Below, piece after piece: positions 1 to 63,007 of a stretch of 63,007 nucleotides of DNA. The notes under the pieces are model-generated. The model was given only the letters and a program-made list of their open reading frames with translations, had not been told where the DNA came from and made no database searches. How positions within the stretch are numbered: the stretch's first letter is position 1; the number at the start of each line of letters is the position of its first letter. Location: the NCBI GenBank assembly GCA_001244265.2, contig CDLV01000011.1, positions 1,674,001-1,737,007 of the forward strand, read 5' to 3'. This DNA is from Microbotryum violaceum (Eukaryota). The translations under genes were made by a program, and so were the position numbers.

Positions 1-1481
1 TCCCAGATCCGTGCCGCAACCGCGTCCACGACGTCCTGCATCCTGATCACCCCGGTCCCCCCTTAAGCTTGGCTGTGAACACGATATCTCTGCCGTAGCT
101 GGTCCTGCCCTTGCCCCACGGACGAAATCGACGAGCATGTCATCGAGCTTCTTGACGACTTCGGGCGGCGGGATGTCGGCTGCAAGGAAGTGTAGGATCT
201 TGGGGATGGCGTACCGATTGACGTAAAAGGCACGGATGTGGTGTGTGAGCCAGCGATGCTGAACCCCTTCCAGCGTCGCCTCGAGGCGTTCGATGAGATT
301 CGCGTAGGCGAGTTCGGTGTCGCCGCTCGGGTCGAAGGGGAGGCCGATCCACTCGAGCGACTCGCCTGCGGCCTTGACGACGAGCGGGCGTTGCCCCGGG
401 TCCCAGCGGCGTCCGATCGGTAGGACGACCGTCTTGTCCGTGTTGAGCCGGCCATTCGTTGCATGCCTCCAGTCGAGCGCCAGGTCATCGAGCAAGTTGA
501 GTGACCCCAAGCCCGCGACGGCGACGACAACGTCATCGGCAAAAGCAAGCGATGTAATGGCGCGGATCTGTGGGTACGGATGAAGTGCAGGTATGGAGAG
601 ATTCAGCGCGATGTTTCGACGGTGTAGAGCATCCAGAAACGGCTGAAACACGATGTCCCAGACCGACGACGACGCCGGGTCCCCTTGGCCGAGCCCACAC
701 GTCAGTCGTACCGGCGCCGTCAAGAACCCATTGATGATGTAGCGGGCCGAGGTCGAGTCACCCGAGTAGAGCATCCTCAGCACGCGAAGAAAGGTGGCAG
801 GAGCGCCCAGAGCGTCAAAGATGGCAAAGATCCAGTCATGCTCGACGAGGTCGTAGGCGGACGATTGGTCAAGAGATAAGAGTGCGGCCGCGGGGAACTC
901 GGTCCTGCGCGCGCCAACTTCCTCGATCAGGAGACGAAGGTGTAGTGCAGCGTCAGCCGATCGGCGGTCCTTGACGAATCCGTGCTGCTGCGGCGGGAGG
1001 AGATCGGTAGAATCTGGTTCAAACGGGCGACATAGACCTTGGTAAAGATCTTGTAATCGCACTCGCGCAGGGTGATCGGCCGGTACGACGAAAGTTCGGC
1101 GCGATCGGCATTCTTCTTGTGTCGCTTGAAGATGAGGCGCACGAGTCCTTGGCCCTGCTTGGGAGAGAGTGAGCCTCGCTCTATCATCGCGTTGTAGGCC
1201 TTGGTCAGCACCTTGGCCCACGCCTTGGGTGCGGTCTGGTAGAGTTCGTAGGGCACGCCCGACGGTCCCGGCGATCGCCCCGGGTGCGTCGTCCCGATCG
1301 CGGCCACGACCTCGTCCTCGGTGATTGGTCGCTGGAGTAAGTTGATCTGTGATTCCGAGAGTCGGCGCAGATGTAAGGCAAGTTTGCCTTACGCACCTTA
1401 TGTGGCACCTGGTATTTGAACTACATCAATTCAAATTGCTTTACTTTTGGATCAGGCGTTAGGGTGCGCGCTTGCCTTTCA
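1..1481 (-). mobile_element. LINE RT region, partial (same element as 9474-12881 and 51059-54463)
   Basis: Motifs SPGPSG, YRPITL, QHGF, GQGDP, AFADD; frameshift near 1005; TSD TATCTTT at 1482-1488. Confidence 0.92.
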
Positions 1482-3360
1482 TATCTTTCGATCACGAACG
1501 CCGGGAAGGGACGTCGAGTGCCATGCGGGCTTGTCGCGTTTGTGCAAGTAGAACGCAAAGGATTTGTGAACGCGAGACTCACCACCTTGACCCCCTTTAC
1601 TTGACCTTCGTCGTAGGTATTCAAACATTCAATATCAGTCTGTGCTCGCGCCTTAACAGAATGGGAACACCCGAGGAGGAGCCAAAGATGCTTATGTTCA
1701 CCATCACCGTTCTTTTTGTCCCCTTCCTCCTCGTCCTCACCTTCTTTGTTGCTGTCTTTTGGCGAAGAGTGGCCCAACTCGATCGAACCGCAAAGAGGAA
1801 TGTTGGGGTGGAAGCCATCTTCCCCTGCAGGAAAAAGTAGTGGGTAACGGAGAGGCATCGCGGACGGATGGAGCGAGCTAACGATTTGGTACTTGGGCCG
1901 ACCATCGGGACATCGATCACCGTGCACCTGGAGAATAAGGTCTTGCGGTCCACGATCTCCCGTGTTGGTGTCGGAATCGCAGATAAGCATCGCCATTTCC
2001 GTGCTCGACGTAGGAAGGTTGTGGGTACGTCGGTCCCGGCCTGGCGGGAGGCAGAGGCGCAGGATCCACTCTTTGGCCGTATCCCAACCTGCGCGAGCTT
2101 TGGCCGATGCGAACTCCCTCATAAAGCGATTGCCGGTGCGCAACATGGACTCGAGCTTGGTCAGCGTTGATCTTTGAATGCGAGTCTTTGCGCTGTCGGG
2201 TCCTTGAAGTCGTGTGTCGGTGGCCTCGGCCGGGTTGATCAGCCATATTTGAGCAAAGGCTGGGCGTTGATTCACGGCAGGGATCAGGGCGCCGAGTCGA
2301 TGGTAGAGGCGACCAAACACGCAAAACACGGTGGCTCCTAGTTCCCAGTGCTGAGCCTTGCAGTGGGTGCACACGGCCGTCTGCGGGCCGAGGTCGTCGC
2401 GGATCGAAACGTGGGGCTTGAGGGGTTTGAGCGCGATTCGAGCCCGGCGCACTCGCCTTTGCGGAGGTGGTGGTGGGGCGAGCCCAGCGTCGAGTTGGCC
2501 ATCGCGCTGACCACGCTGTCCGTTCTGCACAGCTGCACGGCGGGCTCGTATACGTGTCGCAATGCCAAGATCGGTTGCATTGTTGTCATGACGCGCGGGG
2601 ACTGATCTCGTTGATCGGTGCGGGACGAAGAGGAGGGTCGAGCCGCGGGGCGCCCAGCAGCGAGCGCTCGAGCTGGCCCATGGTACGGCGCTATCCTCGC
2701 GCCCAAGACTTGGCGAGGTTGCGATGGCCCTCCCTGAGTCCCTGGCGACCTTGGGACCGGGACATAGCAGCGAGGGTTTGTTCTTGAATGAGTGTCACTA
2801 AAATTGGATGAGAGTGAGAGGGAGAAAGGAAAGGTTCGAGGGAGTGGCGCAGGATTATTTACGTGGTTTGATTTGTTGTTCAGCCCCTAATGCCGCTGGT
2901 CGAATGCCATACGGGCAAATTGGTTGTTCAGCCCCTAATGCCGCTGGTCGACTGCCGGAATGACACTGACACCGCCGGCGCACCGCATCACGTGACAAAC
3001 GCCAGCCCTCGCCTCGCACGTCAGGCAGAGCTCTGCTGTAGAAGCAATATCATGTAAAGCCACGCGCTTGCGGTTCATTAAATGCAATATGAGTGGAAGC
3101 ATTGTTTTACGTGAGTGAAAAAAAGAAGGAAAATACTGGGAGCGCTGTAGCTTCGTTGGAACGGCGCAGAAAATACAAAAGCTACCACAGCGCTTGTACA
3201 TGACTTCTGATCAAAACATGGACACCACAGGCAGGTGCGGCAGACACAACAGTATGCTGGTACATCCACCACAGGCGGCCCGGAGGGCCGCAACCTAGTT
3301 AAAAACAGCGATTTTAGGTACATTCCTTAACTCACACTTTTTTTTTACTAGTTAGGGTAA
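1482..3360 (-). mobile_element. Helitron (type A) 5' part with degenerate RepHel N-terminal coding region
   Basis: ORF 1421-2530 (FGRLYHRLGAL..PAFAQIW..HPSAMPLRYPLLFPAGEDGF) matches the Helitron N-terminal region; mirror of 7594-9473. Confidence 0.9.
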
Positions 3361-5283
3361 TGTTGTAATTTACCGAATACAGGCCCAGCGTATGCTTCTA
3401 TTGACAATTTCAGCCCAGAGCGTCGTTCCCAACCGTCGCAACCGGTGCGGGGCCACCGCCTCATCAGCTCCTCTTTACTCATCGCTGTTAAGCCAGCTCC
3501 ACACGGCCAGCCCTGTCGATTGGGCACATCGCACCGTTTCTCACCCCGCCTTTCGCACGGTCTGACTTCCGCTAGCCTCGCGCGGTTGCATCGATTAAAT
3601 GGATTCCAAGGGTTACCCCGTCGACAAGAAAGTAGAGGTTTCCATGTTTTTGGGGGCGGAGGATCAAACCCGTTGAACAGATGAGAACGACGTGATTTGA
3701 CATTAGAAGGCAGAGGTTTCCAGGTTCTCCCTCATTCTCTCACACTTTTACTGTGCACTGCTTGAAGTGACGGTTCTCCACATGTAAATAAAGTCTTCTG
3801 ATACTACTCTATCTAGATGCAGCATCAAACAACCGGCGACCACCACAGAACAGGAACGTGTCCAACCAAATCAAAGTTCTGAGTTAACTATACTTTCCTT
3901 TGCTGCCCAACCCAATTAAAAGTCTGGAATTTCCACACCTCGAAAATGTGTTGACCATAAAATACGAACCCTTGATGGTCAACACTAGCGCTGGCGGATA
4001 TGGGTACGGCCGCTAGTTCTAGGGCAGCACCGGCACGCCGCAGCGGCTCGATTGCTTGGACCTGCTCCTGACTCTGAAGTGGCAGAGTGCAAAGTCAACG
4101 TACACCACGGGTTAGTATCACACTTCAGCCTTCTTGGGGAATAGATCTACGTATCGTAACGACGTGGCCGAAATCCGCATCGACGCCTTATAATCAGAGC
4201 CGGACTCCGGTAGACTCAAGGCTTCCCTCCGAAGGGTGTCCGCCAACAGTGTCCCAGACGTATCCGTGTGCGATTCCGCGTACTCGAAGTTAGCAGAAGG
4301 ATCCCACGGTTTCTGATCATTTAAGCGCGTACTTTCGCCATTGGAACGCATGGGCTGGTCGTGCTTGCAGTGCGCCAAGGGGGCGCAATGTCATTATGTC
4401 ATGCTTGATCGTCTCGGCCATTTTGTGCGAGATGAATTGGTCCGCCGGTTCGAGGATTGAAGCAAGCATCGTGATACTACTGTGAATGGGTGCAGGGCCT
4501 TGTGCGTTATGAAGGGACCTCCTGGATTCAACCCCACACGGCTGCGCCAGAACGGGTGAGCAATTTGTTCCGCATCCATACATAATGCCGCGAGTAAATG
4601 GTGCATTTACCAATTACGCGCGCGCGTCTACCCCCGAAGCTTGACCCATCTACCCCGGTAGTAAGGTGCAAAGTTCACTTACAAATGGTGCATTCTTCGC
4701 GTAAGTTGGTGCGTTTGCTCAGGAAGAAAGGTGCGTTTACCAATTAAGGATGGTGCATTTACCTGACGTAGCTGGGCAATTCGCTGTATCTCGTGTAGTA
4801 TGCCATGTATCACTTTGAAACTTGACGAGCCCTTTTACATGACCACCAAATACGTCCACACTTGGTAAGACGCACTCTCACCCGGACCTCATGTAGTTGA
4901 AGATCGTGCCTGTAACCCAACCCCCAAGGGTCCGCATTAGATCTGATCTGATCTGATCTGATGGGGGTCAGATCAAGTTCAGATCAACCAAGCCTCGAGG
5001 AAAAGAATCCAAAGTAGGCGGTACCTGGATGCTGTCATTGTGATTTGAAGTGCCAACTGCGCCCACCTGATCACTGCATGAGAGAGAATGCAGCGCGCCA
5101 TCTGCCATCTGCCATCGCCGCCACATTGGGTGTCGGCCCCGCGCCACAGAAGTACTACAGGGTGTGGTCCTCCTCTGATGCGCCTTCGTTGCAGTGTCAG
5201 GTGCTGACTCATTGCAAACACTTTCTCATAGGGATCACATGCGACCCAATCCAGTCATAGAAGCGGGGAGCTCCTCCAAAAAG
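3361..5283. repeat. Unidentified repeated flank 'U' (also ~25210-27471 inverted, 38014-39288 plus 44030-44672, and 56341-58262)
   Basis: Near-identical sequence abuts Helitron 5' ends in four places; clustered GGTGC(A/G)TT motifs at 4600-4765; no recognisable protein. Confidence 0.85.
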
Positions 5284-5459
5284 CGGCGGCTTAGCAAAGA
5301 AGATTAGGATTTCAACATGTAGACATGTAGAAGTCTTTATGTGCCAAATTAGGCAATTTCATGTCTCAGATCAGATCAAGATCAGATTAGTCAAGGCAGA
5401 ATCAGAAAAATCCAGATCAGATCTGATCTGACGGTGATCTGATCTAATGCGGATCCTTG
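4925..5459. mobile_element. MITE / non-autonomous TIR DNA transposon
   Basis: 19-bp TIR CAAGGGTCCGCATTAGATC / GATCTAATGCGGATCCTTG (1 mismatch) with (GATCT)n subterminal arrays at both ends; no clean TSD. Confidence 0.75.
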
Positions 5460-7259
5460 CCAATGAGTCAAGCTCGATTCTCGAAGCAGACAACCCAAGG
5501 CGCACATCAGGAACTCGTCCCAGGATACCAAAAATTAGCAACAATGTACAGATAAAGATTTGACGGGAATACTACACAAACGAAGGATCGCTCCACGCCA
5601 TCCGAGACAAGCCATTTTCGCCGAAACAAATGTTGCACTGACTCTTTTTCAACCCTTCGCCATACCCAAACACAAGATCGCCACGTCTTTCGTGGCACTA
5701 CCAGATCCAGATACAATATGTCCGATTAATCGACATGGTTCTTGTGCTTCTTGGGACCGTCTGCACGTCGGAGCAAAAGCGGGTTTCGTGCGCCGGGGAA
5801 TCAGCAAAAGTCTTTCTCGGCGCCGAAACTTCGTAGTGGTGCGAAGGCCAACCGTACACTTTGCCTCGTATTCCGTTTTTTGCTTGTCGTGTCTGTACGA
5901 TTGCAGCGCGTTATTCAGTGTGAAGAACAGTAGGCTTGACCGACTTCCTTTTCCGACGCAGGATTGGGATCCTCTGGGGGGAAAATACTCACGTCGATCC
6001 AGCCAAGTTTGAAGAATGCGCCAGCGAAGAAGGAACCTATGTGAGGTGAGGAGTCAATCAGAGAAATCTTTCGACTTTTTAAAAATCGGTCAGGTTCTCA
6101 CCTTGAACGTAGAAGCTTTCCATCCCTGCGAGGGTCCCCAAACAAATCAAAAGGAGCTCAAAAGAGTTAATCCCCTCCCGAATAGACTCTTCGGATGGAA
6201 TGGGGGTTGCGAGGGACTGACCTTCATGATCCCACTCCTCATCTTGTCGGCCGTTTCCTCGGCCGTAACTTGTCGTTTTTCCGTCTTGACCGCCACACTT
6301 GAGTCGGGTAACATGGTCGTTATCAGTGCCGAGGAGGTGGATGCACCAGTTCGGGCGACCAGACCGAGCTCGGTCACTCCCAAGCCAGACCAGACCAGGC
6401 CAGGTGATCGAGGCGATAAGGGGGGAATGAAGAGAGAGCTTACCCTTTCGAACTGATGGAAACACCTTGATGTGCCAAACTATCCTTGGTCGAACTGAAC
6501 GGGAAATCCAAAACCCATATTCGAATCAGCAACCCCCCTCTCGGAATTCGAGCCCTCCACAGAGTCCTTCCACAATTTCCTCTCAACTCCAATTTTAGAA
6601 TCCTGGACTAGACTAGACCCCCCCTCCCCCCCCGCCGCCCCAAGCCGAAACAAACTCACCTCACAGCCGAATTCCAAGCGGCCACGGCCAACTTGACCGT
6701 ATAAGCGAGACCCCCGAACAGGGCCAAGGTAAGGAAGAGCTTGATCAGGTTCCAGATCAACGAGCCGCTGTCGACGTCGTGGGATTTGGCCATGGCTGGC
6801 CCGGGGTGAAGTCGATGAGGTGTGGGATGAGGCTGAGCTGAGGTGCAGTGGAGGCTTGAAGATTATTGAGGTTGGAGTGTGGCTCCTGGAGAGGGGGGGT
6901 GGGGGCGGTGTAATAGGCGAAGAGGGGTGTAAGTAGAACAACGGCTCAAACGACGAGGTGCACAGCCAACAGACAACACCGCGTCCTATTACTAAACCAG
7001 AGGCCCTCAGGAGGTCCAAGCTCAAAACACCCCCTCGTTATTATTTTGTATCAAGCCTAATTAGATTTCACATATTCGGTTATCTGCACAAAATCAATGT
7101 TTCTTGAAAAGGGGGGGTTGGACTTATGTAAAGTCACAGCCACTAGATCCATAGCTCCCACACTCATGAAAGCATCAAAAGTGTGATTCCAATCATGTGA
7201 GCACCAACCATCCTTCCGAGTCCTATTCCATGGTGTAAGTCACATCATCTGGTCCAGAA

Positions 7260-7548
7260 GTGTAGGGCTGGAAGCACACGTTCCAGATGGGACAACTCAC
7301 GGGATCTCCTTGCCTGAGCCCGCACAGCATGCGCACAGCCTCCGTGAGGTATCCATTGATGATGTAAAGAAGTGACACCGATCTGTAGATGACGTTGAGA
7401 AGGCCAAGGAAGCGTTCTGGCGCTCCCATCGCTCGAAAGACGCTCATGATCCAGTCATGATCAACCAGGTTATATGCGCTTTCCTGATCAAGCGATAGGA
7501 GAGCCGAGTCAGCAAGGTCAAGAGAGCGAATTGGTTCAAGGAGCAGGG
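7260..7548 (-). pseudogene. LINE reverse transcriptase fragment
   Basis: ALLSLDQESAYNLVDHDWI...IINGYLT...GLRQGDPVSCPIWN (RT domains 3-4). Confidence 0.88.
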
Positions 7549-8022
7549 GAGCAGGGACAAGTGACTTCCCGCGTCTGAGGCCTTTACCCTATATTACCCT
7601 AACTAGTTACCCTAACTAGTAACTAGTAAAAAAAAGGTGTGGGTTAAGGAATGTACCTAAAATCGCTGTTTTTAACTAGGTTGCGGCCCTCCGGGCCGCC
7701 TGTGGTGGATGTACCAGCATACTGTTGTGTCTGCCGCACCTGCCTGTGGTGTCCATGTTTTGATCAGAAGTCATGTACAAGCGCTGTGGTAGCTTTTGTA
7801 TTTTCTGCGCCGTTCCAACGAAGCTACAGCGCTCCCAGTATTTTCCTTCTTTTTTTCACTCACGTAAAACAATGCTTCCACTCATATTGCATTTAATGAA
7901 CCGCAAGCGCGTGGCTTTACATGATATTGCTTCTACAGCAGAGCTCTGCCTGACGTGCGAGGCGAGGGCTGGCGTTTGTCACGTGATGCGGTGCGCCGGC
8001 GGTGTCAGTGTCATTCCGGCAG

Positions 8023-8100
8023 TCGACCAGCGGCATTAGGGGCTGAACAACCAATTTGCCCGTATGGCATTCGACCAGCGGCATTAGGGGCTGAACAACA
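8023..8100 (+). repeat. 48-bp minisatellite in Helitron 5' region (~1.6 units)
   Basis: TCGACCAGCGGCATTAGGGGCTGAACAACCAATTTGCCCGTATGGCAT unit. Confidence 0.85.
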
Positions 8101-9473
8101 AATCAAACCACGTAAATAATCCTGCGCCACTCCCTCGAACCTTTCCTTTCTCCCTCTCACTCTCATCCAATTTTAGTGACACTCATTCAAGAACAAACCC
8201 TCGCTGCTATGTCCCGGTCCCAAGGTCGCCAGGGACTCAGGGAGGGCCATCGCAACCTCGCCAAGTCTTGGGCGCGAGGGTAGCGCGGTAGCGCGGTACC
8301 ACGGGCCCGCGGCTCGACCCTCCTCTTCGTCCCGCACCGATCAACGAGATCAGTCCCCGCGCGTCATGACAACAATGCAACCGATCTTGGCATTGCGACA
8401 CGTATAAGAGCCCGCCGTGCAGCTGTGCAGAACGGACAGCGTGGTCAGCGCGATGGCCAACTCGACGCTGGGCTCGCCCCACCACCACCTCCGCAAAGGC
8501 GAGTGCGCCGGGCTCGAATCGCGCTCAAACCCCTCAAGCCCCACGTTTCGATCCGCGACGACCTCGGCCCGCAGACGGCCGTGTGCACCCACTGCAAGGC
8601 TCAGCACTGGGAACTAGGAGCCACCGTGTTTTGCGTGTTTGGTCGCCTCTACCATCGACTCGGCGCCCTGATCCCTGCCGTGAATCAACGCCCAGCCTTT
8701 GCTCAAATATGGCTGATCAACCCGGCCGAGGCCACCGACACACGACTTCAAGGACCCGACAGCGCAAAGACTCGCATTCAAAGATCAACGCTGACCAAGC
8801 TCGAGTCCATGTTGCGCACCGGCAATCGCTTTATGAGGGAGTTCGCATCGGCCAAAGCTCGCGCAGGTTGGGATACGGCCAAAGAGTGGATCCTGCGCCT
8901 CTGCCTCCCGCCAGGCCGGGACCGACGTACCCACAACCTTCCTACGTCGAGCACGGAAATGGCGATGCTTATCTGCGATTCCGACACCAACACGGGAGAT
9001 CGTGGACCGCAAGACCTTATTCTCCAGGTGCACGGTGATCGATGTCCCGATGGTCGGCCCAAGTACCAAATCGTTAGCTCGCTCCATCCGTCCGCGATGC
9101 CTCTCCGTTACCCACTACTTTTTCCTGCAGGGGAAGATGGCTTCCACCCCAACATTCCTCTTTGCGGTTCGATCGAGTTGGGCCACTCTTCGCCAAAAGA
9201 CAGCAACAAAGAAGGTGAGGACGAGGAGGAAGGGGACAAAAAGAACGGTGATGGTGAACATAAGCATCTTTGGCTCCTCCTCGGGTGTTCCCATTCTGTT
9301 AAGGCGCGAGCACAGACTGATATTGAATGTTTGAATACCTACGACGAAGGTCAAGTAAAGGGGGTCAAGGTGGTGAGTCTCGCGTTCACAAATCCTTTGC
9401 GTTCTACTTGCACAAACGCGACAAGCCCGCATGGCACTCGACGTCCCTTCCCGGCGTTCGTGATCGAAAGATA

Positions 9474-12400
9474 TGAAAGGCAAGCGCGGCACCCTAACGC
9501 CTGATCCAAAAGTAAAGCAATTTGAATTGATGTAGTTCAAATACCAGGTGCCACATAAGGTGCGTAAGGCAAACTTGCCTTACATCTGCGCCGACTCTCG
9601 GAATCACAGATCAACTTACTCCAGCGACCAATCACCGAGGACGAGGTCGTGGCCGCGATCGGGACGACGCACCCGGGGCGATCGCCGGGACCGTCGGGCG
9701 TGCCCTACGAACTCTACCAGACCGCACCCAAGGCGTGGGCCAAGGTGCTGACCAAGGCCTACAACGCGATGATAGAGCGAGGCTCACTCTCTCCCAAGCA
9801 GGGCCAAGGACTCGTGCGCCTCATCTTCAAGCGACACAAGAAGAATGCCGATCGCGCCGAACTTTCGTCGTACCGGCCGATCACCCTGCGCGAGTGCGAT
9901 TACAAGATCTTTACCAAGGTCTATGTCGCCCGTTTGAACCAGATTCTACCGGATCTCCTCCCGCCGCAGCAGCACGGATTCGTCAAGGACCGCCGATCGG
10001 CTGACGCTGCACTACACCTTCGTCTCCTGATCGAGGAAGTTGGCGCGCGCAGGACCGAGTTCCCCGCGGCCGCACTCTTATCTCTTGACCAATCGTCCGC
10101 CTACGACCTCGTCGAGCATGACTGGATCTTTGCCATCTTTGACGCTCTGGGCGCTCCTGCCACCTTTCTTCGCGTGCTGAGGATGCTCTACTCGGGTGAC
10201 TCGACCTCGGCCCGCTACATCATCAATGGGTTCTTGACGGCGCCGGTACGACTGACGTGTGGGCTCGGCCAAGGGGACCCGGCGTCGTCGTCGGTCTGGG
10301 ACATCGTGTTTCAGCCGTTTCTGGATGCTCTACACCGTCGAAACATCGCGCTGAATCTCTCCATACCTGCACTTCATCCGTACCCACAGATCCGCGCCAT
10401 TACATCGCTTGCTTTTGCCGATGACGTTGTCGTCGCCGTCGCGGGCTTGGGGTCACTCAACTTGCTCGATGACCTGGCGCTCGACTGGAGGCATGCAACG
10501 AATGGCCGGCTCAACACGGACAAGACGGTCGTCCTACCGATCGGACGCCGCTGGGACCCGGGGCAACGCCCGCTCGTCGTCAAGGCCGCAGGCGAGTCGC
10601 TCGAGTGGATCGGCCTCCCCTTCGACCCGAGCGGCGACACCGAACTCGCCTACGCGAATCTCATCGAACGCCTCGAGGCGACGCTGGAAGGGGTTCAGCA
10701 TCGCTGGCTCACACACCACATCCGTGCCTTTTACGTCAATCGGTACGCCATCCCCAAGATCCTACACTTCCTTGCAGCCGACATCCCGCCGCCCGAAGTC
10801 GTCAAGAAGCTCGATGACATGCTCGTCGATTTCGTCCGTGGGGGCAAGGGCAGGACCAGCTACGGCAGAGATATCGTGTTCACAGCCAAGCTTAAGGGGG
10901 ACCGGGGTGATCAGGATGCAGGACGTCGTGGACGCGGTTGCGGCACGGATCTGGGACGTTCTTCTCGGCGGTTCGGGCGCGATCTGGCAAGGACTTGCGC
11001 GCGCGGCACTCCAGCGAGCTCATTCCGACCTCGACCTGGCCACCGATCTCTGGCCACATCCATCCACTCCCATCCCCAGCGACCTCCATCCCCGATGGCA
11101 AGCAGTATTGGGGGTTCCGAAACAGCAAGACGCGCAGGTCAACCCGAGGACCTTGACCACCGCGAACCTGCTCGCGCTTCCCACCTTGCTCGGCAGCCTC
11201 CACACCCCCATCAGAGGGAGACAGACCATCGACGCGGTTCATATACCTGACTACCTTCGTCTCCAGGGCTACCCGAAGGTGGCGGATCTCTACCGGCGCG
11301 AGTTGTATGCGGGTGGGGGGTTTCACCTTTGGACGCCGCCGGCGGATGTGCTCGGCGACAACAGCGAGTACGATCGACGCGGGCTCCCGCAGCGACTGGC
11401 AATCGCGGCCTGGTACCGGTTCACTGTCGATCGACACAAGAACACGCCCTTGGCGGTGGCAGTGGCAGCAGGACGGCTCAACGTGCCTCCCCGGATCGGC
11501 ACCAGCGCACCGCTCGAGGCGATTCTCCCCAAGCCCGTGGCCCGCTTCGCAATGGAGCAGCGCCTTCCGGACCCGGTGCTTCCACAGCAGGCGAGCCAGT
11601 ACAAGCTGCTGAACATGGCTCGACCGTACACCATCCGTCGCATCCGCCGGGTCCTGAACGCGAAGGCCTTTACCAACACGCTCGGGCTCAAGGGACCACC
11701 GCAGCCGGACGACCTCAGGAGCTTTTGGAAGGCGGTCAACTCGAAGGCACTGACGGCGAGGGAGAGGGAAGTTTGGTTTAAGCTGACTCTCCGCTTCACC
11801 CCGACGCGCAAGCTGCAACACCAACAGAATCACGACACTTCTCCCGCGTGCCTCGTCTGCGAAGCGCCGGTGGACGACACCGACCACTCCTTTTTCGGCT
11901 GCGTTGACTCGCGGAATGTCTGGATCGCGGCAAGGGGCGTGCTCTGCGACGCACTCGGGTGCGACACGATTGAGGACGCCCAGTACACGACACTGCAACG
12001 GCTCTTTGGCCTCCCCAGGCTCAAGGCCAAGCTCAGCGAACAGGAAGGGGCGGGCAGGACGATCGAGATGTTCACGGGGATGGTTTTGGAAATGATCAGC
12101 AGTGGGAGATGGAGGATGCAGAAGCACGGGACGAGGATGGAAAGCGTGGAGAGGAGGAGAGTGGTACTGGAGGAGAGGATGAAGTTGAGGGCGGGAGGAG
12201 CAGGGGGCGGGCGAGGGCAGTAGAGGCTGGGTTCGATTTCCCCCCACCACACCCCACACACACACACCATCACGCTTCATCTTCCAACAAAACACTGTAT
12301 ACTAAATATCTTGCTTTCATCTTTCATCTATTACAGGTCTGCCTTCGTTGCTCATGGACCGGCTCGCGATTTGAGAATGACTCGACGGTGACTCGCGCTC

Positions 12401-12881
12401 TTTGGCTTCGGGGTTATGAGTCAAGGGAGGGATCAGCAGACACAGGCAGAAAGTCGGCTTTGAGGGGCCAGGGACTGCTGAGGTGGAGGTTTTGAGGGGC
12501 CTCCACCGCGTCTTGTTGTGACCGAGCATAGACTTAGGACTTCGCGGGTCAGGGTAGTTGCGCAGTCGATCTCCTGTCTTTGTCTCGACCGAGTTGGGAA
12601 GTGACGGCGGGGTGGGCCTCTTGTCGCTTAGTAAATTGTTTTATTACTCCTTTCTCTTTCTCTCTCTCTCTCCTTCTCTCTCTCATTCGTCTCCTGGGGG
12701 GGAGCAACCGCTTGGCTGGGGCACTTGAATCCCAAGTATCGGATTGGTGGACACCGGCCCGTTTCTCGCATCTTGCGGGCGGTTTGTGTTATCATCGTCG
12801 ACTTCCATCTAGTTTTTCCGTAGGCCAATCAGGGGGAACAGGAATTGGGGGCAATATGATGAACAAGTTCTACAAAAAAAA
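9474..12881 (+). mobile_element. 5'-truncated LINE (L1/Tx1-like) inserted in Helitron RepHel
   Basis: RT ORF 9649-~10900 (YRPITL, GQGDP, FADD), frameshift, C-terminal CLVC..HSFFGC zinc finger ending 12223, poly(A) 12874-12884, TSD AAAGATA at 9467-9473 and 12882-12888. Confidence 0.93.
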
Positions 12882-12888
12882 AAAGATA

Positions 12889-15800
12889 CTCCCAGGCTGA
12901 GGCCGATCGACTAAACTACATCCAGTTGCATTAAGAAAACCTACGCCTCAGCACGACCCAAGGCATCAACGGCTTAACCCCGGACCAAATTGGACGCTCG
13001 ATGACTTTGGGCTCGATGTTCAAGAATAGACCGCGCGACATCATGCAGCGATACCAGGATGCGATGGCGTGCGTTGTCAAACATGGAAAGCCTCCGCTGC
13101 TCATCACGATGACGTGCGTTCCTGAATCACCGCAAACCAAGGCTGCACTGGGGCCGAACGACAAAGCATGCAACCGTCCGGATCTCATTGCACGAGTGTT
13201 TGAAGCCAAGCTGAACCGACTCTGCGACGACGTTTTTGGCAACAAGCAACGTGCAGGCTGTTTTGGCGTGGTTCTGACGCATACACATGTGATTGAGTAT
13301 CAGAAGCGGGGCCTGCCACATGCCCATATCCTCATCACCCTCGCGCCGGACTATCATCCTTTGTCGACGGAAGCGATCGACAAGATGATCTCGGCCGAGA
13401 TACCCGATCCTTCGCGCCATCCTGATCTCCACGAGACCGTCACAAAGCACATGCTGCATGGCAAGTGTGGCGGAAACTCGACTCAGCCCTGCATGGAGAA
13501 GGACAAGTACGGTAATCCGAGGTGCAAGCGCCATTTTCCTCGCGAACAGAACCCCCATACCCGCATGCACCCTGAAGGCTACCCGTTGTATCGCCGACGC
13601 TTTCGCCACGCCGTTGTCAAGGGGGGTGTTATCTACAACGATGGTGACTACGTGCCGTACTCGCCTTATCTCTGCGCCAAGTACAATGCGCATATCAATG
13701 TGGAGGCTGTGACAACGATCGGCGCGATCAAGTACCTCTTCAAGTATGTGTACAAAGGTCCGGATCGAGCTGTGGCGCGTGTTGAGCGTGCAGCGAACGG
13801 TGAAGGGGCTCGCGAGGACGAACCGGTTCGAGATGAGATCAACGAGTTCGTCGAAGGTCGCTACATCAGTGCTCCAGAAGCGGTCCACCGCCTATTCGGA
13901 TTCTCGGTCGGTAGAGTGTGACCACCCGTCAATCGACTACTGGTCCATCTGGAGAATCAACAATCTGTGCAGATCAATCCCAATGAACCGCTGCCCCTCG
14001 ACACTCCGCCCACTCGCTCCAAACTGACCGGCTTCTTCGACCTGTGCGCTGCAGCTCCCGACGGCGAGCTCACTACCACGTTGCTCTACACGAATGTGCC
14101 GCGCTACTACTCCTGGAATAAGGAGAAGTTGCGCTGGAAACGCCGAGTCCATGATCGCAATGTCATTGGACGAATCTACACCGTCCCACTGCGTAGTGGG
14201 GAGCGCTTTTACCTCAGACTGCTCCTCGAGGTCGTCATGGGCCCGACATCGTTTGCGGACCTGCTCATGTTCGAAGACGTCGTGTATCCTTCCTATCGCG
14301 CCGCTTGCGCCGCTCGCGGACTTCTCGCCGACGATGGCGAGCATCACATCTGTCTTAGGGAAGCTGCACATATTGAAACCGGTGACCAACTACGCCGATT
14401 ATTCGTGTTCATACTCATCCATGCGACGGTTGCCAACACACGAGCTTTGCTGGATCGTCACTTTGCTTCTCTTAGCGACGATGCCCGTTATCACATCGAA
14501 CGCTATGAAGACGTGCCCATCAACAATCAAACCATCCGCCTGTGGACCCTCAACAAGATTCGTCTCCTCCTTGCGGCAAACGATCGAGCTTTGGCCTTCT
14601 TTGATCTTCCCGAGCTGACCGAGGACGAAGTGCGGCTGTTTGATCGTCTCGAGGAACGGCTTCCCCGTTTTGATGGCCAGCAATGCGCGCAAGATGCCGA
14701 AGCGGCGCATGCCCGTCTGAACCACGACCAACGAATTGCATTTGACGAGTGTCTTTGCGCGGTCGAGCTCGATGTCGTCGATCAGATGCGCGACAACAAC
14801 CTTGGGCCGCAGCATGTGTTTTTCCTGCTAGCGCCTGGGGTACTGGCAAGACTTTTGTGGAAAATGCCCTTCTCGATACTGTGCGAGCTCGAGGCGACCA
14901 AGCGATTGCGGTGGCGTCGTCCGGAGTAGCGGCGTTGCTTCTCAAGGGAGGACACACGGCGCATTCAACTTTTCGAATCCCACTCGACACCTTGCCAACC
15001 TCAACGTGTCCAGTCGACAGGGAGAGTAATCTCGCGCTGATGCTGCGTACCACCAAGCTCATCATTTGGGATGAAGCCCCAATGGCGCATCGCTTCGCGG
15101 TGGAAGCTGTCGACCGTTTACTGCGTGATCTCCGAGAGACCGAGGAGCACTTCGGCGGGGTGACAATGATCTTTGCGGGTCAGTTGGGCTCTTCCGCCTC
15201 CGCTCTGAACAGCGGCATGCTAACGAGGTTTCCAATTTGTAGGGGACTTTCGCCAGTGCCTTCCTGTCGTTCCCAAAGGAACTCCCGGTCAAATCGTCGA
15301 TGCATCCCTCATCAAGGCAGACTTCTGGCGCGACGTTCGTGTCTTGCGACTTACCGAGAACATGCGTCTCAGCTCGAACGCTGATGCGATGGACGAGGCT
15401 CAATTGGCTCGAACGCGCGACTTTGCGGAATGGCTACTCACCGTGGGAGATGGAACTGCCAACATGCACCCATACGACAAGATTGCAGTACGTTTGGCTC
15501 CCCTCTTTTACCCAACCAACCGACACTAAGACCCCTTCTATCCGTTTCGCAGCTGCCTGATTACCTGCTGCTTCCGGACGGTCAAAGAACGGCCGAACGG
15601 TTGATCAACTTTGTCTACCCCGGTTTAAGGACCGTGAACAAGGAGTCCCTCGAAGACCTGATTCAGCTGTTCTCACGTCAGGCAATCCTAGCTCCGCATA
15701 ATGCAACGGTCGATCGCATCAATGCCAAGCTGCTGGAAGAGTTCAATGGCGACTACATCGAGTATCGCAGCGCAGACGAGGTCGTTGAGGCAGGCGAAAC

Positions 15801-16392
15801 TGGGGGTGGAATGGCGCCGGAACTGATTTCGCCAGAGTATCTACATTCAATCAACCCATCCAACTTCCCCGCGCATCACTTGCGTCTCAAGGAAGGGATC
15901 CCCGTCGTTCTTCTTCGCAATTTGGACCCAGACGCGGGCCTCTGCAACGGTACCCGCCTGATCGTGTCGCACGCAAGATCGAGAGTCATTCAAGCCATCA
16001 TCTTGACCGGAGATCGAGCGGGCACCACGGTCTTCATCCCTCGCGTGCGACTTGAGACAAATGCGACTGGCAGTCGCCAACTTGGTTTCACTATGCGCCG
16101 GCTCCAATTCCCGCTTCGCGTTGCCTTGGCCATGACGATCAACAAAGCCCAAGGTCAATCACTCGATCGTGTTGGCGTCGATCTCTCCCTACATCCCGTC
16201 TTCACTCATGGGCAGCTGTATGTGGCATTGTCTCGAGCCATGAGTGTTGATCGAATCAAGGTGCTACTGCCCTCTTGCGACCCCGCCGATGATGACAACG
16301 ACCTACAAGCCGTTGATCGAGCGGCAGCGGCAGCCACCGCGACCCCAAACCCAGTATTCCGCTCTGTTCTCAGAGCAATGAATGGGAAATAG
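12889..16392 (+). pseudogene. Helitron RepHel (HUH Rep + Pif1-family helicase), C-terminal part
   Basis: LITMTC, EYQKRGLPHAH, KYLFKYVYKG; GTGKT (frameshifted ~14838), IIWDEAPM, GDFRQ, AMTINKAQGQSL, HGQLYVALSR; introns 15179-15242 and 15488-15552; in-frame TGA 13919-13921. Confidence 0.95.
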
Positions 16393-17142
16393 TTTTGAAG
16401 CTGTCCTTTGTATTGTGTGTTTTACCTTCAACTGAGATCACGATTCTGCTATTTAATTTTCATCCTCCCGTTAATTTAACGGTTTCCCACTGGTTTGATA
16501 CAAAAAGAAACTGTTTTTTTTTTTTTTGCGTAGAAAATAAAATATGTGATCAGGCTTAGTACAAATAATTCAACGGGTTCCCACTGGTTGGTACAATTTT
16601 CAACGTCTGAAACGATCGAACCCCTCAGGTGCGCGTGTTTCCGCGTGTGACAAAGATAGGAGGGATGACCCGACGAAGAGGGTCGAGACGAGTCGAGACA
16701 TGTTCTAGGTACTTCTCAAGAGAGACGAGGACGAGGGGGAGAGTTGGGATGTGACCTTGGACGGAAGTTGAGTTGCAGAGAAAGGAGAGAGAAGTTATCA
16801 GCTATGAAACTGAGGAGTTAGGTCAGAGGAGGCGGTAAAAACCAGGAGAGGTGTTAAAACGAAAGTCCGAGAGACGAGAGCGAGTCGAGAGTCCGAGGGA
16901 CGAGCGCATAGCGTAGGAGACGTCATGGGAAAGGGTCTCACCGCAACGCGAGGAGCGGTGCGGGTCGTGCGAGAAAGGCGCACGCGGAGTTCAGAACGGG
17001 CAGTTACGAAAATCTCCTGACACCGGAGTCGACTCGGAGGATCGTTACGCCTCTTGTCCTTTTGCTTGTATCATCCATCAAAGTCGCCCTTTGTTAGTCG
17101 TTGCTATCCGACCTCATCCGTGAAGAACCTACGCCTCGTACC

Positions 17143-17968
17143 ATGCTGCTCTTGTGGTCGCATTTGGCCGCACTCACTCTCGTAGCGAGTTTGGCAACGT
17201 GTTCTCCCCTCACGGCCTCGCCCCTGAAGGCGCTCGACAACGGCCGTAGTTTCGACCCGCCCCCTGGCAGCGAAGCAGTCGCCGATTTCACGAAGCAGAA
17301 CATCTCCGGTTCACACACCCCCGACTTTCGTCACCCATCGACGTTGACCAGAGACGTCTCTCATGTCGCCCCTCTCGCTCTAAGGCCCCGTTGGCTTCCG
17401 CGCCCGCGTTTCCCCCTTCTCACCCCTCCCGCCATCGTCTATCCTCGGGGAGGCGAGACATACCGCCCCGGCGACAAGGTCACTTACAGGTGGAAGCCGA
17501 CCCACTCCCCTGAAAAAGTTGATCTTTGGTTAACATGCCGTGGGAGTGAGGCACAGGAAATTAGTGAGCTCCTTCAGATGCCTCCCAGAAAAGATCGAAA
17601 GGCTACTGCGACCCTGACCACAGGAAGACCCCAATGTCTAAACTTGATGCTAACTTGATCTTGAGGTTGACTCAATTCTATAGGGTTTATCGATCGCGAC
17701 ATCCCGCTCAACACTGGAGGCAACACTACCACGATCCCAAATGACATAGCCTGGAATGTCCTTAACGGTGAAGAAGGAGCAAATGCAAATGTCTCGGCGT
17801 ATGTGCCTCCACCGTGACTGCACCTTCCTTTTCTCTCGAGGCTTGATCAACCGACAGCTTGTCTGTCCCCACAGCTTCATTTACTTCGGCGTCTCACGAA
17901 CCAGCTACACCAAAGATCAGGGAGTATTCGGGCAACATACTCACTCCTTTACCATCAAGAACAATTGA
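17143..17968 (+). CDS. Predicted secreted protein, ~209 aa, 3 exons (17143-17563, 17684-17798, 17875-17968); resembles the Kre9/Knh1-N / Ser-Thr-rich GPI-anchored family Ig-like domain
   Basis: Signal-peptide-like MLLLWSHLAALTLVASLATC; IVYPRGGETYRPGDKVTYRW and terminal SFTI motifs; GTGAGC..CTAAC..TAG and GTATGT..CAG introns give an open 630-nt CDS. Confidence 0.72.
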
Positions 17969-18325
17969 AATTAGAGGAGCGCGCCATACTCCGGCCAGAC
18001 CACCGGAAACATCCTTGCTATACCGTATGCCTTTGTCAACGTCGATATCTTTTATACATCACAACAAGCCGTTCAAGCCATACCAACACCCATGCACAGT
18101 TTTCCTTTTTGGCTGTTCATCTCAAGGTACATAATCTCTCCCGTCATGCATGCAATGACGACAAGGACGACGCGGGCGATCTCCCTTCACTTCCTCAGTC
18201 GTTTCGGCAATTTTTCCAAAGTCTATATGCCCGTCCAAACGACACAACCAAGCTCAACATGGGAGGCTGATCAGAACGCAGAACACGATGGCCGATTACC
18301 CGGTCCTCCAGTGCCTTCACCCATG

Positions 18326-18712
18326 TCAATCCGCATTCGCATTCCCGTTGGCGATGGCGCCACCCACCGTGCCTTGCTTCTTCTTTTCCTCGTCCTCGGG
18401 CGCGCCGAAGTGGCCGTACATAACCCGCTTGGGGTCTTTTCCAACGCGCTCGCTTCAGGTTTGTTTGGTTTGTGAGGTTAAGATACCGTTGCACACAAGT
18501 CCGCATCAACAGGGGAAGTCAGTCAGTCACCGTCGAAAACGGGATCACCGGCGAACACGGGACCTGTTAGGACGAGGCTTACATCGCTCGGCGGCGGATG
18601 CCTCTTGTTCAACTTTGGAGGCGTTGCGGCGCTTCTCGAGAAGAGTGTGCCTTTGACCTTCCCTGTCTCTCCACCGCTTTTGTAGCTTGGTGCTGTTGAT
18701 AAAGGAGCGATG
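18326..18712 (-). pseudogene. Possible 3' fragment of a host gene (mirror ~45300-45686)
   Basis: Two exon-like frames (FINSTKLQKRWRD...EASAAER and ERVGKDPKRVMYGHFG...NAD*) separated by a GTAAGC..AG intron-like segment; no start seen. Confidence 0.35.
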
Positions 18713-18783
18713 GACTAGTCAGGTTCGGGTTCCACCCGAGCCAAAGATTTTAGAAACGCAGTTTTGAAGCAAACGTAGTATAC

Positions 18784-19010
18784 CCAGCCTCTACTGCCCT
18801 CGCCCGCCTCTTGCTCCTCCCGCCCTCAACTCATCCCCTCCTCCAGTACCACCCTTTTCCTCTCCACGCTTTCCATCCTCGTCCCGTGCTTCTGCATCCT
18901 CCCTCTCCCACTGCTGATCATCTCCAAGCCCATCCCCGTGAAAATCTTGATTGTCCTGCCCACCCCTTCCTGATCGCTGAGTTTGGCCTTGAGCTTGGGG
19001 AGGCCAAAGA
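18784..19010 (-). pseudogene. Degenerate LINE 3' fragment (continues at 25073-25210), split by copia
   Basis: Diverged copy of ~11875-12230 (DHYFFGC..NVWIA..LFGLPKLKAKL). Confidence 0.85.
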
Positions 19011-19280
19011 TTTTAGCACATCTGAGGCCCGAGGCACGAGGTACGTAAGTACGAGAGCCGAAGATGGTAGTAAAGATGGTTCGTATATTGCAAGACTAAC
19101 CTGAGGCCCGAGGCACGAGCTACGTAAGTACGCGAGCCGAAGATGGTAGTAAAGATAGTTGGAGAAGAGAGAGAAGAGCCAAGTGCGCGCGCACTAGGGA
19201 GGCTAGAGGCGCGCGGCTAATATCAACAACTCGATACTAATCTATTCTAAGTGGGAGGAAACAGTAATACCCTTTTGACA
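19011..19280 (-). repeat. Copia 3' LTR with internal ~60-bp duplication
   Basis: Matches 24882-25072; CTGAGGCCCGAGGCACGAG...GGTAGTAAAGAT occurs twice. Confidence 0.9.
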
Positions 19281-19293
19281 CCCCCCCGTGCTG

Positions 19294-20703
<1,410 letters not shown>

Positions 20704-20870
20704 TCAAGCCACCCTGCGCGCGGCGCCATGGGCGCCTCTTGACCTTAGTTTTTTGAGTAGTCTTTCTTCGCCTGCGAAGTACACCGTTTGATCCTTTCTG
20801 TTCGGACTCGGAATCAGTGAGGCTCGAGAGCGATCTCGTGCCTTTCACTTTTTTTTTGAAAAACGACAAG

Positions 20871-21587
20871 TCGGCTGTACAACTCCGTCACCACCCGACG
20901 TTAAAGCCCGACCTTCGCACAGCCGAGTTGTCGGTTTCAAAAAAAAAGTGAAAGGCACTCGGCTGTACGACTCCGTCACCACCCGACGTTAAAGCCCGAC
21001 CTTTGCACAGCCGAGTTGTCGGTTTCAAAAAAAAAGTGAAAGGCACTCGGCTGTACGACTCCGTCACCACCCGACGTTAAAGCCCGACCTTTGCACAGCC
21101 GAGTTGTCGGTTTCAAAAAAAAAGTGAAAGGCACTCGGCTGTACGACTCCGTCACCACCCGACGTTAAAGCCCGACCTTTGCACAGCCGAGTTGTCGGTT
21201 TCAAAAAAAAAGTGAAAGGCACTCGGCTGTACGACTCCGTCACCACCCGACGTTAAAGCCCGACCTTCGCACAGCCGAGTTGTTGTAAGGCCCGTGCGCC
21301 TGGGCCTTAGGAAGAGGGGACGCGCGCCTGGGCACTCTTAGTCTCTCTCCAGCGACTGATACGAGTGTCCAGGCGAGCACAAGGTGGATCAGAAGGCATT
21401 GTCATACCAGCGACTGATACGAGTGTCCAGTGTCAATTCTACATACTTTGGTCCTGTGATCCTTGTCGTCGTCGCTCAGGTGTACACTCCAACGGGGTGT
21501 ATTACAGTTGTCGGTTTCAAAAAAAAAGTGAAAGGCATTCGGCTGTACGACTCCGCACCACCCGACGTTAAAGCCCAACCTTTGCAA
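20871..21587 (+). repeat. 88-bp tandem array (~5.5 units), interrupted by a solo LTR
   Basis: Near-identical ORFs at 20888, 20976 and 21064; the unit resumes at 21507. Confidence 0.93.
21284..21506. mobile_element. Solo LTR (223 bp)
   Basis: TGTAA...TTACA termini with 5-bp TSD GTTGT on both sides. Confidence 0.85.
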
Positions 21588-21601
21588 CCGCCCCGGCAAC
21601 G

Positions 21602-22755
21602 CATGGTGCAGACCCGCTCAGCCGCTGCGAAGGAAAAAAAACAAAAACGAACCAGAACTCGAGCCAGCTCGAACCAGAACCCAGAACCAGAACCCCGCCC
21701 GGCCCCTGCCCCCGCCCAGCCCCGCTCCGCCCAGCCCCGCAACACGGCCTCGAGCACCGTGCCCGCCACAGAACCCAGAATCGAACCGGAACAGAACAGG
21801 AGAATGTTGCCCGACTCCCGCGATACACCCCTGCACATGGAGACCCCGGCATGAAGAGTCAAGCTCGATATGCCGTTGTTGAAGGCGGGTTCCAAGTCGA
21901 GGGACGTGGCGCGCTGGCTGGCAGGGTGTGAAGATGCGGTCGAATCGGCCAAATGGAACTACGGCAAGACTGCGACCGTACACCTCATTTGTGAGGCCGG
22001 CAGCCGGATGGAGGGGGAAGGAGGGGACTGGCACATTGATTCTCGCGACAAGTTGAAGGCGCTCAAGACGTGGGACGACTTTGCAGCGGAAGTGAAGGCG
22101 CGATTCGTCAGCGAGAAGACCGGCTTGGCGGCGCGGCTTGGCGGCGGAGCACGCCTTTTTCAACGCGCAACAGAGCGGGACGTTCAACGAATTCATTGCA
22201 CTATTGACGCAAGAGCGCAGCCAAGCTGGACTGGCCTCCGACGGCACCCAAGTCATCCCCGATGAACTGTTCAAGCGCCAACTGCTCCACCGATGCGACG
22301 AGCTCCTGTATCTCCGCGCGACCGCCTCCCCCTCGTTTGCGCTTGACAAGTTTTCCGTTAATGCACTTGTGGCATATCTCCAGACAATGTGGGACGCTAT
22401 CACCTTGGAGCGAGCAACAACAGGCATGCGGAGGCTCAACTTACGTCACGAACGCGGTGAACCAACTCAGGCTGTGGGGCCTCGCACACCAAGGTTGGAA
22501 GGTGCAGCAAAGGAGAAGGCAATGTTCGAAGGCCGCTGTTTCGTATGCGACACGGTAGGCCACATCTCTTCAAACTGCCCTTCCAAGCCCAACACTGCAT
22601 CCCCTCGTCGCGATCCCCCCGGATCTACCCCCGGGCCTCGAATGGTAGCCGCAATCCGAACGTACGAGGACACCGGTGATTCAACCGCCTTTGTAGGCAT
22701 CTCAAGCGATTCAGAAGACGACGACGAACGATTGTTTGCGTCAGAACCCGGATAA
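21602..22755 (+). pseudogene. Retrotransposon gag with CCHC zinc knuckle
   Basis: MVQTRS start, TWDDFAAEVKARF, CFVCDTVGHISSNC; stop at 21852-21854, frameshift ~22140. Confidence 0.82.
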
Positions 22756-22969
22756 GGGAATTGATTCAAGGAGGGGTGAGTGTAAGGCGCCGCTCCGCTT
22801 ACGCCTCACGACAACCTCAGCGGCCGAAGTTTTACTTGCGCGCGGCGCCACGGGCGCCTCTTGACCTTAGTCCTTTTAGTAGTCTTTCTTCGCCTGCGAA
22901 TTACACCGTTTGATCCTTTCAGTTTGGACTCGGAACCAGTGAGGCTCGAGAGCAATCTCGTGCCTTTCA

Positions 22970-23637
22970 GGATCCACACCAAAAACCTATCATCTCACGC
23001 GGCCCTCAAGGGGGAGTCCCTAATCATTGTTGGTCGGGTACCGCTCCGCTTGTGACGGCTCTCCGAGCTTTCGGATGCCGCGCCTGGGCTACCGTCCCGG
23101 GTCACCGACGCGACAAACTCGATCCGAAGGGCATACCTCTCGTTTTTGTCGGCTACGATCGTCATGCCAAGGCGTATCGGCTCCTCGACCCCACCTCCAT
23201 GCGCGTCAGCCTGAGCCGCGACGTCAAATTCGTGGAGACCGAATTCCCCTTCCTCTCCATGCCCAAACGCGCGACAGCTCCGTCTATTCCGGGTTACCCC
23301 GCCCGATCGCTCAGCCTATGCTGCAACCCGAGGGGCCACGCGCGACGCCGAATCAGCTCCCGCCGCCAAATGACGAGCTCCCGCCGCCGAATGACGAGCT
23401 CCCGCCGCCGAATGACGAACTTCCGGCACCGGATGACGAAGCCGCCTCTGTCCGCAGCGACGCGACCAATGCCGCCGAAGTCCTGCCGCCGCCGGAGCAA
23501 GTTCCTGAACCGCCTGCCAAAGTCAAGCCGGTGTGGGAATACGGCGATCTGGCGAGAGTGGGTCCTGATCCGGGCAAGTACGGCGAAGTCGACCCGCGTA
23601 ACATCATCGAGGGCCCGCGCACTCGTCGCCAACTTGT
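22970..23637 (+). pseudogene. Copia integrase C-terminal segment, inverted relative to the host element
   Basis: [31 protein letters not shown]; 21-bp tandem repeat ~23355-23440. Confidence 0.88.
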
Positions 23638-23838
23638 TGAAAGGCACGAGATTGCTCTCGAGCCTCACTGGTTCCGAGTCCAAACTGAAAGGATCAAACG
23701 GTGTAATTCGCAGGCGAAGAAAGACTACTAAAAGGACTAAGGTCAAGAGACGCGGCGGCGCCGCGCGCGAGGGCAAGCGTGAGGCCGCAGAGGTCGGCTC
23801 GAGGTCGTCGTGAGGCGTAAGCGGAGCGGCGCCTTACA
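23638..23838 (-). repeat. Third LTR of the gag-only family, inverted
   Basis: Reverse complement of 22781-22969 (TGAAAGGCAC...GCCTTACA). Confidence 0.9.
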
Positions 23839-24877
23839 GAGAGACGCCCTTAAACTCCTTCAATGCAGCCTTCAGCTCGAGGTACTTGTTACGCCTGGTG
23901 ATGTCGGGACACTTCTCGACCCAGCGCTTGCCTTGTTGGCATGCGGGACAGTTACCCGGCGGAGGACCCGAACTATCCCATCGACCCTTTCTATTCTGGC
24001 CCGCTTTCGTCGTCGAACTCGGCGTTTGGGCCACTAGAGCTGGAGTAGACTCGTTGCGAAGTGTGCGAGCAACCGATTCCATTGACGCGAAGATCTCTTC
24101 AACGACTGGAAGCTTGCTTTTGTTCGGCTGAAGCGAGTAGAACGTGGTGCGCCAGCTATTGTAGAGGGGAGGTAAGTCGTCGATCATACGAGCCGATATG
24201 ACTTGTTCAAGATCGAGTTGGGCCATTCGAAGGTGATTGATCAGAACCATGGCTCGGTTCGTCCACTCGTTGAAGCCGGCCCAGGTCGAAGGAAGTTTGG
24301 GCATGTTGAAGAAGTCACGGATCAGCGTGGAGTGTGATTGCGCGTCACTGGGAGCGTAGCGTTTCGTGAGGGCGACCCAGCAGGCGTGGGCATTTCCGCA
24401 CTTCTGAGAGACGGGGCCTATCGTGCCCTTCGCGACGGTCGTCAGCTAGCCGGCGAGCACACGGGCCGCGTAATCCTCCCATCGCGAGTGCAGTTCGGGC
24501 AGCCAGGCTTTGTCGTGGCAACCGGTGCGCAAGTATAGGCATACCTCGCGAGGCACGGTAAGAGACATGGTGAGGTCCCAGTCGACGTAGTTATTGTCCG
24601 AGAGTTTGGACTCGTCGGGGAATGCCGGAGGGCTCGTGGGCGGCAGCAGGTTCCGCTTGGACACGTCGTCGTCATCGACAGAGCGGCGTTTCTTGACGAG
24701 GTCGTCGAATTGCTCGCGTGTGAGTAGAACGTGCATGGGAGGGATGACTATGTTGGGTTGGCTCGACAATGGCGAAGGTGGAGGGGGCGGTGTGCCCGTC
24801 TCATCGTTGCCGGCCATGCTGTTTTCGTCGTCGCTGTCGGGAAGGGCGATGTTGGCTGGTAGATCGGTGTGGCTCAT
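23839..24877 (-). pseudogene. Copia gag (stop at 24446), truncated by LTR
   Basis: [10 protein letters not shown] motif, LPPLYNSW, degenerate knuckle [14 protein letters not shown]. Confidence 0.85.
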
Positions 24878-24881
24878 AACC
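24871..24881 (-). promoter_or_regulatory. Primer-binding site, copia/Ty5 type (initiator Met half-tRNA); overlaps gag ATG
   Basis: GGTTATGAGCC adjacent to the 5' LTR. Confidence 0.8.
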
Positions 24882-25072
24882 TTTTAGCACATCTGAGGCC
24901 CGAGGCACGAGGTACGTAAGTACGAGAGCCGAAGATGGTAGTAAAGATAGTTGGAGAAGAGAGAGAAGAGCCAAGTGCGCGCGCACTAGGGAGGCTAGAG
25001 GCGCGCGGCTAATATCAACAACTAGATACTAATCTATTCTAAGTGGGAGGAAACAGTAATACCCTTTTGACA
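24882..25072 (-). repeat. Copia 5' LTR (191 bp)
   Basis: TGTCAAAAGG...GTGCTAAAA followed directly by the PBS. Confidence 0.92.
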
Positions 25073-26601
25073 AAAGAGGAGTCGTTTCAGTGTCGTGTAG
25101 TCGGCGTCATCGATCGTGTCACACCCCAGTGCGTTGCAGAGCACGCCCCTCGTCGCGATCCAGACGTTCCGCGAGTCGAAACACCCGAAGAAGTAATGGT
25201 CGGTGTTGTTTTGGAGGAGCTCCCCGCTCCTATGACTGGATTGGGTCACATGATCCCTATGAGAAAGTGTTTGCAATGAGTCAGCACCTGACACTGCAAC
25301 GAAGGCGCATCAGAGGAGGACCACACCCTGTAGTATTTCTGTGGCGCGGGGCCGACACCCAATGTGGCGGCGATGGCAGATGGCAGATGGCGCGCTGCAT
25401 TCTCTCTCATGCAGTGATCAGGTGGGCCGCAGTTGGCACTTCAAATCACAATGACAGCATCCAGGTACCGCCTACTTTGGATTCTTTTCCTCGAGGCTTG
25501 GTTGATCTGAACTTGATCTGACCCCCATCAAATCAGATCAGATCAGATCTAATGCGGACCCTTGGGGGTTGGGTTACAGGCACGATCTTCAACTACATGA
25601 GGTCCGGGTGAGAGTGCGTCTTACCAAGTGTGGACGTATTTGGTGGTCATGTAAAAGGGCTCGTCAAGTTTCAAAGTGATACATGGCATACTACACGAGA
25701 TACAGCGAATTGCCCAGCTACGTCAGGTAAATGCACCATCCTTAATTGGTAAACGCACCTTTCTTCCTGAGCAAACGCACCAACTTACGCGAAGAATGCA
25801 CCATTTGTAAGTGAACTTTGCACCTTACTACCGGGGTAGATGGGTCAAGCTTCGGGGGTAGACGCGCGCGCGTAATTGGTAAATGCACCATTTACTCGCG
25901 GCATTATGTATGGATGCGGAACAAATTGCTCACCCGTTCTGGCGCAGCCGTGTGGGGTTGAATCCAGGAGGTCCCTTCATAACGCACAAGGCCCTGTACC
26001 CATTCACAGTAGTATCACGATGCTTGCTTCAATCCTCGAACCGGCGGACCAATTCATCTCGCACAAAATGGCCGAGACGATCAAGCATGACATAATGACA
26101 TTGCGCCCCCCTTGGCGCACTGCAAGCACGACCAGCCCATGCGTTCCAATGGCGAAAGTACGCGCTTAAATGATCAGAAACCGTGGGATCCTTCTGCTAA
26201 CTTCGAGTACGCGGAATCGCACACGGATACGTCTGGGACACTGTTGGCGGACACCCTTCGGAGGGAAGCCTTGAGTCTACCGGAGTCCGGCTCTGATTAT
26301 AAGGCGTCGATGCGGATTTCGGCCACGTCGTTACGATACGTAGATCTATTCCCCAAGAAGGCTGAAGTGTGATACTAACCCGTGGTGTACGTTGACTTTG
26401 CACTCTGCCACTTCAGAGTCAGGAGCAGGTCCAAGCAATCGAGCCGCTGCGGCGTGCCGGTGCTGCCCTAGAACTAGCGGCCGTACCCATATCCGCCAGC
26501 GCTAGTGTTGACCATCAAGGGTTCGTATTTTATGGTCAACACATTTTCGAGGTGTGGAAATTCCAGACTTTTAATTGGGTTGGGCAGCAAAGGAAAGTAT
26601 A

Positions 26602-26945
26602 TTGTCAAAATGTTCTCATGTGGTAACTGATGAAGACCACGACTCAGTCCAATGGAACGGGACGAGAACAGAGTAAGTAGGATTCCAGAGAATGCATACC
26701 TGATGAAGACCACGACTCAGTCCAATGGAACGGGACGAGAACAGAGTGGCCAAAGGCTAAGGGACAAACTCCAGAAGGACTAGGAAGGGATGATAAGCGG
26801 AGATAATAAAGAGCTAATAGTGACTAAAAAAGGGTAAGACAAATGAGGTGCTGAAGGGATTCATGAAGTCGCTAGAGGCTCAAGATGAAGTACCATAACA
26901 GGTACTATACGTAGACTGAAGGACGATGTAACCATATAATGACAA
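26602..26945. mobile_element. 344-bp arm-specific insertion, probable solo LTR
   Basis: Absent from other U copies; TTGTCA...TGACAA ends, AGTATA duplication, internal 48-bp direct repeat (26627-26674, 26700-26747). Confidence 0.75.
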
Positions 26946-27471
26946 AGTATAGTTAACTCAGAACTTTGATTTGGTTGGACACGTTCCTGTTCTGTGGTGG
27001 TCGCCGGTTGTTTGATGCTGCATCTAGATAGAGTAGTATCAGAAGACTTTATTTACATGTGGAGAACCGTCACTTCAAGCAGTGCACAGTAAAAGTGTGA
27101 GAGAATGAGGGAGAACCTGGAAACCTCTGCCTTCTAATGTCAAATCACGTCGTTCTCATCTGTTCAACGGGTTTGATCCTCCGCCCCCAAAAACATGGAA
27201 ACCTCTACTTTCTTGTCGACGGGGTAACCCTTGGAATCCATTTAATCGATGCAACCGCGCGAGGCTAGCGGAAGTCAGACCGTGCGAAAGGCGGGGTGAG
27301 AAACGGTGCGATGTGCCCAATCGACAGGGCTGGCCGTGTGGGCTGGCTTAACAGCGATGAGTAAAGAGGAGCTGATGAGGCGGTGGCCCCGCACCGGTTG
27401 CGACGGTTGGGAACGACGCTCTGGGCTGAAATTGTCAATAGAAGCATACGCTGATTCGGTAAATTACAACA

Positions 27472-30206
27472 CTACCCTAACTAGTAAAAAAAAAGTGTGA
27501 GTTAAGGAATGTACCTAAAATCGCTGTTTTTAACTAGGTTGCGGCCCTCCGGGCCGCCTGTGGTGGATTCACCAGAATACTGTTGTGTCTGCCGCACCTG
27601 CCTGTGGTGTCCATGTTTCGATCAGAAGTCATGTACAAGCGCTGTGGTGGCTTTTGTATTTTCTGCGCCGTTCCAACGAAGCTACAGCGCTCCCAGTATT
27701 TTCCTTCTTTTTTTCGCTCACGTAAAACAATGCTTCCACTCATATGGTATTTAATGAACCGCAAGCGCGTGGCTTTGCATGATATTGCTTCTACAGCAGA
27801 GCTCTGCCTGACGTGCGAGGCGAGGGCTGGCGTTTGTCACGTGATGCGGTGCGCCGGCGGTGTCAGTGTCATTCCGGCAGTCGACCAGCGGCATTAGGGG
27901 CTGAACAACCAATTTGCCCGTATGGCATTCGACCAGCGGCATTAGGGGCTGAACAACCAATTTGCCCGTATGGCATTCGACCAGCGGCATTAGGGGCTGA
28001 ACAACCAATTTGCCCGTATGGCATTCGACCAGCGGCATTAGGGGCTGAACAACAAATCAAACCACGTAAATAATCCTGCGCCACTCCCTCGAACCTTTCC
28101 TTTCTCCCTCTCACTCTCATCCAATTTTAGTGACACTCATTCAAGAACAAACCCTCGCTGCTATGTCCCGGTCCCAAGGTCGCCAGGGACTCAGGGAGGG
28201 CCATCGCAACCTCGCCAAGTCTTGGGCGCGAGGGTAGCGCGGTAGCGCGGTACCACGGGCCCGCGGCTCGACCCTCCTCTTCGTCCCGCACCGATCAACG
28301 AGATCAGTCCCCCGCGCGTCATGACAACAATGCAACCGATCTTGGCATTGCGACACGTATAAGAGCCCGCCGTGCAGCTGTGCAGAACGGACAGCGTGGT
28401 CAGCGCGATGGCCAACTCGACGCTGGGCTCGCCCCACCAACCACCTCCGCAAAGGCAAGTGCGCCGGGCTCGAATCGCGCTCAAACCCCTCAAGCCCCAC
28501 GTTTTCGCAGGGCAAGGTGCAGCTACCTCCCCCTCCCCAGCCCAATCTCGAGTATCGGCAGCTTCTTCAAGGCTCGGATAGCGGTCAGTTGCTCCGTCCA
28601 ACAACATTCGTCTGCAGTAGACCCACATGCTGAATTGTGCGATGCACCTACACAGACGCTAAAGCATTCCGCGAGAATGCCCGGTCTTACAATAACGCGT
28701 TGTCGTTCACTTCGCTCGCTGCCCTCTGGGACCAAACTCAAGTGGGCACGCTAGGACCCCCCGTGTTTCGCGTGTTCGGTCGCCTCTATCATCGACTCGG
28801 CGCTCTGATCCCTGCGGTGAATCAATGCCCAGCCTTTACTCAGACATGGCTCATCGAGCCGGCCGAGGCCACCAACACACGACTTCAAGGACCCGACAGC
28901 GCAGAGACTCGCATTCAAAGATCAACGCTGACCAAGCTCGAGTCCATGTTGCGCACCGGCAATCGCTTTGTGAGGGAGTTCGCATCGGCCAAACCTCGCG
29001 CAGGTTGGGATACGGCCAAAGAGTGGATCCTGCGCCTCTGCCTCCCGCCAGGCCGGGACCGACGCACCCACAACCTTCCTACGTCAGCACGGAAATGGCG
29101 ATGCTTATCTGCGATTCCGACACCAACACGGGAGATCGTGGACCGCAAGACCTTATTCTCCAGGTGCACGGTGATCGATGTCCCGATGGTCGGCCCAAGT
29201 ACCAAATCGTTAGCTCGCTCCATCCGTCTGCGATGCCTCTCCGGTACCCACTACTCTTCCCCGCGGGGAAGATGGCTTCCACCCCAACATTCCTCTTTGC
29301 GGTTTCAACCAAGCTGGGCCGCCCATCGCCAGAAACCGAGAGCAGATCGACAATGGTGTCCAATTGCGCGAGCTACTTGACGGCCTTGGTCCAGATGAAG
29401 AAGACGAACAGGAGGACGATGAGGATGAAGGCGACGAGGAGGACGAAGAGAATGGTGATGGTGAACGTAAGCTAAGCGTCTTCGGCTCATTCTCATATAC
29501 CTCTCTGTTGAGACGCACCCTCAGACTGACATAAATTGTTTGAAAATCTAGGACGAAGATCAAACAAGAGGGGTCGAGGTGGATCAACCCGAGTTTCGCG
29601 TTCCCAATACTTTGCATATCACTTGCACGAACGCGACGACTACTTCTCCATTCCGCATGTCACCCAGCGTCTCTTCCTCGAGTTCGTGATTGACGGATAC
29701 TCCCAAGTCGAGACCGATCGACTCAACTACATCCGGTTGCATCAAGAAAGTCTGCGCCTCACCACGGCCCAAGGCATCACCGACGCTGTTGCCAACGGCC
29801 TGACCCCGGATCAAATTGGACGTTCGGTGATTTTGGGCTCGACGTTCAAGAATAGCCCGCGCGAGATCACGCAGCGCTACCAAGATGCGATGGCTTGCGT
29901 CGTCAAATATGGAAAGCCTTCGCTGTTCATCACGGTGACGTGCAACCCCGAATGGCCGGAAATCAAGGCTGCACTGGGGCCGAACGACAAAGCATGCAAC
30001 CGTCCGGATCTCATTGCACGAGTGTTTGAAGCCAAGTCCGGCAACAAGCGACACGCAGGCTGTTTCGGCGATGAATGTAAGATGAATATATTTTGTTTCT
30101 TTGCTGTACTTCGTGTTTGACCTCTGCGCTAATACCATGTAGACTGTTCGATTATCCTGCTATTTTTTGAATTTCATCCTCCGTTAATTTAACGGGTTCC
30201 CACTGG
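27472..30206 (+). mobile_element. Non-autonomous Helitron (type B, internally deleted)
   Basis: RepHel N-terminus through FITVTCNPEW..RPDLIARVF; HUH motif and helicase absent; intron ~29468-29550; 3' palindrome + CTGG|T. Confidence 0.92.
27882..28056 (+). repeat. 48-bp minisatellite (~3.6 units)
   Basis: Same unit as 8023; ~2.6 units at 37476-37604. Confidence 0.9.
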
Positions 30207-32645
30207 TTCGACAAGGAATGAAACCATGTTGTGAAGGGGGAAAACGGATGGCAGCACTTTGTTCAGCCTTGCTACGAGGACCTTGGTCATCAACTTGTAC
30301 GAGCACTCGCGAAGCGTGATCGGGCGGTAGTACTTGGGGTCCGAGTAGTCAGCGTCAGGCTTTGCCTTTTTGAGGAGGCGAACAATTCCTTTGGTCATCG
30401 ATTCAGGCAAAGCACCTTTCGTCCACGCCTCGTTGCAAGTCGAGGCCAGTAGCTCCGCAAAGACGGTTGGGGAGGACCGATACATCTCGTACGGTAGCCC
30501 GCTCGATCCTGGACTCCGGCCCTTGTCAGTCTTGACAATTGCGGCTGAAAACTCGTCGGCAGTGAAAGGTTCCTCGAGCAGCTTGGCGTGTCGCGCAGTC
30601 ATCGGCCTCATGAACCTTGAATCGGAGTGCTTCTTGCCTCTTGGTAAAGCGCGTCCTACGGGATCAAGAAGGGTAGAGCGAGCAGCTTCGACTTGAGCGG
30701 GATCGCGATCATCTGGCGTGTGGTGGTCTTGGAAGTATGCTCGCACGTGGTCCGAGCACTTGGTAAGGTCCTTTGAGGGCGACCTATCCGCCAGACGAAG
30801 GGTGTCGATCTTGATAGCCGTTCGGCAAGCAGCGAGTCGTGCATGGACCGTGTGGGAGAGCTGCTCCTCCGAGCTGAGTTCCAGGATGTGCGCACGAATC
30901 CTCATTTGACGGGTTCGGTCGAGGATCAAAACCTTGGTCATGGCCACCAGATCTTGCCATTCGGCTCGTCTCCTGTCGTCAAAAGTACCGAGTGCTTCGA
31001 CCTCATGGATAGGACGCTCAAACGTTTCCTTTGTCGCCGAAAATTGCCGATTCAGGTGGCGAGCATGGTCACTCGAGGCAGATCTGAGTCGAGACATCGC
31101 TTTCTCAAAAGCCGCAAGCGGATCGAACGGGTGGGACTCGCGAAATGCGTCGATGATGAAAGGTATGCGAGCTGCAAAGGCTTCGTCAGCGTAGACTCGT
31201 ATGGTTCCCACTGTGATCAACTCTTTAATCCGTGCTCCTGTACAAATACAATGGAAGGGGGTGGAGAGGGAAGAGAGGTAGACGAGGAAACGCTCCTGGC
31301 GCCCTAAGTCAGCAATAGAGTTTACATTGAAGGTGAAAAGGTGGAGCTGGTCCAAGTGAGGTCGAATTGGTGGTACAATCATTTTGGGAAGTTCTTGATT
31401 TGTGTCCATCAAGGACACTGTACCAGAAGATAGAGGAGAGGGTGCGAGCGCTGTTCCCTTCGGGACGCGAGTGGTCGGCCTTTCGTACGGTGCCGGTCTC
31501 TTGGAGCGTGGTGAAGTTGGAGGTGCCAACGACGAGAGAGGTGTTGAAGACGAGATCGGGCTCGAATCAGCCGAGCTCAAGTGCGATGATACCGGGGTCG
31601 ATAGAGCCGCCGCCAGCCCAAAGTCCTGTTCGGTTTAGATGATAACGCGCTCGACCCCTGCTCTACTTCCATTGTTTGTTCATCCTCCGTCTCCTCTTCT
31701 TTCTGACTTCCATCCTCCTCCTTTTCCGCCGGACCGCTCCTCATCTCCTCTTTCTGACCACCCTCCCCCCCCCTTCGGCCATATTTTCCTCATTTTCCTC
31801 ATCCCCTTCCCCTTCCATGTCCTCCTCTTCCAATCCCGCAAAGGCGTTGGTGAGCGTCATCCCGTTTGCCCCCGTAGCCGGACTGAGGGTGGTAGTCGGT
31901 CGGGCCTTGCTGCTCTGGGTGGCCGTCGCCCATCCATCGCCGGTGCCCCTGTCCGAGGTCGCTCGAGGTTTGGAAGCGACCGCGCGGTTGAGTCCGACCA
32001 CCTGCCGTTGGATCTTGGCTTTGCTGGATCGGACAGACGGAACGAACATGTCCTGGACGGCGACAGTAGCCGCAGAAACTCACTTGAAGATCGTTGTTGA
32101 GAGCGACTACCGCTCCTTGCCTGTTGGTGAGGTGGACCGGCAAAAAGGTGTTGAAGTCTATCGGACATCCTTCATCGCTTCTTCCGGGAGTTGTACATAG
32201 CACCAGTAGTCGCCACTGAAGATGAGTTGGAGTGGTTCGTCTGGAACTACGTCGAGGTTGCGTTGGAAATGTAGGATCTCCGGGTTCGCGATCTTCGTTC
32301 CCCAGGTGTTATTGTAGGTCTCGGCACTTTTGCGGAGGTCAACGCGGATGCCGTTGAGCCAGAAGTCCGGGTCGTCTCGGTCGGAGTGACAACGGAGCCT
32401 GATCTCGACTAGCCTGTCGATGGGGGAGTGAGGGAGGGTGATCGTCGTTGGCGAGCCCCTGTACTGGAAAGCCGGACGTTGGCAGGCGCGAGCGAAAGCC
32501 TCAGCGTTACGGAAGTTGATGTCGTATGTGTGGACGGCGTGGTTGCGGCCTTTCGACGGGTCGGCCGGGATGACACGCGGCGAGATGCCGCAGATATCGG
32601 AAAGGAGGTGATCAAATTTGGGTTAGGGATGGAGAAGAGGCACAT
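30207..32645 (-). mobile_element. Degenerate LINE (ORF1 with zinc knuckle, deleted ORF2), cut off at Helitron 3' end; 5' boundary approximate
   Basis: CGYCRRPGHVRSVC; FTFNVNSIA (APE endonuclease start); SPGSSGLP, YRPITL, QHGF at the junction. Confidence 0.85.
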
Positions 32646-32810
32646 GGATTTGGGTTTCGCCGTGTTGTATAGTGTGCGATGAGCGCTTTTTCGACGTTGG
32701 TCGCAAGACTAAGGGTGATAGGGATGGTGTCGGGCTGGACTATATCGCGGTAATCGGTTTCGGATCCTTTCAACTTCCTGGAGGCGTCTTTCATCGCCAT
32801 GGCGGAGGTA

Positions 32811-33095
32811 GGTGGGTAGAGAGGATGGTGATGGTGGACATGGAGCATGCGCCCCGCGTTGGGGCCAGGGACGATATTGAGCTCCTTGCAGAAGAGCAGA
32901 CGTTCAGCAAGGTCTCGTTGTTGTTCTTGGATCGTCAGCTCATGGGCAGCCGTGGCAGCCATGGCGGCGGTGATGACGATCCAAGAACAACAACGAGACC
33001 TTGCTGAACGTCTACTCTTCTGCAAGGAGCTCAATATCGTACCTCAACGCGAGGCGCATGCTCCATGTCCACCATCACCATCCTCTCTACCCACC
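32811..33095. repeat. Local inverted repeat (~125-bp arms, 36-bp loop)
   Basis: 32811-32937 is the near-exact reverse complement of 32974-33095. Confidence 0.92.
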
Positions 33096-33976
33096 AGAGG
33101 CCCTCAGGAGGTCCAAGCTCAAAACACCCCGTCGTGTCTGGGCGGCAAGGAATGCCTGCGACCGCGCGCTGGCCTCATATAGGCTGGTCTAAAGCCATTC
33201 GCGCGCCAATAATAATGAGCCAGGCTGAGCAATGGCTGAGCCAGGAGGAAGCCCGGCGTCGAAAGCATGCGCACTGCTGGCCGCTCTCGCCTCGGGCTCT
33301 GACTTCCTTTCCTCACAGTGTAGTTCGCATTACTCCGACACTCCGCCGTCAAACCTCTACCGGTAAGCTTTCATTTCTTCGAACTTGGGGCACCTGGACC
33401 TGCACTCGACCCACGACTATCGATCGGTGGAAGGGAGGAAACCACCCCGCGAGCGTAGGCGTCCTGGACACAGGCGCGGCGGGGGCCAGCGCAGGGCCTT
33501 TTTTCCAGCCTGATCGTCGCGTGCGAGAGAGCGAGCGGACGAAGCCCACCCCAAAAAACGTCGATTGGGGGGACGACGCAACGAATGCGGTCGAATGAAT
33601 CGTACGGATCGTTTCAGGATCGTTTGGGAGGAAGCTAGGACTGGGGATGGGTCATTGGGAGTGGAGGGTCGTTGTGCTTTGGCGGCTGGATCTTGGGGCT
33701 CGGGTGCGACGCAATGCGGGCGTGAGGACGACTTTGGCTGGGCCCGCCAAATTCAATTCAGCGTCTTGGCGCAGGAGAAGCTGAGCCGGGGAAGAGGAAA
33801 CAGGCCATGGCGCTGCCTCGCTACTGTGACTGCGACCATTCCATCCAACACAACCATCACCGCTACTTGATCGCACACCGTCACGCACCACCACCACCCT
33901 CACAGCGCTTGATGAGAGCGAGGACTGGACGCTGATCAGCCCACCCACCTTTTGTCGGATCCTACACAGACCCATC

Positions 33977-34668
33977 ATGATTATCACCAAAGCCGACCGA
34001 AAGGTCATCGTGAGTGCAAGCGACTGTACTCTCCATCAAGGGAGACCAGACCGCTGACCTAGGCAGTTCTTAACCCTTCACCCTCACAGTACGAGGCTCT
34101 CTTCAAGGGTTCGCCGTCACTCCTCTGCTCTCGCTTACACTCGCATGTGTGCTCACAATCCTTTCCCTGGTGCTCCACACAGACGGTGTCCTCGTCGCCA
34201 AGAAGGACTACAATGCCCCCAAGCACTTGGAGCTCGACGTCAAGAACCTGCTCGTCATCAAGGCGTGCCAGTCCTTGACCTCGCGCGGCTACGTCTCGAC
34301 CCAGTTCTCGTGGCAATACTACTACTACACCCTCACCCCGGAAGGCATCGACTACTTGCGAGAGTTCCTCCACTTGCCCGCCGAGATCGTCCCCGCTACC
34401 TTCAAGAAGCAGGTCCGAGCCGCTCGCCCCGGTCAACAAGCCGGTGCACGACCCGACGGCGCTTACCGCGCTCCCCGAGGTGGCGACGAGGGTTACAGGC
34501 GTCGTGATGACAAGAAGGAGGGTGCTGGAGACGACTTCCGTCCCCGATTCTCGTGAGTTGCTCGCCATTTGCCCGCCCCTCCGATCTAGCATCTGCGACT
34601 GAACTTTAGCTTCGTCTTCTCTCATCAGGGGTGTCGGCCGTGGTGGTCCCCGTCCCACCGAGGCTTAA
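33977..34668 (+). CDS. RPS10: 40S ribosomal protein S10 (eS10), 153 aa; exons 33977-34009, 34090-34108, 34183-34552, 34629-34668
   Basis: [32 protein letters not shown]...[31 protein letters not shown]; canonical GT-AG introns, intact frame. Confidence 0.97.
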
Positions 34669-35334
34669 ATTTGATTCAAGTCTCTGGGATTATGTAAAGA
34701 ATGGGGGCTAGGTGTGCCTGCGATTACGCTTTCACTCTTTGTAGGGAGGAAAGGAGGACGCCGCGAGGATCTCGGTTCGGTTCTTGTGCTTTCTTGTTCT
34801 TTTTTTCGAGATGGAACGCGCAATGACAGAAACAAAACAAAACTCTTCCTTCGAAGGAAGTGTGTTAACCTTCAACCAAAACCCTTCTTGGCGCATAGTC
34901 GGACAATCTCGTCAGTTGGTCGATCTCGACCAGAACCACTCTTCTCTTTCCGAGAGTTGACGATTCGGACTCGGGGCGACGACTCGCTAAAGTCGGGCCA
35001 TTCCTCGCCACAAACGGTGATTGGGAGGTTCTGCATACAAAACGATAGCCTAACGGTTCGTACCCATCGGCCTCCTCAGATCCGAGGCGAACGATCGAGT
35101 AAAGGTTACCACGATATACACGGTCCAGCTCCGAGCTCGAACAAAATTCAGTTCGACGAGGTAGCGGCTGACTAGCTGACTTTGGGGAGTTTCATCTTGC
35201 GAATTGGTGATGATTGTACAAACATTTCCTACCCAAATGAAAATCACCGGCACCGGCACCGGTCACTTTAATTTTACTTGCGCTGAGCAGCCCGTGGACC
35301 CGGGCTGCCGAAAACGCAAAGTAGTTTCGCAAGA

Positions 35335-38013
35335 CCAGTGGGAACCCGTTAAATTAACGGGAGGATGAAATTCAAATAGCAGGACAATTGTACAGTCTAC
35401 GCGATTTCAGGTTAAAAACCCCAATACGAAGAAGAAACAAAATCCATTCATCCTACATTCATCGCCAAAACAGCCTGCATGTCGCTTGCTGCCAGACTTG
35501 GCTTCAAACACTCGTGCAATGAGATCCGGACGGTTGCATGCTTTGTCGTTCGGCCCCAGTGCAGCCTTGATTTCCGGCCATTCGGGGTTGCACGTCACCG
35601 TGATGAACAGCGAAGGCTTTCCATATTTGACGACGCAAGCCATCGCATCTTGGTAGCGCTGCGTGATCTCGCGCGGGCTATTCTTGAACGTCGAGCCCAA
35701 AATCACCGAACGTCCAATTTGATCCGGGGTCAGGCCGTTGGCAACAGCGTCGGTGATGCCTTGGGCCGTGGTGAGGCGCAGACTTTCTTGATGCAACCGG
35801 ATGTAGTTGAGTCGATCGGTCTCGACTTGGGAGTATCCGTCAATCACGAACTCGAGGAAGAGACGCTGGGTGACATGCGGAATGGAGAAGTAGTCGTCGC
35901 GTTCGTGCAAGTGATATGCAAAGTATTGGGAACGCGAAACTCGGGTTGATCCACCTCGACCCCTCTTGTTTGATCTTCGTCCTAGATTTTCAAACAATTT
36001 ATGTCAGTCTGAGGGTGCGTCTCAACAGAGAGGTATATGAGAATGAGCCGAAGACGCTTAGCTTACGTTCACCATCACCATTCTCTTCGTCCTCCTCGTC
36101 GCCTTCATCCTCATCGTCCTCCTGTTCGTCTTCTTCATCTGGACCAAGGCCGTCAAGTAGCTCGCGCAATTGGACACCATTGTCGATCTGCTCTCGGTTT
36201 CTGGCGATGGGCGGCCCAGCTTGGTTGAAACCGCAAAGAGGAATGTTGGGGTGGAAGCCATCTTCCCCGCGGGGAAGAGTAGTGGGTACCGGAGAGGCAT
36301 CGCAGACGGATGGAGCGAGCTAACGATTTGGTACTTGGGCCGACCATCGGGACATCGATCACCGTGCACCTGGAGAATAAGGTCTTGCGGTCCACGATCT
36401 CCCGTGTTGGTGTCGGAATCGCAGATAAGCATCGCCATTTCCGTGCTCGACGTAGGAAGGTTGTGGGTACGTCGGTCCCGGCCTGGCGGGAGGCAGAGGC
36501 GCAGGATCCACTCTTTGGCCGTATCCCAACCTGCGCGAGGTTTGGCCGATGCGAACTCCCTCACAAAGCGATTGCCGGTGCGCAACATGGACTCGAGCTT
36601 GGTCAGCGTTGATCTTTGAAAGCGAGTCTCTGCGCTGTCGGGTCCTTGAAGTCGTGTGTTGGTGGCCTCGGCCGGCTCGATGAGCCATGTCTGAGTAAAG
36701 GCTGGGCATTGATTCACCGCAGGGATCAGAGCGCCGAGTCGATGATAGAGGCGACCGAACACGCGAAACACGGGGGGTCCTAGCGTGCCCACTTGAGTTT
36801 GGTCCCAGAGGGCAGCGAGCGAAGTGAACGACAACGCGTTATTGTAAGACCGGGCATTCTCGCGGAATGCTTTAGCGTCTGTGTAGGTGCATCGCACAAT
36901 TCAGCATGTGGGTCTACTGCAGACGAATGTTGTTGGACGGAGCAACTGACCGCTATCCGAGCCTTGAAGAAGCTGCCGATACTCGAGATTGGGCTGGGGA
37001 GGGGGAGGTAGCTGCACCTTGCCCTGCGAAAACGTGGGGCTTGAGGGGTTTGAGCGCGATTCGAGCCCGGCGCACTCGCCTTTGCGGAGGTGGTTGGTGG
37101 GGCGAGCCCAGCGTCGAGTTGGCCATCGCGCTGACCACGCTGTCCGTTCTGCACAGCTGCACGGCGGGCTCTTATACGTGTCGCAATGCCAAGATCGGTT
37201 GCATTGTTGTCATGACGCGCGGGGACTGATCTCGTTGATCGGTGCGGGACGAAGAGGAGGGTCGAGCCGCGGGCCCGTGGTACCGCGCTACCGCGCTACC
37301 CTCGCGCCCAAGACTTGGCGAGGTTGCGATGGCCCTCCCTGAGTCCCTGGCGACCTTGGGACCGGGACATAGCAGCGAGGGTTTGTTCTTGAATGAGTGT
37401 CACTAAAATTGGATGAGAGTGAGAGGGAGAAAGGAAAGGTTCGAGGGAGTGGCGCAGGATTATTTACGTGGTTTGATTTGTTGTTCAGCCCCTAATGCCG
37501 CTGGTCGAATGCCATACGGGCAAATTGGTTGTTCAGCCCCTAATGCCGCTGGTCGAATGCCATACGGGCAAATTGGTTGTTCAGCCCCTAATGCCGCTGG
37601 TCGACTGCCGGAATGACACTGACACCGCCGGCGCACCGCATCACGTGACAAACGCCAGCCCTCGCCTCGCACGTCAGGCAGAGCTCTGCTGTAGAAGCAA
37701 TATCATGCAAAGCCACGCGCTTGCGGTTCATTAAATACCATATGAGTGGAAGCATTGTTTTACGTGAGCGAAAAAAAGAAGGAAAATACTGGGAGCGCTG
37801 TAGCTTCGTTGGAACGGCGCGGAAAATACAAAAGTCACCACAGCGCTTGTACATGACTTCTGATCGGAACATGGACACCACAGGCAGGTGCGGCAGACAC
37901 AACAGTATTCTGGTGAATCCACCACAGGCGGCCCGGAGGGCCGCAACCTAGTTAAAAACAGCGATTTTAGGTACATTCCTTAACTCACACTTTTTTTTTA
38001 CTAGTTAGGGTAG
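35335..38013 (-). mobile_element. Non-autonomous Helitron (type B), mirror copy
   Basis: Mirror of 27472-30206; palindrome at 35345-35361, CTGG|T end at 35335. Confidence 0.92.
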
Positions 38014-39338
38014 TGTTGTAATTTACCGAATACAGGCCCAGCGTATGCTTCTATTGACAATTTCAGCCCAGAGCGTCGTTCCCAACCGTCGCAACCGGTG
38101 CGGGGCCACCGCCTCATCAGCTCCTCTTTACTCATCGCTGTTAAGCCAGCCCACACGGCCAGCCCTGTCGATTGGGCACATCGCACCGTTTCTCACCCCG
38201 CCTTTCGCACGGTCTGACTTCCGCTAGCCTCGCGCGGTTGCATCGATTAAATGGATTCCAAGGGTTACCCCGTCGACAAGAAAGTAGAGGTTTCCATGTT
38301 TTTGGGGGCGGAGGATCAAACCCGTTGAACAGATGAGAACGACGTGATTTGACATTAGAAGGCAGAGGTTTCCAGGTTCTCCCTCATTCTCTCACACTTT
38401 TACTGTGCACTGCTTGAAGTGACGGTTCTCCACATGTAAATAAAGTCTTCTGATACTACTCTATCTAGATGCAGCATCAAACAACCGGCGACCACCACAG
38501 AACAGGAACGTGTCCAACCAAATCAAAGTTCTGAGTTAACTATACTTTCCTTTGCTGCCCAACCCAATTAAAAGTCTGGAATTTCCACACCTCGAAAATG
38601 TGTTGACCATAAAATACGAACCCTTGATGGTCAACACTAGCGCTGGCGGATATGGGTACGGCCGCTAGTTCTAGGGCAGCACCGGCACGCCGCAGCGGCT
38701 CGATTGCTTGGACCTGCTCCTGACTCTGAAGTGGCAGAGTGCAAAGTCAACGTACACCACGGGTTAGTATCACACTTCAGCCTTCTTGGGAATAGATCTA
38801 CGTATCGTAACGACGTGGCCGAAATCCGCATCGACGCCTTATAATCAGAGCCGGACTCCGGTAGACTCAAGGCTTCCCTCCGAAGGGTGTCCGCCAACAG
38901 TGTCCCAGACGTATCCGTGTGCGATTCCGCGTACTCGAAGTTAGCAGAAGGATCCCACGGTTTCTGATCATTTAAGCGCGTACTTTCGCCATTGGAACGC
39001 ATGGGCTGGTCGTGCTTGCAGTGCGCCAAGGGGGCGCAATGACATTATGTCATGCTTGATCGTCTCGGCCATTTTGTGCGAGATGAATTGGTCCGCCGGT
39101 TCGAGGATTGAAGCAAGCATCGTGATACCACTGTGAATGGGTGCAGGGCCTTGTGCGTTATGAAGGGATCTCCTGGATTCAACCCCACACGGCTGCGCCA
39201 GAACGGGTGAGCAATTTGTTCCGCATCCATACATAATGCCGCGAGTAAATGGTGCATTTACCAATTACGCGCGCGCGTCTACCCCCGACTTAATTTTGAC
39301 GCCGATTTGGCCGACTTGAAAAAGGAAACTCCTATTGG

Positions 39339-40770
39339 ATGGACAACAACAACAACACCAACAACGCCAGCCATGCTGCTATCCCACCTCTTCGCCCTGA
39401 CCCTCCCGATCCTCCCGGCCAAGCCCCCGCCACCACCACCAAATCATACTCCGCCGCGGTCGGCGCCCGCTCCGCTGCGAAGCACGGAAACGCCACCGCC
39501 AACGCCTCGACTGCCGTCGCCGCCCATCCACTGATGCACAACATCGAGAATTGTGTCATCATCAACACCCCACCCTCAACCTCGGTCGAGCAAGTCCTCC
39601 TCGCGCTTGACAAATACTACCCTGGCCTTACCGGCGCAATGCCATGCGTCATCAAGGGTCAGCGCGGCCTCCGCTTTCCCAAGGCCGCCGATCTCGACAC
39701 CCTGGTGGCCAACGGCCTCACTGTTGGCAAGACTCTGTGCAAAGTCGAGAAGCTGTACAGCTCTACTAAAGGAGGTGTTGTACAATGCCCCTTACGGGCT
39801 TTTTCTCCGACCCCGAGGGCCTCTGCCTATTCGATGAGCAGATCGCTGCCTATGGCACGGTCCTCCGTCGTCGCATCCAATACATTGGAAAGACGAAACA
39901 CATCTCTGGGGTGTACGACTTTATCCTTGCCCTTAAGGATGTAGATGTTTTGCCCCCTGCCTCACTTTCTATTGCTCGTGACGGTGTCACTGAGCGAATC
40001 CCACTGAGGATCACCGGTGGCATGCGCCACTGCGTCTTCTGCCGTTCCACGGCTCACGTCCGTAAGGATTGCCCCGTCGCCCCGGCGTGCAAGTCCTGCG
40101 CGAGCACCTCGCACGCCACCCAGCACTGCCCGGCCCGTCATGCGTCGAGCCCCCAGGGACCCCCCACGTCACGTGCCCCGCAAGCCTCCACCGTTACCAC
40201 CGCCGCCCCCGCCGCCGTGTCCAAGTCGATCTCCCCGGCCTCCGCCCACGACCGCACGACCAAAAAACGTCGAGTGGAACAGGATCTGGCTGCCCAGACT
40301 GAAGATCTGTCCAACAGAGCTCAGCCCGATTCTCTGTCGAAGAATGCCCGCCCCGAGTTCTCCTTCAATTTCCCTTGCAAAACTGCCACTCCTCCTGCCC
40401 CCGGCCTGCCTCCAATCAGGGAATTGCCTACTCCCTCGTTGAAAAATCCTCCGAGTCCCCCAGCTCAGAGATCACCTCTCCATCCCCAAGCCCTCCTCCG
40501 GCCACGCCAAAGTCGATCATAACTCGATCCAAGTCGATTGCCGCCCTCTCCAAGCCAGCCACTCGTGAAGCCCCTCCCACTGCGCCTGCCCTCGAAGCCT
40601 CCGAGCCGAGCCCCGAGCCGTCTTTGCCCACGCCGTTGCCCTCAGCCGCGCCCAAAGCCCGACCCGATGACGCCGACACCGACGATGAGGCCGACGAAGA
40701 AGCCGAAGACCAAGAAGCACCTCCTAAGGACGTGGAAGCCGCTATGGACCAAGATGATGAGCACAACTAA
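39339..40770 (+). pseudogene. LINE ORF1 (gag-like, two CCHC knuckles), frameshifted
   Basis: CVFCRSTAHVRKDC and CKSCASTSHATQHC. Confidence 0.85.
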
Positions 40771-43700
40771 AATCCCAAACGTGTCTTTTGTTGCTGCCAA
40801 CGTGCAGTCAATCAATGAAGACCGTAAGCGTGCCTCTCTTTTCTCCAATCTCCGCTCCCATAACGCCGACGTCTTTCTCCTGAGCGAAACTGGCCGACCT
40901 TCCCCGAAAGGGTGGCCCAGTGGACTCAGGAGTGCCAAGACTTAAAGCTCTCCGCTCTTTTCACTCCTTTCAACAACACTGCCATACTTTGGAAGAGCGA
41001 CTCCGTGGTCATTACTTTTGATCCCGAGTCGCCTCCAAACACTCTTCGTGCCTCTTTCTCTTTCCCGGACCGAGTCACCGACGCCACCTTTTGAGTGGGT
41101 GATTCAAAAGTCCGGGTTGTATCAATATACGCGCCTTCCTCCGACAAGCCAGACAAAAAACGCTTCCTCTCACACCTCAGCACCGCCCTCCGACAAGTTG
41201 TACGTGATGAACCCTCGCCGCCTGCGCTCCTAGTCGGGGGGACTGGAATTGTGTTGAGTCCCAGCCCCTCGATTCGGAGAACCAAAACGGAACGAATCAT
41301 GGGGGTCAGGAGATGCGCGACCTTGCCACGGCCAACAACCTTTTTGACGCCTATCGGCTCCATCATCCCAAAGGACGAGCCACGACGAATCGCTCAGCGC
41401 CCGGCACGTGCCGTCGCCTTGACCGCATCTATGTCTCGCCTGTTTGGGTCGACCTCTTCCATGATCACAAAATTTGGGCTCCTGTCCTCAAATTGACGCA
41501 CTCAATGGTTGTGGCACGGTTCCAAGTGCCGGGCGCAATCGACATCGGTCCGGGCAAATTCAAGCTGGGTTTGCACGTGATCGAGGGCGACGCGACCTGC
41601 GAGTACCTCACCTCCATTGTCCGCACCCTTTACAACAAAGCCCTCCTCCAGACGCTCAACGATCCACCAGCAGCTTGGACGTCCACCAAACACCGCCTGC
41701 TGCCCGAGCTGCAGGCTCTGGCCCGGACTTTCGCTCGGTTCCGTCGTGGCGGGTCGGAGCAAGAGAGGGCTGACCACTCGCGCTACGGCGCGGCCCTGCG
41801 GTCCCGCCTCGACCCATCTCTGGCGGGTCCCTCTTCCATCTTCATCCGCCTGCGCAAAGTGCGAGCATCCGACCTGATCCCTTCGCTCACGGTCAACGAT
41901 GTTGTTCATTCCGACCCTGATTCGATGCTTGGAGCGGCCGGCGACTACTTCGAGCGGGTCTATGAGGACCGCCCCATCGATGACGCGGTCCTGAAGGCGA
42001 TCATCGACGGCCTCGCTTCAACTCGCCTCTCCCCGCGGACTCACTCAAGCTCGAGGAAGCGTACCCGTTGGAGGAGATGACAAAGGCTCAAGAGGCGTTC
42101 CTCTGCGCCGTTGGCCTCGGCCCCAAAGCCCGCCAATGGTACCGAGCGACCTACACCAACCAACCTGCCTCGATCTTCCTCAACGGTTGGCTCTCTGCCA
42201 CTTTCGACATCCTGTCGGGCGTTCGGCAAGGTGATCCTTTGGGTCCGTCTCTCTTCGTCCTGGCGATCGAAGGTTTTGCCTGTCAGATTCGATTGAGAGT
42301 CAAGGGCATCGATATTGCGGGCCTCCAAAACGTTCGCGAACTCCTTTTTGCCGACGACGCTTGCTGCGCACTCCACAACCTCTCGGACCTCGACCACCTC
42401 AATCGGGCGATCGAGCTTTACGAACGGGCAAGTGCCAGCAAGCTCAGCAACGTCATATCTTTCCTCTACCCCCTTGGAGCTTTTCGGGATCGGTCGATCG
42501 CCCCAGATCTCGGGACCTGGCGTCTCAGTGATTCGCAGTTTCGCTACCTTGGTATTCAGGTCGGGGTGGAGATCGCCGAGGATGCGGGCTGGGAAGATGT
42601 CAAGGCCTCGACCATTGCTCGGATACGCTCAGTTCCGATGTACGATCTCCCGTATGCAGCCAAGTGTTCGATCATCAACATCTACTGCTACACAAAGATC
42701 TTGTACTACAGCCAATTCCTTCCCGCCCCCAAGAGCGTTGTCAAGGAGATCGAGGAGGCCGCCATGCTCGCCATTCACGGTCGAGCTTCGGATGGTACTC
42801 AGCGACGTCCGAAGGTCTCCCGGTCGCGCCTCTGCACCCCTCTTGATCACGGCGGGTTCGTTTTGATTGATCTGCCTCGGCGTCTAGCAATAGATCACGC
42901 GAAGTGGGTCTTCCAGCTCCGGGCCCCGGACGGCTGCTTCACACGCCACCTCTTCGACATCCGCATCCGCCTCCAGGCACCAAACGAACCAACCCCTTTC
43001 ACCTTGTCCAGACCGGCCCCCAACCAGCATCGTTGCCCTTGGATTTGGATCTGGTGGGCTTACTTTTGCCATCCTCCCCAAAGTGGGACCATGCGGTGAG
43101 AAAAACGACAAAACTTCTTCCTGCTCGTTGGGTCCGATACTTCGAAGCCTGGGCGTTGGTGACCACGCTCAACCCCCGGAACTCTCCAAGAGCCAGAACC
43201 TCGAGCAATGGGCGACGCACGTACTCTACTTCCCAGCGGGCCACGGAATACAACTCTCGGTAAACCCGACGCTTTTTCGAGGGCCCGATGGCGAGGTGAT
43301 GACCCCGTCTTCGTTTGTGAACGCGTTCAAACGACACCAAGTCTTTATCTTCCCCCTTATCTTCCCCAAGGGACACCAGAAGGTATTCGATCTGCCTGAG
43401 CAACGCTGGAACGCTTGGTGGAAGGCTTTGCGCAAGGTTTGCCGGGTTCACTCGGACGCCCAGGATACCGGCCACCTTCTCTCCCTGGGGTCCCTCCATC
43501 CGGGAAGCCAAGTCGCCTCCCCAACCAGCCCACATCCCAACAATCGATCTACCTCCTGTGTGATGTGCCTCTCGGAAGCACCCGAGTGCCTGGTTCACCT
43601 CGCGGTCGGCTGCCCATTTGCCCGGCGCCTCTGGTCTGCTCTGTCCCCAACCCCCCACCCAGTCTTTGTGGACTTTGTATGCCCGGTCGTGTCTCGCTCG

Positions 43701-43863
43701 GAACGTCAACTTGTCGAAATACGAGTCCTCTTCTTTCACTCGATCTGGAAGCTCTGTCGCCGTCGTCGATTCTCGTCGGATCTTTTGGAACCGATCACCG
43801 AAACGGAGTTCGAGGGGCTTTGAGCCTCTATCCAGGTCCAAGGGTCGCCTAGTGTCTCTGTAA
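40755..43863 (+). pseudogene. LINE ORF2 (APE endonuclease, partial RT, zinc finger)
   Basis: ANVQSI, LSET, SIYAP, RLDRIY; GVRQGDPLGP, LFADD, YLGI; CVMC..HLAVGC; RT domains 1-3 missing near 42085. Confidence 0.9.
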
Positions 43864-44810
43864 AACACCAAAGGGGTTTTAGTGGGTATGGTTGATCCCG
43901 GTTCAGGGTCAATGAGTCCTACACTACTGGCTTCTGCCAGTGTGCGTAACAGCATTCCCTCCGACTTTTCCGAAGATTTCTAGGTATTAATATAATTATG
44001 CTGTTAATGAAGTCTATCAAATAAAAAAACCGAAGCTTGACCCATCTACCCCGGTAGTAAGGTGCAATGTTCACTTACAAATGGTGCATTCTTCGCGTAA
44101 GTTGGTGCGTTTGCTCAGGAAGAAAGGTGCGTTTACCAATTAAGGATGGTGCATTTACCTGACGTAGCTGGGCAATTCGCTGTATCTCGTGTAGTATGCC
44201 ATGTATCACTTTGAAACTTGACGAGCCCTTTTACATGACCACCAAATACGTCCACACTTGGTAAGACGCACTCTCACCCGGACCTCATGTAGTTGAAGAT
44301 CGTGCCTGTAACCCAACCCCAAGGGTCCGCATTAGATCTGATCTGATCTGATTTGATGGGGGTCAGATCAAGTTCAGATCAACCAAGCCTCGAGGAAAAG
44401 AATCCAAAGTAGGCGGTACCTGGATGCTGTCATTGTGATTTGAAGTGCCAACTGCGCCCACCTGATCACTGCATGAGAGAGAATGCAGCGCGCCATCTGC
44501 CATCTGCCATCGCCGCCACATTGGGTGTCGGCCCCGCGCCACAGAAATACTACAGGGTGTGGTCCTCCTCTGATGCGCCTTCGTTGCAGTGTCAGGTGCT
44601 GACTCATTGCAAACACTTTCTCATAGGGATCATGTGACCCAATCCAGTCATAGGAGCGGGGAGCTCCTCCAAAACAACACCGACCGTTACTTCTTCGGGT
44701 GTTTCGACTCGCGGAACGTCTGGATCGCGACGAGGGGCGTGCTCTGCAACGCACTGGGGTGTGACACGATCGATGACGCCGACTACACGACACTGAAACG
44801 ACTCCTCTTT

Positions 44811-45001
44811 TGTCAAAAGGGTATTACTGTTTCCTCCCACTTAGAATAGATTAGTATCTAGTTGTTGATATTAGCCGCGCGCCTCTAGCCTGCCTAGTGC
44901 GCGCGCACTTGGCTCTTCTCTCTCTTCTCGAACTATCTTTACTACCACCTTCGGCTCGCGTACTTACGTACCTCGTGCCTCGGGCCTCAGATGTGCTAAA
45001 A
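44811..45001 (+). mobile_element. Solo LTR of the copia element
   Basis: 191 bp matching 24882-25072, flanked by the same TCTTT TSD within the same LINE fragment. Confidence 0.94.
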
Positions 45002-46043
45002 TCTTTGGCCTCCCCAAGCTCAAGGCCAAACTCAGCGATCAGGAAGGGGCGGGCAGGACAATCAAGATTTTCACGGGGATGGGCTTGGAGATGATCAGCA
45101 GTGGGAGAGGGAGGATGCAGAAGCACGGGACGAGGATGGAAAGCGTGGAGAGGAAAAGGGTGGTACTGGAGGAGGGGATGAGTTGAGGGCGGGAGGAGCA
45201 AGAGGCGGGCGAGGGCAGTAGAGGCTGGGTATACTACGTTTGCTTCAAAACTGCGTTTCTAAAATCTTTGGCTCGGGTGGAACCCGAACCTGACTAGTCC
45301 ATCGCTCCTTTATCAACAGCACCAAGCTACAAAAGCGGTGGAGAGACAGGGAAGGTCAAAGGCACACTCTTCTCGAGAAGCGCCGCAACGCCTCCAAAGT
45401 TGAACAAGAGGCATCCGCCGCCGAGCGATGTAAGCCTCGTCCTAACAGGTCCCGTGTTCGCCGGTGATCCCGTTTTCGACGGTGACTGACTGACTTCCCC
45501 TGTTGATGCGGACTTGTGTGCAACGGTATCTTAACCTCACAAACCAAACAAACCTGAAGCGAGCGCGTTGGAAAAGACCCCAAGCGGGTTATGTACGGCC
45601 ACTTCGGCGCGCCCGAGGACGAGGAAAAGAAGAAGCAAGGCACGGTGGGTGGCGCCATCGCCAACGGGAATGCGAATGCGGATTGACATGGGTGAAGGCA
45701 CTGGAGGACCGGGTAATCGGCCATCGTGTTCTGCGTTCTGATCAGCCTCCCATGTTGAGCGTGGTTGTGTCGTTTGGACGGGCATATAGACTTTGGAAAA
45801 ATTGCCGAAACGACTGAGGAAGTGAAGGGAGATCGCCCGCGTCGTCCTTGTCGTCATTGCATGCATGACGGGAGAGATTATGTACCTTGAGATGAACAGC
45901 CAAAAAGGAAAACTGTGCATGGGTGTTGTTATGGCATGAACGGCTTGTTGTGATGTATAAAAGATGTCCACGTTGACAAAGGCATACGGTATAGCAAGGA
46001 TGTTTCCGGTGGTCTGGCCGGAGTATGGCGCGCTCCTCTAATT

Positions 46044-46869
46044 TCAATTGTTCTTGATGGTAAAGGAGTGAGTATGTTTCCCGGATACTCCCTGATCTTG
46101 GGTGTAGCTGGTTCGTGAGACGCCGAAGTAAATGAAGCTGTGGGGACAGACAAGCTGTCGGTTGATCAAGCCTCGAGAGAAAAGGAAGGTGCAGTCACGG
46201 TGGAGGCACATACGCCGAGACATTTGCATTTGCTCCTTCTTCACCGTTAAGGACATACCAGGGTATGTCATTTGGGATCGTGGTAGTGGTGCCTCCAGTG
46301 TTGAGCGGGATGTCGCGATCGATAAACCCTATAGAATTGAGTCAACCTCAAGATCAAGTTAGCATCAAGTTTAGACATTGGGGTCTTCCTGTGGTCAGGG
46401 TCGCAGTAGCCTTTCGATCTTTTCTGGGAGGCATCTGAAGGAGCTCACTACTTTCCTCTACCTCACTCCCACGGCATGTTAACCAAAGATCAGCTTTTTC
46501 AGGGGAGTGGGTCGGCTTCCACCTGTAAGTGACCTTGTCGCCGGGGCGGTATGTCTCGCCTCCCCGAGGATAGACGATGGCGGGAGGGGTGAGAAGGGGG
46601 AAACGCGGGCGCGGAAGCCAACGGGGCCTTAGAGCGAGAGGGGCGACATGAGAGACGTCTCTGGTCAACGTCGAGGGGTGACGAAAGTCGGGGGTGTGTG
46701 AACCGGAGATGTTCTGCTTCGTGAAATCGGCGACTGCTTCGCTGCCAGGGGCCGGGTCGAAACTCCGGCCGTTGTCGAGCGCCTTCAGGGGCGGGGCGGT
46801 GAGGGGAGAACACGTTGCCAAACTCGCTACGAGAGTGAGTGCGGCCAAATGCGACCACAAGAGCAGCAT
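46044..46869 (-). CDS. Second copy of the predicted secreted protein
   Basis: Mirror of 17143-17968, frame and splice sites retained, ~12 amino-acid differences. Confidence 0.72.
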
Positions 46870-47549
46870 GGTACGAGGCGTAGGTTCTTCACGGATGAGG
46901 TCGGATAGCAACGACTAACAAAGGGCGACTTTGATGGATGATACAAGCAAAAGGACAAGAGGCGTAACGATCCTCCGAGTCGACTCCGGTGTCAGGAGGA
47001 GATTTTCGTAACTGCCCGTTCTGTGCTCCGCGTGCGCCTTTCTCGCACGACCCGCACCGCTCTCCTCGCGTTGCGGTGTGACCCTTTCCCATGACGTCTC
47101 CTACGCTATGCGCTCGTCCCTCGGACTCTCGACTCGCTCTCGTCTCTCGGACTTTCGTTTTAACACCTCTCCTGGTTTTTACCGCCTCCTCTGACCTAAC
47201 TCCTCAGTTTCATAGCTGATAACTTCTCTCTCCTTTCTCTGCAACTCAACTTCCGTCCAAGGTCACATCCCAACTCTCCCCCTCGTCCTCGTCTCTCTTG
47301 AGAAGTACCTAGAACATGTCTCGACTCGTCTCGACCCTCTTCGTAGGGTCACCCCTCCTATCTTTGTCACACGCGGAAACATGAAAATTGAACGCCAACA
47401 CGCGCACCTGAGGGGTTCGATCGTTTCAGACGTTGAAAATTGTACCAACCAGTGGGAACCCGTTAAATTAACGGGAGGATGAAAATTAAATAGCAGAATC
47501 GTGATCTCAGTTGAAGGTAAAACACACAATACAAAGGACAGCTTCAAAA

Positions 47550-50500
47550 CTATTTCCCATTCATTGCTCTGAGAACAGAGCGGAATACTGGGTTTGGGGT
47601 CGCGGTGGCTGCGGCTGCCGCTCGATCAACGGCTTGTAGGTCGTTGTCATCATCGGCGGGGTCGCAAGAGGGCAGTAGCACCTTGATTCGATCAACACTC
47701 ATGGCTCGAGACAATGCCACATACAGCTGCCCATGAGTGAAGACGGGATGTAGGGAGAGATCGACGCCAACACGATCGAGTGATTGACCTTGGGCTTTGT
47801 TGATCGTCATGGCCAAGGCAACGCGAAGCGGGAATTGGAGCCGGCGCATAGTGAAACCAAGTTGGCGACTGCCAGTCGCATTTGTCTCAAGTCGCACGCG
47901 AGGGATGAAGACCGTGGTGCCCGCTCGATCTCCGGTCAAGATGATGGCTTGAATGACTCTCGATTTTGCGTGCGACACGATCAGGCGGGTACCGTTGCAG
48001 AGGCCCGCGTCTGGGTCCAAATTGCGAAGAAGAACGACGGGGATCCCTTCCTTGAGACGCAAGTGATGCGCGGGGAAGTTGGATGGGTTGATTGAATGTA
48101 GATACTCTGGCGAAATCAGTTCCGGCGCCATTCCACCCCCAGTTTCGCCTGCCTCAACGACCTCGTCCGCGCTGCGATACTCGATGTAGTCGCCATTGAA
48201 CTCTTCCAGCAGCTTGGCATTGATGCGATCGACCGTTGCATTATGCGGAGCTAGGATTGCCTGACGTGAGAACAGCTGAATCAGGTCTTCGAGGGACTCC
48301 TTGTTCACGGTGCTTAAACCGGGGTAGACAAAGTTGATCAACCTTCGGCCGTTCTTTGACCGTCCGGAAGCAGCAGGTAATCAGGCAGCTGCGAAACGGA
48401 TAGAAGGGGTCTTAGTGTCGGTTGGTTGGGTAAAAGAGGGGAGCCAAACGTACTGCAATCTTGTCGTATGGGTGCATGTTGGCAGTTCCATCTCCCACGG
48501 TGAGTAGCCATTCCGCAAAGTCGCGCGTTCGAGCCAATTGAGCCTCGTCCATCGCATCAGCGTTCGAGCTGAGACGCATGTTCTCGGTAAGTCGCAAGAC
48601 ACGAACGTCGCGCCAGAAGTCTGCCTTGATGAGGGATGCATCGACGATTTGACCGGGAGTTCCTTTGGGAACGACAGGAAGGCACTGGCGAAAGTCCCCT
48701 ACAAATTGGAAACCTCGTTAGCATGCCGCTGTTCAGAGCGGAGGCGGAAGAGCCCAACTGACCCGCAAAGATCATTGTCACCCCGCCGAAGTGCTCCTCG
48801 GTCTCTCGGAGATCACGCAGTAAACGGTCGACAGCTTCCACCGCGAAGCGATGCGCCATTGGGGCTTCATCCCAAATGATGAGCTTGGTGGTACGCAGCA
48901 TCAGCGCGAGATTACTCTCCCTGTCGACTGGACACGTTGAGGTTGGCAAGGTGTCGAGTGGGATTCGAAAAGTTGAATGCGCCGTGTGTCCTCCCTTGAG
49001 AAGCAACGCCGCTACTCCGGACGACGCCACCGCAATCGCTTGGTCGCCTCGAGCTCGCACAGTATCGAGAAGGGCATTTTCCACAAAAGTCTTGCCAGTA
49101 CCCCAGGCGCTAGCAGGAAAAACACATGCTGCGGCCCAAGGTTGTTGTCGCGCATCTGATCGACGACATCGAGCTCGACCGCGCAAAGACACTCGTCAAA
49201 TGCAATTCGTTGGTCGTGGTTCAGACGGGCATGCGCCGCTTCGGCATCTTGCGCGCATTGCTGGCCATCAAAACGGGGAAGCCGTTCCTCGAGACGATCA
49301 AACAGCCGCACTTCGTCCTCGGTCAGCTCGGGAAGATCAAAGAAGGCCAAAGCTCGATCGTTTGCCGCAAGGAGGAGACCAATCTTGTTGAGGGTCCACA
49401 GGCGGATGGTTTGATTGTTGATGGGCACGTCTTCATAGCGTTCGATGTGATAACGGGCATCGTCGCTAAGAGAAGCAAAGTGACGATCCAGCAAAGCTCG
49501 TGTGTTGGCAACCGTCGCATGGATGAGTATGAACACGAATAATCGGCGTAGTTGGTCACCGGTTTCAATATGTGCAGCTTCCCTGAGACAGATGTGATGC
49601 TCGCCATCGTCGGCGAGAAGTCCGCGAGCGGCGCAAGCGGCGCGATAGGAAGGATCACGACGTCTTCGAACATGAGCAGGTCCGCAAACGATGTCGGGCC
49701 CATGACGACCTCGAGGAGCAGTCTGAGGTAAAAGCGCTCCCCACTACGCAGTGGGACGGTGTAGATTCGTCCAATGACATTGCGATCATGGACTCGGCGT
49801 TTCCAGCGCAACTTCTCCTTATTCCAGGAGTAGTAGCGCGGCACATTCGTGTAGAGCAACGTGGTAGTGAGCTCGCCGTCGGGAGCTGCAGCGCACAGGT
49901 CGAAGAAGCCAGTCAGTTTGGAGCGAGTGGGCGGAGTGTCGAGGGGCAGCGGTTCATTGGGATTGATCTGCACAGATTGTTGATTCTCCAGATGGACCGG
50001 TAGTCGATTGACGGGTGGTCACACTCTACCGACCGAGAATCCGAATAGGCGGTGGACCGCTTCTGGAGCACTGATGTAGCGACCTTCGACGAACTCGTTG
50101 ATCTCATCTCGAACCGGTTCGTCCTCGCGAGCCCCTTCACCGTTCGCTGCACGCTCAACACGCGCCACAGCTCGATCCGGACCTTTGTACACATACTTGA
50201 AGAGGTACTTGATCGCGCCGATCGTTGTCACAGCCTCCACATTGATATGCGCATTGTACTTGGCGCAGAGATAAGGCGAGTACGGCACGTAGTCACCATC
50301 GTTGTAGATAACACCCCCCTTGACAACGGCGTGGCGAAAGCGTCGGCGATACAACGGGTAGCCTTCAGGGTGCATGCGGGTATGGGGGTTCTGTTCGCTG
50401 GGAAAATGGCGCTTGCACCTCGGATTACCGTACTTGTCCTTCTCCATGCAGGGCTGAGTCGAGTTTCCGCCACACTTGCCATGCAGCATGTGCTTTGTGA

Positions 50501-51051
50501 CGGTCTCGTGGAGATCAGGATAGCGCGAAGGATCGGGTATCTCGGCCGAGATCATCTTGTCGATCGCTTCCGTCGACAAAGGATGATCGTCCGGCGCGAG
50601 GGTGATGAGGATATGGGCATGTGGCAGGCCCCGCTTCTGATACTCAATCACATGTGTATGCGTCAGAACCACGCCAAAACAGCCTGCACGTTGCTTGTTG
50701 CCAAAAACGTCGTCGCAGAGTCGGTTCAGCTTGGCTTCAAACACTCGTGCAATGAGATCCGGACGGTTGCATGCTTTGTCGTTCGGCCCCAGTGCAGCCT
50801 TGGTTTGCGGTGATTCAGGAACGCACGTCATCGTGATGAGCAGCGGAGGCTTTCCATGTTTGACAACGCACGCCATCGCATCCAGGTATCGCTGCATGAT
50901 GTCGCGCGGTCTATTCTTGAACATCGAGCCCAAAGTCATCGAGCGTCCAATTTGGTCCGGGGTTAAGCCGTTGATGCCTTGGGTCGTGGTGAGTCGTAGG
51001 TTTTCTTAATGCAACTGGATGTAGTTTAGTCGATCGGCCTCAGCCTGGGAG
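47550..51051 (-). pseudogene. Helitron RepHel C-terminal part, mirror copy
   Basis: Same Rep and Pif1 motifs; additional frameshifts ~49655 and ~48342. Confidence 0.93.
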
Positions 51052-51058
51052 TATCTTT

Positions 51059-54000
51059 TTTTTTTGTAGAACTTGTTCATCATATTGCCCCCAATCCTGT
51101 TCCCCCTGATTGGCCTACGGAAAAACTAGATGGAAGTCGACGATGATAACACAAACCGCCCGCAAGATGCGAGAAACGGGCCGGTGTCCACCAATCCGAT
51201 ACTTGGGATTCAAGTGCCCCAGCCAAGCGGTTGCTCCCCCCCAGGAGACGAATGAGAGAGAGAAGGAGAGAGAGAGAGAAAGAGAAAGGAGTAATAAAAC
51301 AATTTACTAAGCGACAAGAGGCCCACCCCGCCGTCACTTCCCAACTCGGTCGAGACAAAGACAGGAGATCGACTGCGCAACTACCCTGACCCGCGAAGTC
51401 CTAAGTCTATGCTCGGTCACAACAAGACGCGGTGGAGGCCCCTCAAAACCTCCACCTCAGCAGTCCCTGGCCCCTCAAAGCCGACTTTCTGCCTGTGTCT
51501 GCTGATCCCTCCCTTGACTCATAACCCCGAAGCCAAAGAGCGCGAGTCACCGTCGAGTCATTCTCAAATCGCGAGCCGGTCCATGAGCAACGAAGGCAGA
51601 CCTGTAATAGATGAAAGATGAAAGCAAGATATTTAGTATACAGTGTTTTGTTGGAAGATGAAGCGTGATGGTGTGTGTGTGTGGGGTGTGGTGGGGGGGA
51701 AATCGAACCCAGCCTCTACTGCCCTCGCCCGCCCCCTGCTCCTCCCGCCCTCAACTTCATCCTCTCCTCCAGTACCACTCTCCTCCTCTCCACGCTTTCC
51801 ATCCTCGTCCCGTGCTTCTGCATCCTCCATCTCCCACTGCTGATCATTTCCAAAACCATCCCCGTGAACATCTCGATCGTCCTGCCCGCCCCTTCCTGTT
51901 CGCTGAGCTTGGCCTTGAGCCTGGGGAGGCCAAAGAGCCGTTGCAGTGTCGTGTACTGGGCGTCCTCAATCGTGTCGCACCCGAGTGCGTCGCAGAGCAC
52001 GCCCCTTGCCGCGATCCAGACATTCCGCGAGTCAACGCAGCCGAAAAAGTAGTGGTCGGTGTCGTCCACCGGCGCTTCGCAGACGAGGCACGCGGGAGAA
52101 GTGTCGTGATTCTGTTGGTGTTGCAGCTTGCGCGTCGGGGTGAAGCGGAGAGTCAGCTTAAACCAAACTTCCCTCTCCCTCGCCGTCAGTGCCTTCGAGT
52201 TGACCGCCTTCCAAAAGCTCCTGAGGTCGTCCGGCTGCGGTGGTCCCTTGAGCCCGAGCGTGTTGGTAAAGGCCTTCGCGTTCAGGACCCGGCGGATGCG
52301 ACGGATGGTGTACGGTCGAGCCATGTTCACCAGCTTGTACTGGCTCGCCTGCTGTGGAAGCACCGGGTCCGGAAGGCGCTGCTCCATTGCGAAGCGGGCC
52401 ACGGGCTTGGGGAGAATCGCCTCGAGCGGTGCGCTGGTGCCGATCCGGGGAGGCACGTTGAGCCGTCCTGCGCCACTGCCACCGCCAAGGGCGTGTTCTT
52501 GTGTCGATCGACAGTGAACCGGTACCAGGCCGCGATTGCCAGTCGCTGCGGGAGCCCGCGTCGATCGTACTCGCTGTTGTCGCCGAGCACATCCGCCGGC
52601 GGCGTCCAAAGGTGAAACCCCCCACTCGCATACAACTCGCGCCGGTAGAGATCCGCCACCTTCGGGTAGCCCTGGAGACGAAGGTAGTCAGGTATATGAA
52701 CCGCGTCGATGGTCTGTCTCCCTCTGATGGGGGTGTGGAGGCTGCCGAGCAAGGTGCGAAGCGCGAGCAGGTTCGCGGTGGTCAAGGTCCTCGGGTTGAC
52801 CTGCGCGTCTTGCTGTTTCGGAACCCCCAATGCTGCTTGCCATCGGGGATGGAGGTCGCTGGGGATGGGAGTGGATGGATGTGGCCAGAGATCGGTGGCC
52901 AGGTCGAGGTCGGAATGAGCTCGCTGGAGTGCCGCGCGCGCAAGTCCTTGCCAGATCGCGCCCGAACCGCCGAGAAGAACGTCCCAGATCCGTGCCGCAA
53001 CCGCGTCCACGACGTCCTGCATCCTGATCACCCCGAGTCCCCCCTTGAGCTTGGCTGTGAACACGATATCTCTGCCGTAGCTGGTCCTGCCCTTGCCCCC
53101 ACGGACGAAACGACGAGCATGTCATCGAGCTTCTTGACGACTTCGGGCGGCGGGATGTCGGCTGCAAGGAAGTGCAGGATCTTGGGGATGGCGTACCGAT
53201 TGACGTAAAAGGCACGGATGTGGTGTGTGAGCCAGCGATGCTGAACCCCTTCCAGCGTCGCCTCGAGGCGTTCGATGAGATTCGCGTAGGCGAGTTCGGT
53301 GTCGCCGCTCGGGTCGAAGGGGAGGCCGATCCACTCGAGCGACTCGCCTGCGGCCTTGACGACGAGCGGGCGTTGCCCCGGGTCCCAGCGGCGTCCGATC
53401 GGTAGGACGACCGTCTTGTCCGTGTTGAGCCGGCCATTCGTTGCATGCCTCCAGTCGAGCGCCAGGTCATCGAGCAAGTTGAGTGACCCCAAGCCCGCGA
53501 CGGCGACTACAACGTCATCGGCAAAAGCAAGCGATGTAATGGCGCGGCTCTGTGGGTACGGATGAAGTGCAGGTATGGAGAGATTCAGCGCGATGTTTCG
53601 ACGGTGTAGAGCATCCAGAAACGGCTGAAACACGATGTCCCAGACCGACGACGACGCCGGGTCCCCTTGGCCGAGCCCACACGTCAGTCGTACCGGCGCC
53701 GTCAAGAACCCATTGATGATGTAGCGGGCCGAGGTCGAGTCACCCGAGTAGAGCATCCTCAGCACGCGAAGAAAGGTGGCAGGAGCGCCCAGAGCGTCAA
53801 AGATGGCAAAGATCCAGTCATGCTCGACGAGGTCGTAGGCGGACGATTGGTCAAGAGATAAGAGTGCGGCCGCGGGGAACTCGGTCCTGCGCGCGCCAAC
53901 TTCCTCGATCAGGAGACGAAGGTGTAGTGCAGCGTCAGCCGATCGGCGGTCCTTGACGAATCCGTGCTGCTGCGGCGGGAGGAGATCGGTAGAATCTGGT

Positions 54001-54463
54001 TCAAACGGGCGACATAGACCTTGGTAAAGATCTTGTAATCGCACTCGCGCAGGGTGATCGGCCGGTACGACGAAAGTTCGGCGCGATCGGCATTCTTCTT
54101 GTGTCGCTTGAAGATGAGGCGCACGAGTCCTTGGCCCTGCTTGGGAGAGAGTGAGCCTCGCTCTATCATCGCGTTGTAGGCCTTGGTCAGCACCTTGGCC
54201 CACGCCTTGGGTGCGGTCTGGTAGAGTTCGTAGGGCACGCCCGACGGTCCCGGCGATCGCCCCGGGTGCGTCGTCCCGATCGCGGCCACGACCTCGTCCT
54301 CGGTGATTGGTCGCTGGAGTAAGTTGATCTGTGATTCCGAGAGTCGGCGCAGATGTAAGGCAAGTTTGCCTTACGCACCTTATGTGGCACCGGTATTTGA
54401 ATTACATCAATTCAAATTGCTTTACTTTTGGATCAGGCGTTAGGGTGCTGCGCTTGCCTTTCA
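51059..54463 (-). mobile_element. 5'-truncated LINE, mirror copy
   Basis: Mirror of 9474-12881; TSD TATCTTT at 51052-51058 and 54464-54470. Confidence 0.92.
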
Positions 54464-57400
54464 TATCTTTCGATCACGAACGCCGGGAAGGGACGTCGAG
54501 TGCCATGCGGGCTTGTCGCGTTTGTGCAAGTAGAACGCAAAGGATTTGTGAACGCGAGACTCACCACCTTGACCCCCTTTACTTGACCTTCGTCGTAGGT
54601 ATTCAAACATTCAATATCAGTCTGTGCTCGCGCCTTAACAGAATGGGAACACCCGAGGAGGAGCCAAAGATGCTTATGTTCACCATCACCGTTCTTTTTG
54701 TCCCCTTCCTCCTCGTCCTCACCTTCTTTGTTGCTGTCTTTTGGCGAAGAGTGGCCCAACTCGATCGAACCGCAAAGAGGAATGTTGGGGTGGAAGCCAT
54801 CTTCCCCTGCAGGAAAAAGTAGTGGGTAACGGAGAGGCATCGCGGACGGATGGAGCGAGCTAACGATTTGGTACTTGGGCCGACCATCGGGACATCGATC
54901 ACCGTGCACCTGGAGAATAAGGTCTTGCGGTCCACGATCTCCCGTGTTGGTGTCGGAATCGCAGATAAGCATCGCCATTTCCGTGCTCGACGTAGGAAGG
55001 TTGTGGGTACGTCGGTCCCGGCCTGGCGGGAGGCAGAGGCGCAGGATCCACTCTTTGGCCGTATCCCAACCTGCGCGAGCTTTGGCCGATGCGAACTCCC
55101 TCATAAAGCGATTGCCGGTGCGCAACATGGACTCGAGCTTGGTCAGCGTTGATCTTTGAATGCGAGTCTTTGCGCTGTCGGGTCCTTGAAGTCGTGTGTC
55201 GGTGGCCTCGGCCGGGTTGATCAGCCATATTTGAGCAAAGGCTGGGCGTTGATTCACGGCAGGGATCAGGGCGCCGAGTCGATGGTAGAGGCGACCAAAC
55301 ACGCAAAACACGGTGGCTCCTAGTTCCCAGTGCTGAGCCTTGCAGTGGGTGCACACGGCCGTCTGCGGGCCGAGGTCGTCGCGGATCGAAACGTGGGGCT
55401 TGAGGGGTTTGAGCGCGATTCGAGCCCGGCGCACTCGCCTTTGCGGAGGTGGTGGTGGGCGAGCCCAGCGTCGAGTTGGCCATCGCGCTGACCACGCTGT
55501 CCGTTCTGCACAGCTGCACGGCGGGCTCGTATACGTGTCGCAATGCCAAGATCGGTTGCATTGTTGTCATGACGCGCGGGGACTGATCTCGTTGATCGGT
55601 GCGGGACGAAGAGGAGGGTCGAGCCGCGGGCGCCCAGCAGCGAGCGCTCGAGCTGGCCCATGGTACGGCGCTATCCTCGCGCCCAAGACTTGGCGAGGTT
55701 GCGATGGCCCTCCCTGAGTCCCTGGCGACCTTGGGACCGGGACATAGCAGCGAGGGTTTGTTCTTGAATGAGTGTCACTAAAATTGGATGAGAGTGAGAG
55801 GGAGAAAGGAAAGGTTCGAGGGAGTGGCGCAGGATTATTTACGTGGTTTGATTTGTTGTTCAGCCCCTAATGCCGCTGGTCGAATGCCATACGGGCAAAT
55901 TGGTTGTTCAGCCCCTAATGCCGCTGGTCGACTGCCGGAATGACACTGACACCGCCGGCGCACCGCATCACGTGACAAACGCCAGCCCTCGCCTCGCACG
56001 TCAGGCAGAGCTCTGCTGTAGAAGCAATATCATGTAAAGCCACGCGCTTGCGGTTCATTAAATGCAATATGAGTGGAAGCATTGTTTTACGTGAGTGAAA
56101 AAAAGAAGGAAAATACTGGGAGCGCTGTAGCTTCGTTGGAACGGCGCAGAAAATACAAAAGCTACCACAGCGCTTGTACATGACTTCTGATCAAAACATG
56201 GACACCACAGGCAGGTGCGGCAGACACAACAGTATGCTGGTACATCCACCACAGGCGGCCCGGAGGGCCGCAACCTAGTTAAAAACAGCGATTTTAGGTA
56301 CATTCCTTAACTCACACTTTTTTTTTACTAGTTAGGGTAATGTTGTAATTTACCGAATACAGGCCCAGCGTATGCTTCTATTGACAATTTCAGCCCAGAG
56401 CGTCGTTCCCAACCGTCGCAACCGGTGCGGGGCCACCGCCTCATCAGCTCCTCTTTACTCATCGCTGTTAAGCCAGCTCCACACGGCCAGCCCTGTCGAT
56501 TGGGCACATCGCACCGTTTCTCACCCCGCCTTTCGCACGGTCTGACTTCCGCTAGCCTCGCGCGGTTGCATCGATTAAATGGATTCCAAGGGTTACCCCG
56601 TCGACAAGAAAGTAGAGGTTTCCATGTTTTTGGGGGCGGAGGATCAAACCCGTTGAACAGATGAGAACGACGTGATTTGACATTAGAAGGCAGAGGTTTC
56701 CAGGTTCTCCCTCATTCTCTCACACTTTTACTGTGCACTGCTTGAAGTGACGGTTCTCCACATGTAAATAAAGTCTTCTGATACTACTCTATCTAGATGC
56801 AGCATCAAACAACCGGCGACCACCACAGAACAGGAACGTGTCCAACCAAATCAAAGTTCTGAGTTAACTATACTTTCCTTTGCTGCCCAACCCAATTAAA
56901 AGTCTGGAATTTCCACACCTCGAAAATGTGTTGACCATAAAATACGAACCCTTGATGGTCAACACTAGCGCTGGCGGATATGGGTACGGCCGCTAGTTCT
57001 AGGGCAGCACCGGCACGCCGCAGCGGCTCGATTGCTTGGACCTGCTCCTGACTCTGAAGTGGCAGAGTGCAAAGTCAACGTACACCACGGGTTAGTATCA
57101 CACTTCAGCCTTCTTGGGGAATAGATCTACGTATCGTAACGACGTGGCCGAAATCCGCATCGACGCCTTATAATCAGAGCCGGACTCCGGTAGACTCAAG
57201 GCTTCCCTCCGAAGGGTGTCCGCCAACAGTGTCCCAGACGTATCCGTGTGCGATTCCGCGTACTCGAAGTTAGCAGAAGGATCCCACGGTTTCTGATCAT
57301 TTAAGCGCGTACTTTCGCCATTGGAACGCATGGGCTGGTCGTGCTTGCAGTGCGCCAAGGGGGGCGCAATGTCATTATGTCATGCTTGATCGTCTCGGCC

Positions 57401-57904
57401 ATTTTGTGCGAGATGAATTGGTCCGCCGGTTCGAGGATTGAAGCAAGCATCGTGATACTACTGTGAATGGGTGCAGGGCCTTGTGCGTTATGAAGGGACC
57501 TCCTGGATTCAACCCCACACGGCTGCGCCAGAACGGGTGAGCAATTTGTTCCGCATCCATACATAATGCCGCGAGTAAATGGTGCATTTACCAATTACGC
57601 GCGCGCGTCTACCCCCGAAGCTTGACCCATCTACCCCGGTAGTAAGGTGCAAAGTTCACTTACAAATGGTGCATTCTTCGCGTAAGTTGGTGCGTTTGCT
57701 CAGGAAGAAAGGTGCGTTTACCAATTAAGGATGGTGCATTTACCTGACGTAGCTGGGCAATTCGCTGTATCTCGTGTAGTATGCCATGTATCACTTTGAA
57801 ACTTGACGAGCCCTTTTACATGACCACCAAATACGTCCACACTTGGTAAGACGCACTCTCACCCGGACCTCATGTAGTTGAAGATCGTGCCTGTAACCCA
57901 ACCC

Positions 57905-58438
57905 CAAGGGTCCGCATTAGATCTGATCTGATCTGATCTGATGGGGTCAGATCAAGTTCAGATCAACCAAGCCTCGAGGAAAAGAATCCAAAGTAGGCGG
58001 TACCTGGATGCTGTCATTGTGATTTGAAGTGCCAACTGCGCCCACCTGATCACTGCATGAGAGAGAATGCAGCGCGCCATCTGCCATCTGCCATCGCCGC
58101 CACATTGGGTGTCGGCCCCGCGCCACAGAAGTACTACAGGGTGTGGTCCTCCTCTGATGCGCCTTCGTTGCAGTGTCAGGTGCTGACTCATTGCAAACAC
58201 TTTCTCATAGGGATCACATGCGACCCAATCCAGTCATAGAAGCGGGGAGCTCCTCCAAAAAGCGGCGGCTTAGCAAAGAAGATTAGGATTTCAACATGTA
58301 GACATGTAGAAGTCTTTATGTGCCAAATTAGGCAATTTCATGTCTCAGATCAGATCAAGATCAGATTAGTCAAGGCAGAATCAGAAAAATCCAGATCAGA
58401 TCTGATCTGACGGTGATCTGATCTAATGCGGATCCTTG
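57905..58438. mobile_element. MITE, copy within terminal repeat 2
   Basis: Same TIRs as 4925-5459. Confidence 0.75.
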
Positions 58439-60230
58439 CCAATGAGTCAAGCTCGATTCTCGAAGCAGACAACCCAAGGCGCACATCAGGAACTCGTCCC
58501 AGGATACCAAAAATTAGCAACAATGTACAGATAAAGATTTGACGGGAATACTACACAAACGAAGGATCGCTCCACGCCATCCGAGACAAGCCATTTTCGC
58601 CGAAACAAATGTTGCACTGACTCTTTTTCAACCCTTCGCCATACCCAAACACAAGATCGCCACGTCTTTCGTGGCACTACCAGATCCAGATACAATATGT
58701 CCGATTAATCGACATGGTTCTTGTGCTTCTTGGGACCGTCTGCACGTCGGAGCAAAAGCGGGTTTCGTGCGCCGGGGAATCAGCAAAAGTCTTTCTCGGC
58801 GCCGAAACTTCGTAGTGGTGCGAAGGCCAACCGTACACTTTGCCTCGTATTCCGTTTTTTGCTTGTCGTGTCTGTACGATTGCAGCGCGTTATTCAGTGT
58901 GAAGAACAGTAGGCTTGACCGACTTCCTTTTCCGACGCAGGATTGGGATCCTCTGGGGGAAAATACTCACGTCGATCCAGCCAAGTTTGAAGAATGCGCC
59001 AGCGAAGAAGGAACCTATGTGAGGTGAGGAGTCAATCAGAGAAATCTTTCGACTTTTTAAAAATCGGTCAGGTTCTCACCTTGAACGTAGAAGCTTTCCA
59101 TCCCTGCGAGGGTCCCCAAACAAATCAAAAGGAGCTCAAAAGAGTTAATCCCCTCCCGAATAGACTCTTCGGATGGAATGGGGTTGCGAGGGACTGACCT
59201 TCATGATCCCACTCCTCATCTTGTCGGCCGTTTCCTCGGCCGTAACTTGTCGTTTTTCCGTCTTGACCGCCACACTTGAGTCGGGTAACATGGTCGTTAT
59301 CAGTGCCGAGGAGGTGGATGCACCAGTTCGGGCGACCAGACCGAGCTCGGTCACTCCCAAGCCAGACCAGACCAGGCCAGGTGATCGAGGCGATAAGGGG
59401 GAATGAAGAGAGAGCTTACCCTTTCGAACTGATGGAAACACCTTGATGTGCCAAACTATCCTTGTCGAACTGAACGGGAAATCCAAAACCCATATTCGAA
59501 TCAGCAACCCCCCTCTCGGAATTCGAGCCCTCCACAGAGTCCTTCCACAATTTCCTCTCAACTCCAATTTTAGAATCCTGGACTAGACTAGACCCCCCCT
59601 CCCCCCCCCGCCGCCCCAAGCCGAAACAAACTCACCTCACAGCCGAATTCCAAGCGGCCACGGCCAACTTGACCGTATAAGCGAGACCCCCGAACAGGGC
59701 CAAGGTAAGGAAGAGCTTGATCAGGTTCCAGATCAACGAGCCGCTGTCGACGTCGTGGGATTTGGCCATGGCTGGCCCGGGGTGAAGTCGATGAGGTGTG
59801 GGATGAGGCTGAGCTGAGGTGCAGTGGAGGCTTGAAGATTATTGAGGTTGGAGTGTGGCTCCTGGAGAGGGGGGTGGGGCGGTGTAATAGGCGAAGAGGG
59901 GTGTAAGTAGAACAACGGCTCAAACGACGAGGTGCACAGCCAACAGACAACACCGCGTCCTATTACTAAACCAGAGGCCCTCAGGAGGTCCAAGCTCAAA
60001 ACACCCCCTCGTTATTATTTTGTATCAAGCCTAATTAGATTTCACATATTCGTTATCTGCACAAAATCAATGTTTCTTGAAAAGGGGGGTTGGACTTATG
60101 TAAAGTCACAGCCACTAGATCCATAGCTCCCACACTCATGAAAGCATCAAAATGTGATTCCAATCATGTGAGCACCAACCATCCTTCCGAGTCCTATTCC
60201 ATGGTGTAAGTCACATCATCTGGTCCAGAA

Positions 60231-60518
60231 GTGTAGGGCTGGAAGCACACGTTCCAGATGGGACAACTCACGGGATCTCCTTGCCTGAGCCCGCACAGCA
60301 TGCGCACAGCCTCCGTGAGGTATCCATTGATGATGTAAAGAAGTGACACCGATCTGTAGATGACGTTGAGAAGGCCAAGGAAGCGTTCTGGCGCTCCCAT
60401 CGCTCGAAAGACGCTCATGATCCAGTCATGATCAACCAGGTTATATGCGCTTTCCTGATCAAGCGATAGGAGAGCCGAGTCAGCAAGGTCAAGAGAGCGA
60501 ATTGGTTCAAGGAGCAGG
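60231..60518 (-). pseudogene. LINE RT fragment (copy of 7260-7548)
   Basis: ORF 60194-60418 is identical to ORF 7223-7447. Confidence 0.85.
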
Positions 60519-60562
60519 GGACAGGGACAAGTGACTTCCCGCTCTGAGGCCTTTACCCTATA

Positions 60563-63007
60563 TTACCCTAACTAGTTACCCTAACTAGTAACTAGTAAAA
60601 AAAAGGTGTGGGTTAAGGAATGTACCTAAAATCGCTGTTTTAACTAGGTTGCGGCCCTCCGGGCCGCCTGTGGTGGATGTACCAGCATACTGTTGTGTCT
60701 GCCGCACCTGCCTGTGGTGTCCATGTTTTGATCAGAAGTCATGTACAAGCGCTGTGGTAGCTTTTGTATTTTCTGCGCCGTTCCAACGAAGCTACAGCGC
60801 TCCCAGTATTTTCCTTCTTTTTTCACTCACGTAAAACAATGCTTCCACTCATATTGCATTTAATGAACCGCAAGCGCGTGGCTTTACATGATATTGCTTC
60901 TACAGCAGAGCTCTGCCTGACGTGCGAGGCGAGGGCTGGCGTTTGTCACGTGATGCGGTGCGCCGGCGGTGTCAGTGTCATTCCGGCAGTCGACCAGCGG
61001 CATTAGGGCTGAACAACCAATTTGCCCGTATGGCATTCGACCAGCGGCATTAGGGGCTGAACAACAAATCAAACCACGTAAATAATCCTGCGCCACTCCC
61101 TCGAACCTTTCCTTTCTCCCTCTCACTCTCATCCAATTTTAGTGACACTCATTCAAGAACAAACCCTCGCTGCTATGTCCCGGTCCCAAGGTCGCCAGGG
61201 ACTCAGGGAGGGCCATCGCAACCTCGCCAAGTCTTGGGCGCGAGGGTAGCGCGGTAGCGCGGTACCACGGGCCCGCGGCTCGACCCTCCTCTTCGTCCCG
61301 CACCGATCAACGAGATCAGTCCCCCGCCGTCATGACAACAATGCAACCGATCTTGGCATTGCGACACGTATAAAGCCCGCCGTGCAGCTGTGCAGAACGG
61401 ACAGCGTGGTCAGCGCGATGGCCAACTCGACGCTGGGCTCGCCCCACCACCACCTCCGCAAAGGCGAGTGCGCCGGGCTCGAATCGCGCTCAAACCCCTC
61501 AAGCCCCACGTTTCGATCCGCGACGACCTCGGCCCGCAGACGGCCGTGTGCACCCACTGCAAGGCTCAGCACTGGGAACTAGGAGCCACCGTGTTTTGCG
61601 TGTTTGGTCGCCTCTACCATCGACTCGGCGCCCTGATCCCTGCCGTGAATCAACGCCCAGCCTTTGCTCAAATATGGCTGATCAACCCGGCCGAGGCCAC
61701 CGACACACGACTTCAAGGACCCGACAGCGCAAAGACTCGCATTCAAAGATCAACGCTGACCAAGCTCGAGTCCATGTTGCGCACCGGCAATCGCTTTATG
61801 AGGGAGTTCGCATCGGCCAAAGCTCGCGCAGGTTGGGATACGGCCAAAGAGTGGATCCTGCGCCTCTGCCTCCGCCAGGCCGGGACCGACGTACCCACAA
61901 CCTTCCTACGTCGAGCACGGAAATGGCGATGCTTATCTGCGATTCCGACACCAACACGGAGATCGTGGACCGCAAGACCTTATTCTCCAGGTGCACGGTG
62001 ATCGATGTCCGATGGTCGGCCCAAGTACCAAATCGTTAGCTCGCTCCATCCGTCCGCGATGCCTCTCCGTTACCCATACTTTTTCCTGCAGGGGAAGATG
62101 GCTTCCACCCAACATTCCTCTTTGCGGTTCGATCGAGTTGGGCCACTCTTCGCCAAAAGACAGCAACAAAGAAGGTGAGGACGAGGAGGAAGGGACAAAA
62201 AGAACGGTGATGGTGAACATAAGCATCTTTGGCTCCTCCTCGGGGTTCCCATTCTGTTAAGGCGCGAGCACAGACTGATATTGAATGTTTGAATACCTAC
62301 GACGAAGGTCAAGTAAAGGGGTCAAGGTGGTGAGTCTCGCGTTCACAAATCCTTTGCGTTCTACTTGCACAAACGCGACAAGCCCGCATGGCACTCGACG
62401 TCCCTTCCCGGCGTTCGTGATCGAAAGATATGAAAGGCAAGCGCGGCACCCTAACGCCTGATCCAAAAGTAAAGCAATTTGAATTGATGTAGTTCAAATA
62501 CCAGGTGCCACATAAGGTGCGTAAGGCAAACTTGCCTTACATCTGCGCCGACTCTCGGAATCACAGATCAACTTACTCCAGCGACCAATCACCGAGGACG
62601 AGGTCGTGGCCCGATCGGGACGACGCACCCGGGGCGATCGCCGGACCGTCGGGCGTGCCTACGAACTCTACCAGACCGCACCCAAGGCGTGGGCCAAGGT
62701 GCTGACCAAGGCCTACAACGCGATGATAGAGCGAGGCTCACTCTCTCCCAAGCAGGGCCAAGGACTCGTGCGCCTCATCTTCAAGCGACACAAGAAGAAT
62801 GCCGATCGCGCCGAACTTTCGTCGTACCGGCCGATCACCCTGCGCGAGTGCGATTACAATCTTTACCAAGGTCTATGTCGCCCGTTTGAACCAGATTCTA
62901 CCGGATCTCCTCCCGCCGCAGCAGCACGGATTCGTCAAGGACCGCCGATCGCTGACGCTGCACTACACCTTCGTCTCCTGATCGAGGAAGTTGGCGCGCG
63001 CAGACCG
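60563..63007 (+). mobile_element. Helitron type A 5' part plus start of LINE (copy of 7594-10057)
   Basis: Colinear with 7594-10057, many single-base deletions. Confidence 0.88.

What the first reader, a model, noticed from the sequence alone, without database searches (positions are those of the whole stretch)
1..63007. ~53-kb quadripartite unit: two giant inverted arms, two spacers and terminal redundancy (circle or tandem array)
Seen: 7594-30206 and 35335-56340 are reverse complements over a ~16.3-kb core, separated by spacers 30207-35334 and 56341-60562 (= 3361-7593); 1-10057 recurs at 52982. Joining the ends gives a ~52,981-bp circle with a plastid- or 2-micron-like IR layout, built of nuclear transposons plus RPS10. 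Inference: an extrachromosomal circle, a tandemly amplified palindromic unit, or a flip-flopping chromosomal palindrome that the assembler looped through.
Basis: partly seen in the sequence, partly recalled or inferred. Interest (0 to 1): 0.82.

Follow-up and report, generated by a model that had tools for sequence, protein, structure and literature searches.

The report
Transposon-built giant palindrome around fungal RPS10
A 63-kb contig of an anther-smut fungus holds a real, old pair of about 22-kb inverted transposon blocks flanking the ribosomal protein gene RPS10. It reads as a 53-kb loop, most likely because a repeat-rich chromosomal region was assembled onto itself rather than because it is a free DNA circle.

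Summary
The geometry is confirmed. Bases 1-10057 recur at 52982-63007 (period about 52,981). Arms 7594-30206 and 35335-56334 are reverse complements. Spacers are 30207-35334 and 3355-7593.

The organism is a Microbotryum. RPS10 in spacer 1 is intact, has three introns, and encodes exactly the annotated 153-aa protein.

Each arm is a composite: a Helitron with a nested LINE, a 2.9-kb stretch, and a 5-kb deletion-derivative Helitron. Both inner arm ends are exact Helitron 3' termini (CTGG|T).

New point: the spacers are not independent. Spacer 2's right end and spacer 1's left end are two halves of one old LINE reverse-transcriptase ORF. So arm A is a clean 22.6-kb insertion at an A|T site.

The arms are old paralogues: 111 substitutions, a LINE insertion with a 4-bp target duplication, and a 342-bp insertion with an 8-bp duplication. 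That excludes a palindromic-read artefact.

The terminal copies differ almost only by homopolymer indels at the contig ends, so they are one DNA read twice. Short-read depth fits spacer:arm:element of about 1:2:3 and shows no amplification. A sister species carries this RPS10 and the same Helitron on a 143-kb contig.

Topology (chromosomal loop, partial tandem or circle) remains unproven; I favour chromosomal.

The parts
1..3354 (-). Outer end of arm A', second reading of 52982-56334. Bases 1-1421 carry arm-A alleles.
3355..5281 (-). 5' 1.9 kb of Helitron H1' (left part of spacer 2; = 56335-58260). The Helitron 5' terminus is at 5281.
   Evidence: same 5' end sequence at 25209 and at 44674 (reverse complement)
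5282..7260 (.). Q: low-copy part of spacer 2 with no recognisable gene (= 58261 to about 60230).
   Evidence: Lowest depth of the laid stretch (438-445 / 6.97 / 25.2 in X1 / X2 / X12)
7261..7593 (-). Old LINE, RT part downstream of the split point.
   Evidence: (RVT_1 7226-7588)
7594..7620 (+). Outer junction: the 13-nt unit TTACCCTAACTAG repeated 2.1 times, next to a LINE-borne TTACCCTA.
7620..16493 (+). H1: Helitron lacking its 5' 1.9 kb. RepHel coding at 8539-9444 and 12935-16389. The 3' hairpin plus CTGG ends at 16493.
9467..12881 (+). LINE nested in H1 (RVT_1, zf-RVT). The same insertion is present in arm A' at about 51.07-54.48 kb.
   Evidence: Empty-site joint 9466>12882 in X12
16494..19081 (+). 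About 100-nt duplicate of the Helitron 3' end (arm A only), then stretch X. X continues at 24882-25208.
19082..24881 (.). Arm-A-only 5.8-kb patch of Copia fragments in both orientations, flanked by a 71-nt direct duplication.
25209..30206 (+). G: deletion-derivative Helitron (Rep domain positions 1-154 at 29530-30117). It has a 342-nt insertion at 26602-26943 with an 8-nt target duplication. Its 3' tail, 30039-30206, is only about 85% like that of G'.
30207..32700 (-). Old LINE, part upstream of the split point (ORF2 N-terminus 30192-31634, zinc-knuckle ORF1 31802-32308). This is the left part of spacer 1; the upper end is approximate.
33977..34668 (+). RPS10 (eS10) gene. Exons 33977-34009, 34090-34108, 34183-34552 and 34629-34668, with GT-AG introns.
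35335..44674 (-). G', interrupted by an arm-A'-only LINE at 39289-44029 (+ strand, A-rich tail, 4-nt target duplication CCGA).
44675..47448 (-). X'
47449..58260 (-). H1': full-length Helitron with nested LINE. Its 3' terminus is at 47449-47474 and its 5' terminus at 58260.
52982..63007 (+). Terminal redundancy: a second reading of 1-10057, with low consensus quality from about 58.9 kb onward.

Best explanation
The window is a whole, repeat-rich nuclear contig of a Microbotryum anther-smut fungus. It holds a real and evolutionarily old inverted duplication. Two copies of a composite transposon block (Helitron with nested LINE, 2.9-kb stretch X, 5-kb deletion-derivative Helitron) face each other tail to tail across a 5.1-kb island that carries the intact RPS10 gene.

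Arm A is a secondary copy. It lacks the first 1.9 kb of the block and sits as a clean insertion at an A|T site inside an old LINE, whose two halves now form the inner edges of the two 'spacers'. Its 3' side is an exact Helitron terminus. Its 5' side is a stuttered 13-nt junction beside 8 nt of microhomology. I infer that the Helitron machinery, or replication-based copying primed at a Helitron end, placed it there.

Shown: the repeat geometry, the transposon anatomy, the split LINE, insertions that postdate the duplication, and an intact RPS10.

Inferred: the locus is chromosomal and about single-copy. The 10-kb terminal redundancy would then arise because unanchored reads in the 11.5-14 kb near-identical outer arm parts let the assembler run onto the same spacer 2 again. 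That could happen with or without a further, partial copy of the A' block (a chain A'-S2-A-S1-A').
For: Geometry.

Organism and gene: the RPS10 exon is 98% identical to the M. saponariae protein and 96% to M. intermedium. The spliced CDS translates exactly to the 153-aa M. silenes-dioicae protein.

Helitron anatomy: Helitron_like_N and PIF1 domains. The terminus motif occurs 4 times, at 16493, 30206, 35335(-) and 47449(-), against 0 expected. T follows CTGG at all 5 termini read.

Split LINE: a Microbotryum LINE protein aligns with residues 1-125 ending 30 nt from 30207 and with residues 135-192 at 7262-7435. At residue level ...QHGFIPCR | I*GKGLRRGKSLV... runs on in frame when 30207 is joined to 7593, with spacing like the intact LINE (34 versus 30 residues between conserved motifs).

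Age: 111 substitutions and 78 indel columns in 16,530 aligned columns. There is also a LINE insertion with a target duplication and A-tail, and a 342-nt insertion with an 8-nt duplication. Both alleles of arm variants are seen in an independent run: 17247 at 677 of 1216, and 18043 at 471 of 744 in X1.

Terminal copies are one DNA: 43 of 48 differences are 1-nt indels, mostly in G/C runs, clustered at 0-1.4 kb and 6-10 kb. The 5 substitutions are all arm A/A' variant sites. Both contig ends lie in the nested LINE, the most repeated element (depth up to 45,000 in X1).

No amplification: depth of Q: X: element E is 441: 952-1084: 1137 in X1, 7: 26: 30-33 in X2 and 25: 40-44: 43 in X12. The Helitron core is 9-14 times Q.

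Sister species: RPS10 (g12478) and a RepHel 100% identical over the matched part (g12472) lie on one 142,978-nt contig. There is one accession for each, and only 1 RepHel of this lineage of at least 588 aa on that contig.
Against: The contig does close on itself, and each spacer (4-5 kb) is short enough for single long reads to span, so both local palindromes are probably physical. With only two arm copies these junctions allow nothing but a circle or a head-to-tail array.

In X1 the 1 : 2.3 : 2.6 depth ratio fits the circle or array stoichiometry (1:2:3) better than a three-copy chain (1:3:5).

The left end of the contig has no private substitutions that would mark a third, diverged copy.

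If arm A' is also a clean insertion, the host DNA itself maps as a circle, which a simple chromosomal history does not explain.

Absolute copy number was never calibrated, because no single-copy control was laid. In two independent assemblies RPS10 sits on small contigs (63 kb here, 143 kb in the sister species, 12 kb in a short-read assembly).

The tail of arm A (30039-30206) is about 15% diverged from that of A' while the preceding 339 nt in the aligned stretch from 29700 are identical. Simple transposition of one donor does not predict this.
Confidence: 0.62

Rival explanations
1. True head-to-tail repetition in a chromosome. Either two or more full 53-kb units, or an inverted-triplication-like chain, collapsed by the assembler into one self-overlapping contig.
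For: Closure and near-identity of the terminal copies. Concerted evolution between direct units would keep units alike while the inverted arms diverge. The X2 ratio of 1:3.8:4.5 and the A':A allele depths in X1 of 1.25 and 1.7 lie between a 1:1 and a 2:1 model. Inverted triplications are the known integrated product of origin-dependent inverted-repeat amplification (passages of PMC4689423).
Against: Q has the lowest depth of the stretch, and Helitron:Q is 9-14. The sister genome has about 6-9 near-identical RepHel loci, which suits one unit rather than several. The indel differences pile up at both window ends, as at low-coverage contig ends. There is one RPS10 accession on the sister species' 143-kb contig.
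Confidence: 0.2
2. [quoted passage not shown]
For: [quoted passage not shown] There are no exits within the contig. The X1 stoichiometry is about 1:2:3. RPS10 lies on small contigs in three assemblies.
Against: The loops of such a dimer should come from opposite sides of the amplified segment. Here spacer 2's right edge and spacer 1's left edge are halves of one LINE ORF. Arm-specific insertions and 0.67% substitutions mean long inheritance, which an acentric circle at about one copy would not survive. No telomere array, no centromere-type satellite, and no replication or partition gene were found. The sister-species contig is 143 kb with one RPS10. Three searches found no report of extrachromosomal DNA or palindromes in Microbotryum among the listed titles and abstracts.
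Confidence: 0.08
3. A giant Helitron, or a rolling-circle concatemer of one, that read through two of its own terminators and captured the RPS10 island. The closure junction would be the 3'-to-5' joint of a transposition intermediate or of tandem copies.
For: Every arm boundary next to spacer 1 is an exact Helitron 3' terminus. Arm A is a clean A|T insertion. The Helitron 5' terminus abuts Q at the closure. Terminator bypass and gene capture are known Helitron behaviour (recalled, not checked here).
Against: The sequence before the 5' terminus at 5282 has no hairpin-plus-CTRR terminator. Arm A lies in the opposite orientation inside the supposed captured part. RPS10 is identical to the annotated orthologue and no second copy is known. 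Intermediates are transient, yet this structure is at genome-like depth in runs of several studies.
Confidence: 0.06
4. Sequencing artefact: a palindromic long read (missed adapter or fold-back chimera) assembled as a contig.
For: Long-read consensus errors are evident: homopolymer indels, and indels seen against all three runs at 4378, 14836 and 16734.
Against: The arms differ by 111 substitutions, two transposon insertions with target duplications and a 5.8-kb patch. The spacers are 4-5 kb of different sequence. Arm variants and the stretch itself occur in short-read contigs of independent studies.
Confidence: 0.02

Closest known systems
Inverted dimeric plasmid and inverted triplication of origin-dependent inverted-repeat amplification (yeast SUL1; PMC4689423, passages read)
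   Same: [quoted passage not shown] There is inverted homology at both junctions: the 13-nt unit outside, Helitron tails inside.
   Different: The loops are 4-5 kb, not short. The two loops were once contiguous (split LINE), which the model's geometry does not allow. The arms are old and diverged, not newly amplified. No selection for dosage is evident and the gene lies in a loop, not in the arms.
Helitron rolling-circle transposons, including composite and deletion-derivative forms
   Same: RepHel with Helitron_like_N and PIF1 domains. A 3' hairpin 10 nt before CTGG, followed by host T. No target duplication. An A|T target for arm A. An internally deleted non-autonomous copy whose deletion joint (13264>16458) occurs in three runs.
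   Different: The mobile-looking unit is about 17-18 kb and spans two Helitrons plus the DNA between them. Arm A starts at an internal site with a 13-nt stutter instead of the family's 5' end. Host bases at the family's 5' ends are not A.
Large palindromes of non-recombining sex chromosomes (e.g. human Y amplicons; recalled, with review PMC3308322 seen only in the listing)
   Same: Arms of tens of kilobases with a unique spacer, in a genus whose non-recombining mating-type regions are enriched in Helitrons and Copia (PMC10502011 passages).
   Different: Arm identity is 99.3%, not 99.9% or higher. The arms hold transposons, not amplified genes. The only host gene is in the spacer. Location on a mating-type chromosome is untested.
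Plastid quadripartite genome and the yeast 2-micron plasmid
   Same: Two inverted repeats separating two single-copy regions in a closing map.
   Different: No organelle genes, no FLP-type recombinase, no rRNA or tRNA genes. Circularity and flip-flop isomers are not shown.
Self-overlapping contigs that long-read assemblers give for circles or collapsed repeats
   Same: Ten kilobases of end overlap that differs only by consensus errors concentrated at the ends, with both ends in a high-copy repeat.
   Different: None that the sequence alone can show. This is why the topology is open.

Membership tests
Helitron (rolling-circle transposon) | RepHel protein with Rep (Helitron_like_N) and PIF1-type helicase domains | tested here: met
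   (E 2e-30 to 9e-38; PIF1 E 6e-39). A 1370-aa Microbotryum RepHel maps to 8539-9444 and 12935-16389. Frames are broken in the window, possibly by consensus indels.
Helitron (rolling-circle transposon) | 3' hairpin followed by CTRR, inserted before a host T, without target duplication | tested here: met
   CCCGTTAA/TTAACGGG stem, then ...CACTGG|T at 5 of 5 termini read. No duplication flanks arm A.
Helitron (rolling-circle transposon) | Conserved 5' terminus shared by copies, next to a host A | tested here: inconclusive
   The same 5' end is found in 3 copies (5281, 25209, 44674), but the host bases are T/C or G. Arm A begins at an internal site after a host A.
Inverted dimer of origin-dependent inverted-repeat amplification | Two inverted copies with short interrupted inverted repeats at both junctions | tested here: met
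   13-nt unit at 7594-7620 versus its complement at the A' edge. Helitron tails are inverted across spacer 1.
Inverted dimer of origin-dependent inverted-repeat amplification | Loops derive from the two opposite flanks of the amplified segment | tested here: not met
   The spacer 2 right edge and the spacer 1 left edge are contiguous halves of one LINE ORF.
Inverted dimer of origin-dependent inverted-repeat amplification | Replication origin inside the arms; free circular form | not testable with these tools
   No origin predictor for this fungus and no long reads.
Extrachromosomal circle with inverted repeats (2-micron or plastid type) | Own recombinase, replication or partition genes, or organelle genes | tested here: not met
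   Pfam on 24 + 35 + 130 ORFs. Rfam 0 hits and tRNA 0 hits.
Extrachromosomal circle with inverted repeats (2-micron or plastid type) | Physical circularity and both spacer orientations | not testable with these tools
   Only short contigs could be laid.
Tandemly amplified array | Unit depth several-fold above single-copy sequence | tested here: inconclusive
   Q is the lowest-depth part, and Helitron:Q is 9-14 against about 6-9 near-identical loci in a sister genome. This points to about one unit, but no single-copy control was laid.
Palindromic-read assembly artefact | Arms identical but for random errors, no spacer, no arm-specific events | tested here: not met

The most novel reading that the evidence does not exclude
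The 53-kb map is literal. It would be a stably inherited, roughly single-copy circular inverted dimer, built from a composite Helitron block, that carries the genome's only RPS10 gene. Being essential, it could not be lost, and it would be shared by several closely related Microbotryum lineages.
Probability: 0.07. Interest if true: 0.85.

Novelty: new member of a known kind. Interest (0 to 1): 0.36.

Why it matters
If chromosomal, this is a well-resolved example of how Helitrons build very large inverted duplications. One edge of the second copy is an exact Helitron terminus and the other is a stuttered microhomology junction, and the second copy landed cleanly inside a LINE.

It also shows an essential, highly expressed gene surviving as the only host gene in 53 kb of transposons. 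It lies between 99%-identical inverted arms that could invert it or produce hairpin RNA.

It further warns that such loci assemble as pseudo-circles. The small chance that the circle is real would make it an unprecedented fungal replicon.

Tried and rejected

Read laying: the single call covered 1-20000, so spacer 1 and RPS10 depth were never measured. Only contigs of 1.2 kb or less were returned, and none bridges an arm/spacer boundary by 31 nt on both sides.

Runs that gave no usable evidence. Run X23 gave 4 tiny matches; this is no evidence of absence. They might mean RPS10 without its Helitron flanks in some strains, but this is only a lead.

Negative scans: no telomere repeats, and no rRNA, tRNA or Rfam hits.

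Spacer ORFs other than RPS10 and the LINE pieces look non-coding. The 160 nt next to 7593 was tested as a possible Helitron 5' remnant and is not one; it is LINE coding sequence.

Mechanisms considered. Break-induced copying from a resident Helitron tail would explain the diverged tail of arm A, but not the loss-free A|T insertion. Two independent transpositions of one donor would explain the clean ends, but not the diverged tail or the closure.

Literature and other searches. Microbotryum with palindrome (8 papers), with Helitron and inverted repeat (14), and with extrachromosomal (5) gave nothing on such a structure in the listed titles and abstracts. The Atlas search only re-confirmed eS10. 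Supplementary tables of PMC10502011, which were closed, may list where these Helitron copies and small contigs lie.

Full report
**1. Observation**

- Bases 1-10057 recur at 52982-63007, at 99.5% over 10,063 columns.
- Six reverse-complement blocks join 7620-30207 to 35334-56334 over 16,530 aligned columns.
A 26-nt Helitron terminus motif ends at 30206 and begins at 35335 on the other strand. It occurs 4 times in the window against none in 100 shuffles.
- Spacer 1 (30207-35334) is unique in the window, apart from a 70-nt Helitron-tail match and its own 285-nt palindrome.
- Spacer 2 needs one correction. Its left 1.9 kb (3355-5281) is the 5' part of the Helitron that forms the outer end of arm A', and it has two more copies inside the arms.

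**2. Organism and the host gene**

No genome is held for the window. The S10_plectin ORF at 34074-34553 is 98% identical to a Microbotryum saponariae protein and 96% to M. intermedium.

Reading the DNA and testing splice sites by script gives four exons: 33977-34009, 34090-34108, 34183-34552 and 34629-34668, with GT-AG introns. Their translation equals the annotated 153-aa M. silenes-dioicae protein, which is also the C-terminal 153 residues of the M. lychnidis-dioicae protein. RPS10 is therefore an intact, intron-bearing gene and not a retrocopy. It is the only recognisable host gene in the unit.

**3. Anatomy of the arms**

Pfam scans of 24, 35 and 130 ORFs, and a 1370-aa Microbotryum RepHel laid on the window, resolve arm A into these parts:
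- **H1**, a Helitron (7620-16493; Rep and PIF1 helicase at 8539-9444 and 12935-16389), interrupted by a LINE (9467-12881).
- **X**, a 2.9-kb stretch (16494-19081 and 24882-25208).
- **G**, a 5-kb deletion-derivative Helitron (25209-30206), whose Rep domain stops at profile position 154.

Independent short-read contigs support two of these features. X12 has the LINE-free form of H1 (joint 9466>12882). X1, X2 and X12 all have the deletion joint of the G type (13264/5>16458).

All five Helitron 3' ends read have the hairpin CCCGTTAA/TTAACGGG, then ...CACTGG, then a host T. So both inner ends of the palindrome are exact Helitron termini.

Arm A' is the same block in reverse. It keeps the first 1.9 kb of H1', up to the family's 5' end at 58260 (= 5281). 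Arm A lacks that part.

**4. The two spacers were once one piece**

The ORF at 30192-31634 (minus strand) has only Microbotryum relatives, 5 of 5 hits. Two of them carry RVT_1 or an endonuclease domain. Spacer 2 has an RVT_1 fragment at 7226-7588, also on the minus strand.

In LINE sense, spacer 1's left edge matches positions 120-527 of the nested LINE and spacer 2's right edge matches positions 582-854. A Microbotryum LINE protein aligns with residues 1-125 ending 30 nt before 30207, and with residues 135-192 at 7262-7435.

At residue level the reading ...QHGFIPCR | I*GKGLRRGKSLV...ALLSLDQ runs on in frame when 30207 is joined to 7593. There are 34 residues between conserved motifs, against 30 in the intact LINE.

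Arm A together with its 13-nt stutter (7594-30206) is therefore a loss-free insertion between an A (7593) and a T (30207) inside an old LINE.
- Its 3' edge is a canonical Helitron end.
- Its 5' edge is TTACCCTAACTAG repeated 2.1 times, beside a LINE-borne TTACCCTA. The native Helitron sequence has this 13-mer once.
- Its last 168 nt are only about 85% like the tail of G', although the 339 nt before them in the aligned stretch (29700-30038) are identical.

This mixture is not fully explained. I infer placement by the Helitron machinery starting at an internal site, or replication-based copying primed at a Helitron end.

**5. The arms are old paralogues, not an artefact**

They differ by 111 substitutions and 78 indel columns. 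They also differ by three arm-specific events:
- a LINE in A' (39289-44029), with a 4-nt target duplication and an A-rich tail;
- a 342-nt element in A, with an 8-nt duplication;
- a 5.8-kb patch of Copia fragments in A, flanked by a 71-nt duplication.

Of the 40 listed places where short-read contigs differ from the window, 8 are arm A/A' variant sites. At 17247 and 18043, run X1 shows both alleles (677 of 1216; 471 of 744). A missed-adapter or fold-back read is excluded.

**6. The terminal redundancy**

Of 48 differences between the end copies, 43 are single-base indels. Most are in G or C runs, and they cluster in the first 1.4 kb and the last 4 kb of the contig. The 5 substitutions all fall on arm A/A' variant sites, where bases 1-1421 carry the arm-A letter. 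The left end has no private substitution.

Both ends of the window lie in the nested LINE, the most repeated element (depth up to about 45,000 in X1). I read this as a whole contig with poorly covered ends, in which the same DNA was read twice and unanchored arm reads were placed on either arm.

**7. Copy number**

The stretch 29000-37000 is held by 22 of 23 listed runs from 7 studies. On 1-20000, contig depths were as follows.

| Region | X1 | X2 | X12 |
|---|---|---|---|
| Q (5432-6882) | 438-445 | 6.97 | 25.2 |
| X (16.5-18.9 kb) | 952-1084 | 26.4 | 40-44 |
| E, the Helitron 5' part | 1137 | 30-33 | 43 |
| Helitron core | about 3940-4120 | 90 | 361 |

- The X1 ratio (1 : 2.3 : 2.6) fits the unit's own stoichiometry of 1:2:3. 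X2 and X12 deviate in opposite directions.
- Helitron:Q is 9-14. A sister genome has about 6-9 near-identical RepHel loci. This suits about one unit per genome.
- Contig totals of 21-26 Mb at 64-fold different depths suggest that Q is near single-copy depth. That is an inference: no single-copy control was laid, and S1 was not covered.

**8. Sister species**

RPS10 lies on 727-kb and 1.46-Mb contigs in M. saponariae and M. intermedium. It lies on a 142,978-nt contig in M. silenes-dioicae and on a 12,189-nt contig in a short-read M. lychnidis-dioicae assembly.

The best relative of the window's RepHel (100% over the matched part) is gene g12472 on that same 143-kb contig, six gene numbers before RPS10 (g12478). 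Each has one accession, and no second long RepHel of this lineage is on that contig. So in a close relative the locus is embedded in at least 143 kb and is not a concatemer of 53-kb units. This is indirect evidence for a chromosomal setting.

**9. What it most likely is**

My reading is a chromosomal, roughly single-copy, transposon-built palindrome around RPS10. It would have been assembled onto itself either because the near-identical 11.5-14 kb outer arm parts could not be anchored, or because a further partial copy of the A' block exists (confidence 0.62).

Against this:
- Both 4-5-kb spacers should be spanned by single reads.
- With two arm copies only a circle or an array satisfies all junctions.
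- If A' too is a clean insertion, the host DNA itself maps circularly.

The rivals are a true head-to-tail repetition (0.20), a free circle (0.08), a Helitron-derived concatemer or intermediate (0.06) and a read artefact (0.02).

**10. Comparison with known systems**

- **Origin-dependent inverted-repeat amplification.** The layout matches the circular inverted dimer of this model (passages of PMC4689423). The model's geometry fails on the split LINE, and the arms are old.
- **Plastid and 2-micron plasmid.** The likeness is geometric only. No recombinase, replication, rRNA or tRNA genes were found.
- **Microbotryum transposon landscape.** Helitrons, Copia and Ty3 are reported to expand in non-recombining mating-type regions of Microbotryum (passages of PMC10502011). 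That paper has no occurrence of 'palindrom'. Its supplements, which I could not open, may place these copies.
- **Prior reports.** Three literature searches gave no report of such a structure in this genus among the listed titles and abstracts.

**11. Verdict**

The structure is real, larger than usual and mechanistically instructive, but it is of a known kind. The exciting reading, a circle, is unlikely and could be tested with the long reads of the source assembly.

Noticed in passing
window 32811-33095: A 285-nt self-complementary stretch (89%) in spacer 1, between the 5' end of the old LINE and the RPS10 promoter region.
   Followed up: no
window 16494-16595: Arm A alone has about 100 extra nt right after the H1 terminus, ending in a second copy of the last 16 nt of the Helitron 3' end (AACGGGTTCCCACTGG) before a T. 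This looks like a minimal Helitron-end insertion at the same site.
   Followed up: partly
window 27876-28057 and 37476-37609: A 48-nt tandem repeat inside G has 3.8 copies in arm A and 2.8 in arm A'. An 88-nt repeat with 4.7 copies lies in the Copia patch (20871-21283).
   Followed up: no
window 13264-16458 and 9466-12882: Short-read contigs of other strains show an internally deleted Helitron (joint 13264/5>16458 in X1, X2 and X12) and an H1-type copy without the nested LINE (X12, 7 nt shared at the joint).
   Followed up: partly
window 5076-5413: In run X12 a contig at single-copy-like depth (31) replaces 5077-5412, which covers the Helitron 5' terminus and the first 131 nt of Q, by 30 other letters. 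Only 22 letters lie on the shorter side, so this is a weak hint that the Helitron-Q adjacency exists in altered form in another lineage.
   Followed up: no
window 4378, 14836, 16734, 2968 and many sites in 13650-16387: The window differs from the contigs of all three laid runs by single-base indels and by substitutions shared by both arms. These are consensus errors of an unpolished long-read assembly, or private variants. RepHel frames are broken at such sites, so the integrity of the Helitron genes cannot be judged.
   Followed up: partly
window 19082-24881: The 'Copia insertion' is not a simple element. RVT_2 lies on the minus strand (19297-20703), and gag and integrase pieces lie on the plus strand (22096-23810). 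It has internal inverted repeats, no terminal LTR pair, and a 71-nt flanking duplication.
   Followed up: partly
window 15-16.5 kb versus 16.5-19 kb: Arm divergence is uneven: 0.44% substitutions over 7620-16503 but 1.2% over 16566-19083. This could reflect partial homogenisation, or mixing of reads in the unanchored outer part.
   Followed up: no

Follow-up and report, generated by a model that had tools for sequence, protein, structure and literature searches.

Helitrons canonically begin with TC and insert between A and T, without target-site duplication. That these elements capture genes by bypassing a terminator is established for bats, for maize and for cultured cells. To our knowledge, there are few clear natural cases in which a single sequence shows the composite unit together with its likely source and its target, and even fewer from fungi in which an intact gene has been moved whole.

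A composite, or end-bypass, model of Helitrons has been presented (Feschotte & Wessler 2001; Tempel et al. 2007), with HelibatN539 as a bat example (PMC4224331), and for Helraiser terminator bypass with transduction occurred in ~11.7% of events (Grabundzija et al. 2016, PMC4778049). In the plant-pathogenic fungus Pyrenophora tritici-repentis, the Helitron-like element ToxB-HLE has been proposed to bring about duplication of a gene of the secreted effector type (bioRxiv 10.1101/2025.11.13.688278). Helitrons make up ~10% of the transposable element (TE) sequence in Microbotryum lychnidis-dioicae (PMC4469406).

The locus described here lies in the anther-smut fungus Microbotryum violaceum, in a window (the whole stretch of DNA that was analyzed) of 63,007 nucleotides. 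As in the composite Helitrons of bats (PMC4224331), host DNA between elements appears to have been mobilized, and the upstream element's own 3' end is kept inside the unit. However, the locus differs from HelibatN539-type composites in being much larger (22.6 kb) and in a basidiomycete fungus, in carrying, besides a nested LINE, a gene that is complete and intact and an entire Copia element, and in being seen only as a local inverted copy, with no dispersed family. With Helraiser (PMC4778049) it shares a subterminal hairpin terminator, an apparent bypass to the next usable 3' end, the lack of a target duplication and the T on the 3' side, but the bypassed terminator keeps an intact hairpin, the 5' end is TTACCC... 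and not TC, the target lies between T and T, and the event is known here from sequence alone. Like ToxB-HLE, the locus shows a secreted-type gene seemingly duplicated by a Helitron-like element in a plant-pathogenic fungus. ToxB-HLE, in contrast, belongs to an ascomycete with tandem ToxB duplications across many isolates, whereas the present case is one species and one locus, with inverted copies and a cargo gene without known function.

An Inverted Pair of Arms

The arms and the spacer have the following layout.

7586 to 30206, plus strand: left arm, candidate composite Helitron (A, host DNA, Copia, flank U and B) of about 22.6 kb; inverted homology to 35335-56340, and its removal restores a split LINE ORF
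33136 to 35334, plus strand: unique spacer with the ribosomal protein eS10 gene (about 34122-34700; intron 34553-34628)
35335 to 56340, minus strand: right arm (B', U', H', A'), candidate donor or older copy, from self-BLAST and shared termini

In a self-BLAST of the window, the left arm (7586/7620-30206) matched the right arm (35335-56340) in inverted orientation, with 99.25% identity over 7620-16503 / 56334-47440 and further matches over 16566-19083 / 47470-44929, 24882-25855 / 45001-44030, 25852-26601 / 39288-38541, 26944-28009 / 38548-37476 and 27924-30207 / 37609-35334. Judged by substitutions, the arms are 98.8-99.6% alike, and substitutions amount to 0.0-1.2% per segment (109 in total). 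The initial annotation had described arms that are each bounded by a Helitron 5' end and by a hairpin-CTGG end followed by T. Self-BLAST and the termini bear out these boundaries, but the arms are no plain mirror images and are interrupted by arm-specific DNA, on the left 19011-25078 (the full Copia), 16494-16587 and a repeat expansion at 26602-26943, and on the right 39289-44029. These arm differences, a solo LTR versus a full Copia and an insertion with a 4-bp overlap, look like events to be expected after copying. At the tips, B and B' show 0 differences over 29400-29999 and then ~36 differing columns in the last ~180 bp, where the two arms are only about 78% alike; the left-arm 5' tip has 2 substitutions relative to the right in its first 23 bp, plus additional 13-mers.

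Self-BLAST also revealed a direct repeat, with 1-10057 matching 52982-63007 (period 52,982 bp), so that parts of third and fourth arm copies are visible in the window.

1 to 3354, minus strand: 5' part of a further A'-type copy, direct repeat of 52982-56334
60556 to 63007, plus strand: 5' portion of another A-type copy, flanked by the LINE just as A is

Between the repeat copies there are 12 columns with substitutions, several of which lie where the alignment ends, and 41 gap columns, mostly of 1 nt in G/C runs, with the right-hand copy lacking the base in 35 of the 41. This gap pattern resembles that of unpolished long-read sequence, and the 53-kb direct repeat may come either from unequal crossing-over between Helitron copies or from assembly redundancy. 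The same unpolished look would suit an assembly artefact, with a single locus having been assembled repeatedly to give the arms or the 53-kb repeat, an explanation that we find highly improbable. The arms differ by large structural events in addition to the 109 substitutions, the contigs of runs X1 and X3 carry the flank U form without the right arm's 4.7-kb insert, and in X1, X3 and X13 there are contigs in which the S10 spacer continues into an inverted Helitron 3' end for 26 nt, a length below the 31-nt bridging rule. An artefact of this kind can apply to the direct repeat, but not to the arm pair. Contig depths, a weak measure, suggested only ~2 cargo copies per S10 copy and thus no sign of dispersed copies elsewhere, which speaks against a composite Helitron.

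Helitron Termini

Both arm ends had been annotated as Helitron termini; the matches of the 5' and 3' ends and the hairpins confirm this and place them in one family. The outer arm boundary lies at TTACCCTAACTAG, and the inner boundary ends in CCGTTAATTTAACGGGTTCCCACTGG, followed by T. The 20-nt 5' end occurs 4 times in the window (0.00 expected) and the 16-nt 3' end 5 times (0.03 expected). A hairpin with a 6-bp stem and a 3-nt loop lies 11 nt from the CTGG end at both 16493 and 30206, in agreement with the canonical Helitron 3' end (CTRR with a hairpin ~10-12 nt upstream); the fold z-scores of the two hairpins are modest (-1.6 and -2.6). Two further terminal features were found.

7586 to 7619, plus strand: extra tandem 5'-terminal 13-mers (TTACCCTATA / TTACCCTAACTAG twice / TAACTAG), only at A and A2
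16494 to 16587, plus strand: 94 bp, left arm only, at the end of which the 16-nt Helitron 3' terminus recurs but lacks a hairpin

T is the 3' flanking base at 5 of the 5 termini. On the 5' side, the U-type junctions are flanked by A and the LINE site by T, the latter ambiguous by 1-2 T. The sequence (T/C)TACCCTAACTAG... is common to all six 5' ends, and none has the canonical TC start. This terminus, as well as the LINE target between T and T where A and T would be canonical, speaks against a composite Helitron.

Two Defective Helitrons

Two Helitrons, one with a nested LINE, were delimited in the left arm.

7620 to 16493, plus strand: Helitron A, dead RepHel, hairpin-CTGG 3' end at 16493 (Pfam; tblastn)
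9473 to 12885, plus strand: 5'-truncated LINE (RVT_1, zf-RVT, poly-A) inside the RepHel of A, also in the right arm
27478 to 30206, plus strand: Helitron B, a 2.7-kb deletion derivative in which only RepHel aa 1-355 remain, followed by the 3' tail with its hairpin-CTGG terminus at 30206

The RepHel of Helitron A, which is split by the nested LINE, has its N-terminal part at 8539-9444, Rep at 12887-14839 and the PIF1 helicase extending to 16389. Pfam domains PF14214, PF05970 and PF21530 were found in A and PF14214 in B (Helitron_like_N, PIF1), and tblastn gave 93-99% identity of the A and B RepHel sequences to Microbotryum RepHel models. The HUH Rep and PIF1-type helicase of a canonical RepHel are present, and both local copies are broken. 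The Rep-helicase region of A is 93-98% identical in protein to M. silenes-dioicae RepHel models (e.g., BQ5605_C005g03639, 1584 aa), but compared with autonomous Microbotryum Helitrons A is dead (LINE insertion, stop, frameshift) and B is truncated after aa 355. As the initial annotation had claimed, inactivating lesions are common to both arms, namely the inserted LINE (9473-12885), a stop codon in frame (13919-13921) and, near 14839, a frameshift; mobility would therefore depend on a transposase supplied in trans. In the sister species M. silenes-dioicae, full-length relatives of 1470-1690 aa occur, and a 90% cluster holds 18 RepHel proteins, many of them in this size range. Such proteins are a plausible source of transposase.

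A- and B-type elements have ~900 bp of 5' sequence in common, 95-99.5% identical in a mosaic pattern, and a patch at 8280-8305 is specific to A'/Z, indicating that exchange among copies occurs here. A spliced GT..AG intron (29467-29551) was seen in Helitron RNA in one RNA-like run.

The Cargo and Its Flanks

The DNA between and beside the Helitrons is made up as follows.

16588 to 18783, plus strand: host-like cargo DNA, no TE match
17143 to 17968, plus strand: gene of three exons, whose 209-aa product has a signal-peptide-like N-terminus and belongs to a Microbotryum-specific family; right-arm copy at 46044-46869, minus strand
18784 to 19010, minus strand: internal LINE fragment, part a, continuing at 25079-25209, split by the Copia element
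19011 to 25078, unstranded: Copia-type LTR retrotransposon (RVT_2, SH3_retrovirus, zf-CCHC), LTRs ~19011-19280 and 24882-25072; a single LTR in the right arm
25210 to 27477, plus strand: flank U ("Utail"), always upstream of a Helitron 5' end, 3 copies per period
39289 to 44029, plus strand: 4.7-kb RT-bearing element, right arm only, 4-bp overlap at 25852-25855; bridging joint 39275 to 44034 in runs X1 and X3
56335 to 58260, minus strand: third flank U copy, adjoining the 5' end of A'; also at 3355-5281

Host-like DNA had been proposed downstream of Helitron A, which holds for 16588-18783 but not for 18784-19010 and 25079-25209, where a LINE fragment is found. The cargo gene is intact in both arms. 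Its copies differ by 12 nonsynonymous and 3 synonymous changes, with 0 in introns; the differences are mostly amino-acid changes, and the coding DNA is ~4x more diverged than the neighboring non-coding cargo.

The comparison with M. silenes-dioicae is based on locus tags and cluster sizes. A single contig of this species carries, in order, the secreted-protein gene C050g12471, an A-like RepHel (g12472), five models and S10 (g12478), and the 90% clusters of the g12471 and g12472 proteins have 1 member each. This would fit, indirectly, the order "older copy - spacer - LINE - S10" without the left arm. The candidate parental locus is a right-arm-type copy, and the A-like RepHel/cargo adjacency is kept in M. 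silenes-dioicae (g12472/g12471).

The Left Arm Splits a LINE

On both sides of the left arm lie parts of one LINE ("LINEx").

7262 to 7585, minus strand: split LINE, continuation of the RT ORF
30207 to 33092, minus strand: 5' part of the split LINE, beginning with a fold-back of 285 bp (32811-33095)

Aligned to a reference LINE copy, the minus-strand LINE ORF that runs from 31634 to 30207 breaks off at position 521, and the ORF left of the arm (7585 to 7262) begins at ~519. Twenty excision start points were tried for removal of the left arm. In-frame excisions around 7586 gave one stop-free ORF with a score of 539-545 versus the reference RT, against 291-315 for out-of-frame joins. After removal of 7586-30206, the LINE reads gap-free across the joint against the reference RT, with QHGFIPCR before it and KASDAGSHLSLL after it (read by eye), and the LINE site shows no target duplication and no loss. 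Within the arm, the 5' end of A (7586/7620), the 3' end of A (16493), the host DNA (16588-18783) and the 3' end of B (30206) follow in the same orientation, as in a composite element, and A's internal 3' terminus is kept, as expected after bypass. The splitting of one LINE RT ORF at a single point without target duplication favors one transposition of a composite (end-bypass) Helitron, a reading of 7586-30206 to which we give an even chance.

One rolling-circle unit per arm had been suggested at first. For the left arm, the single-point split of the LINE strongly supports this; the right arm, however, does not look like a second clean insertion, with a third flank U copy at its 5' side and a differing 3'-terminal 180 bp. 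Within one locus, two flank pairs are present. The left arm has LINE on both sides, the right arm lies between U'' and the S10 spacer, and this second pair does not resemble a single target. The right arm is not a clean donor either, as the 5' flank of A' is the third flank U copy, the same flank as that of B, which is a point against the composite. No empty site was seen in other genomes or runs, and four runs, apparently of the same species, show no joint or clear loose end at 30207.

The alternating inverted copies, the two kinds of spacer and the 52,982-bp period are as in palindromic amplicons, and would suit a segmental inverted duplication of the ordinary kind, through fold-back, breakage-fusion-bridge or non-homologous template switching, that stops at Helitron ends by chance. 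This is disfavored as improbable, because each end point coincides exactly with the terminal nucleotide of a Helitron, nothing is lost or gained when the recipient LINE is rejoined, and two unrelated LINE pieces of the same orientation are very unlikely to meet within ~3 nt by chance.

The exact splitting of the LINE would be explained equally well if a solitary B-type Helitron, itself a true insertion, had been resident in the LINE, and a break had been repaired from the nearby inverted block with ~20 kb copied between its own tips (invasion at A' 5', annealing at B' 3'; ectopic gap repair or template switching). The interior of the left arm is 99-100% like that of the right, but both of its tips deviate, as if a resident Helitron had kept its own tips, an observation that counts against the composite. 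The mosaic ~900 bp at the 5' end of A/B-type elements (95-99.5%), the A'/Z-specific patch and the other recombination products nearby (solo LTR, third flank U, 53-kb direct repeat) point in the same direction. Recombination of this sort between Helitrons resident at the boundaries, which the initial annotation had named as refuting its proposal, is the main rival of the composite. We nevertheless consider this copying rather unlikely, since two events are needed, including ~20 kb of repair synthesis, and since the tip differences may have other causes. At the 3' tip, the S10-side Helitron may be a hybrid from formation of the 53-kb repeat, or an assembly switch point, and the 5' tip differs only by 2 substitutions and the repeat array, a 13-mer array that is also variable in another copy in run X1.

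For the composite Helitron, we infer a single rolling-circle event, the identity of the donor copy and a trans-acting transposase. A RepHel in trans would nick the 5' end of dead Helitron A at an older, right-arm-type copy, whose orthologue is apparently present in M. silenes-dioicae. Replication would run past A's own hairpin-CTGG terminator(s), carry along 2.2 kb of host DNA with the secreted-protein gene, the LINE scrap, the Copia and flank U, and halt at the 3' terminus of B, which is the next Helitron oriented the same way. The ~22.5-kb unit would then integrate a few kb away, inverted, between T and T inside the LINE reverse-transcriptase gene, without target duplication. LTR-LTR recombination and insertion of the RT element in the right arm, small indels and the 53-kb direct repeat would have come later.

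Implications for Microbotryum

Whether the left arm arose by composite transposition or by copying into a resident Helitron, the kind of event is already known and the mechanism is already described; at this locus, the unit is very large and the target can be read to single codons. If the recombination explanation is true, near-identical Helitron ends would seed large inverted duplications in transposon-rich fungal DNA. Tentatively, and with some doubt, we propose that the pair of dead Helitrons behaved as a 22.6-kb macro-Helitron, that one rolling-circle event copied the intact gene with the Copia and the nested LINE, and that the gene copies then diverged under positive selection. If this is true, terminator bypass between neighboring Helitrons would give a biotrophic plant pathogen a working means of gaining new paralogues of effector type. 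The cargo family, with its signal-peptide-like N-terminus, belongs to a class of genes thought to interact with the host plant, and the locus may serve as a test case for Helitron duplication of effector-type genes.

Two inverted arms bounded by Helitron termini

The window DNA is eukaryotic and transposon-rich, with about 55% G+C, and a Pfam search found LINE-type reverse transcriptases (RT), Helitron Rep, PIF1 helicase and Copia domains together with a ribosomal eS10 gene (S10). The nearest proteins all came from Microbotryum anther-smut fungi. A Pfam scan at E<=1 of 18 ORFs, drawn from the 5282-7037 spacer, from the centre, from flank U (25060-25518) and from the cargo region (17098-18653), gave just three weak, sub-threshold matches.

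Self-BLAST recovered the large inverted repeat described in the initial annotation (left arm 7620-30207 against right arm 56334-35334, in six blocks of 97.9-99.3% identity), and the two boundaries claimed for it proved to be Helitron ends. The sequence TTACCCTAACTAGTAAAAAAAA is common to both outer arm ends, and ...CCGTTAATTTAACGGGTTCCCACTGG, followed by T, is common to both inner ends. The 16-nt Helitron 3' end was found five times in the window against 0.03 expected and the 20-nt 5' end four times against 0.00 expected; Helitron A and the further A-type 5' part at 60556-63007 (A2) are absent from the 5' count only because an extra TAACTAG is present. The 3' hairpin has a 6-bp stem and lies 11 nt from the end. 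Shared end sequences, terminus counts and hairpin thus identify the arm boundaries as Helitron termini, as first stated. The 5' terminus is not TC here, and the target is T/T.

Features of the arms
7620-16493: Helitron A, with a Rep-helicase protein (RepHel) 93-99% identical to M. silenes-dioicae models
16494-16587: 94-bp stretch, left arm only, ending with a second 16-nt Helitron 3' terminus, without hairpin
Downstream of the 3' end of Helitron A (in the left arm, after the 94-bp stretch): host-like cargo DNA, 2.2 kb
17143-17968 (+), right copy 46044-46869 (-): cargo gene, three exons with GT..AG introns
18784-19010 plus 25079-25209: internal LINE scrap, split by a Copia element
25210-27477: flank U, upstream of Helitron B
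27478-30206: Helitron B, a deletion derivative with RepHel residues 1-355 followed by a 3' tail
39289-44029: 4.7-kb RT-bearing insertion, right arm only, with a 4-bp overlap

The RepHel of Helitron A is dead. A 5'-truncated poly-A LINE lies within its ORF (9473-12885), which also has an in-frame stop (13919-13921) and a frameshift near 14839; these three inactivating lesions are common to both arms, in agreement with the initial annotation. Full-length RepHel relatives, a plausible source of the transposase proposed there to act in trans, are present in the sister species M. silenes-dioicae. Two origins are conceivable for the 94-bp stretch that follows Helitron A: a very small tail-to-head insertion, or a double terminus of ancestral age that repeat slippage removed from the right arm. 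Helitron B resembles Helitron A unevenly: identity is 95-99.5% for the initial ~900 bp but only about 85% where Rep is encoded.

The internal LINE scrap shares 85-92% DNA identity with the LINE inside Helitron A, whereas the LINE split by the left arm matches that family only at the protein level; the idea that the scrap belongs to the split LINE was therefore rejected. A third copy of flank U forms the 5' flank of A', the right-arm counterpart of Helitron A, and ends at the exact nucleotide where the scrap ends in the arms. Flank U might itself extend a Helitron on the 5' side, or a LINE might have inserted into it; position 5282 lacks a poly-A, and both ends of the scrap are truncated. Within the Copia element, the 5' LTR has, at 19011-19160, a 71-nt segment that recurs 79 nt further on (83% alike), a repetition missing from the 3' LTR, and the interior holds an 88-bp tandem array of four to five copies (20871-21310).

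The left arm interrupts a LINE

To the right of the left arm, an ORF (31634 to 30207, -) encodes the N-terminal part of a LINE reverse transcriptase, and to its left another (7588 to 7226, -) encodes the RT part that follows. Compared with the LINE copy inside Helitron A, the first piece stops at position 521 and the second starts at about 519. In silico removal of the arm was tried from 20 different start points. In-frame removals around 7586 gave a single ORF without stops, with scores of 539-545, whereas out-of-frame joins scored 291-315; with removal at 7586 the residues align gap-free across the joint. That two LINE pieces of unrelated origin should by chance share their orientation and meet at one position is very unlikely. 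The rejoined ORF therefore argues for one exact insertion site of the left arm, with Helitron termini as its borders. Duplication by a route independent of Helitrons has to be set against this site, and we consider it very improbable. The occupied site reads GGCCT/arm/TTCGAC; the empty site would be GGCCTTTCGAC, with neither duplication nor loss, and the uninterrupted LINE would presumably read ...GAGGCCT/TTCGACAAGG.... Among the run-contig matches listed, none marked the joint of an empty LINE site or showed a clear loose end.

The split LINE stops in mid-RT at about 7262 and is thus not a product of normal retrotransposition. Together with the left arm, this truncated element is bracketed by a 43-bp direct repeat (6996-7038 and 33093-33135, 42/43 identical), which was rejected as a normal LINE target duplication, being too long and wrongly placed around a LINE that ends mid-RT. 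On its 5' side the split LINE opens with a 285-bp near-palindrome (32811-33095, 89%), a fold-back of the first ~140 bp of the element that includes the start of its first ORF.

Differences between the arms and the origin of the left arm

Substitution divergence between the arms is 0.0-1.2% per segment, with 109 substitutions in total. The left arm carries a full Copia and the right arm one LTR, and so the copied unit already held the Copia. Numerous frameshifts and a weak match to RVT_1 characterise the 4.7-kb insertion of the right arm, and its site is bridged without the insert by contigs of two sequencing runs. Membership of the split-LINE family was rejected for this element (one weak tblastx match, E 0.008), which is unrelated to the two LINE families of the window; its contigs occur at very high depth in the runs, pointing to a high-copy family.

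Our first choice, to which we give roughly an even chance, is that the left arm was made by composite (end-bypass) Helitron transposition. A RepHel acting in trans would start at the 5' end of Helitron A, replication would run past the terminator of A and halt at that of Helitron B, and the resulting unit of ~22.5 kb would integrate a few kb away in inverted orientation. The end-bypass model has already been published with a natural example, HelibatN539 (PMC4224331), and bypass with transduction has been measured for Helraiser (PMC4778049). This mechanism is further favoured by the full-length RepHel relatives of the sister species and by spliced Helitron RNA in an RNA-like sequencing run.

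The main rival, which we find somewhat unlikely, is that a solitary B-type Helitron already lay in the LINE and that a break within this Helitron was mended with the neighbouring inverted block as template, its two ends pairing respectively with the 5' region of A' and with the 3' region of B', the right-arm counterpart of Helitron B. This repair would account for the LINE result equally well. It also predicts foreign tips on the left arm, and such tips were observed. At the 3' end, B and B' are identical over 29400-29999 (600 bp), while their last ~180 bp (30026-30206 against 35335-35515) have about 36 differing columns and are only about 78% alike, with a sharp mosaic boundary; one or the other 3' tip may derive from another Helitron copy. 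At the 5' end, Helitron A differs from the right arm by two G-for-A changes in the first 23 bp and by extra terminal 13-mers; at 7586-7619 (also 60556-60588) its initial 13 nt, which include the telomere-like CCCTAA motif, recur as a short tandem array. For the difference between the 3' tips, however, another cause is possible, as the join of a direct repeat coincides exactly with the 3' end of B', next to the S10 spacer. If B' is a hybrid, through unequal crossing-over with a resident Helitron or an assembly copy switch, the left arm could still be a faithful copy.

Two further local differences were seen among the Helitron copies. A different 13-mer array is found at a U-type junction in another copy (run X1). 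At the equivalents of 8280-8305, A' (about 55650) and the further A'-type 5' part at the left end of the window (about 2680) have a specific short patch in which an 18-bp insertion accompanies about 10 substitutions; it resembles a short tract converted from another Helitron.

The direct repeat and the assembly

Positions 1-10057 are repeated directly at 52982-63007 (10 kb; period 52,982). The copies differ almost only by 1-nt gaps in G/C homopolymers, and of the 41 gap columns 35 lack the base on the right-hand side. This makes the reality of the repeat uncertain; it could be either a very recent tandem duplication or a redundant, poorly polished assembly. For the arm pair itself, we regard an assembly artefact as highly improbable. 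Contig depths of S10 spacer, cargo and flank U stand at about 1 : 2-2.6 : 2.7-3, which fits the assembled ratio, although depth is not copy number.

Sister species and Helitron transcripts

On a 143-kb contig of M. silenes-dioicae, the genes are ordered BQ5605_C050g12471 (closest relative of the cargo gene), g12472 (closest to the RepHel of Helitron A) and g12478 (eS10); the 90% clusters of g12471 and g12472 have one member each. The cargo gene lies between RepHel and S10 in both window arms. The M. silenes-dioicae order differs from this and matches the path A'-type copy, spacer, LINE, S10, which is the left end of the window (or the repeat 47440-60555) minus the left arm, and this agreement, based on locus tags and not DNA, indirectly supports a left-arm-free state.

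Run X11 is RNA-like, with S10 and Helitron introns spliced. One of its contigs omits an 85-nt GT..AG stretch (29467-29551) where B-type Helitrons encode the N-terminal region of RepHel, and the eS10 intron (34553-34628) is also removed; Helitron transcripts thus appear to be made and spliced. Little or no X11 cover was seen over 45676-47009, the stretch that includes the right cargo gene; this has no bearing on expression.

The cargo gene and comparison with published Helitrons

The cargo gene is intact in both arms and encodes a protein of 209 aa with a signal-peptide-like start, MLLLWSHLAALTLVASLATCSP..., belonging to a small Microbotryum-only family of putative secreted proteins; its sole Pfam match, to Kre9_KNH, is sub-threshold. 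The two copies have 15 coding differences (12 nonsynonymous, 3 synonymous) and none in the two introns (196 nt), and the other cargo DNA (~1.57 kb) has 10 substitutions. The coding DNA is about 4 times more diverged than the rest of the cargo (Fisher p about 0.001, on small counts), which suggests diversifying selection or patchy conversion.

In M. lychnidis-dioicae, Helitrons are described as abundant and small secreted protein genes as lying near transposons (PMC4469406). Among the matches listed for Helitron and Microbotryum literature, titles and abstract openings mention no composite Helitron. In another fungus, a Helitron-like element is reported to duplicate the effector gene ToxB (bioRxiv 10.1101/2025.11.13.688278). 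As composite and effector-duplicating Helitrons have already been published, this locus would represent an unusually large and readable new case of a known mechanism.
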